From contig JASTWF010000034.1 in assembly GCA_030390025.1 (NCBI GenBank), forward strand, positions 4,588,001 to 4,652,000: a stretch of DNA of 64,000 bases. Reading direction: 5' to 3'. A program made the position numbers and the translations under genes. This document shows, one piece after another, positions 1 to 64,000 of the stretch; within the stretch, counting starts at the first letter, position 1, and each line of letters starts with the position of its first letter. The stretch comes from Squalus acanthias (Eukaryota). Under the pieces are notes generated by a model that was given only the letters and a program-made list of their open reading frames with translations, was not told the DNA's origin and searched no databases.

Positions 1-148
1 CTCTCTATCTAACCTTTGCTGAAACTGCCCTGGGAGTGTTTGATGGGACAGTGCTGAGGGAGATTTACACTGTGTCTAAGTCGTGTTGTGCCTGTCCTGG
101 GAGAGTTTGATGGGGCAGAGTTGGGGTAGATTTACTCTGCCTCTGACC
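1..148 (+). repeat. Degenerate copies of a ~64-bp tandem repeat (ccctgggagtgtttgatgggacagtg...tttactctg); same family reversed at 57285-57425
   Basis: Two imperfect direct copies of 'cctgggag-gtttgatggg-cag' are visible; the reverse complement occurs at ~57300-57420. Confidence 0.6.
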
Positions 149-149
149 T

Positions 150-775
150 ATTCTGCCCAATTGGTTTGTGCCGGTGTTTATTCCCCACACAAGCCTCCTC
201 TCAACCCTCTTCATCTAATTCTATTAGCATAACCTTATATTCTTTCCCCCTCATGTGTTTATCGAGCTTCTCCTTAAATGCATCTGTACTATCCGCCTCC
301 ACTACTCCCTGTGGTAGCGAGTTCCACATTCTCACCTCTCTTTGGGTGAAGAATTTCTCCTGAATTCTCCATTGGATTTATTAGTGACTATCTTATATTG
401 ATGATCTCCAGTTTTGGGCTCCCACAAGTGGAAACATTTTCTCCACGACCACCCTTTATAACCTTCTCATAATCTTAAAGACCTCTATCTGGTCATCCAT
501 CAGCATTCTCTTTCTTCAAGAGAAAAGAGACCCAGCCTGTTCAGCGTTTCCTGATAAGTATATCCTCTCAGTTCTAGGATCATCCTTACAAATCTCCTTC
601 TCCAGTGCCTCTATATTAAGAACATAAGAAATACGAGCAGGTTTAAGCCATTGGGCCCCTCGTAATAATATGGAGACCAGAGCTTTTCACAGTACTCCAA
701 GTATGATCTAACCCAGGGTCAGTACAAGTTTAACATAACCTCCCTGCTTTGCAATTCTATCCCTCTGGAAATACC
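150..775 (-). mobile_element. CR1-type LINE 3' fragment (ORF2 C-terminus), with a short nested CR1 3' stub at ~617-662
   Basis: Reverse strand matches the CR1 ORF2 C-terminal motifs (FFTQRxVxxWNSLP; LEYC; ISRGIE) seen in other copies in the window. Confidence 0.8.
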
Positions 776-3700
776 CCACGCCCCTCACTGTAACACTTTG
801 TGATATATTCTATTTCCCTCGCTGTAACACACTGATATACCCGACACCCCTCAATGTAACACACTGATATAACCCCAGACCCCTGACTGTAACACTCTGT
901 TATACACCACACCCCTCACTGTAACACTCTGATATGCCCAACACCGGTCATTGCATTACTCTGATGTACCCTACACCCGTAACTGTAGCACTCTGATGCA
1001 AACCCACTCCCCTGACTACAACACTCTGATATACCCCACACATGCCTTCGTGTAACACACCGATATAACCCACACCCCTTATGGTAACAGTCTGATATAC
1101 GCCGCTCCCCTCAATTTAACACTCTGATATACCTCACACACCTCATTAACACTCTGATATACCCCATAATTTAATCCTCTCTTACATATTTCAAACCTCT
1201 CACTGTAACAGACCGATATACCCCACTCACATCCCTTTAACACTCTGATATACCCCACACCATTCACTTAAATTCTCTTACATATTCCAAACCTCTCACT
1301 GCAACAGACCGATATACCCAACTCCCCTCCCTTTAACACTCTGATATACCCCACAACCCTTGCTGTAACAATTTGATGTACCCCACACCCATCACTGTAA
1401 TAATCTGATATACCCCACACCCATCACTGTAATAATCTGATATACCCCACACCCCTCACTATATCACTCTGATATAAACCACACCCCTCACTGTAACACT
1501 CTGATATACCCCACACTCATGATTATAACACTCTCTTACATACCCCAAGGAAGGCAAATGGTATGCTGGCCTTCATTACAAGAGGATTTGAGTACAGGAG
1601 TAAACAGGTCTTAATCCCTTGATATCGGACCTTGGTGAGACCGCACCTGGAGTACTGTTAACAATTTTGGTTTCCTTACCTTATTAAATAAATATTTGCC
1701 ATAGAGGGAGTGCAACGAAGGTTCACGAGATTGATTCCTGGGAAGGCGGATCTGTCGTATGAGAACTGATTGAGTAAACTAGGCCTGTATTCTCTTGAAT
1801 TCAGAAGAATGAGTGGGGATTTCATTGAAGCATAAACAATTATTACAGGGCTTGATAGTTTGGATGCTGGGAGAATGTTTCCCTTGGCTGGGGAGTCTAG
1901 AACCAGGGGCCACAGCCTCATGATAAAGGGTAGGCCATTGAGGACTGAGATGAGAATCATAGAAACATAGAAGATAGGAGCAGGAGTAGGCCATTCGGCC
2001 CCTCGAGCCTGCTCCGCCATTCAATGCGATCATGGCTGATCCTCCAAATTCAGAACCCTGTCCCTGGTTTCTCCCCATATCCCTTGATCCCCTTAGACTT
2101 AAGAAATATATCTAACTCTAATAAAGATATTTCTTCACACAGAGGGTGGTGAATCTTTGGAATTCTCTACCCCAGAGGGCTGTGGAGGCTCAGTCATTGG
2201 GTATATTCAAAACAGAAGTCGATAGATTTCTGACTACTAAGGGCATCAAGAGATATCGAGATAAGGCCGGTGAATGGAATTGAGGCAGAAAATCAGCCAT
2301 GATCTCATTGAATGGCGGAGCAGGCTCAAGGGGCCGAATGGCCTACTCCTGCTCCTATTTCTTACGTTATGTTCTTAAACCTCTCATTGTAACACATCGT
2401 TTTACCCCACACCCCTCACTGTAACACTCTGATATACTCCATACCCCTCACTGTAACACTCTGATATACCCAACACCCCTCAATGTAAAACACTCTGATA
2501 TACTCCATACCCCTCACTGTAACACTTCATATACTCCACACCCCTAACTGTAACACTCTCTGATATACTCCATACCCCTCACTGTAACACTCTCTGATAT
2601 ACCCAACACCCCTCAATGTAAAACACTCTGATATACTCCATACCCCTCTCTGTAACACACCGTTTTACCCCACACCCTTCACTGTAACACTCTCTGATAT
2701 ACTCCATACCCCTCACTGAAACACTCTCTGATATACTCCATACCCCTCACTGTAACACTCTCTGATATACTCCACACCCCTCACTGTAACACTCTCTGAT
2801 ATACCCCACACCCTTCACTGTAACACTCTCTGATATACCCCACACCTCTCACTGTAACACTCTCTGATATTCTCCATACCCCTCACTGTAACACACTGAT
2901 ATACTCCACACCCCTCACTGTAACACTCTGTTATACACCACACCTCTCACTGTAACACTCTGATATACCCAACACCGCTCATTGTATTACTCGGATGTAC
3001 CCCACACCCCTCACGGTAGCACTTTGATGTAAACCCACTCCCCTGACTACAACACTCTGATATACCCACACACCCCTCACTGTAAATATCTATATACCCA
3101 ACACCCCTTACTGTAACACTCTGATATAAACCCACACCCCTGACTATAACACTCTGATATACCCCACACACCCCTCACTGTAAATATCTATATACCCAAC
3201 ACCCCTTACTGTAACACTCTGATATAAACCCACACCCCTGACTATAACACTCTGATATACCCCACACACCCCTCACTGTAAATATCTATATACCCAACAC
3301 CCCTGACTATAACACTCTGATATCAACCCACACATCCCTTACAGTAACACACTGATATACCTCACACACCTCTCTGTACCACTCTGATAAACCCCTTAAT
3401 TTAATCCTCTTATATATTACAAACCTCTCACTGTAACAGACCGATATACCCCGCTGACCTCACTTTAACACTCTTATATATCCCACATGCCTCACTCTAA
3501 TGCTCTGATATACCGCACACATCTTGCTGTAACACTTTGATATACCCAAAAACCATCAATGTAACACTTTGATATACCCCACACCGCTCGCTGTAAAGCT
3601 GTGATTTAGCCGTCACCTCTCACTGTAATACTCTGATGTATCCCACATCCTTCACATCAACACTCTGATATACCCCACACACCTCACTGTAACACTCTGA

Positions 3701-6700
3701 TAAACCCCACACCCCTCACTGTAACACTCTGATATACCCCACACACCTCACGGTAACACTCTGATAAACCCCACACCCCTCACTGTAACACTCTGATATA
3801 CCCCACACCCCTCACTGTAACACACTGATATACCCCACATACCTCACTGTAACACTCTGATAAACCCCACACCCCTCACTGTAACACTCTGATATACCCC
3901 ACACACCTCACTGTAACACTCTGATAAACCCCACACCCCTCACTGTAACACTCTGATATACCCCACACCCCTCACAGTAACACTCTGATATACCCCACAC
4001 CCCTCACTGTAACACTCTGATAAACCCCACACCCCTCACTGTAACACTCTGATGTACCCCACACACCTCACTGTAACACTCTGATAAACCCCACACACCT
4101 CACTGTAACACTCTGATATACCCCACACCCCTCACTGTAACTCTCTGATAAACCCCACACCCCTCACTGTAACTCTCTGATAAACCCCACACCCCTCGCT
4201 GTAACACGCTGATATACCCCACACCCCTCACTGTAACACACTGATAAACCCCACACCCCTCACTGTAACTCTCTGATAAACCCCACATCCCTCACTGTAA
4301 CTCTCTGATAAACCCCACAAGCCTCGCTGTAACACACTGATATACCCCACACCACTCACTGTAACACACTGATATACCCCACACCCCTCACTGTAACTCT
4401 CTGATATACCCCACACCCCTCACTGCAACACACTGATATACCCCACACCCCTCACTGTAACACTCTGATATACCCCACACCCCTCACTGCAACATGCTGA
4501 TAAACCCCACACACCTCACTGTAACACTCTGATATACCCCACACCCCTCACTGCAACACTCTGATAAACCCCACACCCCTCACTGCAACACACTGATATA
4601 CTCCACACCCCTCACTGTAACACTCTGATATACTCCACACCCATCACTGCAACACACTGATATACTCCACACCCCTCACTGTAACACTCTGATATACCCC
4701 ACACACCTCACTGCACATACTGATAAACCCCACACCCCTCACTGTAACACTCTGATATACCCCACACCCCTCACTGTAACACTATGATATTCCCCACACC
4801 CCTCACTGCAACATGCTGATAAACCCCACACACCTCACTGCAACACACTGATATACTCCACACCCCTCACCGTAACACTATGATATTCCCCACACCCCTC
4901 ACTGCAACATGCTGATAAACCCCACACACCTCACTGTAACACTCTGATAAACCCCACACACCTCACTGTAACACTCTGATATACCCCACACACCTCACTG
5001 TAACACTATGATATTCCCCACACCCCTCACTGCAACATGCTGATAAACCCCACACCCCTCACTGTAACTGATATACCCCACACCCCTCACTGTAACACAC
5101 TGATATTCCCCACACCCCTCACTGCAACATGCTGATAAACCCCACACCCCTCACTGTAACTCTGATATACCCCACACCCCTCACTGTAACACTGATATTC
5201 CCCACACCCCTCACTGCAACATGCTGATAAACCCCACACCCCTCACTGTAACTCTCTGATATACCCCACACCTCACTGCACATGCTGATATACCCCACAC
5301 CCCTCAATGCAACACACTGATATACCCCACACCCCTCACTGTAACACTATGATATTCCCCACGCCCCTCACTGCAACATGCTGATAAACCCCACACACCT
5401 CACTGTAACACTCTGATAAACCCCACACACCTCACTGTAACACTCTGATAAACCCCACACCCCTCACGGTAACACTATGATATTCCCCACACCCCTCACT
5501 GTAACTCTCTGATAAACCCCACACCCCTCACTGTCACTCTCTGATATACCCCACACCCCTCACTGTAACATGCTGATAAACCTCACACCCCTCACTGTAA
5601 CACTCTGATATACCCCACACCCCTCACTGTAACACTCTGATAAACCCCACACCCCTCACTGTAACACTCTGATATACCCCACACCCCTCACTGTAACACA
5701 CTGATATACTCCACACCCCTCACTGTAACACACTGATGAACCCCACACCCCTCACTGTAACACACTGATATACCCCACACCCCTCACTGTAACACACTGA
5801 TATACCCCACACCCCTCACGGTAACACTCTGATATACCCCACACCCCTCACTGTAACACACTGATAAACCCCACACTCCTCACTGTAACACTCTGATAAA
5901 CCCCACACCCCTCACTGTAACACTCTGATAAACCCCACACCCCTCACTGTAACACTCTGATATACCCCACACCCCTCACTGCAACACTATGATAAACCCC
6001 ACACCCCTCACTGTAACACTATGATAAACCCCACACCCCTCACTGTAACACTCTGATATACCACACACCCCTCACTGTAACACTCTGATATACCCCACAC
6101 CCCTCACTGTAACACTCTGATATACCCCACACCCCTCACTGCAACACTTTGATAAACCCCACACCCCTCACTGCAACACTATGATAAACCCCACACCCCT
6201 CACTGTAACACACTGATATACCCCACACCCCTCACTGTAACACTCTGATATACCCCACACCCCTCACTGCAACATGCTGATAAACCCCACACCCCTCACT
6301 GTAACACTCTGATAAACCCCACACCCCTCGCTGTAGCACTCTGATATACCCCACACCCCTCACTGTAACACACTGATATACCCCACACCCCTCACTGCAA
6401 CATGCTGATAAACCCCACACCCCTCACTGTAACACTCTGATATACCCCACACCCCTCACTGTAACACTCTGATATACCCCACACCCCTCACTGTAACACT
6501 CTGATAAACCCCACACCCCTCACTGTAACACTGTGATATACCCCACACCCCTCACTGCAACATGCTAATATACCCCACACCCCTCACTGTAACACTCTGA
6601 TAAACCCCACACCCCTCACTAACACGCTGATAAACCCCACACCCCTCACTGTAACACGCTGATATACCCCACACCCCTCACTGTAACACACTGATATACA

Positions 6701-9700
6701 CCACACACCTCACTGTAACACTCTGATATACCCACACCCCTCACTGCAACACACTGATATACCCCACACCCCTCACTGTAACACACTGATATACCCCACA
6801 ACCCTCGCTGTAACACTCTGATATACACCACACCCCTCACTGTAACACTCTGATATGCTGCACACCCCTCACTGTAACACTCTGATATACCCCACACCCC
6901 TCACTGTAACACTCTGATATGCTGCACACCCCTCACTGTAATACTCTGATATACCCCACACCCATCACTGCAACACTCTGATAAACCCCACACCCCTCAC
7001 TGCAACACACTGATATACTCCACACCCCTCACTGTAACACTCTGATATACCCCACACCCCTCACTGCAACACACTGATATACTCCACACCCCTCACTGTA
7101 ACACTCTGATATACCCCACACACCTCACTGCAACACACTGATATACTCCCCACCCCTCACTGTAACACTCTGATATACCCCGCACCCCTCACTGCAACAC
7201 ACTGATATACTCCACACCCCTCACGGTAACACTATGATATTCCCCACACCCCTCACTGCAACATGCTGATAAACCCCACACCCCTCACTGCAACACGCTG
7301 ATAAACCCCACACACCTCACTGCAACACTATGATATTCCCCACACCCCTCACTGCAACATGCTGATAAACCCCACACACCTCACTGTAACACTCTGATAA
7401 ACCCCACACACCTCACTGTAACACTCTGATAAACCACACACCCCTCACTGTAACACTCTGATATACCCCACACACCTCACTGTAACACACTGATAAACCC
7501 CACACCCCTCACTGTAACACTCTGATATACCCCTCACACCTCACTGTAACACTCTGATAAACCCCACACACCTCACTGTAACACTCTGATAAACCCCACA
7601 CCCCTCACTGTAACACTATGATATTCCCCACACCCCTCACTGTAACACTCTGATATACCCCACACACCTCACTGTAACACTATGATATTCCCCACACCCC
7701 TCACTGCAACATGCTGATAAACCCCACACCCCTCACTGTAACTCTGATATACCCCACACCCCTCACTGTAACACACTGATATTCCCCACACCCCTCACTG
7801 CAACATGCTGATAAACCCCACACCCCTCACTGTAACTCTGATAAACCCCACACCCCTCACTGTAACACTGATATACCCCACACCCCTCACTGTAACACTC
7901 TGATATTCCCCACACCCCTCACTGTAACACTATGATATTCCCCACACCCCTCACTGCAACATGCTGATAAACCCCACACACCTCACTGTAACACACTGAT
8001 ATACCCCACACCCCTCACTGTAACACTATGATATTCCCCACACCCCTCACTGCAACATGCTGATAAACCCCACACACCTCACTGTAACACTCTGATAAAC
8101 CCCACACACCTCACTGTAACACTCTGATAAACCCCACACCCCTCACGGTAACACTATGATATTCCCCACACCCCTCACTGTAACTCTCTGATATACCCCA
8201 CACCCCTCACTGTAACATGCTGATAAACCCCACACACCTCACTGTAACACACTGATATACCCCACACCCCTCACTGTAACACTATGATATTCCCCACACC
8301 CCTCACTGCAACATGCTGATAAACCCCACACACCTCACTGTAACACTCTGATAAACCCCACACACCTCACTGTAACACTCTGATAAACCCCACACCCCTC
8401 ACGGTAACACTATGATATTCCCCACACCCCTCACTGTAACTCTCTGATATACCCCACACCCCTCACTGTAACATGCTGATAAACCTCACACCCCTCACTG
8501 TAACACTCTGATAAACCCCACACCCCTCACTGTAACTCTCTGATATACCCCACACCCCTCACTGTAACATGCTGATAAACCTCACACCCCTCACTGTAAC
8601 ACTCTGATATACCCCACACCCCTCACTGTAACACTCTGATAAACCCCACACCCCTCACTGTAACACTCTGATATACCCCACACCCCTCACTGTAACACAC
8701 TGATATACTCCACACCCCTCACTGTAACACACTGATAAACCCCACACCACTCACTGTAACACACTGATATACCCCACACCCCTCACGGTAACACTCTGAT
8801 ATACCCCACACCCCTCACTGTAACACACTGATAAACCCCACACTCCTCACTGTAACACTCTGATAAACCCCACACCCCTCACTGTAACACTCTGATAAAC
8901 CCCACACCCCTCACTGTAACACTCTGATAAACCCCACACCCCTCACTGTAACACTCTGATATACCCCACACCCCTCACTGCAACACTATGATAAACCCCA
9001 CACCCCTCACTGTAACACTCTGATATACCCCACACCCCTCACTGTAACACTCTGATATACCCCACACCCCTCACTGTAACACACTGATATACCCCACACC
9101 CCTCACTGCAACACTATGATAAACCCCACACCCCTCACTGTAACACTCTGATAAACCCCACACCCCTCACTGCAACACTCTGATAAACCCCACACCCCTC
9201 ACTGTAACACACTGATATACCCCACACCTCTCACTGTAACACTCTGATATACCACACACCCCTCACTGTAACACTCTGATATACCCCACACCCCTCACTG
9301 CAACACGCTGATATACCCCACACCCCTCACTGTAACACACTGATATACCCCACACACCTCACTGTAACTCTCTGATAAACCCCACACCCCTCACTGCAAC
9401 ACGCTGATAAACCACACACCCCTCACTGTAACACACTGATATACCCCACACACCTCACTGTAACACTCTGATAAACCCCACACCCCTCACTGTAACACAC
9501 TGATATACCCCACACACCTCACTGTAACACTCTGATAAACCCCACACCCCTCACTGTAACACTGATATACACCACACACCTCACTGTAACACTGTGATAA
9601 ACCCCACACCCCTCACTGTAACACTCTGATAAACCCCACACCCCTCACTGTAACACACTGATATACACCACACACCTCACTGTAACACACTGATATATCC

Positions 9701-12700
9701 CACACCCCTCACTGTAACACTCTGATAAACCCCACACCCCTCACTGTAACACTCTGATAAACCCCACACCCTCACTGTAACACACTGATATACCCCACAC
9801 CCCTCACTGCAACATGCTGATAAACCCCACACCCCTCACTGTAACACACTGATATACCCCACACACCTCACTGTAACACTCTGATAACCCACACCCTCAC
9901 TGTAACACTCTGATAAACCCACACCCCTCACTGTAACACTCTGATATACCCCACACACCTCACTGTAACACACTGATAAACCCCACACCCCTCACTGTAA
10001 CACTCTGATATACCCCTCACACCTCACTGTAACACTCTGATAAACCCCACACACCTCACTGTAACACTCTGATAAACCCCACACCCCTCACTGTAACACT
10101 ATGATATTCCCCACACCCCTCACTGTAACACTCTGATATACCCCACACACCTCACTGTAACACTATGATATTCCCCACACCCCTCACTGCAACATGCTGA
10201 TAAACCCCACACCCCTCACTGTAACTCTGATATACCCCACACCCCTCACTGTAACACACTGATATTCCCCACACCCCTCACTGCAACATGCTGATAAACC
10301 CCACACCCCTCACTGTAACTCTGATATACCCCACACCCCTCACTGTAACACTGATATACCCCACACCCCTCACTGTAACACTCTGATATTCCCCACACCC
10401 CTCACTGTAACACTATGATATTCCCCACACCCCTCACTGCAACATGCTGATAAACCCCACACACCTCACTGTAACACACTGATATACCCCACACCCCTCA
10501 CTGTAACACTATGATATTCCCCACACCCCTCACTGCAACATGCTGATAAACCCCACACACCTCACTGTAACACTCTGATAAACCCCACACACCTCACTGT
10601 AACACTCTGATAAACCCCACACCCCTCACGGTAACACTATGATATTCCCCACACCCCTCACTGTAACTCTCTGATATACCCCACACCCCTCACTGTAACA
10701 TGCTGATAAACCTCACACCCCTCACTGTAACACTCTGATAAACCCCACACCCCTCACTGTAACTCTCTGATATACCCCACACCCCTCACTGTAACATGCT
10801 GATAAACCTCACACCCCTCACTGTAACACTCTGATATACCCCACACCCCTCACTGTAACACTCTGATAAACCCCACACCCCTCACTGTAACACTCTGATA
10901 TACCCCACACCCCTCACTGTAACACACTGATATACTCCACACCCCTCACTGTAACACACTGATAAACCCCACACCACTCACTGTAACACACTGATATACC
11001 CCACACCCCTCACGGTAACACTCTGATATACCCCACACCCCTCACTGTAACACACTGATAAACCCCACACTCCTCACTGTAACACTCTGATAAACCCCAC
11101 ACCCCTCACTGTAACACTCTGATAAACCCCACACCCCTCACTGTAACACTCTGATAAACCCCACACCCCTCACTGTAACACTCTGATATACCCCACACCC
11201 CTCACTGCAACACTATGATAAACCCCACACCCCTCACTGTAACACTCTGATATACCCCACACCCCTCACTGTAACACTCTGATATACCCCACACCCCTCA
11301 CTGTAACACACTGATATACCCCACACCCCTCACTGCAACACTATGATAAACCCCACACCCCTCACTGTAACACTCTGATAAACCCCACACCCCTCACTGC
11401 AACACTCTGATAAACCCCACACCCCTCACTGTAACACACTGATATACCCCACACCTCTCACTGTAACACACTGATATACCCCACACCCCTCACTGTAACA
11501 CTCTGATATTCCCCACACCCCTCACTGCAACATGCTGATAAACCCAACACCCCTCACTGTAACACACTGATATACCCCACACCCCTCACTGTAACACTCT
11601 GATATACCCCACACCCCTCACTGCAACACTCTGATATACCCCACACCCCTCACTGCAACATGCTGATAAACCCCACACCCCTCACTGTAGCACTCTGATA
11701 TACACCACACACCTCACTGTAACACTCTGATATACCACACACCCCTCACTGTAACACTCTGATATACCCCACACCCCTCACTGCAACACGCTGATATACC
11801 CCACACCCCTCACTGTAACACACTGATATACCCCACACACCTCACTGTAACTCTCTGATAAACCCCACACCCCTCACTGCAACACGCTGATAAACCACAC
11901 ACCCCTCACTGTAACACACTGATATACCCCACACACCTCACTGTAACACTCTGATAAACCCCACACCCCTCACTGTAACACACTGATATACCCCACACAC
12001 CTCACTGTAACACTCTGATAAACCCCACACCCCTCACTGTAACACTGATATACACCACACACCTCACTGTAACACTGTGATAAACCCCACACCCCTCACT
12101 GTAACACTCTGATAAACCCCACACCCCTCACTGTAACACACTGATATACACCACACACCTCACTGTAACACACTGATATATCCCACACCCCTCACTGTAA
12201 CACTCTGATAAACCCCACACCCCTCACTGTAACACTCTGATAAACCCCACACCCCTCACTGTAACACACTGATATACCCCACACCCCTCACTGCAACATG
12301 CTGATAAACCCCACACCCCTCACTGTAACACACTGATATACCCCACACCCCTCACTGTAACACACTGATATACCCCACACCCCTCATTGTAACACTCTGA
12401 TATGCTGCACACCCCTCACTGTAATACTCTGATAAACCCCACTCCCCTCACTGTAACACACTGATGTACCCCACACCCCTCACTGTAACTCTCTGATATG
12501 CTGCACACCCCTCACTGTAACACTCTGATATACCCCACACCCCTCACTGTAACACTCTGATACACGCCAGACACCTCACTGTAACACTCTGATATACCCC
12601 ACACCCCTCACTGTAACACTCTGATATACACCACACCCCTCACTGTAACACTCTGATATGCTGCACACCCCTCACTGTAACACTCTGATATACCCAACAC

Positions 12701-12870
12701 CCCTCACTGTAACTCTCTGATATACCCCACACCCCTCACTGTAATACTCTGATATACCCCACACCCCTCACTGTAACACTCTGATATTCCCCACACCCCT
12801 CACTGTAACACTCTGATAAACCCCACACCCCTCACTGCAACACTCTGATATTCCCCACACCACTCACTGT
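772..12870. repeat. ~12-kb satellite of a 32-bp unit (ccccacacccctcactgtaacactctgatata), interrupted by a CR1 insertion at 1548-2377
   Basis: Hundreds of head-to-tail 32-bp units; more degenerate at 772-3660, homogeneous from 3660 onward. Confidence 0.97.
1548..2377 (+). mobile_element. 5'-truncated CR1 LINE 3' end inserted in the satellite, with a nested antisense CR1 3' stub at ~1958-2120
   Basis: KANGMLAFITRGFEYRS, VRPHLEYC and FFTQRVVNLWNSLP motifs; ends in gggccgaatggcctactcctgctcctatttct tail. Confidence 0.9.
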
Positions 12871-13124
12871 TGTCACTGCCACTTTAATCCCATGGGCTTC
12901 AATTTTGGTAATATGTGATCCTTTATTAAGCACCTTTTGTAGTGATTGGGAAAGTGTGAGTAGTATCAATCATACAACGATAGAATTGGAGATCCAAGTG
13001 GTGTTGACAATTTGTTTAGCGTACTTGACGCCCCGCTCTGATCACAGGCCTCATCTGGTTTCAATCAATGAATTATAAAATCATTGATTTTAATCCTATT
13101 TTATTATTTCTATGTATTTGTTAT

Positions 13125-13307
13125 CAGGCTTGGCGTGACTCTGTCAAGGTTGGTATCACTTGCCCATTCCTAGTTACCCATGAGAAAATGGTGGGCCTTC
13201 ATCTTGAGCCGCTACAGTCCGTGTGGTGAAGGTGCTCCCACAATACTGTTACTGAAGGATTTTCAAGCTTTTGACCCAGTGACGATGAAAGAACGGCGAT
13301 ATATTTG
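13125..13307 (-). mobile_element. 3' end of the second non-LTR family ('family B'; same as 32495-33318 and 46662-48215)
   Basis: Reverse complement matches the 3' UTR at 33120-33300 (gggtcaaaa...cacggactg-agcgg-tcaag). Confidence 0.7.
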
Positions 13308-13308
13308 A

Positions 13309-13892
13309 AGGGTAAGGTAGCATAGTGGTTATGTTGCTGGAATAGTAAACCAGATGACTGGACAAATGATCCAGATACATGTGTTCAAATCCGAAAAGCT
13401 GGGCGAATTTAAATTCAATTAATTAAACAAATCTGGAATGAAAAGCTTATGTCAATAAGGGTGACCATGAAAGCAGACAAGATAAGATTAACTGTAGTCA
13501 TCTGGCTGTGTTCTCTGACTATATATGCATCTCTTCACTAAACCTGACGAAGGAGCAGCGCTCCGAAAGCTTGTGACTTCAAATAAATCTGTTGGACTAT
13601 AACCTGGTATTGTGCGACTTCTCACATTTGTCCACCCCAGTCCAACACCGGCATCTCCACATCATGAAAGTACCGGATTGTCGTAAAGTTCCACCTGGTT
13701 CACTAATGGCCTATCGGGAGAGAAATCTGCTGCCCTTACCTGGTCTGGCTGAAATGTAAATCCAGACCCACTGCAATGTGGTTGACTCTGAAATGGCCCA
13801 GCAAGACATTCACTTGTCTCAAGCGGCTCCACACCACCTGCTGATGGGAAATAAATGCTGGCCTTGTCAGCGGTGCCCACATCCCAAGAATT
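13309..13892 (+). mobile_element. tRNA-derived SINE whose 3' tail is shared with family-B LINE; interrupted by a Penelope-like fragment
   Basis: A-box-like tagcatagtgg and B-box-like gttcaaatcc; tail ataaatgctggccttgtcagcggtgcccacatccc matches the LINE ends at 33268-33302 and 48161-48190. Confidence 0.7.
13474..13662 (+). mobile_element. Penelope-like element 3' fragment with minimal hammerhead-ribozyme core, 8-bp TSD (catgaaag)
   Basis: CTGACGA-A-ggagc-agc-gctcc-GAAA at 13544-13568; catgaaag at 13466-13473 and 13663-13670. Confidence 0.7.
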
Positions 13893-14202
13893 AGTTATAA
13901 AAATGATTTATTACGTGTCATAATGATTGAAAAAGCGTCATAATGTTTTATTAATGGTCATATTGATTTATAAAGGGTTATAAAAGATCTGTAAAGTGGT
14001 GTAATGATTTTAAAGTGTTATAATGACTAATAAAGTCCTGGTGCCGGGCCATCTCCTCCCCGGGCTGGGCTGCTCGGGGTCCTGTGGGCCGGGCCGGGCC
14101 AGGCTGCTCCGCCTCGCCGCCCGCTCTCACAGTAACCGGGACTCCAACTGCTCCCGCCATCCGGACACTCGACTCCCGCCGCCAGGGAAAGAGTCCGAGT
14201 GA

Positions 14203-14848
14203 CTGCCGCAATCCTTGTGCGGGGCCCCAGCGCCGCCATCTTTGTGCGCGGCCCCAGAGCCGCCATCTTTGTGCGTGACCCCAGTGCCGCCATCTTTCTG
14301 TCTGGCGCCGGAGCCGCCATATTTGTGCAGGGCGCGGGTGCAGCCATCTTTGTGCTGTGCCCCAGAGACTACTTTTTGTGCTGGTCCCCAGAGACGCCAT
14401 CTTTGTGCAGGGCGCGGGTACCGCCATCTTTGAGCGGGGTTCCAGAGCCACCATCTTTTTGCTGAGCGCCAGAGGAGCCATCTTTGTGCGGAGCGCCAGT
14501 GCCCCCATTTTTGTGCGTGGACCTGGAGCCACCATCTTTGTGCGGGGCCCCAGAGCTGCCATCTTTGTGCGGGGCCCCAGAGCTGCCATCTTTGTGCGGG
14601 TCCCCAGTGCCCCCATTTTTGTGCGTGGACTCGGAGCTGCCATCTTTGTGCGGGTCCCCAGTGCCCCCATTTTTGTGCGCGGACCCGGAGCCACCATCTT
14701 TGTGCGGAACCCCAGAGCCGCCATCTTTGTGCAGGGCCCCAGAGCCGCCAATTTTGTGCGGAGCCCCAGAGCCGCCATATTTGTGCGGAGCCCCAGAGCT
14801 GCCATCTTTGTGCTGGGCCCCGGAGCCGCCATCTCTGTGCGGGGCCCC
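14203..14848. repeat. CpG-rich minisatellite, 27-bp unit (gccgccatctttgtgcggggccccaga), ~24 copies, carrying the YY1 consensus AAGATGGCGGC or variants on the minus strand
   Basis: Direct tandem units; 9-aa periodicity (KMAALGPRT) in the overlapping ORFs. Confidence 0.92.
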
Positions 14849-14904
14849 ACGATATCAGGCCCAGGGAACTGTCAACTCTCAGGCTGCAAAGTCTCCGCTT
14901 CTTC

Positions 14905-15806
14905 TCATCCTTTAATGAATTTTACAATCAGAGTAAAGGGATATTTCCCCACATTCTTCAACTGCTCTCTGAACTTAGTCTGGGTCACGGCGTAAATCCC
15001 AGTGTTTGTGCAGCAACTCAGCAGCTGCAGCATGAATCCCAGTTCCATTATAGAATCAGGTATAAGTACAGAATAATACCCCAACCAGTACATCCGGCTC
15101 CATATAGAATACACCATAAACACTGCCCATAACAGGATGAAATTGCCGGAGATAACAAGCAGTAAAATGATGGATTTCCTGCGGCTCTCCATCTCTGGGT
15201 CTCTGGGACTCTCCCCACTGCATGGACCCCGGAGTCTCCTGCGGGCTCTGCTGGCCACTAAAATGTGTCTGACGGTGACACCATTGAGCAGCAGAATCAC
15301 CACAAATGGGACACACGGGGTGAGAATATAATGAAGGAGCTCGATTGTTCCCCAGACCCGTGACAACTGAACATCGATTGTGACATCACAAAACCAGGGG
15401 TTGTTCACAAGCCCATACCGACCTGTGAACATAAAATACCAGGTGATGTCCTTTAAACCGCTCAGCACAGTCACTGTTCCCAGAACCACAGCCGCCGTTT
15501 TCTCGGTGCAATATTTAGTTTTCAGCTTCTGGCAACAAATGGCCACAAATCGATCAAAGGTGAAAGTGACGGTGAACCAGACAGAACAGTCTGTGGCTGC
15601 GAACAGCAGGACGGCGTGGATATTACACACGGGGATGGACCGCACGAAATAAAACTGTTCCCTATAAACAATGGGAATGTGCCTCAATATCAGGTCGAGG
15701 ATAACGACCAGTAGATCCGCCGCTGCCATGGCCACCAGGTAGCGAGTGACACATTTGGAGAGACCGCACTTTCCCCGAGACAGGATCACAATCGTCACTA
15801 AGTTAA
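14905..15806 (-). CDS. Class A GPCR, GPR139/GPR142-like; main coding exon (second half of TM1 through TM7 and stop)
   Basis: Open ORF of ~300 codons: NLVTIVILSRG (TM1), YLVAMAAADLLVV (TM2), TFDRFVAIC (DRY equivalent), YILTPCVPF (TM5), SGNFILLW (TM6), SCCTNTGIY (TM7). Acceptor ttcccttccacacAG at 15807-15808, phase 1. Confidence 0.92.
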
Positions 15807-17124
15807 CTGTGTGGAAGGGAAATAAACAGGGAAATTATTCATCAGGCTGGGAGCAAAAGCAGCAGTTTGAGGGAATTCGGGGTGAAATCTGCAACTCACT
15901 ACCGACATTGAATGATATAATCTAATCCTATTACCTGTGGAGCTGAATACAGGGCTTATTGTAAGAATAATCGGGAATACATTGTGGAATCAATAAATGA
16001 AATGGGAATAAATACAATATGAAAGTAACAGACGTTTGATCAAGGAGAGATTAAATGATCGATCTACATTTAGCCCAGCAGACAAAAGCACCGCCCGAGG
16101 TACCAGGGACACAAATGACCAGACCCTCTCAGGAAGCCTTCGTGTCCCGGGATCAGTCAGCATTTGGAGCGGTGCAGTTCGCTTCTGTGCCCCTGTGTTA
16201 GGGAGGGGGAAATCCCGCTTGGATTCCTGCTCCTGGTCAGAATATCCATTCTATTTAGAACTGAAAATGAATGCAACAGCAAAATACAGAAACTGCAACC
16301 TTGGCATGCAATAATTACAGGCAATTGTATGTAAAATGTACGGATGTAATATGACAATGCTAAGATAATAAATACAAGTGCACTGCAGTTATAAAGATAA
16401 CTGGGCTATCAGATATGTTTTGGAGATTGAGTTTACTGCATTTTTGTTGAAATACTCAAATTGTAGCTCATTGAAAGGAAGATTTGCCAAGTAACATTGC
16501 AAATAATGGACTCTGAATTAAAGTAAATAGTGATGATTGACCAGGTAATGTCCCACTAAATTCATTTATCAGCATCGAAATCAGACGACTTAACCCACAG
16601 GCAAAGTGCCGCCAAAAGCTGTTGTGATGTATCTGAACACAAATGGAAGAGATTTATCCTTGAACTTTTCAACTGTTGTTTCCAACTTGTGCAGAAAATA
16701 ATATTAGACGAGAAGATACCAAAGGATTTTCTTATCCTCAGTACTTCAGTTACAATCAGCGGGGATTGTTTATCCTGAAGTGCAGCAGAAGGCAATAGAG
16801 AATCACTCTGGGCCTCACTGACAGATCCACTGAACTGTGACAGACGGGCATGGGATCCAATTGTAAATTCAAAACAATGATCAGAAAGAAATGTATTGAA
16901 ATCTGGCTGAATTAACGTTTTGTGAGAATGTAATTTATCCTTGTAATTCTACTTTAGCCATCAGAAGCAGTGCCAATAATGCAGAACTGGAGAGGGTGGG
17001 AAAGGAGACACTGACTGGAGCTGAATGATTAGCGGATATTTCAGACATTTAAAGATGTGGATGTGATCTGCCAGGATTTGTTGCTGTGACTCTGCAAGTA
17101 ACCATACCGAGCATTAGGTGAAAA

Positions 17125-17256
17125 CAAGAGCAAAATACTGCGCATACTGGAAATCTGACATGAAAACAGGAAATGATGGAAATACTCAGCGGGTCAGGCA
17201 GCATCTGTGGAGAGAGAGAGTAACAGAGTTAACGTTTCAGGTCGATGGCCTTTCGC
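17125..17256 (-). mobile_element. Penelope-like 3' fragment with 13-bp TSD (cattaggtgaaaa)
   Basis: Same sequence as 33838-33965; TSD at 17112-17124 and 17257-17269. Confidence 0.75.
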
Positions 17257-17678
17257 CATTAGGTGAAAAGTCTCCTCAACCAAGACAGCATTCTTCTGAT
17301 CTGATACTAATGTTCAGTGTCGGTAGCAGGCTGATGTTCGTTAAATAAAGAGTCACCTCCAATAAATTTACTTGAGTTGAACATTTGAATCTTGGTAACA
17401 CGAAATCACCTTCAGAATCAATAGCTGACAGCAGCGCGGATGGGATGGGGAACGACAAAGAGAGAAACACAGATAATCATGGGGGGAAAAGTGGGTTGGT
17501 TAGCACCTCCGCTGAGCACCTTCGGGGGGTGAGGGGTAACAGGGCGATATGAGCAGGTTGAGAGGGAGAGAGACGTCTGGAGAGATTCGACACTCACCGA
17601 AGGATTTTTGGGTCCTGAGCACCAATTTGGAATTTCATTTTTATTTAATCTTCCTTCTAACGATATTTAGAAGCTTCG

Positions 17679-18819
17679 ATGGGGGCTGCACTAACTCAGG
17701 ACGTCGTCGTACAGCTTCACCTTCGGAGACAGCAGAGGCGGAGAGAGAGAGAGCGGCAAACGCGACCAGAGGGAGTAGGGCCATCATGAGACCTTACCCT
17801 CCCAGGGTATTCAGGGAGGAATTCTCCCCCTATTTTCCATTTGTCTGAGGAGCAGTGTTTCCAATGGCTGCGCTTCAGTAAGGAGGTGATCACTGAGCTC
17901 TGCCATCTCCTGCAACCAGATCTGCAGCCTCAGTTCAGGATCAGGACGTTACTGTCGGTGGCAGTGAAGGTGACAGTGGCTCTGAATTTCTAAGTCAGCG
18001 GTCCCTTTCAGGCTTCTATTAGGGACATAGTGAATATGTCCCAGTTCGCTGTTCATTGTTGCATCCGAGAGGTGACAAAGGCTTTGTATAAGAGGAGACG
18101 CCAGTACATCTCTTCCCATGACCTGGGACAAACAGCGCGAACGCGCATGTGGCTTTGCGAAGATAGCGGGCTTCCCCATGGTTCAGGGCGCCATTGACTA
18201 CATGCATTTGGCATTGTGGGCACCTCATGAGAATGCAGAGGTGTTCAGAAACCACAAGGGCTTCTACTCTCTGAATGTCCAGTGGGTGTGTGACAACAGG
18301 CAGCTCATACTCGCCGTCAATGCCCGCCATCATGGCAGCAGCGACAACACTTATATCCTGCGCCAGACCGCTGTCGCAGACCTCTTCCAACCATCGTGTC
18401 AACCTAGTGGATGGCTCCTCGGGGACAAGGGCGTTCCACTCTGCACCTGGCTGATGACACCGCTCCATAAACCCAACACCCCTGCCGAGCTGCAATACAA
18501 TGAGAGCCAAACCGCCACCAGGAACCTCAGATTAGACGTCGGGGTCTTCAAACAACGGTTCCGGTGTCTGGACCACTCAGGAGGAGCCCTGCACTAATCT
18601 CCAGAGCGAGTCTCCCTCTTCATTGTTGAGTGCTTCATGCTTCATATCATTGCAATGGTGAGGGCCCAACCATTGCCACCAGGGATTGGTGCACCACCTG
18701 AGGAAAAGGATGAGGAGGAGGATGAAGAGGAGAATCAGCAGCACCAACGTGGGAGGGAGGAGCACAATGTTGCCATTGCAAGGGCCGACCGTGAATGGCT
18801 CATAAGACACCGATTCTAA
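17679..18819 (+). pseudogene. HARBI1-like Harbinger DDE transposase, disrupted
   Basis: RPYPPRVFR, LRFSKEVI, VKVTVALNF*, GFPMVQGAID, NHKGFYSLNVQ, WLLGDKG, KQRFRCLDHSGG motifs; in-frame stops and frameshifts; the expected third acidic residue region is altered. Confidence 0.88.
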
Positions 18820-19139
18820 CCCCTTACTGAGAAGATGGCTTCTGGGATGAAGAAGCACATCACTGAAAGCATCCCGCACACCCTGTTGGCGGCCAAAGCG
18901 GCAATGATTCTAATCAGGAAAGATGTAAAGGAACAATAAAAAACATTATTTATGTTACAAAATCTGTGCCATTTATTCAGGACAAACAATTAGAAACAAG
19001 CCCAACAATTCATGAACTAACAAAACTTGTCCTCACAACATGGAGATAAACGGCAAAACAGTCAACAAATATAATAACAACAACCTCGAACTTTCCCACA
19101 ATCATTCCCCCGATTTATTTACAGATTCTACTGTTGGCC

Positions 19140-22100
19140 TTCGAGGGTGACCTCCATCACCTACGCACTTCCAAACTTCCCACCCTACTGCTCCTCTGTA
19201 ATGTGGCCCCACTGGCTGCAGCAAGGGTGACCCTCACCCCCTGCGCATATCCCCTTTTCCCAACCTACTGCTCCTCCTAATGTGGCCCCAGTGGCTGCAG
19301 CGAGGGTGAGCTCCATCACCTGCGCACTTCCCCCCTTCCCACGCTACTGCTCCTCCTAATGTGGCCCCAGAGGCTGCAGCAAGGGTGACCTCCATCCCCT
19401 GCGCATATCCCCCCTTCCCACCCTACTGCACCTCCTAATGTGGACCCAGTGGCGGCAGCAAGGGTGACCTCCATCCCCTGCGCACTTCCCCCCTTCCCAC
19501 CCTACTGCTCCTCCTAATGTGGCCCCCTTGGCTGCAGCAAGTGTGACCTCCATCCCCTGCGCACTTCCCCCCTTCCCACACTACTGCTCCTCCTAATGTG
19601 GCCCCAGTGGCTGCAGCGAGAGTGACCTCCATCCACTGCGCACTTCCCCCCTCCCCACCCTACTGCTCCTCTGTAATGTGCCTCACTGGCTGCAGCAAGG
19701 GTGACCTCCATCCGCTGCGCACTTCCCCCCTTCCCAGCCTACTGCTCCTCTGTAATGTGGCCCCACTGGCTGCAGCAAGGGTGACCTCCATCCCCTGCGC
19801 AGATCCCCCCTTCCCACTCTACTGCTCCTCCTAAAGTGGCCCCACTGGCTGCAGCGAGGGTGACCTCCATCCCCTGCGCATATCCCCCCTTCCCACCCTA
19901 CTGCTCCTCCAAATGTGGCCACACTGGCTGCAGCAAAGGTGACCTCCATCCCCTGCGCACTTGCCCCCTTCCCACCCTACTGCTACTCCAAATGTGGCCC
20001 CTCTGGCAGCAGCGAGGGTGACATCCATCCCCTCCGCAGCTCCCCGCTTCCCACCCTACTGCTCCTCTGTAATGTGGCCCCAAAGGCTGCAGCAAGGGTG
20101 ACCTCCATCCGCTGCGCACTTCCCCTCTTCCCACCCTACTGCTCCACCTAATGTGGCCCTAGTGGCTGCAGCGAGGGTGACCTCCATCCCTTGCGCACTT
20201 TTCCCCTTCCCCCCCTACTGCTCCACCTAATGTGGCCCCACTGGCTGCAGCAAGGTTGACCTCCATCCCCTGCGCACTTCCCCCCTTCCCACCCTACTGC
20301 TCCTCCTAATGTGGCCAAACTGGCTGCAGCGAGGGTGACCTCCATCCCCTGCGCATTTCCCCCCTTCTCACCCTACTGCTCCTCCTAATGTGGCCCCACT
20401 GGCTGCAGCAAGGGTGACCTCCATCCCCTGCGCACTTCCCCCCTTCCCACCCTACTGCTCCTCCTAATGTGGCCCACTGGCTGCAGCGAGGGTGACATCC
20501 ATCCCCTCCGCAATACCCCCCCTTCCCACCCTACTGCTCCTCTGTAATGTTTCCCCAGTGGATAGAGCAAGGGTGACCTCCATCCCCTGCGCACTTCCCA
20601 CTTCCCACCCTACTGCTCCTCCGAATGTGGTCCCAGTGGCTGCAGCAAGGGTGACCTCCATTCCCTGCGCATATCCCCCCTTCCCACCCTACTGCTCCTC
20701 TGTAATGTGGCCCCAGAGGCTGCAGCGAGGTTGACCTCCATCCCCTGCGCACTTCCCCCCTTCCCACCCTACTGCTCCTCCTAATGTGGCCCCAGAGGCT
20801 GCAGCAAGGTTGACCTCCATCCCCTGCACACTTCCCCCCTTCCCACCCTACTGCTGCTCCTAATGTGGCCGCAGTGGCTGCAGCAAGGGTGACCTCCACC
20901 CCCTGCGCACTTGCCCCCCTCCCACCCTACTGCTCCTACTAATGTGGGCCCACTGGCTGCAGCAAGGATGACCTCCACCCCCTGCGTACTTCCCCCCTAA
21001 CCACCCTACTGCTCCTCCTAATGTGGCCCCTCTGTCTGCAGCAAGGGTGACCTCCATCCCCTGCGCACTTCCCCCCCTTCCCACACTACTGCTCCTCCTA
21101 ATGTGGCCCACTGGCTGCAGCAAGGGTGACCTCCATCCGCTGGGCATATCCGCCCTTCCCAACCTACTGCTCCTCCTAATGTGGCCCCAGTGGCTGCAGC
21201 AAGGGTGACCTCCATCCCCTGCGCACTTCCCCCCTTCCCACCCTACTGCTACTCTGTAATGTGGCCCCAGAGGCTGCAGCAAGGGTGACCTCCATCCCCT
21301 GCGCACTTCCCCCCTTCCAACCCTACTGCTCCTCCTAATATGGCCCCAGTGACTTCAGCAAGGGTGATCTTCATCCCCTGCGCACTTACCCCCTTCCCAC
21401 CCTACTGCTCGTCTGTAATGTGGCCCCATAGGCTGCAGCAAGGGTGACCTCCACCCCCTGCGCACTTCCCCCCTTCCCACCCTACTGCTCCTCCTAAAGT
21501 GGCCCCAGTGGCTGCAGCAAGGGTGACCTCCACCCCCTGCGCACTTCCCCCCTTCCCACCCTACTGCTCCTCCTAATGTGGCCCCAGCGGCTGCAGCAAT
21601 GGTGACCTCCATCCCCTGCGCACTTCCCCGCTTTCCACCCTACTACTCCTCCGAATGTGGCCCCAGTGGCTGCAGCAAGGGTGACCTCCATCCCCTGCGC
21701 ACTTCCCCCCTTCCCACCCTACTGCTACTCTGTAATGTGGCCCCAGAGGCTGCAGCAAGGGTGACCTCCATCCCCTGCGCACTTCCCCACTTCCCACCCT
21801 ACTGCTCCTCCTAATGTGGCCCCATTGGCTGCAGCATGGGTGACCTCCACCCCCTGCGCACTTCCCCCCTTCCCACCCTACTGCTCCTCCTACTGTGGCC
21901 CCAGTGGCTGCAGCAAGGGTGACCTCCATCCCCGGCGCAGTTCCCCCCTTCCCACCCTACTGCTCCTCCTAATGTGGCCCACTGTCTGCAGCAAGGGTGA
22001 CCTCCATTCGCTGCGCATAACCGCCCTTCCCACCCTACTGCTCCTCCTAATGTGGCCCCAGTGGCTGCAGCAAGGGGGACCTCCATCCCCTGCGCACTTC

Positions 22101-23340
22101 CCCCCTTCCCACCCTACTGCTCCTCTGTAATGTGGCCCCACTGACTGCAGCAAGGGTGACCTCCATCCCCTGTGCACTTACCCCCTTCCCACCCTGCTGC
22201 TCCTCCTAATGTGGCCCCAGTGACTGCAGCAAGGGTGACCTCCATCTCCTGCGCACTTCCCCCCTTCCCACGCAACTGCTCCTCTGTAATGTGGCCCCAG
22301 AGGCTGCAGCAAGGGTGACCTCCACCCCTTGCGCACTTTCCCCCTTCCCACCCTACTGCTCCTCCTAAAGTGGCCCCACTGGCTGCAGCAAGGGTGACCC
22401 TCACCCCCTGCGCATATCCCCTTTTCCCACCCTACTGCTCCTCCTAATGTGGCCCCAGTGGCTGCAGCGAGGGTGAGCTCCATCACCTGCGCACTTCCCC
22501 CTTCCCACCCTACTGCTCCTCCTAATGTGGCCCCAGAGGCTGCAGCAAGGGTGACCTCCATCCCCTGCGCATATCCCCCCTTCCCACCCTACTGCACCTC
22601 CTAATGTGGCCCCAGAGGCTGCAGCAAGGGTGACCTCCATCCCCTGCGCATATCCCCCCTTCCCACCCTACTGCACCTCCTAATGTGGCCCCAGTGGCTG
22701 CAGCGAGGGTGACCTCCATCCCCTGCGCACTTCCCCCCTTCCCACCATACTGTTCCTCTGTAATGTGGCCCCAGTGGCTGCAGCAAGGGTGAGCTCCATC
22801 CCCTGCGCACTTCCCCCCTTCCCACCCTACTTTTCCTCCTAATGTGGCCCCAGTGGCTGCAGCGAGAGAGACCTCCATCCCCTGCGCACATCCCCCCTTC
22901 CCACCCTACTGCTCCTCTGTAATGTGGCCCCACTGGCTGCAGCAAGGGTGACCTCCATCCGCTGTGCACTTCCCCCTTCCCAGCCTACTGCTCCTCTGTA
23001 ATGTGGCCCCACTGGCTGCAGCAATGGTGACCTCCATCCCCTGCGCAGATCCCCCTTTCCCACCCTACTGCTCCTCTGTAATGTGGCCCCAGTGGCTGCA
23101 GCAAGGGTGAACTCCACCCCCTGCGCACTTCCCCCCTTCCCACCCTACTGCTCCTGCTAATGTGGCCCCAGTGGCTGCAGCGAGGGTGACCTCCATCCCC
23201 TACGCACTTCCCCCCTTCCCACCCTACTGCTCCTCCTAATGTGGCCCAAGTGGCTGCAGCAAGGGTGACCTCCATCCCCTGCGCATATCCCCCCTTCCCA
23301 CCCTACTGCTCCTCCTAATGTGGCCCCAGTGGCTGCAGCT
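19140..23340. repeat. Minisatellite, 79/80-bp unit (ctaatgtggccccagtggctgcagcaagggtgacctccatcccctgcgcacttccccccttcccaccctactgctcctc), ~53 copies
   Basis: Head-to-tail units readable throughout. Confidence 0.96.
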
Positions 23341-26300
23341 AGTCTGATGGAAGGCTGTTGAATGCTGGATCCAGAGATTGGAGATTGCCTTGAAGGACGC
23401 CCTCGACCAGCTCTGGGCCTGGAGGGCCGGGCTGCTGACTGCACCAACGCTGCACGGGCGGCTGCAGTCTGGGCTGGCTGTGTTGCAGGCCGTGCCAAGT
23501 TCAATGGGGAAGTGGCAGTGGTGGGAGCAGGAATGTTGTCATCCTGAGAGAGGACAGTACCTTCCTGCTCGACCGACACATTGTCATTCCCCCAGGCCGA
23601 AGATTAGCATCTGGATCAATCTGCTCGAGCACAGACTGCTGGCCTGCTGCAGTACTGTGCGATTCCCAGGGGACTGTGGGTGACCCTGCGAGGATGGCAG
23701 TACTCCTGCTTGCGTGACATCAATCTGAGACTGCATGACAGCAGTCTGAGTCTGGATGGCACTAACCAATGAACAATTGTATCACTAAGCCATTGCGTTG
23801 CGTCGGCCTGTGCTGCAATGGATCGTGCCACCTCACCCATTACACACGGCTCTGGTTCACCACGGTCTTCCTGCAATTCAACCATCCTCTGCAATGAGGC
23901 AAGGATGGGTTCAAGGGCTTGCACACAGATGATAGCTGTGCTGGCGGCAGAGACTTCCACGCTCCTAGCCAGTGTACCCATGCTGTCAAGCCGCCTTGCC
24001 ATTGCACCCATCAGCTCAGTGTTCATGCTCAAGGCCTGGGTATTCATGGCCGCGATAAAGAGGTCCTCATCCAGGTCCTGTGCAGCAGAACTCGCGCGCC
24101 TGCTTCCCGTACCCACATGGCATTGCTGCAGCCCGCTGGGTCCAGGAGATTCTCCGTAACAGACCCTAACACCCTGCTCCCCTCCAGGGCAGGCGTGGCC
24201 CCAGTGTCTGATGTTTCACCCTCTGCAGGTGGTTTACTATCTGAAAGCAGGAAGGTACTAGAGTGACTTTAGCATCAGGGCAGGGGGGCAGGAAGGGAGC
24301 AAGGACTGGAGACAGTTAGTTGGATTGAAAGTGTAAGCGGCTGGTGTTGTGAGGGTGAAGAGGTGTGAGAGAGGAGAGAAAGCTGATGAACATACCATTG
24401 CTTTCCCAAGGGGGTCGACCTCTCCAGCGGCCACGGCACCTATGACCTGGCTGGCAACGATCCTGTGCACTCTGTCCTCCAACTTAGTCAGGAGGAGTAG
24501 GTCCGCCGGTCCAGCTCCGATGCTTTGCTGCTACCGTCTGTTATGAGAGAACTTGGCCTGCAAGAAAAAGGACAGCTTGTGAGTGAGTGTGCAGCCATGT
24601 GTTTGGCAGATAGAGTCATAGAGTTATACAGCACAGAAAGAGGGCCTTCGGCCTATCGTGTCCGCGCCGGCCATCAAGCCCTATCTATTCTAATCCCATT
24701 TTCCAGCACTTAGTCCGTAGCCTTGTATGCTATGACATTTCAAGTGAACATCTAAATGCTTCTTGAAAGTTGTGAGGGTGCCTGCCTCTACCAGGCTTGC
24801 AGACAGTGAGTTCCAGATTCCAACCACCCTCTGGGTGAAAAAGTTATTCCTCTAAACCCCTCTACACCTCCTGCCCCTTACCTTGAAACTGTGCCCCCTG
24901 GTTATTGACCCCACTAATAATGGGAAAAGTTCCTTTCTATCTACCCTATCTATGCCTATCATAATTGTGTACACCTCAATCAGGTCCCCCCTCAGCCTTC
25001 TCTGATATAAGGAAAACAACCCCAGCCTGCCCAGTCTCTCGTCAAAGCTGAAACGGGCCAGCCCAGGTAACATCCTGGTGAATTTCCTCTGCACCCTCTC
25101 CAATGTAATCACATCCTTCCTATAGTGTGGCGACCAGAACTGCACACAGTATTCCAGCTGTGGCCTAACTAGCGTTTTGTACAGCTCCATCATAACCTCC
25201 CTCCTCTTATATACTATGCCTCGGCTAATTAAGGCAAATATCCAATATGCCTTCTTAACCACCTTATCTACCTGTCCTGCTGCCTTCAGGGATCTATGTA
25301 CATGCAAACCAAGGTCCCTCTGATTCTCTGTCAATCCTAGGGTCCTACCATTCATTGTGTATTCCCTTGCCTTGTTTGTCCTCCCAAAATGCATCACCTC
25401 ACACTCTTCAGTGTTAAATTCCATTTGCCTCTGTTCTGCCTATCTGACCAATCCGTCTATATCGTCTTGCAGCCTGAGGCTTCCCTCCTCGCTATTTACC
25501 ACTCAACCAATTTTCGTGTCATCTGCGAACTCACTGATCATACCCCCTACATTCATATCTAATTCATTAATGTACACTACAAACAGCAAGGGACCCAGCA
25601 CCGATCCCTGCGGTACACCACTGGACACTGGCTTCCATTCACAAAAACTACCTTCGACCATCACCCTCTGCCTGCTGCCACTAAGCCAATTTTGCATCCA
25701 ATGTGCCAAATTGCCCTGGATCCCATGGGCACTTACCTTCTTGACCAGTGTCCCATGCGGAACTTTATCAAAAGCCTTACTGAAGTCCATGTAGAATACA
25801 TCAACTGCACTAGCCTCATCCAAACATCTGGTCACCCCCTCTCAAAATGCAATCAAATTGGTTAGACATGATCTCCCCTGACAAAGCCATGCTGACTATC
25901 CTGGGTTAATCCTTGCCTCTGCAAGTGGAGACTAATTCTGTTTCTCAGAATTTTTCCAATAATTTCCCTACCACTGATAATATGTTCACAGGCCTGTAAT
26001 TCCCTCATTTATCCCTACTACCCTTCTTGAATAATTTTACTACGTTAGCTGTCCTCCAGTCCTCTGGCACCTCCCCTGTGGCCAGAGAGGTTCTGACAAT
26101 TTGTGTCAGAGTCCCTGCAATCTCCTCCCTTGCCTCACACAGCAGCCTCGGATACATCTCCTCTGGGCCTGGGGATTTATCCACTTTTAAGCCCGCTAAA
26201 AACCGCTAGTATCTCCACCCTCTCAATACTAAGTTGTTCAACTATATCACAATCGCCCTGCCTGATTTCTATGCTTACATCATCCTTCTCCATAGTGAAC

Positions 26301-29042
26301 ACAGATGCAAAATATTCATTTAAAACCTCACCTTCATCTTCCGGCTCTACACACAGATTGCCACTTTGGTCCCTAATGGGAGCTACTCTTTCCCTGGTTA
26401 TCCTCTTGCTCTTAATATACTTATAAAACACCTTGGGTTTTCCTTTATTTTGCCCGCCAGTGTTTTTTCATGTCCCCTCCTCGCTGTCCTAATTTTTTTT
26501 AAGTACCCCCCTGCACTTTCTATACTTCTCTGGGGCTTCCACTGTTTTTATTCCTTTGTATCTGCCAAAAGCCTCCTTTTTTTCCGAATTCATTCTTGTA
26601 TATCCTTTGATATCCAGGGTTCCCAGGACTTGTTGGTCGCACCCTTGACCTTTACGGGAACATGTTGGCGCTTTACACTCTCTATTTCCTTTCTGAATGA
26701 CTGCCACTGCTCTGATGTGGATTTTCCTACAAGTTGCTGATCCCAGTCCATTTTGGCCAGATCCTGCCTTATCATATTTTAATCGTCCTTCCCCCAATTT
26801 AGAACCTTTATTTCCGTTCAATCTTTGTCCTTTTCCATGACTACCTTAAATCTCACCGAATTATGGTCACCGTCACCCAAATGCTCTCCTACTGACGCTT
26901 CTACCACTATCCCGGCTTAGTCCCGAGAATTGGACCAGTACCGCCCCCTCTCTTGTAGGACTTTCTACATGCTCGCTCAAAAAGCTCTCCTGGATGCACA
27001 TTAAGGATTCCACAACCTCTAAACCTTTCACACTCTGACTATCCCAGTTAATCTTGGGGAAGTTGAAATCCCCTACAATTATTACCCTATTATTTCTACA
27101 CATACATAGATACATAGAAGATAGGAGCAGGAGTAGGCCATCTGGCCCTTCGAGACTGCTCCGCCATTTAATGAGATCATGGCTGATCCTCCAATTCAGT
27201 ATCCCGTCCCCGCCTTCTCTCCGTAACCCTTAACCCCTTTTGCCTGTAGAAATATATCTAATTCCCTCTTAAATATATTTAATGAGCTGGCGTACACTGC
27301 CCTCTGTGGCAATGAGTTCCACAGGTTCACCACCCTCTGAGTGAAGAAATTCCCCCTCATTTCTGTCCTAAATGGTTTAGCCCTTATCCTTAAATTATGT
27401 CCTCTAGTTCTGTTCTCACCCGCCAAGGGAAACATTCCTTCTGCATCTAGTCTGTCTAGACCTGTCAGAATTTTATACACTTCTATGAGGTCCCCTCTCA
27501 ATCTTCTAAACTCCAGTGTGTACATCCCTAAACTACATAGTCTCTCCTCATAGGTCAATCCCGCCATTCCTGGTATCAGCCTGGTGAATCGCCGCTGCAC
27601 CCCCTCCATGGCAAGAACATCTTTCCTCAGATGAGGCGACCAAAACTGTACACAGTACTCTGAGATTTGCCTACATATCTGTTCCTCTATCTCCCCCTGA
27701 CTGTTTTGGGTATAGAGTACACTCCCAGCAGAGTGCTTGCTCCCTTTTTGATTTTCGGTTCTATCCTTCGAGGAACCTGCTCAGATATCATCCCTCCTTA
27801 CTGCAGGAATTGACTCCTTGATTAATATTGGGACACCCCCTTCTCTTTTACAACCCCTCTGTCTCGCCTGAAGATTCTATACCCCAGAATATTGAGCTGC
27901 CAGTCCTGCCCCTCCCTCAACCATGTATCTGTGATAGCAACAATATCATACTCACATGTGTTCATCAACACCTTCAATTTATCTGCCTTACTCGTAAGAC
28001 ACCTTGCATTAAAATAAATGCCCAGCAGGCTTGCCATACTCCCTTGTGCAGTTACATATTTGCTCTGACTTCCAGACTGATTTGTTCTTTTCTCTATATT
28101 TGGCTGTGCATCACCCCCTACTATAGCTCCATTCCGTATCCCATCCCCCTGCCAAGTTAGTTTAACCCCCGCCAACAGCACTAGCAAACCTCCCCACAAG
28201 GATGTTGGTCCCTTTCCGGTTCAGGTGCAACCCGTCCGACTTGTACAGGTCCCACCTTCCCCAGAAGCAGACCCAGTGATCCAGGAAACTAAAGCCCTCC
28301 CTCCTGCACCAAATCTTTAGCCACGACTTCATCTGCTCTGTCCTCTTATTCATATACTCACTGGCACGTGGCACCGGGAGTAATCCAGAGATTACAACCT
28401 TTGAGGTCCTGCTTTTTAATCTGCTCCCTAACTCCCTAAATTCTTGTTGCAGGACCTCATCCCTCTTTCTACCTATATCGTTGGTGCCAATGTGAACCAC
28501 GACCTCTGCCTGATCACCCTCCCCCTTCAGAATGCCCAGCAGCCGTTCAGTGACATCCTTCACCCTGGCACCAGGGAGGCAACATACCATCCTGGAGTCA
28601 CCAGGATGTGCCTAGAATAGTTGAAGAGACGTTACTGTGTGCAGCCATGTGTTTGGCAGATATGTCTCCCCTAGTTGAATAGCAATTAATGTGTGCAAGG
28701 TGTGGGATGTGCATGTGTGTTTTATGCAATGGCCATAGGTTTGGATGAGTGTTGGGCACTTGGGTTTGTAAACCCTCTGGGCACAGAGTGAAGTTGAGAT
28801 AGAGGAATGTAGAGGTATTAAAACCCGAGTGAGGTCAATGAACTTCTTCCGACATTGGGTGTGGGTCCTCGGCACCAGGCCCCTCGGGGAGATGTGCTGA
28901 GCCACCTCCCTCCATATCCTTCTAAACTCCCGGGGCAAAGGCCTCCTGCCACTCAGGGAACAACACTGCCCATCGCCGTTCCACAGCGCCAACTAGAGCC
29001 ATCGTCACTGAAGCGCCCAGCTCTTTCTCTGGGCCTCTCCAT
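23340..29042 (-). pseudogene. Harbinger-associated Myb/SANT-like (NAIF1/MSANTD-type) gene, 3 exons (~28825-29042, ~24396-24557, ~23340-24240), disrupted
   Basis: MERPRERAGRFSDD...RRIWREVAQHISPRGLVPRTHTQCRKKFIDLTR; exon 2 AKFSHNRR*...LEDRV with ttcttgcAG acceptor and GTatgt donor; exon 3 acceptor ctttcAG; frameshifts and stops. Confidence 0.75.
24613..28600 (-). mobile_element. CR1 LINE (ORF1 esterase part, ORF2 APE+RT), 5'-truncated and disrupted; contains a nested CR1 3' piece at ~27103-27658
   Basis: VCCLPGA, HIGTND and DGLHLN (ORF1); GDFNFP; SGVPQGSVLGP; FADDTK; (ctatga)-type tail; flanked by a 26-bp direct repeat. Confidence 0.93.
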
Positions 29043-29076
29043 TACTTAGAATTAATAACTGGACATAGATCCTTAC

Positions 29077-29167
29077 TAGAAGCGCCAACAGCAGTGAGGA
29101 GGGGATAGTAGATATTTTGTATATCATAACATATTCCTAATATCCTAAGCACTTCTCCCCAATCCAT
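29077..29167 (-). CDS. GPCR first coding exon '1a' (MDWGEVLRILGICYDIQNIYYPLLTAVGAS+1 nt)
   Basis: ATG at 29167; IYYPLLxAVG TM1 half; phase-1 donor A|GTAAGG at 29076 joins 15806 in frame (…AVGAS-I-NLVTIVIL). Confidence 0.75.
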
Positions 29168-29244
29168 GCCTTCCCTTCTGTGAGTGTCTGGTGGTCTTTG
29201 TGCTGGGGGCAGCGCGCTGACTGTGTGAGGTGACACAGTGAAGG

Positions 29245-29345
29245 GAGCTCCTTATTTAGAGCAGAGGGAAATCCCCGAGTGACATCATTAGGCCTCACTG
29301 TAACTGGCATTAATTACAGTCATTGAACAAACAGACTCATTGAAC
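29245..29345 (-). promoter_or_regulatory. Putative promoter of exon 1a: TATA-like TAAATAA (29252-29258) plus conserved cattaattacagtca-tgaacaaacag module
   Basis: Homologous, with identical 59-bp spacing, to 45741-45830 upstream of exon 1b. Confidence 0.55.
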
Positions 29346-29446
29346 CATTGTCACCACAGCACTTTACTGCAACACAATCTGGCTCACCTTATTGTACACA
29401 GTTTTAAATTAAAAGTGAGCGAATACGCAATATTTCATCTGCCCAT

Positions 29447-29605
29447 AAACATAAGAATATAAGGATTAGGAGCAGGAGTTGGCAATACGGCCCTTCGAGC
29501 CCTTCATTGAATAAGATTATGGCTGATCTTCGACCTCAAATCCACATTCCCCGCACACCCACCCCATCCTCATATCCGTTGATTCCTGTAGAGTCCAAAA
29601 ATACC
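29447..29605 (-). mobile_element. CR1 3' stub
   Basis: acataagaa...aggagcaggag...ggctgatct pattern, the reverse complement of the CR1 tail. Confidence 0.7.
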
Positions 29606-29702
29606 GAGGACTGAACAGAGAGAAGGGAGTTTCTCTTCCTGTATTGATCTAAAACTGAGAACCAAAGAAGAGGAAGTGAGAGAAATAAGAAGGAATAATG
29701 TG

Positions 29703-30166
29703 TTAGCTGTGGCTCCGTGGGTAGCACACTCGCTTCTGACTCAGATGCTTTGGGTTTTAGTCCCACTCCAGGAACTTGGAGCCCATAAATCTAGGCTAAC
29801 ACTCCAGTGCAGTGGTGAGGGAGTGCTGCACTGTCGGAGGTGCCGTCTTTCGAATGAGATGTTAAACCAAGGCCCTGTCTGCGCTCTCAGGTGGACGTAA
29901 AAGATCCCATGGCCTTATTTTGAAGAGGAGCTGGGGAGTTATCCCCGGTGTCATGGCCAATGTTTATCCAAAGATCAATATAACAGAAACAGATTATCTG
30001 GTCATTATCACATTGCCTTTTGTGGGAGCTTGCTGTGCACTAATTGGCTGCCGTGTTTTCCACAATACAACAGTGACTTCACTTCCGAAAGTACTTCATT
30101 GGCTGTAAAGCGTTTTGAGATGTCCGGTGGTCGTGAAAGGTGCTATATAAATGCAAGTCTTTCTGT
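29703..30166 (+). mobile_element. Deu-domain SINE (SacSINE1/AmnSINE1-like), full length
   Basis: tRNA-like head; body gatgttaaacc-aggccc-gtctg...gtaaaagatcccatgg...acagattatctggtcattatcacattg; tail tatataaatgcaagtctttc; recognised from memory of the Deu consensus. Confidence 0.8.
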
Positions 30167-32494
30167 CTTAAAAGATAAAATCATAGAATGGTTACAACGC
30201 AGAAGTAGGCCATTCGGCCCGTCGAGCCCGTGCCAGCTCTCTGCAAGAGCACTTCAGCAAGTCCCACTCCCACGCGCTTGCCCCGAAGCAGTGCAATTTT
30301 TTTTCCTTCAGGTACTTATCCAATTCCCTTTTGAAAGCCACAACTGAATCTGCCTCCTCCACCCTTTGAGGCAGTGCATTCCAGATCCTAACCACTCGCT
30401 GCGTAAAAAAGTTTTTTCTCATGTCCCCTTTGGTTATTCTGCCAATCACCATAAATCTGTGTCCTCTGATTCGTGACATTTCCACCAATGGGAACAGTTT
30501 TTCTCTATCTACTCTGTCCAGAACACTCATGATTTTGAACACACTGTCTCATTTCCTCTCAACCTTTTCTGCTCTAAGGATAACAACTCCAGCTTCTCCA
30601 GTCTATCCACGTAACTGAAGTCCCTAATCACTGGAATCATTCTTGTAAATCCTTTCTGCACCCGCTCTAATCATTCAAATCCTTCCTAAAGTGCGGTGCC
30701 CAGAATTGGACACAATACTCCAGTTGAGGCCAAACCAATGTTTTATACAGGTTCATCATAACTTCCTTGTTTCTACACTCTGTGCCTCTATTTATGAAGC
30801 CCAGGATCCCGTATGCTTTTTTAACCACCTTTTCAACCTGCCCTGCAACCTTCAACGATTTGTTTCTCTGTTCATGCACCACTTTTAGAATTGTACCCTT
30901 TAGTTTATATTGTCTCTCCTCATTCTTCATACCAAATTGTATCATTTCACACTTTTCTGCATTAAATTTCATCTGCCACGTGTCCGCCCATTTCACCAGC
31001 ATCTCTCTGTCCTCTTCAAGTCTATCACTATCCTTCTCACTGTTCACTATACTTCCAAGTTTTGTGTCATCTGCAAATTTTGAAATTGTGCCATTTACCC
31101 TCAAGTCCAAGTCATTAAAAAATATCAAAAAAAGCAGTGGTCCTAGTACCGACCCCTGGGGAACACCACTGTGTACCTTCCTCCAATCCAGAAAACAACC
31201 GTTCACCACTACTCTCAGTTTCCTGTCACTTAACCAATTTCTTATCCATGCTGCACTGTCCCTTTTATTCTATGGGCTTCAACTTTGCTGGCAAGCCTAT
31301 TATATGGGACTTTATCAACGTCTTTTTGAAATCCATGTCAACCGCATTCCGCTCATCAACCCTCTCTGTTAAATGATCAGAAAACACGTCAAGTTAGTTA
31401 AACACGATTGTCTTTGACAAATCCGTGCTGGATTTCCTTAATTAATCCACACTTGTAAAAGTGACTGTTAATTTTGTCCCGGATAATCGTTTCTAAAAGC
31501 TTCCCAACCACCAAGGTTAAACTGACTGCTCTGTATTTTCTGGGTTTATCCTTACACCCGTATTTGAACAAGGGTGTAACATTTGCAATTCTCCAGTCTT
31601 CTATCTAAGGAGGATTGGAAGATTATGGCCAGTACCTCTGCAATTTCCCACCTTCCCTTAGCATCCTAGGATGCATCCCATCCGCTCCTGGTGACTTATC
31701 TACTTTAAGTACAGCCAGCCTTTCTAGTACCTCGTCTTATCAATTTTTAGCCCATCCAGTATCTCAACTACCTCCTCTTTCACTATGACTTTGGCAGCAG
31801 TTTCTTCCTTGGTAAAAACAGATGCAAAGAATTCATTTAGTATCTCAGCCATGCCCTCTGCCTCCATTCGTAGTTCTCCTTTTTGGTCCTTAATCAGCCG
31901 CACCCCACCTCTTCATACCCGTTTACTATTTATATGCCTTTAGAAGACTTTTGGATCCAAGTTTTTGTTTGCTGCCAATCTATTCTAATACACTCTCTTT
32001 GCCCCTCTTATTACCTTTTACACTTTCTGTCTCAATTTTCTATATTCAGCCTTGTTCTCACTTGAATTCTGAACTTGATATCTGTCATAAGCCCACTTTT
32101 CCTGCTTCCTCTTACTCACTATCTCTTTTGTTATCCAGGGAGCTCTGGCCTTTTCTTGCGCTACCCAACCCACTCGTGGAAATGTACCTCAATTGCACCC
32201 AAATCATCTCTTCTTTAAAGGCAGCCCATTGTTCAATGACAGTTTTGCCTGCCAATCTTTGATTTCTTTTACCCAAGCCAGCTCCGTTCTCAACTCACTG
32301 AAATTGGCCCTCCCCCAATGAAGTATTTTACTATAGATTGCTCCTTGTCCTTTTCCATAGCTAATCTAAACATTATGATACTATGATCAATATTCCCTAA
32401 ATGTTCCTTTACTGACACTTGCTGCACTTAACCTACCTCATTTCCGAGAACCAGATCCAGCAATGCCTCCTTCCTCTTTGGGCCAGAAATGCAC

Positions 32495-33318
32495 CAACCT
32501 GGACGACGTTCAGGATTGGGCTGGTAAGTGGCAGGTAACATTCGCACCACAGACGTGCCAGGCATTACTATGTGCAACAGGCGAGAGTCTAAGCACCTCC
32601 CCTTGACATTCAACAGAATTACCATCGACGAATCCTCCACCATCAATAACCTGGGAGTCACCATTGGCCAGAACCTTAATTGGACCAGACACATAAATAC
32701 TGTGGCAACAAGAGTAGGTCCGAGGCTAGGTATTCTGCAGCGAGTGTCTCACCTCCTGACTCCCCAAAGCCTTTCCACCATCTACAAGGCACAAGTCAGG
32801 AGTGTGATGAAATACACTCCACTTGCCTGGATGAGTGCAGCTCCAACAACACTCAAGAAGCTCGACACCATCCAGGACAAAGCATCCTCCTTGATTGGCA
32901 CACCATTCACTGCCTTAAACATTCACTCCCTCCACCACCGGCGTACCGTGGCTGCAGTGTTTACCATCTACAAGATGCACTGAAGCAACTCACCAAGGCT
33001 TCTTCGGCAACACCTCTCAAACCCGCGACCTCTTCCACCTAGAAGGACAAGGGCAGCAGGTGTATGGGAACACCACCACCTCCAAGTTCCTCTCCAAGTC
33101 ACACACCATCCTGATTCAGAAGTATATCACCGATCCTTCATCGTCACTGGGTCAAAATCCTGGAACTCCCTATCTAACAGCACTGTGGGAGTACCTTCAC
33201 CACATGGACTGCAGCGGTTGAGGAAGGCGGCGCACCACCACCTTCTCAAGGGCTGTTAGGGATGGACAATAAATGCTGGCCTCGCCAGCGACGCCCACAT
33301 TCCAGAAACAAAAAAAAA
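32495..33318 (+). mobile_element. Family-B non-LTR retrotransposon 3' part (CR1-group RT C-terminus) nested in CR1
   Basis: LGVTI...LNWTRHI...STIYKAQVRSVMxYxPLAW; ends in an A-rich tail. Confidence 0.85.
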
Positions 33319-33837
33319 GTTCTCTTGAACTCATTTCAGAAATTCTTCTCCCTCTCTGTCCATTATACTATTACAATCTCAGTCAATATTACGATAATTG
33401 AAGTCCCCCATTATTACTACTCTACATTTCTTCCACCTCTCTAATTTCCCTGCAGATTTGCTCCTCTATATCCTTCCCACTAGTTGGTGGCCTATAGAAT
33501 ACACCTAGTAGTGTAATGGAACCTCTATTGATTCTTAATTCTAACCAAATAGATTCTGACCTTGACCCCTCCAAGACATCCTCTCTCTCCAGCACTGTGA
33601 TATTCTCCTTAATCAATACTGCCACCCCAACTCCTTTCTTTCCTTCCACTATCTTAACCGAACATCTTATATCTAGGAATATTTAGTACCCACTCCTGCC
33701 CTTTTTAGAACCAGGTCTCTGTTATCGCCTCAACATAATTTTCCTATGTGGCTATTTGCGCCTGCAGCTCACCCACCTTATTTACCACGCTTCGTGCGTT
33801 TACACACATACACTGTAAACGTTTCTCCGACCTTACA

Positions 33838-34521
33838 ATAGCAAAATACTGCGGATGCTGGAAATCTGAAACAACAACAGAAAATGCTGGACACACCCAA
33901 CAGGTCAGGCAGCATCCGTGGAGAGAGAAACAGTGTTAACGTTTCAGGTCTGTGACCCTTCGTCAGAACTGGTAAAGTTAGAGATGTAACAGGTTATAAG
34001 CAGGTGTCGGGGCAGGGAAATGTCGGAGGGGAGGAAATAACAAAAGAGATGGTCTGTGATAGGGTGGAAGGCAGGAGTGGTTAAATGTTGCTAATGGGAA
34101 TGGCAGAATCATCAACAGCTGCCGCCTGAAAAAATGGGGGCCGAGGTTATGGTCTGAAATTGTTGAACTCAGTGTTGAGTCCAGAAGGCTGTAAAGTGCC
34201 TAATAGAAAGATGAGGTGTTGTTCCTCGAGCTGACGTTGTAAGAGGCCGAGGACAGAGAGGTCAGGGCGGCAGCTGTTGATGATTCTGCCATTCCCATTG
34301 GCAACAATTAACCACTCCTGCCTTCCACCCTATCACAGACCATCCCTTTTGTTATTTCCTCCCCTCTGCCCCCTTTCCCTGCCCCTGCAACTGCTTATAA
34401 CCTGTTCCATCTCTAACTTTTTCCAGTTCTGATGAAGGGTCACAGACCTGAAACGTTACCTCTGTTTCTCTCTCCACGAATGCTGCCTGACCTGCTGAGT
34501 GTTTCCAGCATTTTCTGTTTC
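33838..34521. mobile_element. Penelope-like element remnant in inverted configuration (~260-bp arms), each arm with a minimal hammerhead core
   Basis: 33873-34128 is the reverse complement of 34262-34521; CTGA(T/C)GA-A-gggtc-aca-gacct-GAAAC-GTTA at 34429-34458 (+) and ~33936-33966 (-). Confidence 0.8.
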
Positions 34522-35932
34522 TATCTTAGACCTTCTTGGATTCTCCGTTAGTCTGAACCCACATAGTACCGTACTATTTCAGGCTCTACTGCTATCTGTC
34601 TCTCCCTATCTTTTGTGAACCTTGTTTCTCCTTTCTAATGCCACATCCTGGTGGCCCATCCCCCTGCAGATTAGATTAAATGCTCCCCAACAGCACGAGC
34701 AACCACCCCCGCCCGCACCTCGTGAGTGTATTCGTTCCGGCTATGGTCAGGTGCAACCCGACCGGCCTTTTCAGGTCCCACCTCCCCCAGAACCGGCCCC
34801 AATGTCCCAGGAATCTAAAGCCCTCCCTCCTGCACCATATCTCCAGCCACACATTTAATTGCTCTATCCTCCTATTTCTATATTCACTAGCTCGTGGCAC
34901 CTGGAGTAATCTGGAGATTACTACCTTCAAGGTCCTGCTTTATAATCTCTTTCCTAGCTCCCTATTATCTGCCTACAGGATCACATCCCTCTCTCTTCCT
35001 ATGTAGATGATGCCATTATGAACCACGGCTTCAGTCTGTTCACCATCACCCCCTCAGAATGTCCTGCAGCCACTCAGTGACATCCTTGACCCTGGCACCA
35101 GGGAGGCAACATATCATCCTGGAGTCACGTCTGTGGCTGGAGAAACACCTGTCTGTTCCTTTAACTATCGAATCTCCTATCACTATTGATTTCCCGACCT
35201 TCCTGCGCCCCCCAACAGCTCAGCCACCAGTGGTGCCGTGGACTTGGCTCTGGCTGTACTCCTCAGAGGAACCATCGAATACTGGTTCGAGAGTGAGATG
35301 CACTCATGGGACTCCTACAATAAATGTGTGGTTCTCCTTGTTTGTCTGACGGTCACACATTCCGTCTCTGCCTGCACACTCTTATGCTGCGGGGTGACCA
35401 CCTCCCGAAACGTGCTATCCACGGAGCTCTCAGCCTCACGGATGCAACGCAGTGACGCCAGCTGCTGCTCAAGCTCCGAAACCCGTGGGAAGTGTCCTGG
35501 ATGTGCATTCCATGGGACTGAGGTGCCCTGCCAAGTCTCTATTTAATGGACTACCAACTAACTTAACGGAATTAAACTCAAGACTTCAAAAACATCACAA
35601 TAAACATACTATTTTTCTTTGCAGCGTCTTCCCTTGTGCTGATGTCACTTACCGAACTCCCTTCCACTCGCTCCCAGCTCCGGGTTCTCTGGCCTACCTT
35701 TATCTCCGGCCGCTCCTCTCGCTCTCTCCTCCTTCCCCCACTGCTCCTAATTCCCAAGCGTTCCAAATTCACAACCTTAGCACTCTGTTTAGACCACTGA
35801 CAAAATGGATTTCCCCACACTCGTTCTCTGATTTATTCCATACCAGGCCATCAGGATTAAATAAATAATAAATAAATGGTCTTAAATGGCGGGATCTGAG
35901 AGAATATGCCAGTGATGGAACGATGGGACTCG

Positions 35933-36643
35933 ACTAGATTACACTGCTCCCACCTCAGTCCAGGAATTTCATTCCCAGGGCTGCCGAGTTTACACTGCTC
36001 CCGCCTCAATCCAGGAATTTCATTCCCAGGGCAGCCTAGATTACACTGCTCCCACCTCAGTCCAGGAATTTCATTCCCAGGCACAGCCCAGATTACACTG
36101 CTCCCACCTCAGTCCAGGAATTTAATTCCCAGGGCTGCCTAGATTACACTGCTCCCACCTCAGTCCAGGAATTTCATTCCCAGGGCTGCCTAGATTACAA
36201 TGCTCCCGCCTCAATCCAGGAATTTCATTCCCAGGGCTGTCTAGATTACACTGCTCCCACCTCAATCCAGGAATTTCATTCCCAGGGCTGCCTAGATTAC
36301 ACTGCTCCCGCTTCAGTCCAGGAATTTCATTCCCAGGGACAGCCTAGATTACACTGCTCCCACCTCAGTCCAGGAATTTAATTCCCAGGGCTGCCTAGTT
36401 TACACTGCTCCCGCCTCAGTCCAGGAATTTAATTCCCAGGGCTGCCTAGATTACACTGCTCCCGCTTCAGTCCAGGAATTTCATTCCCAGGGACAGCCTA
36501 GATTACACTGCTCCCACCTCAGTCCAGGAATTTCATTCCCAGGGACAGCCTAGATTACACTGCTCCCACCTCAGTCCAGGAATTTCATTCCCAGGGCTGC
36601 CTAGTTTACACTGCTCCTGCCTCAATCCAGGAATTTAATTCTC
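35933..36643. repeat. Minisatellite, 51-bp unit (ctagattacactgctcccacctcagtccaggaatttcattcccagggctgc), ~14 copies
   Basis: Head-to-tail units. Confidence 0.95.
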
Positions 36644-36864
36644 AGTTCATTTCTCTTTTGCCTGAAAATAGAAGAAAAAGAAGAAGAAGAATGACCTCAC
36701 CCAGACAAACATGTCATCGTGTTTGACCGAGGGGAAGAATAATTAAAAGGAGCAAAGGATTAAAACGAAGGATCAAAGGAAAACACTTAAAATATTAACC
36801 AATCAGATAAATACGCTGTAAGCACCTCAATACTCCATGAAACTCAGTGGAGACATTAAATTCC

Positions 36865-37480
36865 CGCATAATCATACTCACAGAACCATACCTGTCAGTC
36901 AACATTCTCAAACCCTCCATCACCATTCCAGGGTCTGCACAGACCCACCAGAGGTGGGGACACAGGGGTATACAATCCGGAGGGAGAAACCCTGTGAGTC
37001 CTGAACATTGCCTGAGGATATAATGAAGTCTGATGGCTTCCAGTCAGACATGGGCAAGGTAACTTCCTGCCGATTACCACCTACCGCCCTCCCTCAGCTG
37101 TTGAATCGGCACATCTTCATGCTGAACACCAGTTGATGGGAGCACCGAGAGCAGAAAGGGCGCAAATTATACTCTGTGTCGGGAGGGGGAAACTTCAATG
37201 TTCATCACCAAGAGTTGCTCGGAAGTACCATCATTAACCGAGCCCTGAAGAACACAGACTGGGATTGCGGCAGGTGGTGGGAGATCCAAGATGAGAGAAA
37301 AGCCTGCTTGACCTCATCCTCACCAATCTATCTATCGCATATACATCTGTCCATGACGATATTGGTAGGACTGACCACCGCTCAATGTGTGTGGAGAATA
37401 AGTCTCGCCTTCACCCTGAGGCCACCCTCCATCATATCATGTGCATCTACCATGGTGATCAATGGAATGAAATTAGAAAA
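36865..37480 (+). mobile_element. Old LINE endonuclease (APE) fragment, probably family B
   Basis: TTYRPPSA, GNFNVHH and LDLILTN-like motifs in broken frames. Confidence 0.6.
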
Positions 37481-37634
37481 TTAGACAGAGTCAAGCGATC
37501 CCAACACATCAAATTATTTCAAAGCTTTCATATCCTGTTGTGAATGGTGATGAACAATAGAGCCGTTGCCCCAGAGCCCTGAAAATTTCTCCTTTTCAAG
37601 TTTGCATCCAATTACCTTTTGGAAATTACAGTTA

Positions 37635-38330
37635 AGAAAGGAAGAAAGAATTGAATTGATACGGCGCTTTTCACGATATTTGGGATGTGCTTTCAAGCCA
37701 ATGACGTCCTTCCTTTTGAAGTGAAGTCACTGTTGTACTGTCGGAAACGTGACAGCCAATTTGAGCACATCAAGCTCCCACAATCAGCAATGTGATAATG
37801 AACAGATAATATGCTTTAGAGATGTTGATTGAGATAAATATTGGCCAGAACACCGGGGTTAACTCTGCTGCTCTTCTTCAATATAATTCCATGGGATCTT
37901 TTACGTCCAACTTATAGAACAGACAGGTTTAACGTCTCATCTGAGACATGGCACCGCTGACAGTGCAGTGCTCCCTCAGTACTGCCCCGCTGACAGTGAT
38001 GCGCTCCCTCAGTACTGCCCCTCTGACAGTGATGCGCTCCCTCAGTACTGCCCCGCTGACAGTGATGCGCTCCCTCAGTACTGCCCCTCTGACAGTGATG
38101 CGCTCCCTCAGTACTGCCCCGCTGACAGTGATGCGCTCCCTGATTACTGCCCCTCTGACAGAGATGCGCTCCCTCAGTACTGCCCCTCTGACAGAGATGA
38201 TCTACCTCAGTACTGCCCCTCTGACAGTGATGTGCTCCCTCAGTACTGCCCCGCTGAAAGAGATGCACTCCGTCAGTACAGCCCCTCCAACAATGCAGCA
38301 CTCCCTCAGTACTGGCTTGAATGCAGTTTG
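37635..38330 (-). mobile_element. Deu-domain SINE with an internal 33-bp tandem expansion (37955-38315, ~11 copies)
   Basis: Reverse complement of the 29703-30166 body; unit gctccctcagtactgccc(c/g)tctgacagtgatgc corresponds to the single-copy segment at ~29805-29845. Confidence 0.8.
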
Positions 38331-38332
38331 TC

Positions 38333-41300
38333 ATGGAGTGCAGCTTGGAACCGAGTGTTAAGCTGCGAGTTTGGTGAGTGAGGGAGTTCATGGAGGGATA
38401 TGTTCCTTTCTTTTTCTGTCTTTGACAGCTTCCAAGACCTGGACAGTATTTCTACAGTCCAGTCATTAAAGTAAAAGTTAGGTCTCGAGTTTAGAGTAAG
38501 TAGTGTTTAAAGGGAAGCAAGATACCTAGTGTATTTAATATTCTTTAATTTAAAGGGAGTAAATTATGGGTAGGACATGTCAGGGCAGCTCGGCAGCGTG
38601 GAGTGCTCCTCCTGTGCTATGTTGGAAGTGAGGGACACTTTAGGTGTCCAGGGCGAACACATGTGCAGGAAGTGTCTCCAGCTGCAGCTACTCGGAATCC
38701 GCGTTTCGGAGCTGGAGCTGCGAATGGAGTCACTGTGGAGTATCCTGGAAGCTGAGATCTTCCTGGATAGAACATTTAACGAGGTGGTCAGACCACAGGT
38801 AAAGAGTGCATAGGCAAGCAGGAAATGGATGACCGCTACACAGCGTAAAAGAACTAGGAAGGCAGTGCAGGAGTCCCCTGGGTCCATCTCCCTCTCCAAC
38901 AGATTTTCCGTTTTGGATACTGATGGGGGAGATGGTTTCACAGGGGAATGCAGCAAGAGCCAAGTCCATGGCAGTATGAGTGGCTCAGCTGTACAGGAGT
39001 GGGGGTGTGTGGTAAAGAGTGGGAGAGCAATAGTGATAGGGGATTCTATCGTAAGGGGAACAGTTAGATGTTTCTGTGGCCACAGACGTGACTCCAAGAT
39101 GGTATGTTGCCTCCCTGGTGCCAGGTTCAAGGATTTAACTGAACGGCTGCAGTGTATTCTGAAGGGGGAGGGCGAACTATCAGAGGTCGTAATCCACATT
39201 GGTACCAACGACATGGGTAGAAAGAGGGATGAGGTCCTGCAACAAGTATTTAGGGAGCTAGGTAGCAGATTAAAAAGCAGGGCCTCAAAGGTTGTAATCT
39301 CTGTTTTACTCCCGGTGCCATGTGCTAGTGAGTATAGGAATAGAAGGATAGAGCAGATGAATGCGTGGCTAAAGACTTGGTGCAGGAGGGAGAGCTTTAG
39401 TATCCTGGATCACTGTTTCTGCTTCTGGGGAAAGTGGGACCTGTACAAGTCGGACGGGATGCACCTGAACCGGAACGGGACCAACATTCTTGCGGGGAGA
39501 TTTGCTGGTACTGTTGGGGGGAGCGGCGGTAATCTAACTTGGCAGAGGGATGGGATACGGAGTGGAGCTATAGTAGGGGGTGAATCACAGCCAAATATAG
39601 AGGAAAAAACAAGTCAGCCTGGAAGTCAGAGCGAATATGTAACGGCACAAGGGAGTATGGCAAGGCTGGATGTCATTTATTTTAATGCAAGGAGTCTTGC
39701 GTGTAAGGCAGATGAATTGAATGTGTTGGTGAACACATGGGATATGATACTGTTGCTATCACAGAGACATGGTTGAGGGAGGGGCAGGTCTGGCAGCTCA
39801 ATATTCCGGGGTATAGAATCTTCAGGCGAGACAGAGGGGTATGTAAAAGCGGAAGGGGTGTCGTAATATTACTCAAGGAGTCAATTACTGCTGTAAGGAG
39901 GGATGATATCTTAGCAGGTTCCTCTAATGAGGCCATATGGGTAGAACTTAACAACAAAAAGTGAGCAAGCACTTTGCTGGGAGTGTACTATAGGGCGCCA
40001 AACAGTCAGGGGGAGATAGACGAATAGATATGTAGGCAAATCTCAGAGAAGTGTCGAAATAATAGGGTAATATTAGTAGGGGATTTCAACTTCCCCAATA
40101 TCAACTGGGATAGTGAGAGTGTGAAAGGCTTAGAGGGTGCGGAATTCTTAAAGTGCATCCGGAAGAGCGTTTTGCGCCAGCATGTAGAAAGTCCTACCAG
40201 ACAGGGGGCGGTTCTGAACCTAATTCTAGGGAATGCAGCTGGGCAAGTGGTGGAAGTGTTAGTAGGAGAGCATTTTGGTGACAGTAACCATACTTCGGTG
40301 AGATGTAAGGTAGTCGTGGAAAAGGACAAAGACGGACCGGAAATAAAGGTTCTAAATTGGGGAAATGCCGAATTTAATATGATAAGGCCGGATCTGCCAA
40401 AGTGGAGTGGATTAGCTACTTGTAGGAACATCCACATCAGAGCAGTGGGAGTCTTTCAGAAAGGAAATAGAGAGTGTACAACGCCAACATGTTCCCGTAA
40501 AGGTCAAGGGTGGGACCAACAAGCCCAGGGAACCCTGGATGTCAAGGGATATATAAGAATGGATTAGGAAAAAAAGGGAGACTTTTGGCAGATACAAAGG
40601 ACTAAAACAGTGGAAGACCTAAAGGAGTATAGAAAGTGCAGGGGGGTACTGAAAAAAGACATTAGGAGAGCAAAGAGGGGGCATGAAAAAACACTTGCGG
40701 GCAAAATAAAGGAAAATCAAGGTGTTTTATGAGTATATGAAGGGCAAGACGATAACCAGGGGAAGAGTAGGGCCCATTAGGGACCAAAGTGGCATTCTGT
40801 GTGTAGAGCCTGAAGATGTGGGTGTGGTTTTAAATGAATATTTTGCAGCTGTGTTCACTATGGAGAAGGACGATGTAGGCATAGAAATCAGGCAGGGCGA
40901 TTGTGATAAACTTGAACAAAATAGTATTGCGATGGAGGAGGTGCTAGCGGTTTTAGTGAGCATAAAAGTGGATAAATCCCCAGGCCCAGACGAGATGTAT
41001 CCCAGGCTGCAGTGTGAGGCAAGGGAGGAGATTGCAGGGGCTGTGACACAAATTTTCAGAACCTCTCTGGTCACAGGGGAGGTGCCAGATGACTGGAGAA
41101 CAGCTGGCGTATACCATTATTCAAGAAGGGTAGTAGGGATAAACCAGGGAATAATAGGCCAGTGAGCCTAACATCAGTGGTAGGGAAATTATTGGAAAAA
41201 ATTCTGAGGGACAGAATTAGTCTACACTTGGAGAGGCAAGGATTAATTAAGAATGTTCAGCATGGCTTTGTAAGGGGGAGATCAGTACTAACCAATTTGA

Positions 41301-42552
41301 TTTAATTTTTCGAGTGGGTGAATCGGTGTGTGGATGAGAGTAGTGCAGTTGATGTTGTCCACATGGACTTCAGTAAGACTTTTGACAATGTCCCACATGG
41401 GAGACTGGTCAAGAAGGTAAGAGCCCATGGGATCCAGGGCAATTTGGCACATTGTATCCAAAATTTGTTTCGTGGCAGGAGGCAGAGGGTGGTGGCCGAA
41501 GGTTGTTTTTGTGACTTGAAACCTGTGTCCAGTGGTGTACCGCAGGGATCGGTGCTGGGTCCTTTGCTGTTTGTAGTGTACATTAATGATTTAGATAGGA
41601 ATGTAGGAGGTATGATCAGTAAGTTCGCAGATGACACGAAAATTGGTGGAGTGGTAAATAGCGAGGTGGGAAGCCTCAGGTTACAGGACGATATAGACTG
41701 GTTGGTTAGATGGGCAGAACAGTGGCAAATGGAAATTAACCCTGAAAAGTGTGAGGTGATGCATTTTGGGAGGACTAACAAGGCAAGGGGATACACATTG
41801 AATGCTGAGACCCTAGGAAGGACAGAGGATCAGAGAGACCTTTGTGTGCATGTACATAGATCCCTGAAGGCAGCAGGACAGGTAGATAAGGTGGTTAAAA
41901 AGGCATATGGGATACTTGCCTTCATTCGCCGAGGCATAGAATATAAGAGCAGGTAGGTTGTGTTAGAGACGTACAAAATGCTAGTTAGGCCACAGCTGGA
42001 ATACTGTGTGCAGTTCTGGTCGCCACACTATAGGAAGGATGTGATTGCATTGGAGATGGTGCAGAGGAGATGACCAGGATGTTACCTTTGCTGGAGCGCT
42101 GCAGCTATGAAGAGAGACTGGACAGCCTGGGGTTGTTTTCCTTAGAGCAGAGAACGCTGAGGGGGGACCTGATTGAGGTGTACAAAATTATGAGGGGCAT
42201 AGATAGGGTTGATAGAAATAAATGTTTCCCTTAGTAGAGGGGTCATTAACCAGGGCGCATAGTTTCAAGGTAAGCGGCAGGAGGTTTAGAGGGGATTTCA
42301 GGAAAATCTTTTTCACCCAGAGTGTGGCTGGAATCTGGAACTCACTGCCTGAAACGGTGGTAGAGGCAGGAATCTTCACAGCATTCAAGAAGCATTGAGA
42401 TGAGCACTTGAAATGCCATAGCATACAAGGCTACGGACCAAGTGCTGGAAAATGGGAATAGAATGACTGGGCTTGATGGCCGTAGCGAACACAATGGACC
42501 GAAGGGCCTCTTTCTGTGCTGTATAACTATGACTCTATATATGACTCTATGA
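38333..42552 (+). mobile_element. Essentially full-length CR1 LINE (5'UTR, ORF1 zinc finger/leucine zipper + SGNH esterase, ORF2 APE+RT), inactivated
   Basis: ORF1 CSSC..CRKC..LELRMESL, GDSIV, GTND, DGMH; ORF2 motifs in ORFs 39737-41956; multiple stops and frameshifts; (ctatga)n tail. Confidence 0.95.
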
Positions 42553-42554
42553 CA

Positions 42555-44415
42555 GCGGCATAATTTCAAAGTTTGAAAATGATAGAAAACTCGGAAATGT
42601 TAATAAACAGTGAGAATGATAGTAACAGACTTCAGGAGGACGCCGACAGACTGGTGAAATGGGCAGACACATGGCAGATACAATTTAACACAGAGAAGGG
42701 TGAAGTGATACATGTTGGCAGGAAGCATGAGCAGAGGTAATATAAACTAAACGGTACAATTTCAAAGCGGGTGAACGATCAGAGAGACCTGGTGTGTACT
42801 TACACAAATCTTTGAAGTTGACAGGACAAGTAGTGATGTCTGTTAATAAAGCATACGGAGTCCTTGGCTTTACAAACAGAGACACAGAGTAACAAAATCC
42901 AGGTAGAAATGTTAACCTTTTAAAAAGCATTGGTTAGACCCCAGCTGGAGTATTGTGTCCAATTCTGAGCACCACACCTGTCATGTGGGACATTGTCAAA
43001 GGCCTTACTAATATCTACGTGGACTACATCAAATGCACTCCCCTCATCGACCCTCCTCATTGCCTCCTCAAAAAATTCAATCAAGTTAGTCAGACACGAA
43101 CTTCCCTTAACATTACCATGCTGACTGTCCTTGATTAATCTGAGCCTTTCTAAATGCCGATTTATACTGCCCCTCAGAATTATTCAATATTTTTTCCACC
43201 ACCAAGGTTAGACTGACTGCCCTGTAATTACTCGGTCTATCACTTTCTCCCTTTTTAAACAATGGTACAACGTTAGCAGTCCTCCAGTCCTCTGGCATCA
43301 TGCCTGTAGCCAGAGAGGATTGGAAAATGATGGTCTGAGCCTCCGCTATTTCCTCCCTTAACAGCCTGGGATACATTTCATCCGAGCCCCGTGATTTATC
43401 TAATTTCAAAGATGCTAAACCCCTTAATGTTTCCTCTGTCACTATGTTTGTCTCATCTAATATTTCACACACCTCCTCCTTAACTACAATGTCTGCATCG
43501 TCTCACTCTTCTGTGAAGACAGACACAAAGTATTTATTAAGAAACATATCCACGTCTTCCGCCTCTACACACAGATTAACGTTTTGTTCTATAATAGGCC
43601 ATACTCTTTCCCTAGTTATCCTCTTGCTCTTGATGTATATATAAAACATCTTTGGGTTTTCCTTGCCAATATTTTTTCATGCCTCTCTTTGCTTTCCTAA
43701 TTTCCTTTTTAATTTTACCCCTGCACTTTCTATACCCCCTCTAGCCTTTCTGTAGTATTGAGCTCTCGGTATCTGACAAAAGCTTCCTTTTTTTCCCTTA
43801 TCCTACCCTGTATTCCACTTGACATCCAGGGGGCTCTAAATTTGGAAGTCCCATCCTTTATCTTTTTGGGAATATATTTGCTCTGAGTCCTCACTATCTC
43901 CTCGTTGAATTCTTCCCACGGCTCTGCACTGATTTCCAATTAAGAAGCTGTTTCCAGTCCACTTTTCCTAAATCACATCTCAGCTTAGTAAATTTGGCCT
44001 TTCCCTAATTGAAAACTTTTAAACTTGGTCAGTCTTTGTCGTTTTCCATTAGGGAGATTAATATAGATGTTCCAGATTGTAATGGGTTTTGATAGAGTAA
44101 GTAAGTCGGTTTCCAGAGGCAGAATTGTGGATAACCACAGGAAAGAAATTTAAAGTAATTGGCAAAAGAACCAGAGGATGGATGAGAATTTTCTTCACGC
44201 ACTGAGTTTTGATCTAGAATGCACTGTCTGAGAACGTGGTGGAAGCAGTTTCATTAGTAAATTTCGAAAGGGAATGGGGTAATTAGATGAAGGGGAATTT
44301 TTTATGGGGCTCTGATTAAAGAGTAGGACTGAATTGATAACTCTTTTAAAGAGACGGCATGGACACGATGGGCCGAATGCCCTCCGTCTGTGATGTACCG
44401 TTCTATGATTCTATG
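42555..44415. mobile_element. Old + strand CR1 3' part (42555-42980 and 44050-44415) split by a - strand CR1 internal fragment (42980-44050)
   Basis: RT C-terminal motifs on +; PEDWRTANVVPLFKKG on -; attctatg tail at ~44400. Confidence 0.8.
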
Positions 44416-44619
44416 AGCAAGAGACAGAGAGAGAGCAGAGGGAGAGAGAAGAGGGGGAGAGAGAGAAAGGGAGAAAGAGAGAAATATAAAGAGACTGAAA
44501 GACAGGGAAAGGTACAGAGGGAGAGAAATTAACTTTAAAAGGGGAATTGGATAAATATCTGAATTGGAACAATTTGCAGGACTATGGGAAAAGAGCAAGG
44601 GAATGGAACTAATTGCAGG

Positions 44620-45090
44620 TGTGAGGTGATGGAGGCTTTTTAACATGAGAAGAATATTTAAATCGAGTTGTTGCCGGATCGGCAGCCAATGTTGGTCAGT
44701 GATCACAGGGGTGATGGGTGAACGGGACATGATATGTGTTAGGATATGGGCAGCAGAGTTTTGGATGAGCTCTAGTTTATGGAGGCTTGTTACTGGGAGG
44801 CCGGCCAGGAGAGCATTGGAATAGTCGACTCTGGATTTAGCAAATGTATGGATGAGGGTTTATTCAGCGGAAGGGCTGAGGTGGAGAGGAGATGGGTGAA
44901 ATTTTGGAGGTGGCAGTCGGCAGGACTGGAGATTCAAAAGATATGAGTTCGGAACTCAGCTCAGGGACAAAGAGATTTCAGAGGTTGCAAACAGTCTGGT
45001 TTAGCCTCAGACATTGACCAGGGAGGGGGACTGAATCGGTAGATAGAGAATGGAGTTTGTGACGAGGACCGAAGACAATGGCTCTTCCCA
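44620..45090 (-). mobile_element. L2-clade LINE fragment (RT C-terminus)
   Basis: SPITPVxxDxHWLPIRQxLDxxIL motif characteristic of the L2 ORF2 end. Confidence 0.7.
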
Positions 45091-45346
45091 AGACGTAAAT
45101 GAAAAAAATAATAGCACAGTGAAACGAGGTTTACACATCCAATTTCTGGATATAGAGACTTATCAAGGACACCAACAGCAGCAAAGAATGAAGAATAGTA
45201 ATACAGTTAGCAAAGGTTTGCAGAGTTAATAGCTGGATAGTGAGACTTACCTGGAACAACAACTGCAGCAAGGAGGGGAGAGTAAATGACACGAACAGTA
45301 ATACAGTAAAACATGGTTAACAGAATAGCTGGACAGAGAGACTTAC

Positions 45347-45611
45347 CAGGCACCCCAACAGCAGCAAGGAGGGGATAGTAAATGTATTGAATAATCTGAA
45401 GTGCCACATCTGTCCGCCAGTTTAATGATATATAATCATAATATGCTGAAAGAAAGTTAATATCCGAGCTGAAACTCCTGCCCATTGTTGTAACATTCCA
45501 ATCTCCTGTTATCAGATTCTGATCCATTGTTGTAACATTCCAATCTACTGTTCTCAGATTCTGATCCATTGTTGTAACATTCCAATCTGCTGTTCTCAGA
45601 TTCTGATCCAT
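45347..45611 (-). CDS. GPCR first coding exon '1b' (88 codons+1 nt): repetitive glycosylated N-terminus plus first half of TM1
   Basis: (MDQNLRTxDWNVTT)x3-MGRSF...IIQYIYYPLLAAVGVP; consensus donor G|GTAAGT at 45346, phase 1, in frame with 15806 (…AVGVP-V-NLVTIVIL). Confidence 0.8.
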
Positions 45612-45734
45612 TGTTGTAACATTCCAATCTACTGTTCTCAGATTCCGACTCCCTCTCTGTGGATCAGCGCGCTGATCCCTGTCAGTGCTGGAGGTGATGC
45701 TCCCACTGACACTATGTGATAACACATTGAAAGG

Positions 45735-45938
45735 AGTCCCTTATTAATAGAAGATGGCAACCCTGCACTGATACAATCAGAGTCCATGGAGACTGACATT
45801 AATTACAGTCACTGAACAAACAGCTTCAGTTAACCCGTGGAGACTGACATTAATTACAGTCACTGAACAAACATCTTCAGATAACCCGTGGAGACTGACA
45901 TTAATTACAGTCACTAAACAAACAGCTTCAGTTAACCC
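45735..45938 (-). promoter_or_regulatory. Putative promoter of exon 1b: TATA-like TATTAATAA (45741-45749) plus three tandem 51-bp copies of the conserved module
   Basis: tggagactgacattaattacagtcactgaacaaacagcttcagttaacccg x3 at 45787-45938; homologous to 29245-29345. Confidence 0.6.
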
Positions 45939-45977
45939 CTTTCAATCCAACACTTTTTGTACCACAGTAAAGTAGAA

Positions 45978-46585
45978 CATTTACCCGGTCCGGATGGGAA
46001 GTATGAGGATTGCTGAGGGAAGGAATGGTGGAAATAGCGCAGGCTCTTGCCAGAATATTTCAATCCTCCTTGGATATGGGAGTGGTACCAGCGGACTGGA
46101 GGGTTGCAAATGTTACACCGAGTTTAAAAAAGGAGAGAGGGATAAACCCTGTAACTGCAGGCCAGTCAGCCTAACGTCAGTGTTGGGGAAAACTCTAGAG
46201 GCCATATTCACAGAGAAAAGTTTCTGTCTTTGGAAAATACATGGATTGATAAATGACAACAAGCACGGATATATTAACGGCAAAGTGTGTCTGACAAACT
46301 TTGTTTTTTGTTCTTTGATGCAGTAACGGAAATGGTTGATGAGGGTAGTGCGGTTGATGTTGTGTATATGGACATTCAAAATGCATTTGATGAAGTAAAG
46401 TTGAATGGACTTGATAGGATCAAAGGGACAGTGGCAGTGGGGATCTGACATTGGCTGAGGGACAGAAAACCGAGAGTAGTGGTGAATGGTTGTTGTTCAG
46501 ACTGGAGGGAAGTGTACAGTGGTGTCCACCAGAGGTCGCTATTCGGACCACTGCTCTTTTTGATATGCATTAATGATATAGATAG

Positions 46586-46616
<31 letters not shown>

Positions 46617-46662
46617 GCGGGATAGTAGCAGGCTTCAGCAGGACATAGACAGACTGGTGAAA
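45978..46662 (+). mobile_element. Decayed CR1 RT fragment containing a (TA)n microsatellite (~46577-46612)
   Basis: FKKGERDKPxNxRPVSLTSV and VYMD motifs. Confidence 0.75.
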
Positions 46663-48215
46663 TGAGCAAAGTGATGAAAGGTGCCGTCGACAGTGCTATT
46701 ATGTGGCACTTACTCACCAATAACCTTCGCACCGATGCCCAGTTTGAGTTCCGCAAGGACCACTCGGCTCCAGACTTCATTACAGCCTTGATCCAAACAT
46801 GGACAAAGGAGCTGAATTTCAGTGGTGAGGTGAGAGTGACTGCCCTTGACATCATGGCAGCATTGGACTGAGTGCGGCATCAAGGAGCCTCAGTAAAATT
46901 GTGGCAATGGGAAGCAGGGGGAAAACTCTCCACTGGCTCAAGGCATACCCGGCTAAACGGAAGATGGTAGTTCTTTTTAGAGGTCAATCATCACAGCCCC
47001 AGGACATCGCTGCATGTGTACCTCAGGGCAGTGCCCTCGGCCCAACCATCTTCAGATACGTCATCAATTCCCTTCCATTCATCATAAGGTCAGAAATGGG
47101 GATGTTCACTGATGACTGCACAGTGTTGAGCGCCATTCACAACTCCACAGATAATGAAGCAGTCCATGCCCGCATGCAGCAAGACCTGGACGACGTTCAG
47201 GCTTTGGCTGATAAGTGGCAGGCAATAACTATCTCTAACAAGAGCCACATCCCCTTGACATTAAATGGGATTAGCATCGCCAAATCCGCCATCATCAACA
47301 TAGAAACATAGAATCTAGGAGCAGGAGTAGGCCATTCGGCCCGTCGAGCCTGCTCCGCCATTCAATACGATCATGGCTGATCATCCAAATCCAGTACCCT
47401 GTCCCTGCTTTAATCCCCACAGTACACATATCCCACCCTACCCCCGTAACCCCACGTATTTAATTCCCCCTAACATATCCCATCCTATCCCCATAACCCC
47501 ACATATTTAATCCCCCCTAACACTAAGGGTCAATTCATCAATATCCTGTGTGTCACCATTGACCAAAACCTTAACTGGACCAACCACATAAATACTGTGG
47601 CTAACAGAGCAGGTCAAGGCTGGGTATTCTGCGACGAGTGTCTCGCCTGCTGACTCCCCAAAGCCTTTCCACAATCTACAAGGCACAAGTCAGGAGTGTG
47701 ATGGAATACTATCCACTTGCCTGGATGAGTGCAGCTCCAACAACACTCAAGAAGCTCGACATCATCCAGGAAAAATCAGCCCACTTGATTGGTGTCCCAT
47801 CCACCACCTTAAAAAATCCCTCCCTCCACCAGCGGCGCACCGTGGCTGCAGTGTGTATCATCTACAAATTTCACTGCAGCAACTCGCTAAGGCGTCTTCA
47901 GCAGCACCGCCCAATCCCGCGGCCTCTTCCACCTAGAAGGACAAGGACAGCAGGAGCATGGGAACACCACCACCTGTAAGTTTCGCTCCAAGTCACACAC
48001 CATCCTGACCCGGAAGTATATCGTTGTTCCTTCATTGTCGCTGGGTCAAAATCCTGCAACTCCCTCAGTAACAGCACTGTCGGACCACCTTCACCTTACG
48101 GACTGCAGCGGTTCAAGAAGGCGGCTCACCACCACCTTCTCAAGGGCAATTAGGAATGGGCAATAAATGCTGGCCGTGCCAGCGATGCCACTTTCCATAA
48201 ATGAATAAAAATGAA
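46662..48215 (+). mobile_element. Family-B non-LTR retrotransposon (RT and 3' end) with nested antisense CR1/SINE stubs at ~47300-47535
   Basis: AQFEFRKDHS, ALDI, VPQGSALGP, FTDD, STIYKAQVRSVMEY; tail ataaatgctggcc...aatgaataaaa. Confidence 0.88.
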
Positions 48216-48234
48216 AAATACAAATGGCAGGGTA

Positions 48235-49716
48235 AATTCCATAGATTCTAGAACGGTTCCCGCGGATTGGAATGTCGCAAATCTGACCCCACTGTTTAAG
48301 AAAGGAGGGAGAGAGAAAACGGGCAACTACAGACCCGTTATCCTGACATCAGTAGTAGGGAAAATGCTTGAATATATTATTAAGGACGCGGTAACAGGGC
48401 ACTTAGAAAATTATAATAGGATTGGGCAGAGTCAACACGGATTTATGAAAGGGAAATTGTGTTTGACAACTCTGTTAGAGTTTTTGGAGGTTGTAACGAG
48501 CAGAATAGATAAGGGGGAGCCAGTAGATGTGGTGGATTTGGATTTTCAGAAGGCATTCGATAAGGGCCACACAAGAGGTTATTAAACAAAATTAGGGTTC
48601 ATGGGATTAGGGGTAATACACTAGCATGGGTTGAGGATTGGTTAACGGACAGAAAACAGAGAGTAGCAATAAACGGGTCATTTTCGAGTTGGCAGGTTGT
48701 AACGTTTGGGGTACCGCAAGAATCAATGCTTGGACCTCAGCTATTCACAATCCGCATCAATGATTTGGATGAGGGGACCAAATGTAATATATCCAAGTTT
48801 GCTGATGATACAAAGCTGGGTGGGAATGTAAGTTGTGAGGAGGATGCAAGGAGGCTTCAAGGAGATACAGACAGGCTAAGTGATTGGGCAAGAACATTAC
48901 AAATGGAATATAACGTGGAGAAATGTGAAGTTAGGAAAAATAGTAAAGTAGAGTATTTTTTAAATAGTGAGAGATTGGGAAATGTTGGTGTTCAGATGGA
49001 CCTGGGTGTACTTGTACGTGAATCACTGAAATTTAACATGTAGGTGCAGCAAGCAATTAGGAAAGCAAATGGTATGTTGGCCTTTATTACAAGAGGATTT
49101 GAGCATAAGAGTAAAGGCATCTTACTGCAATTATATAAGGCCCTGGTCAGACCACACCTGGAGTATTGTGTACAATTTTGGTCACCTTACCTAAGGAAGG
49201 ATATACTTTCCAAAGAGGGATTTCAACGAAGGTTCACCAGGCTGGGTCCTGGGATGGGGCGGAGGTTTTTCCTATGAGGACAGATTGAGTAGACTAGGTC
49301 TATATTTCTAGAGTTTAGAAGAATGAGAGGTGATCTCATTGTAACATACAAAATTCTTCCAGGGTACATGTTAGATGCAGGGAGGATGTTTCCACTGGCT
49401 GGGGAGTGTAGAACCAGGGATCACACTCGCAGAATAAGGGGTCGGCCAGCAAGGTCTGAGATGAGGAGAAATTTCTTCACTCAGAGGGTGGGGGATCTTT
49501 GGAAATCTCTACCTCTGAGGGCTGTGGTCGTTGAGTATATTCAAGACAGAGATCGATAGATTTTTGGATATGAAGGGAATCAAGGGATATTGGGAAAGTT
49601 CAGGAAAGTGGAGTTCAGGTAGAAGACCAGCCATGATGATCTTATAGAATGCTGCAGCAGGCTCAATGGGCCGAATGGCCTACTGCTGCTCCTATTTCTT
49701 ATCTTCCTATGTTCTA
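48235..49716 (+). mobile_element. CR1 LINE, RT to 3' end, disrupted
   Basis: ORFs 48211-49559 with NYRPV, QHGF, DFQKAFD and FADDTK motifs; CR1 tail. Confidence 0.92.
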
Positions 49717-49719
49717 ACT

Positions 49720-50420
49720 CTCACTATCTATCCCCATCATTCTCTTTACCTCTGTCTCTCTGTCTGTCTCTCTCTCTCTATGGCACTCCCCCTGGCTGTC
49801 TTTCTCTCTCTCTCTCTGTTTATATTTCTCTATGCTCACTCTTTGTCTTTGACTGTCTCTCTCTCTCTATCTTTGACATCCCGCACCCTGAATCTTCCCC
49901 TCAATGTCTCTCCCCCTCAGTCTCTCTCCCTCAATCTCTCTCCCCCCTCAAAATCCCTCTCCCCCTCAACCTTTCTCTCAACCTCTCCCCCTCACAATGT
50001 ATCTCCCCCAATCAGTCTCTCCCCCCTCAGTCTCTCCCCCCCTCACACTCTGCCCCCTCAGTCTCTCCCCCCAATCTCTCTCCCACAATCTATCTCCCCC
50101 TCAATGTCTCTCCACTCAATCTCTCCCTCAATGGCTCTCTCCCTCAATGGCTCTCCCCCTCAATGGCTCTCCCCCTCAATGGCTCTCCCCCTCAATGGCT
50201 CTCCCCCTCAATGGCTCTCCCCCTCAATGGCTCTCCCCCTCAATGGCTCTCCCCCTCAATGGCTCTCCCCCTCAATGGCTCTCCCCCTCAATGGCTCTCC
50301 CCCTCAATGGCTCTCCCCCTCAATGGCTCTCCCCCTCAATGGCTCTCCCCCTCAATGGCTCTCCCCCTCAATGGCTCTCCCCCTCAATGGCTCTCCCCCT
50401 CAATGGCTCTCTCCCTCAAT
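49720..50420. repeat. CT-rich low-complexity tract ending in a near-perfect 16-bp tandem repeat (caatggctctccccct, ~17 copies, 50143-50415)
   Basis: Direct reading. Confidence 0.92.
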
Positions 50421-50427
50421 GTCTCTG

Positions 50428-53400
50428 GGCTGAAGGGAGTTATACATTGGAGATCCCCAGGGTTTAGAACAGGGGGCTGGATTAGGCAAACACTGGACAT
50501 AACCACGACGCTGTACTGGGGGCTGGCAAGCGGCATACAGTGGATTTCCCCTGTGATCAGTACTGTAGGCTGAAGGGAGGTATACATTGGAGATCCCCAG
50601 GGTTGAGGACAGGGGGCTGGAGTAGACAAACACTGGACATAACCACGATGCTGTACTGGGTGCTGGAAAGAGGCATACAGTGGATTTCCCCTGTGATCAG
50701 TACTGTACGCTGAAGGGAGCTATACAGTGGAGTTCCCCAGGGTCCAGTACTGTGGTCTGGGGGGAGGTATACAGTGGAGTTCCCCAGGGTCCAGTACTGT
50801 GGTCTGGGGGGAGGTATACAGTGGATTTCCCCAGGGTTCAGTAGCAGGGACTGGAGAGTGGTATATAGTGGAGTTCCCCAGGGTTCAGTACTGGGGTCTG
50901 GAGAGAGGTGTACAGTGGAGTTCCCCACAGTTCAGTACTGGGGGCTCGAGCGAGGTATACAGTGGAGTTCCCCAGGGCTCAGTACAGGTGTCTGGGGGGA
51001 GGTATACAGTGGAGCTCCGCAGGGTTTAGTACTGGGGGCTGGAAGGAGGTATGCAGTGGAGCTCCCCAGGGTTAAGTGGCAGGGGCTGGAGGGGGTTTAC
51101 AGTGGAGTTCCCCAGGGTTCAGTACTGGGGTCTGGAGGGAGGTATACAGTGGAGTTCCCCAGGTTTCAGTACTGGTGTCTGGGGGGAGGTATACAGTGGA
51201 GTTCCCCAATGTTGAGCACTGGTATTTGGAGGGAAGTATACAGTGTAGAACCCCAGGTTTGAGTACTGGGCTCTGGAGGGATGTTATACAGTGGAGTTCC
51301 GCAGGGTTCAAGACTGGGGTCTGGAGGGAGGTTTGCAGGTCGATTACCCCGGGTTCAGTACTGGGGTCTGGAGGGAGGTATACAGTGGAGATCCCCAGGG
51401 TTCAGTACTGGGGTCTGGAGGGAGGTATACAGTGGAGATCCCCAGGGTTCAGTACTGGGGGCTGGAGGGAGGGATACAGTGCAGTTCCGCAGTATTCAGT
51501 ACTGGGTGCTGGAGGGAGGTATACAGTGGAGTTCCCCAGGGTTTAGTACTGGGGTCTGGAGGGAGGTATACAGTGGAGTTCCCCAGAGTTCAGTACTGGG
51601 GTCTGGAGGGAGGTATACAGTGGAGTTCCCCTGGGTTCAGTACTGGGGTCTGGAGGGAGGTATACAGTGGAGTTCCCCAGGGTTCAGTACTGGGGTCTGG
51701 AGGGAGGTATACAGTGGAGTTCCCCAGGGTTCAGTACTGGGGTCTGGAGGGAGGTATACAGTGGAGTTCCCCAGGGTTCACTACTGGGGTCTGGAGGGAG
51801 TTATACAGTGGAGTTCCCCAGGGTTCAGTACTGGGGTCTGGAGGGAGGTATACAATGGAGTCCCCCAGGGATCAGTACTGGGGGCTGGAGGGAGGTATAC
51901 AGTGGAGTTCCCCAAGGTTCAGTACTGGGGTCTGGACGTCGGTATACAGGGCGATTCCACAGGGTTCAGTACTGGGCGCTGGAGAGAGGTACACAGTGGA
52001 GATCCCCAGGGTTCAGTACTGAGTGGTTGGAGAGAGGTATACAGTGCTGTTCCCCAGGGTACAGTATTGGGAGGCTGGTGAGAGGTATACAATGGAGTTC
52101 CCCAGGGTTCGGTACTGTGGGACTGGAGGGAGGTATACAGTGGATTTCCCCGGGGTTCAGTAGCAGGGTCTGAGAGTAGGTATACAGTGGAGTTCCCCAG
52201 GGTTCAGCAAAGGGGTCTGGAGGGTGGTGTACAGGACGATTCCCCAGGGTTCAGTTCTGGGCGCTGGAGGGAGGTTTCCAGTGGAGTTCCCCAGGGTTAA
52301 GTACTGGAGTCTGGGGGATGTATACAGAGGAGTTCCTCAGGGTTCATACCTGGTGGCTGGTGGGAGGTATACAGTGGAGTCCACCAGGGTTCAGTACTGG
52401 GGTATGGAAGGAGGTATAAAGTTGAGTTCCCCCAGTGAACAGTACTGGGGACTGGAGGAAGGTGCACAGTTAAGTTCCCCAGGGTTCAGTACCGGGGTCT
52501 GGAGAGAGGTGTACAGTGGAGTTCCCCACAGTTCAGTACTGGGGACTCAAGCGAGGTATACAGTGGAGTCCCCCAGGGCTCAGTACCGGGGTCTGGAGAG
52601 CTGTGTACAGTGGTGTTCCCCACAGTTCAGTACTGGGGACTGGAGTGATGCATACAGTGGAGATCCCCAGTGATCAGTACCGGGATCTGGAGAGAGGTGT
52701 ACAGTGGAGTTCCCCACAGTTCAGTACTGGGGACTCAAGCGAGGTATACTGTCGAGTTCCGCAGTATTCGGTTTTGGGGGCTGGAGGTAGGTATGCAGAG
52801 GAGTTCCCCAGGGTTGAGTGGCAGGGGCTGCAGGGGGATTACAACGGAGTTCCCCAGGGTTCAGTATTGGATTGGAAGCGAGGTATGCAGCGGAGTTCCC
52901 CAGGGTTCAGTACTGGCGGCTGGAGGGAGGTATACAGTGGAGTTCCCCAGGGTTCAGTACTGGGGTCCGGGGGTAGGTATACAGTGTAGATGCCCAGGGT
53001 TCTGTCCTGTGGGCTGGAGAGAGGTACACAGTGGAGTGCCCCAGGAATCAGCACTGATATCTGGGGGAAGGTATACATTGGAGATCCCCAAGGTTCAGTG
53101 CTGGGTTCTGGAGGGAGGTATACTGGACGATTCCCCAGGGTTCAGTACAGAGCGCTGGAGGGAGGTATACAGTGGAGTTCCCCAGGGTTCAGTAGCAGGT
53201 GCTGGAGGGAGGTATACGGTGGAGTTCCCCAGAGTTCAGTCCTGGTGTCTGGAGGGAGGTATACACTGGAGTTTCCGAGGGTTCGGAACTAGGGTCTGGA
53301 GGGAGGTATACAGTGTTATTCCCCTGGGTTCAGTACTGGGGTCTGGGGGAATGTATACAGTGTAGATCCCCAGGGTTCAGTACTGTGGGCTGGAGAGTGG

Positions 53401-54146
53401 TACACAGTGGAGTTCCCCTGGGTTCAGTACTGGGGGGTTGGATGGAGCAATACAGTGGATTTCCCCAGGGTTCAGTTGCAGGGGCTGGAGGGAGGTATAC
53501 AGGGTAGTTCCCCAGGGTTCAGTACTGTGGGCTGCAGGGAGATATACAGTGCTGTTCCAAAGGGTTCAGTATTGGGGCGCTGGAGGGAGGTATACAGTGC
53601 AGATCCGCAGGGTTCAGTACTGGGGTCTGGAGCGAGGTATACAGTGGAGTTCCCCAGGGTTCAGTCCTGGTGTCTGGGGGGATGTATACAGTGGAGTTCC
53701 CCAGGGTACAGTACTAGGGGCTGGAGGGAGGTATACAGTGGAGTTCCCCAGGGTTCAGTACTGGGGGCTGGAGGGAGGTATACAGTGGAGTTCCGCAGGG
53801 TTCAGTACTGGGGTCTGGAGGGAGGTATGCAGTGGAGTTCCCCAGGGTGCAGTACTGGTGTCTGGAGTGAGGTATACAGTGGAGTTCCACAGGGTTCCGT
53901 ACTGGGAGCTCGAGGAAGGTATACAGTTGAGTTCCCCAGGGTTCAGTACTGAGATCTGGAGAGAGGAATACAGTGGAGTTCTCCAGTGTTTAGTACTGGG
54001 GTCTGGAGGGAGGTATACAGCGCAATTCCCCAGGGTTCAGTACTGGGGTCTGGAGGGAGGTATACAGTGCAGTTCCCCAGGGTTCAGTACTGGGGTCTGG
54101 AGGGAGGTATACAGTGGAGTTCCCCATGGTTCAGTACTGGGGGAGG
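50428..54146 (+). repeat. Satellite, 47-bp unit (ggagggaggtatacagtggagttccccagggttcagtactggggtct), ~79 copies, derived from the CR1 RT coding motif
   Basis: Unit translates to WREVYSGVPQGSVLG, matching WRKVHSGVPQGSVLG in the CR1 at 31140-31190. Confidence 0.93.
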
Positions 54147-54229
54147 GCGGAGACATAAATGTTATAGTTATAGTCATACATTTCCATTACTGATTGATGT
54201 TATTTATTATTTATTTCTAATAGCAATTT

Positions 54230-54662
54230 AATGGGCATATAATTGGCAAATGCAATTGAACACAGATAAATCTGAGATATTACATTTTGGGAAGAAAAAG
54301 AGAGAGGTCACATATTACTTTGAAAATAAGAATCTAAATGGGGCAGAGGAGCAAAGGGATCTCGGAGCACAAATACACAAATCACTGAAAGTAGCGACAC
54401 AGGTTAATAAAGTCAGAAAAAGCAAACCAATCACTCGGGTTTATTTCTGGAGGGGTAGAATTGAAAATTAGTGAATTTATGCTAAACGTGTATCGAACCT
54501 TGTTTAGATCACACTTGGAGTGCTGCGTACAATTCTGGTCGCTATATTCTAAAAAGGATATAGAGGCACTGGAGAGGGTGCAGAGAAGATTTACATGGAT
54601 AATACCAGAAAAGCTAGGTATACATATTAGGAATGGATGGACAGGCTTGCTCTCCTTTCTCT
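54230..54662 (+). mobile_element. CR1 ORF2 C-terminal fragment
   Basis: WQMQLNTDKSEILHFG...RDLG...HLECCVQFWS. Confidence 0.85.
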
Positions 54663-54664
54663 TA

Positions 54665-56878
54665 ATAAGAACATAAGAACATAAGAAATAGGCGCAGGAG
54701 TAGGCCAATTGGCCCCTCGAGCCTTCTCCGCCATTCAATAAGATCATGGCTGATCTGATCCCAACCGCCAATCTACTATCACAGAACCATATCCTGAACC
54801 TAACAGAATTGGACACACGAAATAGGAGCAGAATCAGGCTACACGGCCCCTGGGTCCGCTACGCTACCACAGGGCCATGACCGATCCGAACCTAGACTCA
54901 TGTCCAAATTCCTGCCCGCTCCCCGTAACCCTTAATTCCCTTTACTTCTAGGAAACTGTCTATTTCTGTTTTAAATTTATGTAATGATGTAGCTTCTACA
55001 GCTTTTTGACGCAGCATATTCCATGGACCTACCACCCTCTGAGTGAAACGGTTTCTTCTCATCTCAGTTTTGAAAGAGCAGCCCCTTATTCTAAGATTAT
55101 GCCCCCAAGTTCTAGTTTCACCCATCATCGGGAACATCCTCCCCGCATCCACCCGATCCAACCCCTTCACAGTCGTATATGTTTCAATAAGATCGCCTCT
55201 CATCCTTCTGAACTCCAATGAGTAGAGTCCCAATCTACCCAACCTCTCCTCATATGTCCATCCCCTCATCCCCGGGATTAACCGAGTGAACCTTCTTTGT
55301 ACTGACTCGAGAGCAAGTATGTCTTTTCTTAAGTAGGGACACCAAAACGGTATGCAGTATTCCAGGTGCGGTCTCACCAATACCTTGCACAACTTAAGCA
55401 ATACCTCCCTATTGTTATAATCTATCCCCCTAGCAATAAAAGCCAACATTCCGTTGGCCTTCTTAATCACTTGCTGCACCTGCATACTAACCTTTTGAGT
55501 TTCGTGCACCAGGACCCCCAGATCCCTTTGTACTTCAGTACTTTCCAGTTTCTTGCCATTTAGATAATAACTTGCTCGACTATTTTTCCTGCCAAAGTGC
55601 ATAACCTCACACTTTCCAGTATTGTATTCCATCTGCCAAATCTCTGCCCGCTTACTTAGCCTGTCTTTGTCCCCTTGCAGATTCTTTATGTCCTCGTCAC
55701 TCACTACTTTCCCTCCCATCTTAGTATCATCTGCAAACTTTGATGTGTTACACTCGGTCCCCTCCGCCAAATCGTTAATATGGATTGTAAAGAGTTGGGG
55801 ACCCAGCACTGACCCCTGCAGGGGTCAGTGCTGGGTCACCAACTCTTTACAACTCTCTGCCTTCTGTTAGATAGCCAATCCTCTATCCATGCCAGAATAT
55901 TACCCCCAATCCCATGATTTTTTATCTTAAGCAATAATCTTTTGTGTGGCACCTTGTCAAATGCCTTTTGGAAGTTTAAATACACTACGTCCACTGGTTC
56001 CCCTTTATCCACCCTGTATGTTACTTCTCAAAGAACTCAAGCAAGTTTGTCAAACATGACTTCCCCTTCATAAAACCATGCTGACTTTGTCCTATTAAAT
56101 TATGATTATCCAAATGTCCCGTTACTGTATCCTTAATAATGGACACCAACATTTTACCCGCCACATATGTTAGGCTAACCGGTCTATAGTTTCAAGCCTT
56201 TTGTCTACTGCCCTTTTTAAATAAGGGTGTTACATTAGCAGTTTTCCAGTCTGCCGGGATCTTTGCTGAGTCCAGGGAGTTTTGGAAAATTATTACCAAT
56301 GCATCCACAGTCCCTACCGCCACTTCCCTCAAGACCCTTGGATGTAAGCCATCCGGTCCAGGTGATTTATTCGCCTTGAGTCCCATTATTTTACCGAGTA
56401 CCATTTCCTTAATGATTTTGATCGTATTTAGCTCCTCCCCCCCGAAAGACCCCTGTTTGTCCAGTGTTGGGATATTCTTAGTGTCCTCTACTGTAAAGAC
56501 TGATACAAAATATTCATTCAGTGTATTTGCCATCTCCATATTTCCCACCATTAATTTCCCGGTCTCATCCTCTAAGGGACCAACATTTACTTTAGCCACC
56601 CGTTTTCTTTTTATATAACTATAAAAACTCTAACTATCTATTTTTATATTTTTTGCTAATTTACTTACATAATCTATCTTCCCTTTCTTAATCAATCTTT
56701 TTGTTATCTTTCCTTTCTTGTAAAGTTTTTTCCAATCCTCTATCCTCCCGCTAGATTTGGCTACCTTAAAATCCCTTGTTTTTTGTCGAATACTTTCCTT
56801 AATTTCTTTACTTAGCCACGGATGACTGTCTTTTCTTTTACATCCTTTTATTCTCAGTGGAATATACATTTTTTGGAA
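54665..56878 (-). mobile_element. CR1 LINE 3' half, plus a second stacked 3' stub at 54665-54800
   Basis: ORFs 54898-55809 and 56192-56599 with RT motifs. Confidence 0.92.
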
Positions 56879-56879
56879 G

Positions 56880-57278
56880 TCTGAGGACTGAGGGGAGCCC
56901 TGATAAAGCTCTTTAAAATGAGGAAAGATTTTGATGGAGTAGATAGAGACAGAGTGTTTCCACTTGTGGGGAAGAGCAAAATTAGAGGCCATCAATATTA
57001 GATAGTCACCAAGAAATCAATAAGGGAATTCAGAAGAAACCTCTTTACCCAGAGAGTGGTGAGAATGTGGAACTCGCTACCACAGGGAGTGGTTGAAGCG
57101 AATAGTATTGATGCATTTAAGGGTCAGTTAGATAAGCATATGTGGGAGAAGGGAATAGAGGGTTACGCTGATAGAATTAGATGAGGTAAGACGGGAGGAG
57201 GCTCGAGTGGAGCATAAACGCTGGCATGGAGTGGTTGGGCCGAATGGCCTGGTTCTGTGCTGTATACCCCATGTAATC
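56880..57278 (+). mobile_element. CR1 3' fragment
   Basis: FTQRVVRMWNSLP and gggccgaatggcc tail. Confidence 0.8.
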
Positions 57279-57569
57279 GTCTGTTACAGAGTGAACCTCT
57301 CATCAAATACCTCCACGGCAGGTACAGCACGGGTTAGATACAAAGTAAAGCTCCCTCTACACTTCCCCACCAAACATTCCCAGGGCAGGGACAGCACGGG
57401 TTAGGTACAGAGTAAAGTTCCCTCCAATTTGGTTCATCAACACAACCAACTGTGATACATCATGTGTTCAATGCAGCGTACAGCTCCCTTGACACTACCC
57501 AATGAAGCACAACCAGCTCGGGTACAGCATGGGGTCAATACAGAATAAAGATCCAAGAGGCAGGGCAAT

Positions 57570-60500
57570 ATCAGGAAGGTAGTGCAGGAGTCGTCTCCCT
57601 CCAAAACAGATATACCGTTTTGGATTCTGTTGGGGGAAATGACCTACCAGGGGAAGGCACCAGCAGCCAGGTTCATGGCACCATGGCTGGCTCTGCTGCA
57701 CAGCAGGGCGGGAAAAAGTGTGGTAGAGCTATAGTGATAGGGGACTCAATTGTAAGGGGAATAGACAGGAGTTTCTGTGGCCGCAACCGAGATTGCAGGA
57801 TGGTATGTTGCCTCCCTGGTGCAAGGGTCAAGGATGTCTCGGAGCGGCTGCAGAACATTCTGGAAAGGGAGAGTGAAGAGCCAGCTGTCGTGGTGCATGT
57901 AGGTACCAACGATATAGGTAAAAAGCGGGAAGAGGTTCTGCAAGCAGAATTTCGGGAGCTAGGAGCTAAATTGAAAAGTAGGACCTCAAAGGTAGTAATC
58001 TCTGGGTTGCTACCAGTGCCACGTGCTAATCATAGCAGCATGAACAGGACAGCGAGATTAAATACGTGGCTTGAGCAGGGGTGCAGGAGGGAGGGATTCA
58101 AATACCTGAGGCATTGGAACCAGTTCTGGGGGAAGTGGGACCTGTACAAAAGGGACGGTCTGCACTTGGGCAGGACTGGAACCGATGTCCTCGGGGTCAT
58201 ATTTGCTAAGGCAGTTCGGGAGGATTTAAACTAATATGGCAGGGGAATGGGAACCTATGTAGCGAAACAGGGGGAAGTACTATGCAGTCAGAAACAAATG
58301 TTAGAAGGGTGAGAAACAATAAGGGTAATCAGAGTAAACAAAGGCAAGAAACACAAAGGGCCATACTAAATCATAAGTCTAAAAGGACAAAGGGTGTTAA
58401 TAAAACAAGCCTAAAGGCTCTGTGTCTTAATGCAAGGAGTATTCGTAATAAGATGGATGAATTGACTGTGCAAATTGAAGTTAACGGATATGATGTGATT
58501 ACAGAGACCTGGCTCCAGAACAATCAAGGCTGGGAACTGAATATCAAGGGGTATTCAACATTCAGGAAAGATAGAATAAAAGGAAAAGGGGGTGGGGTAG
58601 CATTGCTGGTTAAAAAGGAGATTAATGCAACAGCTAGGAAGGACATTAGCTTGGAGGATGTGGAATCAATATGGGTTGAGCTGCAGAACACCAAAGGGCA
58701 GAAAACGTTAGTGGGGGTTGTGTACAGACCTCCAAACAGAAGTAGTGAGGTGGGGGAGAGAATGAAACAGGAAATCAGAGCTGCATGCAAAAAAGGCGCA
58801 GCAATTATCATGGGTGACTTTAATATGCATATAGATTGGGCTACTCAAACTGGAAGCAATACGGTGGAGGAGGATTTCCTGGAGTGTTTAAGGGATGGTT
58901 TCCTAAACCAATATGTTGAGGAACCAACTAGAGGGGAGGCCATCCTAGACTGGGTGTTGTGTAATGAGGAAGGACTCATCATCAATCTTGTGGTACGAGG
59001 CCCCTTGGGGAAGAGTGACCATAGTATGGTGGAGTTCTACATTAAGATGGAGAAGGAAACAGTTAATTCAGAGACCATGGTCCAGAACATAAATAAGGAC
59101 AACTTTGAGGGTATGAGGCGTGAATCGGCGAGGTTAGATTGGCAAGCGATATCTAAGGGGTTATCAGTGGAAGGGCAATGGCAGACATTTAGAGATCGCA
59201 TGGATGAGCTACAGCAATTGTACATCCCTGTCTGGGGTAAAAATAAAAAGGGAAGGTGGCTCAACCATGGCTAACAAGGGAAATCAGGGATAGTATTAAA
59301 AGCAAGGAAGTGGCATACAAATTGGCCAGAAGTAGCAACAAACCCGGGGACAGGGAGAACTTTAAAACTCAGCAGAGGAGGACAAAGGGTTTGATTAGGG
59401 CAGGGAAAATAAAATATGAAAGGAAGCTTGCGGAGAACATTAAAACGGACTGCAAAAGCTTCTATAAATATGTAAAAAGTGGTTAGTAAAAACAAACGTA
59501 GGTCCCCTGCAGTCAGAAACAGGGGAAGTCATAATGGGGAACAAAGAAATGGCTGATCAATTGAACAAGTACTTTGGTTCGGTGTTTACTGTGGAGGACA
59601 CAAACAACCTTCCGGAAATAAAAGAGATCAAAGGATCTGGTAAGAGGGAGGAGCTGAGGGAAATCCTTATCAGTCGGGAAAAGGTGTTGGGGAAATTGAT
59701 GGGACTGAAGGCTGATAAATCCCCAGGGCCTGATGGTCTGCATCCCAGAGTACTTAAGGAGGTGGCCTTGGAAATAGTGGATGCATTGACGATCATTTTC
59801 CAACATTCCTTAGAATCTGGATCAGTTCAGAAGGAGTGGAGGGTGGCTAATGTAACCCCTATTTTTAAAAAAGGATGGTGGGAGAAAGCAGGGAATTATA
59901 GACCGATCAGCCTGACATCGGTGGTGGGTAAAATGATGGAATCAATTATTAAAGATGTCATAACAGACCATTTGGAAAGTGGCGACATGATAGGTCCAAG
60001 TAAGCATGGATTTGTGAAAGGTAAATCATGCTTGACAAATCTTCTGGAATTTTTTGAGGATGTTTCCAATAGGGTGGACGGGGGGGGGGTGGAATCAGTA
60101 GATGTGGTGTATTTGGACTTTCAGAAGGCCTTCGACAAGGTCCCACACAAGAGATTGGTGTGCAAAGTTAAAGCACATGGGATTGGGGGTAATGTGTTGA
60201 CGTGTATTGAGAACTGGTTGGCACACAGGAAACAAAGAGTAGGAGTAAATGGGTACGTTTCAGAATGGCAGGCAGTGACCAGCGGGGTACTGCAGGATTC
60301 GGTGCTGGGGCCCCAGCTGTTTACATTATATATTAATGATTTGGACGAAGGGATTAATTGTAATATCTCCAAATTTGCGGATGACACTAAATTGGGAGGC
60401 AGTGTGAACAATGAGGAGGATGCTAGGAGGCTACAGAGTGACTTGGACAGGTTGGGTGAATGGGCAAATGTATGGCAGATGAAGTACAATATGGATAAAT

Positions 60501-61322
60501 GTGAGGTTATCCACTTTGGTGGTAAAAATAGGGAGGCAGACTATTACCTGAATGGTGGCAAATTAGGGAAAGGGGAGGTGCAACGAGACCTGGGCGTCAT
60601 GGTACATCAGTCACTGAAGGTGGGAATGCAAGTGCAGCAGGCAGTCAAGAAAGCAAATGGCATGATGGCCTTCATAGCAAGGGGATTTGAGTACAGGAGT
60701 AGGGAGGTGATGCTGCAGTTGTACAGGGCCTTGGTGAGGCCACACCTGGAGTATTGTGCGCAGTTTTGGTCTCCTAACTTGAGGAAGGACATTCTTGCTA
60801 TTGAGGGAGTGCAACGAAGGTTCACTAGATTGATTCCTGGGATGGCGAGACTGACATATCAAGAAAGACTGGATCAACTGAACTTATATCCTCTGGAGTT
60901 CAGAAGAATGAGGGGGGATCTTAAAGAGACGTTTAAAATCCTGACTGGTTTAGACAAATTAAATGCGGGCAGAAGGTTTCCAATGTTAGGGAAACTAAAT
61001 CCAGGAGTCAGAGTCAAAGGATAAAGGGGAAGCGATTTAAGACTGAGATGAGGAGGAACTTCTTCACCCAGAGAGTGGTGAATCTGTGGCATTCACTACC
61101 ACAGAAGGTTGTTGAGGCCAGTTCGCTAAATATATTCAAAAGGGAGTTAGATATAATACTCACAACTAGGGGGATCAAGGGGTATGGCGAGAAAGTAGGA
61201 ATGGGGTACTGAGGTAGCATGTTCAGCCATGAACGCATTAAATGGCGGTGCAGGCTCGAAGGACCGAATGGTCTACTCCTGTACCTATTTTCTATGTTTC
61301 TATGTTTCTATGTTTCTACATG
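57570..61322 (+). mobile_element. CR1 LINE: ORF1 esterase (57620-58234) and ORF2 APE+RT broken by frameshifts; (tttctatg)n tail
   Basis: GDSIV/GTND/DGLH; NARSIRNK, ITETW, GDFN, SDH; 496-aa RT segment at 59534-61024; frameshifts near 59260, 59480 and 61000. Confidence 0.95.
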
Positions 61323-61455
61323 TAAGTGTCAAACACTCCCGGGTGAGCTACGGGCAAGGTTTATCTCCGAGTTAATCTCCGCTCAACATGACACATCAAA
61401 GGCCGAGCCTGATGGCAGATGTTGAACAGCTCCCAGTATCTGGTTAGATTCTCAC

Positions 61456-61672
61456 CTTGGCAGAATCCTGGACTGATGGAATTCTCAGTAAAGCTACTCA
61501 CCTTTCCAATCATTGTTGAAGCTTCCCGTTTTATCCCGTCTCCGACACGGGGGATCTCGATCCCACCAGATCTGCTCTGTGAAACCAGAGACATTTCTCC
61601 AGTCCCAGTCAGTGAGGCGATGATTCGACTTCTCTCTCTCCACCTTCCTGAGATATTGCTCACTCCCAGAGA
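61456..61672 (-). other. Exon-like unique segment with splice signals (gene unidentified)
   Basis: Acceptor tttttctattgacAG at ~61673; donors AAG|GTGAGT (~61501) and AAG|GTGAGA (~61455); non-repetitive. Confidence 0.3.
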
Positions 61673-62035
61673 CTGTCAATAGAAAAATGATTCATATTAA
61701 TCCCAGATCCAGTATATGGAATACAGTGGGGCTGTTTTTGTGACTGGGATTGTATCTAATTTCATTATATTTGCAATTAATGTGTATTTGAATTACTTAC
61801 ATTAATATTAAATTGTTCCTTTCACCCCTTGGCCTGTTTATTGGAACGAAGCTCACCCCCAGTGTCAGCTGTCACTCCAGCTCCTCCCACACTGACATCC
61901 CACTGATGGGTCGTAACCAGGGGCGGGGCCCTGTTTCCAAGTGACATCACACAGGAGCAGGGAGCCAATCAATCAAAGAGCAGCCTGGAAAAATGTTAAA
62001 GCGGCCAAGCCCCTCCCAATCCCCCTGGGGCAGGT

Positions 62036-64000
62036 ACATAACGAACATACGAATTAGGAGCAGGAATAGGCCATTCGGACCCTCAAGCCTGTTCCGCCAT
62101 TCAATAAGATCATGGCTGATCTGATTACTCCACATTCCCGCCTACCCCCGATAACCTTTCACCCCTTGCTTATCAAGAATCTATCTACGTCCGCCTTAAA
62201 ATATTCAAAGACTCTGCTTCCACCGCCCTCTGAGGAAGAGAGTTCCAAAGACTCACGACACTGAGAAAAAACATTCTCCTCATCTCTGTCTAAAATGGGC
62301 GCTCCATTATTTTTAAACAGTGACCCCTAGTTCTTGATTCTCCCACAAGAGGAAACATCCTCTCCGCATCCACCCGGTCAAGACCCCTCAGGATCTTATA
62401 GGTTTCAATCAAGTCACCTCTTACTCTTCTAAATTCCAGTGGATACAAGCCTAGCCTGTCCAACCGTTCCTCATAAGACAACCCGCCCATTCCAGGTATT
62501 AGTCGAGTAAACCTTCTCTGAACGGCTTCCAACGCATTTACATCCTTCCTTAAATAAGGAGACTAATACTGTACTCAGTACTCCAGATGTGGTCTCACCA
62601 ATGCCCTCTATAACTGAAGCATAAACTCCCTACTTTTGTATTCAATTCCCCTCGCAATAAATGATAACATTCTATTAGCTTTCCTAATTACTTGCTGTAC
62701 ATGCATACTAACCTTTTCCGATTCATGCACTAGCACACCCAGAACCCTCTGCATCTCAAAGCTCTGCAATCTCTCACCATTTAGATAATATGCTTATTTT
62801 TTATTTTTCTTGCCAAAATGCACAATTGCACATTTTCACACATTATACTCTATTTGCCAGATCTTTGCCCACTCACTTAACCAATTTAAATACCTTTGTA
62901 GACTCCATATGTCCTCTTCACAATTTACTTTCCTACCTATCTTTGTCATCAGCAAATTTAGCAACCATACCTTCGGTCCCTTCATCCAAGGCATTTATAT
63001 AAATTGTAAAAAGTTGAGGCCCCAGCATTATCCCTGTGGCACACTACACGTTACATCTTGCCAACCAGAAAATGACCCATTTATGCCTACACTCTGTTTC
63101 CTGTTAGCTAGCCAATCTTCTATCCATGCCAATATGTTACCCCTACACCATGAGCTTCTATTTTCCGAAATAACCTTTGATGTGGCACCTTATCAAATGC
63201 CTTCTGGAAATCTAAGTACAGTACATCCACCGCTTCCCCTTTATCCACAGCACATGTTACTTCCTCAAAGAACTCCAATAAATTGGTTAAACATGATTTC
63301 CCTTTCACAAAACCATGCTGACTCTGCCTGATTACCTTGAACTTTTACAAGTGCCCTGCTATAACGTCTTTAATAATAGTTTCTAGCATCTTCCCCAAGA
63401 CAGGTGTTAAGGTAACTGGCCTGTAGTTTCCTGCTTTCTGTGTCCCTCTCTTTTTGAATAAAGGAGTTACAATCGCTATTTTCTAATCTAATGGAACCTT
63501 CCCCGAATCTAGGGAATTTTGGAAAATTAAAACCAACGCATCAACTATCTCACTTGCTACTTATTTTAAGACCCTAGGATGAAGTCCATCGGGACCCGGG
63601 GACTTGTCAGCCCGCATCTCCAACAATTTCCTCAGTACTACTTCCCTGGTGATTGTAATTTTCTTGACTTCCTCCCTCCCTTCCATTTCCTGATTTACAG
63701 CTGTTTCTGGGATGTTACTTGTATCCTCTATAGTGAAGACCGATGCAAAATACCTGTTCAATTCAACTCCCATCTCCTTATTTTCCATTAATTCCCCAGA
63801 CTCACTTTTTATAGGACCAACGCTCCCTTTGTGAACTCTTTTCTTTTTAGAATATCTATAGAAACTCTTACTATCTGTTTTTATATTCCTAGCTAGCTTT
63901 CTCTGGTACTCTAATTTTTCTCTCCTTATTAATCTTTTATTAATTCTTTGCTGTTTGTTTATATTCTGTCCAATCTTCTGACCTGCCACCCATCTTTTCA
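62036..64000 (-). mobile_element. CR1 LINE 3' 2 kb (runs off the window), disrupted
   Basis: DKSPGPDGLHPRVLK, KSCLTNLLEFFE, DFQKAFDKVPH, RRFTRLIPG; (ttcgtatg)-type tail. Confidence 0.92.

Follow-up and report, generated by a model that had tools for sequence, protein, structure and literature searches.

A single core exon of a class A G-protein-coupled receptor (GPCR) lies on the same strand as two paralogous first coding exons, 1a and 1b, in the window, a 64,000-nt stretch of the Squalus acanthias genome (contig JASTWF010000034.1). This 1b-1a-core arrangement is a repeated unit of a receptor subfamily, not a local accident or a one-off collapse, and likely occurs in about 300 genes of this genome. 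Selection is seen only on 1b, and 1a evolves neutrally, suggesting that 1b is the working exon and 1a a likely passenger. On this sequence evidence, 1b is probably the first exon in use, and 1a a non-functional leftover copied along in the intron of a gene from a large receptor family. The preliminary description of this locus had proposed two interchangeable first-exon cassettes for one core; the layout stood up as a real, conserved repeated unit, whereas a working switch between the cassettes is not supported.

The window locus and its shark relatives

The core exon (902 nt, with an AG acceptor and a TGA stop) matches Pfam 7tm_1 with E=2.8e-20 and 73.3 bits (curated cut-off 30.5), as expected of a class A (rhodopsin-like) GPCR, and its AG acceptor is retained in 18/18 cores checked. 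Exon 1a (91 nt) starts with ATG and ends at the donor CTA/GTAAGG (29071-29076), which lacks the -1 G and +6 T present in the donor of the 265-nt exon 1b, CTG/GTAAGT (45341-45346). The positions first given for 1a, 1b and the core were exact on re-reading, and both exons end within TM1 in phase 1 with open in-frame joins to the core, giving predicted proteins of 331 aa for 1a (AVGAS-I-NLVT) and 389 aa for 1b (AVGVP-V-NLVT). Exon 1b combines a constant TM1 start and a hypervariable segment with 14-aa sequon repeats (a 42-bp array at 45482-45645); the glycosylation sequons noted earlier on the longer ectodomain are three in 1b (N11, N25, N39) and zero in 1a. A second donor lies 96 nt downstream of the 1b donor and is in frame at the window locus; as a conserved alternative donor it was rejected, being open and in frame in just 14/35 copies.

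Table 1 Features of the window locus (positions count from the first letter of the window)
Feature	Position	Strand	Description
Core+1a block	13082..35501		About 99% identical, tandem arrays excepted, to the paralogous unit on C1087
Core exon	14905..15806	-	Rest of TM1 to stop, 299 codons; class A GPCR, shark 'probable GPR139' family
Core acceptor	15807..15840	-	Polypyrimidine tract and AG
Exon 1a	29077..29167	-	Short-class first coding exon, 30 aa; open in the window copy; class neutrally evolving
1a promoter-like block	29200..29400	-	19-nt dyad motif 29304-29322; AATAAGG box 29250-29256
Switch zone	34265..37951		Nearest paralogue changes from C1087 to C218/C3315; contains 51-bp minisatellite 35934-36645
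1b block	37951..47298		98-99% identical to the C218 and C3315 units
Degenerate tandem copies of TM1/donor segment	45150..45290	-	Behind 1b
Exon 1b	45347..45611	-	Long-class first coding exon, 88 aa
1b promoter-like block	45660..45938	-	AATAAGG box 45739-45745; three 51-bp repeats (45787-45938), dyad motif in each

The view that no second core lies between 1a and 1b, for which tBLASTn of the core against 29168-45346 had been suggested, was borne out: searching the window with the core by tblastn and blastn found none there, and 158 homologous cores gave 0 matches to 29168-45346. About 88% of the gap between 1b and 1a consists of tandem repeat or matches to unrelated loci. The window sequence contains no N, and an Rfam search of it returned no match. 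The homologous promoter ascribed to each first exon was confirmed as sequence homology between two putative promoters, with 72% identity over 127 nt (E=2e-12); a 19-nt motif occurs once at 1a and three times at 1b, and both blocks carry an AATAAGG (TATA-like) box. The 19-nt motif comes close to being a mirror repeat.

Almost all of the best 120 database matches listed share 76-82% identity with the core; they are elasmobranch 'probable G-protein coupled receptor 139' models of Heptranchias perlo, Heterodontus francisci and Pristiophorus japonicus; the name is an automatic NCBI/UniRef one, and these are gene predictions with only predicted function. In these models, the change from variable N-terminus to core falls at the same point of TM1 as in the window gene, and the N-termini are of the same two kinds, long (sequon-repeat) and short (D-class), so that by core identity and N-terminal class the window gene belongs to this elasmobranch expansion. 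Among 106 classified homologues, 62 have a long-class and 10 a short D-class N-terminus, 13 are unclassified and 21 have no recognisable first exon. All 39 scored 1a copies are nearer to the D class, as are 0/35 1b copies. By sequence, 1a and 1b are two different first-exon classes, both found in gene models of other sharks; in the protein models of those sharks, the 1b type is the family's canonical first exon. The 1a N-terminus itself is in none of the best 120 models listed, in a comparison of protein models only, and the 1a peptide with 15 upstream codons gave no match in a weak search against longer proteins.

Recurrence and mosaic structure of the unit

A census of 1,074 kb of contig C2671 found 13 cores, eight of them in 1b-1a-core order; of the remainder, two have 1b but no more of the 1a promoter than its upstream half, one has 1b only, one 1a only and one neither. 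Gene density guided the choice of census regions, and the assembly may include allelic duplicates among the copies. Units lie on both strands, and counting first exons against cores, as had been suggested, gives 12 1b and nine 1a exons for the 13 cores of this region, a count at odds with one constant region serving many variable exons. On C7, another chromosome-scale contig with an older subfamily (core 88-89% identical), 2/2 units show the same order, with 1a dead in both, interrupted by an inserted repeat of about 750 bp. Genome-wide, 307 1a-type and 295 1b-type promoter sites were found (controls 0); the two-exon layout is far beyond chance, since the same parts recur hundreds of times. 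This recurrence speaks against the collapsed tandem cluster that had been put forward as a simpler alternative, and the 'two first exons, one core' loci of this genome are best seen as one inherited layout, amplified about 300 times. About 2,000 core-motif sites in this genome belong to the wider 'probable GPR139' shark family; 2/18 cores checked are broken.

The two halves of the window locus match different paralogues. The window agrees with C1087 at 406/415 diagnostic sites between 27 and 35 kb, and with C218 at 324/348 between 38 and 45 kb; past about 47.5 kb, identity to the C218 and C3315 units falls to 94-95%. By sequence comparison the window is a mosaic, and the match of the 1b block to paralogues other than those of the 1a+core block suggests germline DNA swapping of the 1b block between units, an indication that receptor bodies exchange hypervariable N-termini in the germline. 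In Mantel tests only 1a and core were correlated (rho 0.61-0.64), and core intron and core were not. A family-wide decoupling of 1b from core was not established, these tests being weak.

It is extremely improbable that 1b is an orphan which lost its core, leaving 1a-core as the gene, or that the adjacency of the exons is an assembly error. A mis-join between paralogues could mimic the mosaic switch at the minisatellite, and one orphan-looking 1b and one 1a-only core were seen in the census, each adjoining a 500-N gap. However, with the 1b block delimited at each end, a single mis-join would not suffice and two would be required; both donor paralogue types share the 1b-1a-core layout; and the same order recurs on both strands and several contigs, with no gap in the window. 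Nor is the constant TM1 of 34/35 1b copies expected of an orphan exon. For the present state of the locus, the earlier suggestion of an orphaned 1b is further contradicted by its place as the family's canonical first exon in other sharks and by its ordinary distance from the core (30 kb in the window; 18-34 kb in 10 units).

Selection on the first exons and alternative readings

The samples compared, 35 1b and 49 1a copies, are biased in that 20 and 36 of them, respectively, were chosen by promoter likeness. With a GT donor and an open frame in 34/35 copies, 1b also has the last 11 residues of its TM1 end identical in 34/35; its pN/pS is 0.01 (0-0.06) in TM1 and 2.58 (1.63-4.66) in the ectodomain. 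Selection on exon 1b is purifying in TM1 and diversifying in the ectodomain. The 'stop' counts at hypervariable 1b codons were discarded as an artefact of scoring single changes against the commonest codon, the translations having no stops. For 1a, 16/49 copies are broken by eight different lesion patterns (Fisher p=0.0007 vs 1b), pN/pS is 0.87 (0.58-1.48), and 73 distinct variants comprise 49 missense, 17 silent and six disabling changes (expected 48.5, 16.6 and 7.1). The variation of 1a matches the neutral expectation, and no coding constraint is seen. The core, at pN/pS 1.19, is as variable as the first exon. The tests were pairwise or by distinct variants, not branch-wise on a tree, and the changes are undated; because the 91-nt length of 1a makes its pN/pS intervals wide, constraint in a small 1a subset could be missed.

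These results run against the proposal that promoter choice swaps the N-terminus of one receptor, and we regard a live dual promoter of the UGT1A/GCNT2 kind as unlikely. Under it, either exon would be spliced to the core in open-1a copies, so that the N-terminus would be either short and bare or long and glycosylated, and broken 1a copies would reflect birth-and-death loss. Such a system would fit the retention of the layout in most units and in two subfamilies, the presence of all promoter elements at the window 1a, and the short D-class first exons seen in other sharks' gene models; pseudogene or relic variable exons occur in UGT1 clusters as well, according to the accessible part of PMC1885805. 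Yet the 33 open 1a copies taken alone have a pN/pS of 0.89 overall and 1.22 in TM1, and in 16/33 the TM1 stretch contains a charged residue, a His or an additional Pro. Neither C7 unit has a live 1a, and the 1a donor is the one without the -1 G and +6 T. Disabled 1a copies among the 42 without indels, nine against 15.9 (10-21) expected, fall below a naive neutral expectation from a per-copy simulation that ignores shared ancestry, a deficit that disappears in the distinct-variant test. In favour of the dual-promoter reading, the Heptranchias long-class model P0130 and D-class model P0131 have cores identical at 298/298 residues; as automatic models (XP_067836187.1 and XP_067836163.1), they may be two genes or a prediction chimera. 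Counter to the leftover reading, the window 1a keeps its ATG, open frame and GT donor, as do 33/49 copies, and low-level use of this still-open 1a may occur.

No run recorded as RNA contained the window gene, and neither of its junctions, 29077>15806 or 45347>15806, was seen among the run contigs listed. Run contigs bear on splicing in one case: in run X8, from another, related organism, one contig joins a first-exon TM1 to the core acceptor over 30 letters, its exon class being uncertain. Contigs of runs X1-X4 on a paralogous 1a-core unit behave like DNA, since they cover intron and promoter and one passes the acceptor unspliced; a 1a-core joint is absent among the X1-X4 rows listed, which, the contigs being DNA-like, is uninformative on splicing.

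A reading in which 1a is dead as an exon but its promoter block persists with an enhancer role in the intron, or as the source of a non-coding or truncated transcript tuning the 1b form, is highly unlikely. What would speak for such a role is the 19-nt motif with nearby bases, where 1/89 sites changed between the window and C7 against 19/142 elsewhere (sites where both C7 copies agree) though the exon decayed, together with the two units in which just that half of the 1a promoter that bears the motif is left. A result that counts against the leftover reading itself is that, in its central 100 bp, the window 1a block differs from the two C7 copies at five and eight positions, compared with 28 and 29 of the 160 flanking sites (p=0.004, 0.03); for other copies the central counts are 5-12 and 8-15, near the 10-14% at fourfold-degenerate core sites. 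Against an enhancer or transcript role, 10 young copies show no stronger conservation in the promoter than in exon plus intron (34/165 vs 29/145 sites, p=1.0), centre and flanks diverge equally between the C7 copies (11 and 12 of 100), and one unit lacks 1a entirely.

The likely reading of 1b as the exon in use and 1a as a leftover can be put as a sequence of events. A rearrangement between neighbouring family members would have placed a long- and a short-class first exon before one core. Segmental duplication would then have amplified the unit about 300 times. Transcription from the 1b promoter and 45347>15806 splicing would yield the 389-aa receptor with its glycosylated hypervariable N-terminus, 1a being removed as intron. 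The mosaic at the window locus suggests that cores trade N-termini through recombination or conversion within the long, repeat-rich intron, not through promoter choice. Gene models should accordingly take the distant exon, 1b, and a dead 1a beside a selected 1b offers an internal neutral control for measuring selection in the family. A more elaborate reading, which we find improbable, is a repertoire of ~2,000 receptors with two-level N-terminus diversification, combining an old alternative-promoter pair (long/short, in other sharks too, switchable in open copies) with germline swapping of ~11-kb minisatellite-bounded promoter-1b cassettes; if it were true, hypervariable ectodomains and ligand pockets would be recombined combinatorially.

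Receptor identity and comparison with known systems

The best solved-structure match of the window receptor is human GPR139 (PDB 7VUG, 9M42), at 33.6 bits and E=2e-7 over residues 1-281. In the GPR139 model, as given in the available text of PMC5430874, the binding residues are F109, H187, W241, R244 and N271, with R244 and N271 holding the polar part of Trp/Phe. The window receptor retains the equivalents of F109 and W241, whereas R244 and N271 are both Phe and P6.50 is Val (read off the alignment, which is uncertain at H187). With similarity this weak and two of the Trp/Phe-site residues replaced, the gene is unlikely to be a GPR139 orthologue; GPR139 and GPR142, neither of which was included in the homologue tree, are only distantly similar to it. 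GPR139 is described as highly conserved across vertebrates in the text seen of PMC12208981, in contrast to the shark family, which is diversifying with about 2,000 sites.

The family probably works as a ligand-diverse sensing repertoire; copy number and diversifying selection are indirect signs that its role may be chemosensory. Its size contrasts with the 'relative paucity' of GPCRs stated for cartilaginous fishes in the accessible portion of PMC8455134. No published description of this family or layout was found in searches of the open literature, and the available portions of PMC11979771 and PMC8455134 do not name the family.

In clustered protocadherins, UGT1A, GCNT2 and UGT2A, as at the window locus with its two putative promoters, tandem paralogous promoter-plus-first-exon cassettes of one splice phase precede a common downstream exon, with a conserved motif before each cassette (PMC1885805, part of the text). 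Protocadherin/UGT1A-type clusters have many variable exons and one conserved constant region, each variable exon being spliced into functional mRNA (same part of PMC1885805). The shark unit, unlike these, has two cassettes only, one evolving neutrally, so that at least two first exons maintained by selection are not seen; nor does a single conserved constant region serve many variable exons, the core being multiplied with every unit and itself variable.

Olfactory and vomeronasal receptors are birth-and-death multigene families with segmental duplication and recombination between paralogues. The shark family resembles them in copy number (hundreds to thousands), in having both orientations and broken copies, and in diversifying selection on the outward-facing parts. 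It differs from them by sequence, and in that a second first exon, which is decaying, travels as a fixed passenger in the unit that is amplified.

Two first coding exons ahead of one receptor core

The locus comprises a long-class first coding exon with sequon repeats (1b), a short-class one (1a) and a core exon encoding the rest of the GPCR, and the coordinates of all three in the preliminary description were confirmed. Both first exons join the core in phase without a stop, as described there, and give 331 residues from 1a and 389 residues from 1b. Their upstream blocks are homologous (72% identity across 127 nt), each carrying the 19-nt dyad motif together with an AATAAGG box. The match of the core to Pfam 7tm_1 scores 73 bits. 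A search of the whole window found no second core, and 158 homologous cores gave 0 matches between 1a and 1b, in line with that description; the sequence between them, reported as mostly repeat, is ~88% repeat-like.

Features of the locus, in window positions
Feature	Position	Strand	Remarks
Exon 1b	45611-45347	minus	265 nt, ends phase 1 in TM1
Exon 1a	29167-29077	minus	91 nt, ends phase 1 in TM1
Core exon	15806-14905	minus	902 nt, Pfam 7tm_1
Dyad motif, 1b side	45787-45938
Dyad motif, 1a side	29304-29322
Coding repeat	45482-45645		42-bp units, each contributing one N-glycosylation sequon
Out-of-frame ATG	45622		11 nt upstream of 1b start; opens short overlapping frame; derives from repeat unit
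Degenerate tandem TM1/donor copies	45150-45290		behind 1b; also in C7 subfamily
Tandem array	2379-12870		32 bp x 328; same array on contig C1087
Tandem array	14205-14849		27 bp x 24, immediately past core stop codon
DDE_Tnp_4 transposase fragment	18076-18597		E=9e-17; adjoins 79-bp array
Tandem array	19144-23339		79 bp, in 1a-core intron
Tandem array	50430-54142		47 bp x 79

By sequence comparison, the core belongs to a gene distinct from GPR139 itself. Its closest protein matches are automatic shark 'probable GPR139' models (76-82% identity for nearly all among the 120 matches listed), human GPR139 matches only at E=2e-7, and R244 and N271, which passages of PMC5430874 place in the GPR139 Trp/Phe site, are both Phe in the core in our reading of the alignment. 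The Squalus acanthias genome holds at least 131 scored core copies with 87-100% identity, and a 26-nt TM3 pattern occurs at 2,008 sites (control 0), a count that takes in broken copies and possibly allelic duplicates. The pN/pS of the core is 1.19. Variation among 17 cores is concentrated at about residues 43-56, 118-147 and 229-253, which correspond approximately to extracellular loops and the tops of helices; the intracellular parts are almost constant.

Inheritance and mosaic structure of the unit

The two-first-exon layout is one inherited, subfamily-wide unit, 1b-1a-core in order of transcription. In a census of contig C2671 (1,074 kb, three stretches picked for gene density), 1b and then 1a lie upstream of 8 of 13 full cores. 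Another 2 are preceded by 1b with just the motif-bearing half of the 1a promoter, 1 by 1b alone and 1 by 1a alone; the remaining one, with neither, carries a premature stop. Units occur in both orientations, and a 500-N gap adjoins the 1a-only core as well as an extra 1b with no core in view. The order is 1b-1a-gap-1b-1a-core on contig C218, 1b-1a-core with the 1a promoter replaced on C3315, and 1a-core without 1b on C1087. Both complete units examined on C7, whose cores share only 88-89% identity with that of the window, are 1b-1a-core, with 1a interrupted by a ~750 bp repeat insertion at the identical site. Genome-wide, the 1a-promoter pattern has 307 sites and the 1b-promoter pattern 295 (control 0 for each). 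The unit tallies leave out stretches of C29 and C3, which contained a 1b cassette plus a more distant promoter, with no core. Beside this recurrence, an orphan 1b, or an assembly artefact, is highly improbable, even with gaps at some units.

C218:220001-290000 (L021-L027) carries four first exons, in the order 1b-1a-1b-1a, ahead of a single core, but a core may be concealed by the 500-N gap at 248942.

The nearest paralogue of the window changes block by block. Outside tandem arrays, the 13-35 kb part shares ~99% identity with the unit on C1087. In the 38-47.3 kb part, identity with the units on C218 and C3315 is 98-99%, dropping to 94-95% past 47.5 kb. At sites differing between C1087 and C218, the window agrees with C1087 at 406/415 in 27-35 kb and with C218 at 324/348 in 38-45 kb. 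A 51-bp minisatellite lies within the switch zone and a 47-bp repeat adjoins the far boundary. As a result of this switch, a near-identical 1b ectodomain precedes cores that are 4-5% apart. Germline recombination or conversion is the simplest reading of the mosaic; mis-assembly, which would need two joins, is a less likely alternative. Over 10 units, the sole pair of distances to correlate is that of 1a with the core (rho 0.61-0.64, p about 0.004); the other tests, of low power, were null.

Opposite selection on the first exons

Exons 1a and 1b are not equals. Exon 1b is under selection: 34/35 copies are open and 1/35 is frameshifted, the GT donor is present in 35/35 and the final 11 residues are the same in 34/35, with pairwise pN/pS of 0.01 (0-0.06) at the TM1 end and 2.58 (1.63-4.66) in a 27-codon ectodomain segment. 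The 42-bp repeat numbers about 1 to 6 across 1b copies and varies in other sharks too.

Exon 1a evolves neutrally. Disabled copies number 16/49 (ATG lost in 5, stops in 4, indels in 7, of which 4 with donor damage), which differs from 1b at Fisher p=0.0007 for copies that are not independent. The pN/pS is 0.87 (0.58-1.48) over the whole exon and 1.05 in TM1, and the 73 distinct variants of 42 indel-free copies (49 missense, 17 silent, 6 disabling, 1 junction) lie close to the neutral expectation of 48.5, 16.6, 7.1 and 0.8. Restricted to the 33 open copies, pN/pS is 0.89 (0.53-1.52); these copies have 13 distinct TM1 ends, with Asp for a near-constant Gly in 9/33. Against neutrality, 9 of the indel-free copies are disabled where a per-copy simulation, which tallies shared changes more than once, predicts 15.9 (10-21). 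Promoter likeness had guided the choice of 36 copies of the 1a set and 20 of the 1b set; in the subsets free of this choice, with 12 and 15 copies respectively, the selection pattern is unchanged and the intervals are broader.

The contrast suggests that 1b is probably the exon in use and 1a a passenger leftover removed as intron. Use of both first exons on one core, either promoter firing, as the preliminary description proposed, is unlikely: the open joins and the shortfall of disabled copies would suit it, and the neutral 1a variants speak against it. One contig from another organism has a first-exon TM1 (YYPLLAAIGVP) spliced onto the acceptor of the core, and so backs the splice site at family level only; contigs of four runs (X1-X4), compared with a paralogous 1a-core unit, behave like DNA. 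Neither junction of this gene was seen among the contig joins listed.

Retention of the 1a promoter block as an enhancer, the exon being dead, is more doubtful still. The central 100 bp of the window's 1a promoter shows 5 and 8 differences to two C7 copies, against 28 and 29 per 160 in its flanks, making past constraint plausible from the alignment. The centres of other copies show 5-12 and 8-15 differences, similar to the 10-14% at fourfold-degenerate core sites; the 1b promoter diverges by 15%. Among 10 young copies (3/13 excluded: promoter absent, insertion, identical to window), conservation is no better in the promoter (34/165) than in exon plus intron (29/145).

The dyad motif (TGAC, 2 nt, TAATTA, 2 nt, GTCA), upstream of both exon classes, has 626 exact genome occurrences, including more distant family clusters, and looks like a family-wide promoter signature; we take its TAATTA centre to be a homeodomain-type core. 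In X1-X4, summed contig depth is 970-2,560 in the 1a promoter bin (L027:150-365) and 2-7 in the adjacent exon bin, probably a collapse of similar copies.

Origin of the layout and comparison with known arrays

A recent origin of 1a as a copy of 1b was ruled out: the juxtamembrane segment is nearer the short N-termini of other sharks (D class) in 39/39 scored 1a copies and 0/35 of 1b. Classification of 106 homologues placed 62 in the long class and 10 in the D class and left 13 unclassified; the other 21 lack a recognisable first exon. Window-type cores cluster with long-class Pristiophorus cores (support 0.84) and D-class cores come next out, so the tree fits either direction of the founding event. 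In Heptranchias perlo, a long-class model (P0130) and a D-class model (P0131) have identical cores (298/298 residues), and the long exon of the former is similar to the long exons of genes with much less similar cores (221-222/298 residues matching), reflecting either exon capture or a double layout of the same kind, or a prediction chimera.

A rearrangement between neighbouring genes may have founded the layout, which would have been amplified as a whole unit, with 1b blocks exchanged by recombination; transcription would start from 1b, 1a being spliced out as an intron. The literature listings and paper passages searched give no account of this family or layout; new here are the subfamily-wide inherited unit and the quantified opposite selection on 1a and 1b.

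The likeness to UGT1A and protocadherin arrays drawn at the outset holds in appearance, as the locus looks like a two-member array of the type described in passages of PMC1885805. It fails in that just one shark first exon (1b) is maintained and that the 'constant' exon is itself multiplied and diversifying (pN/pS 1.19). The locus works like a birth-and-death receptor family with a passenger exon.
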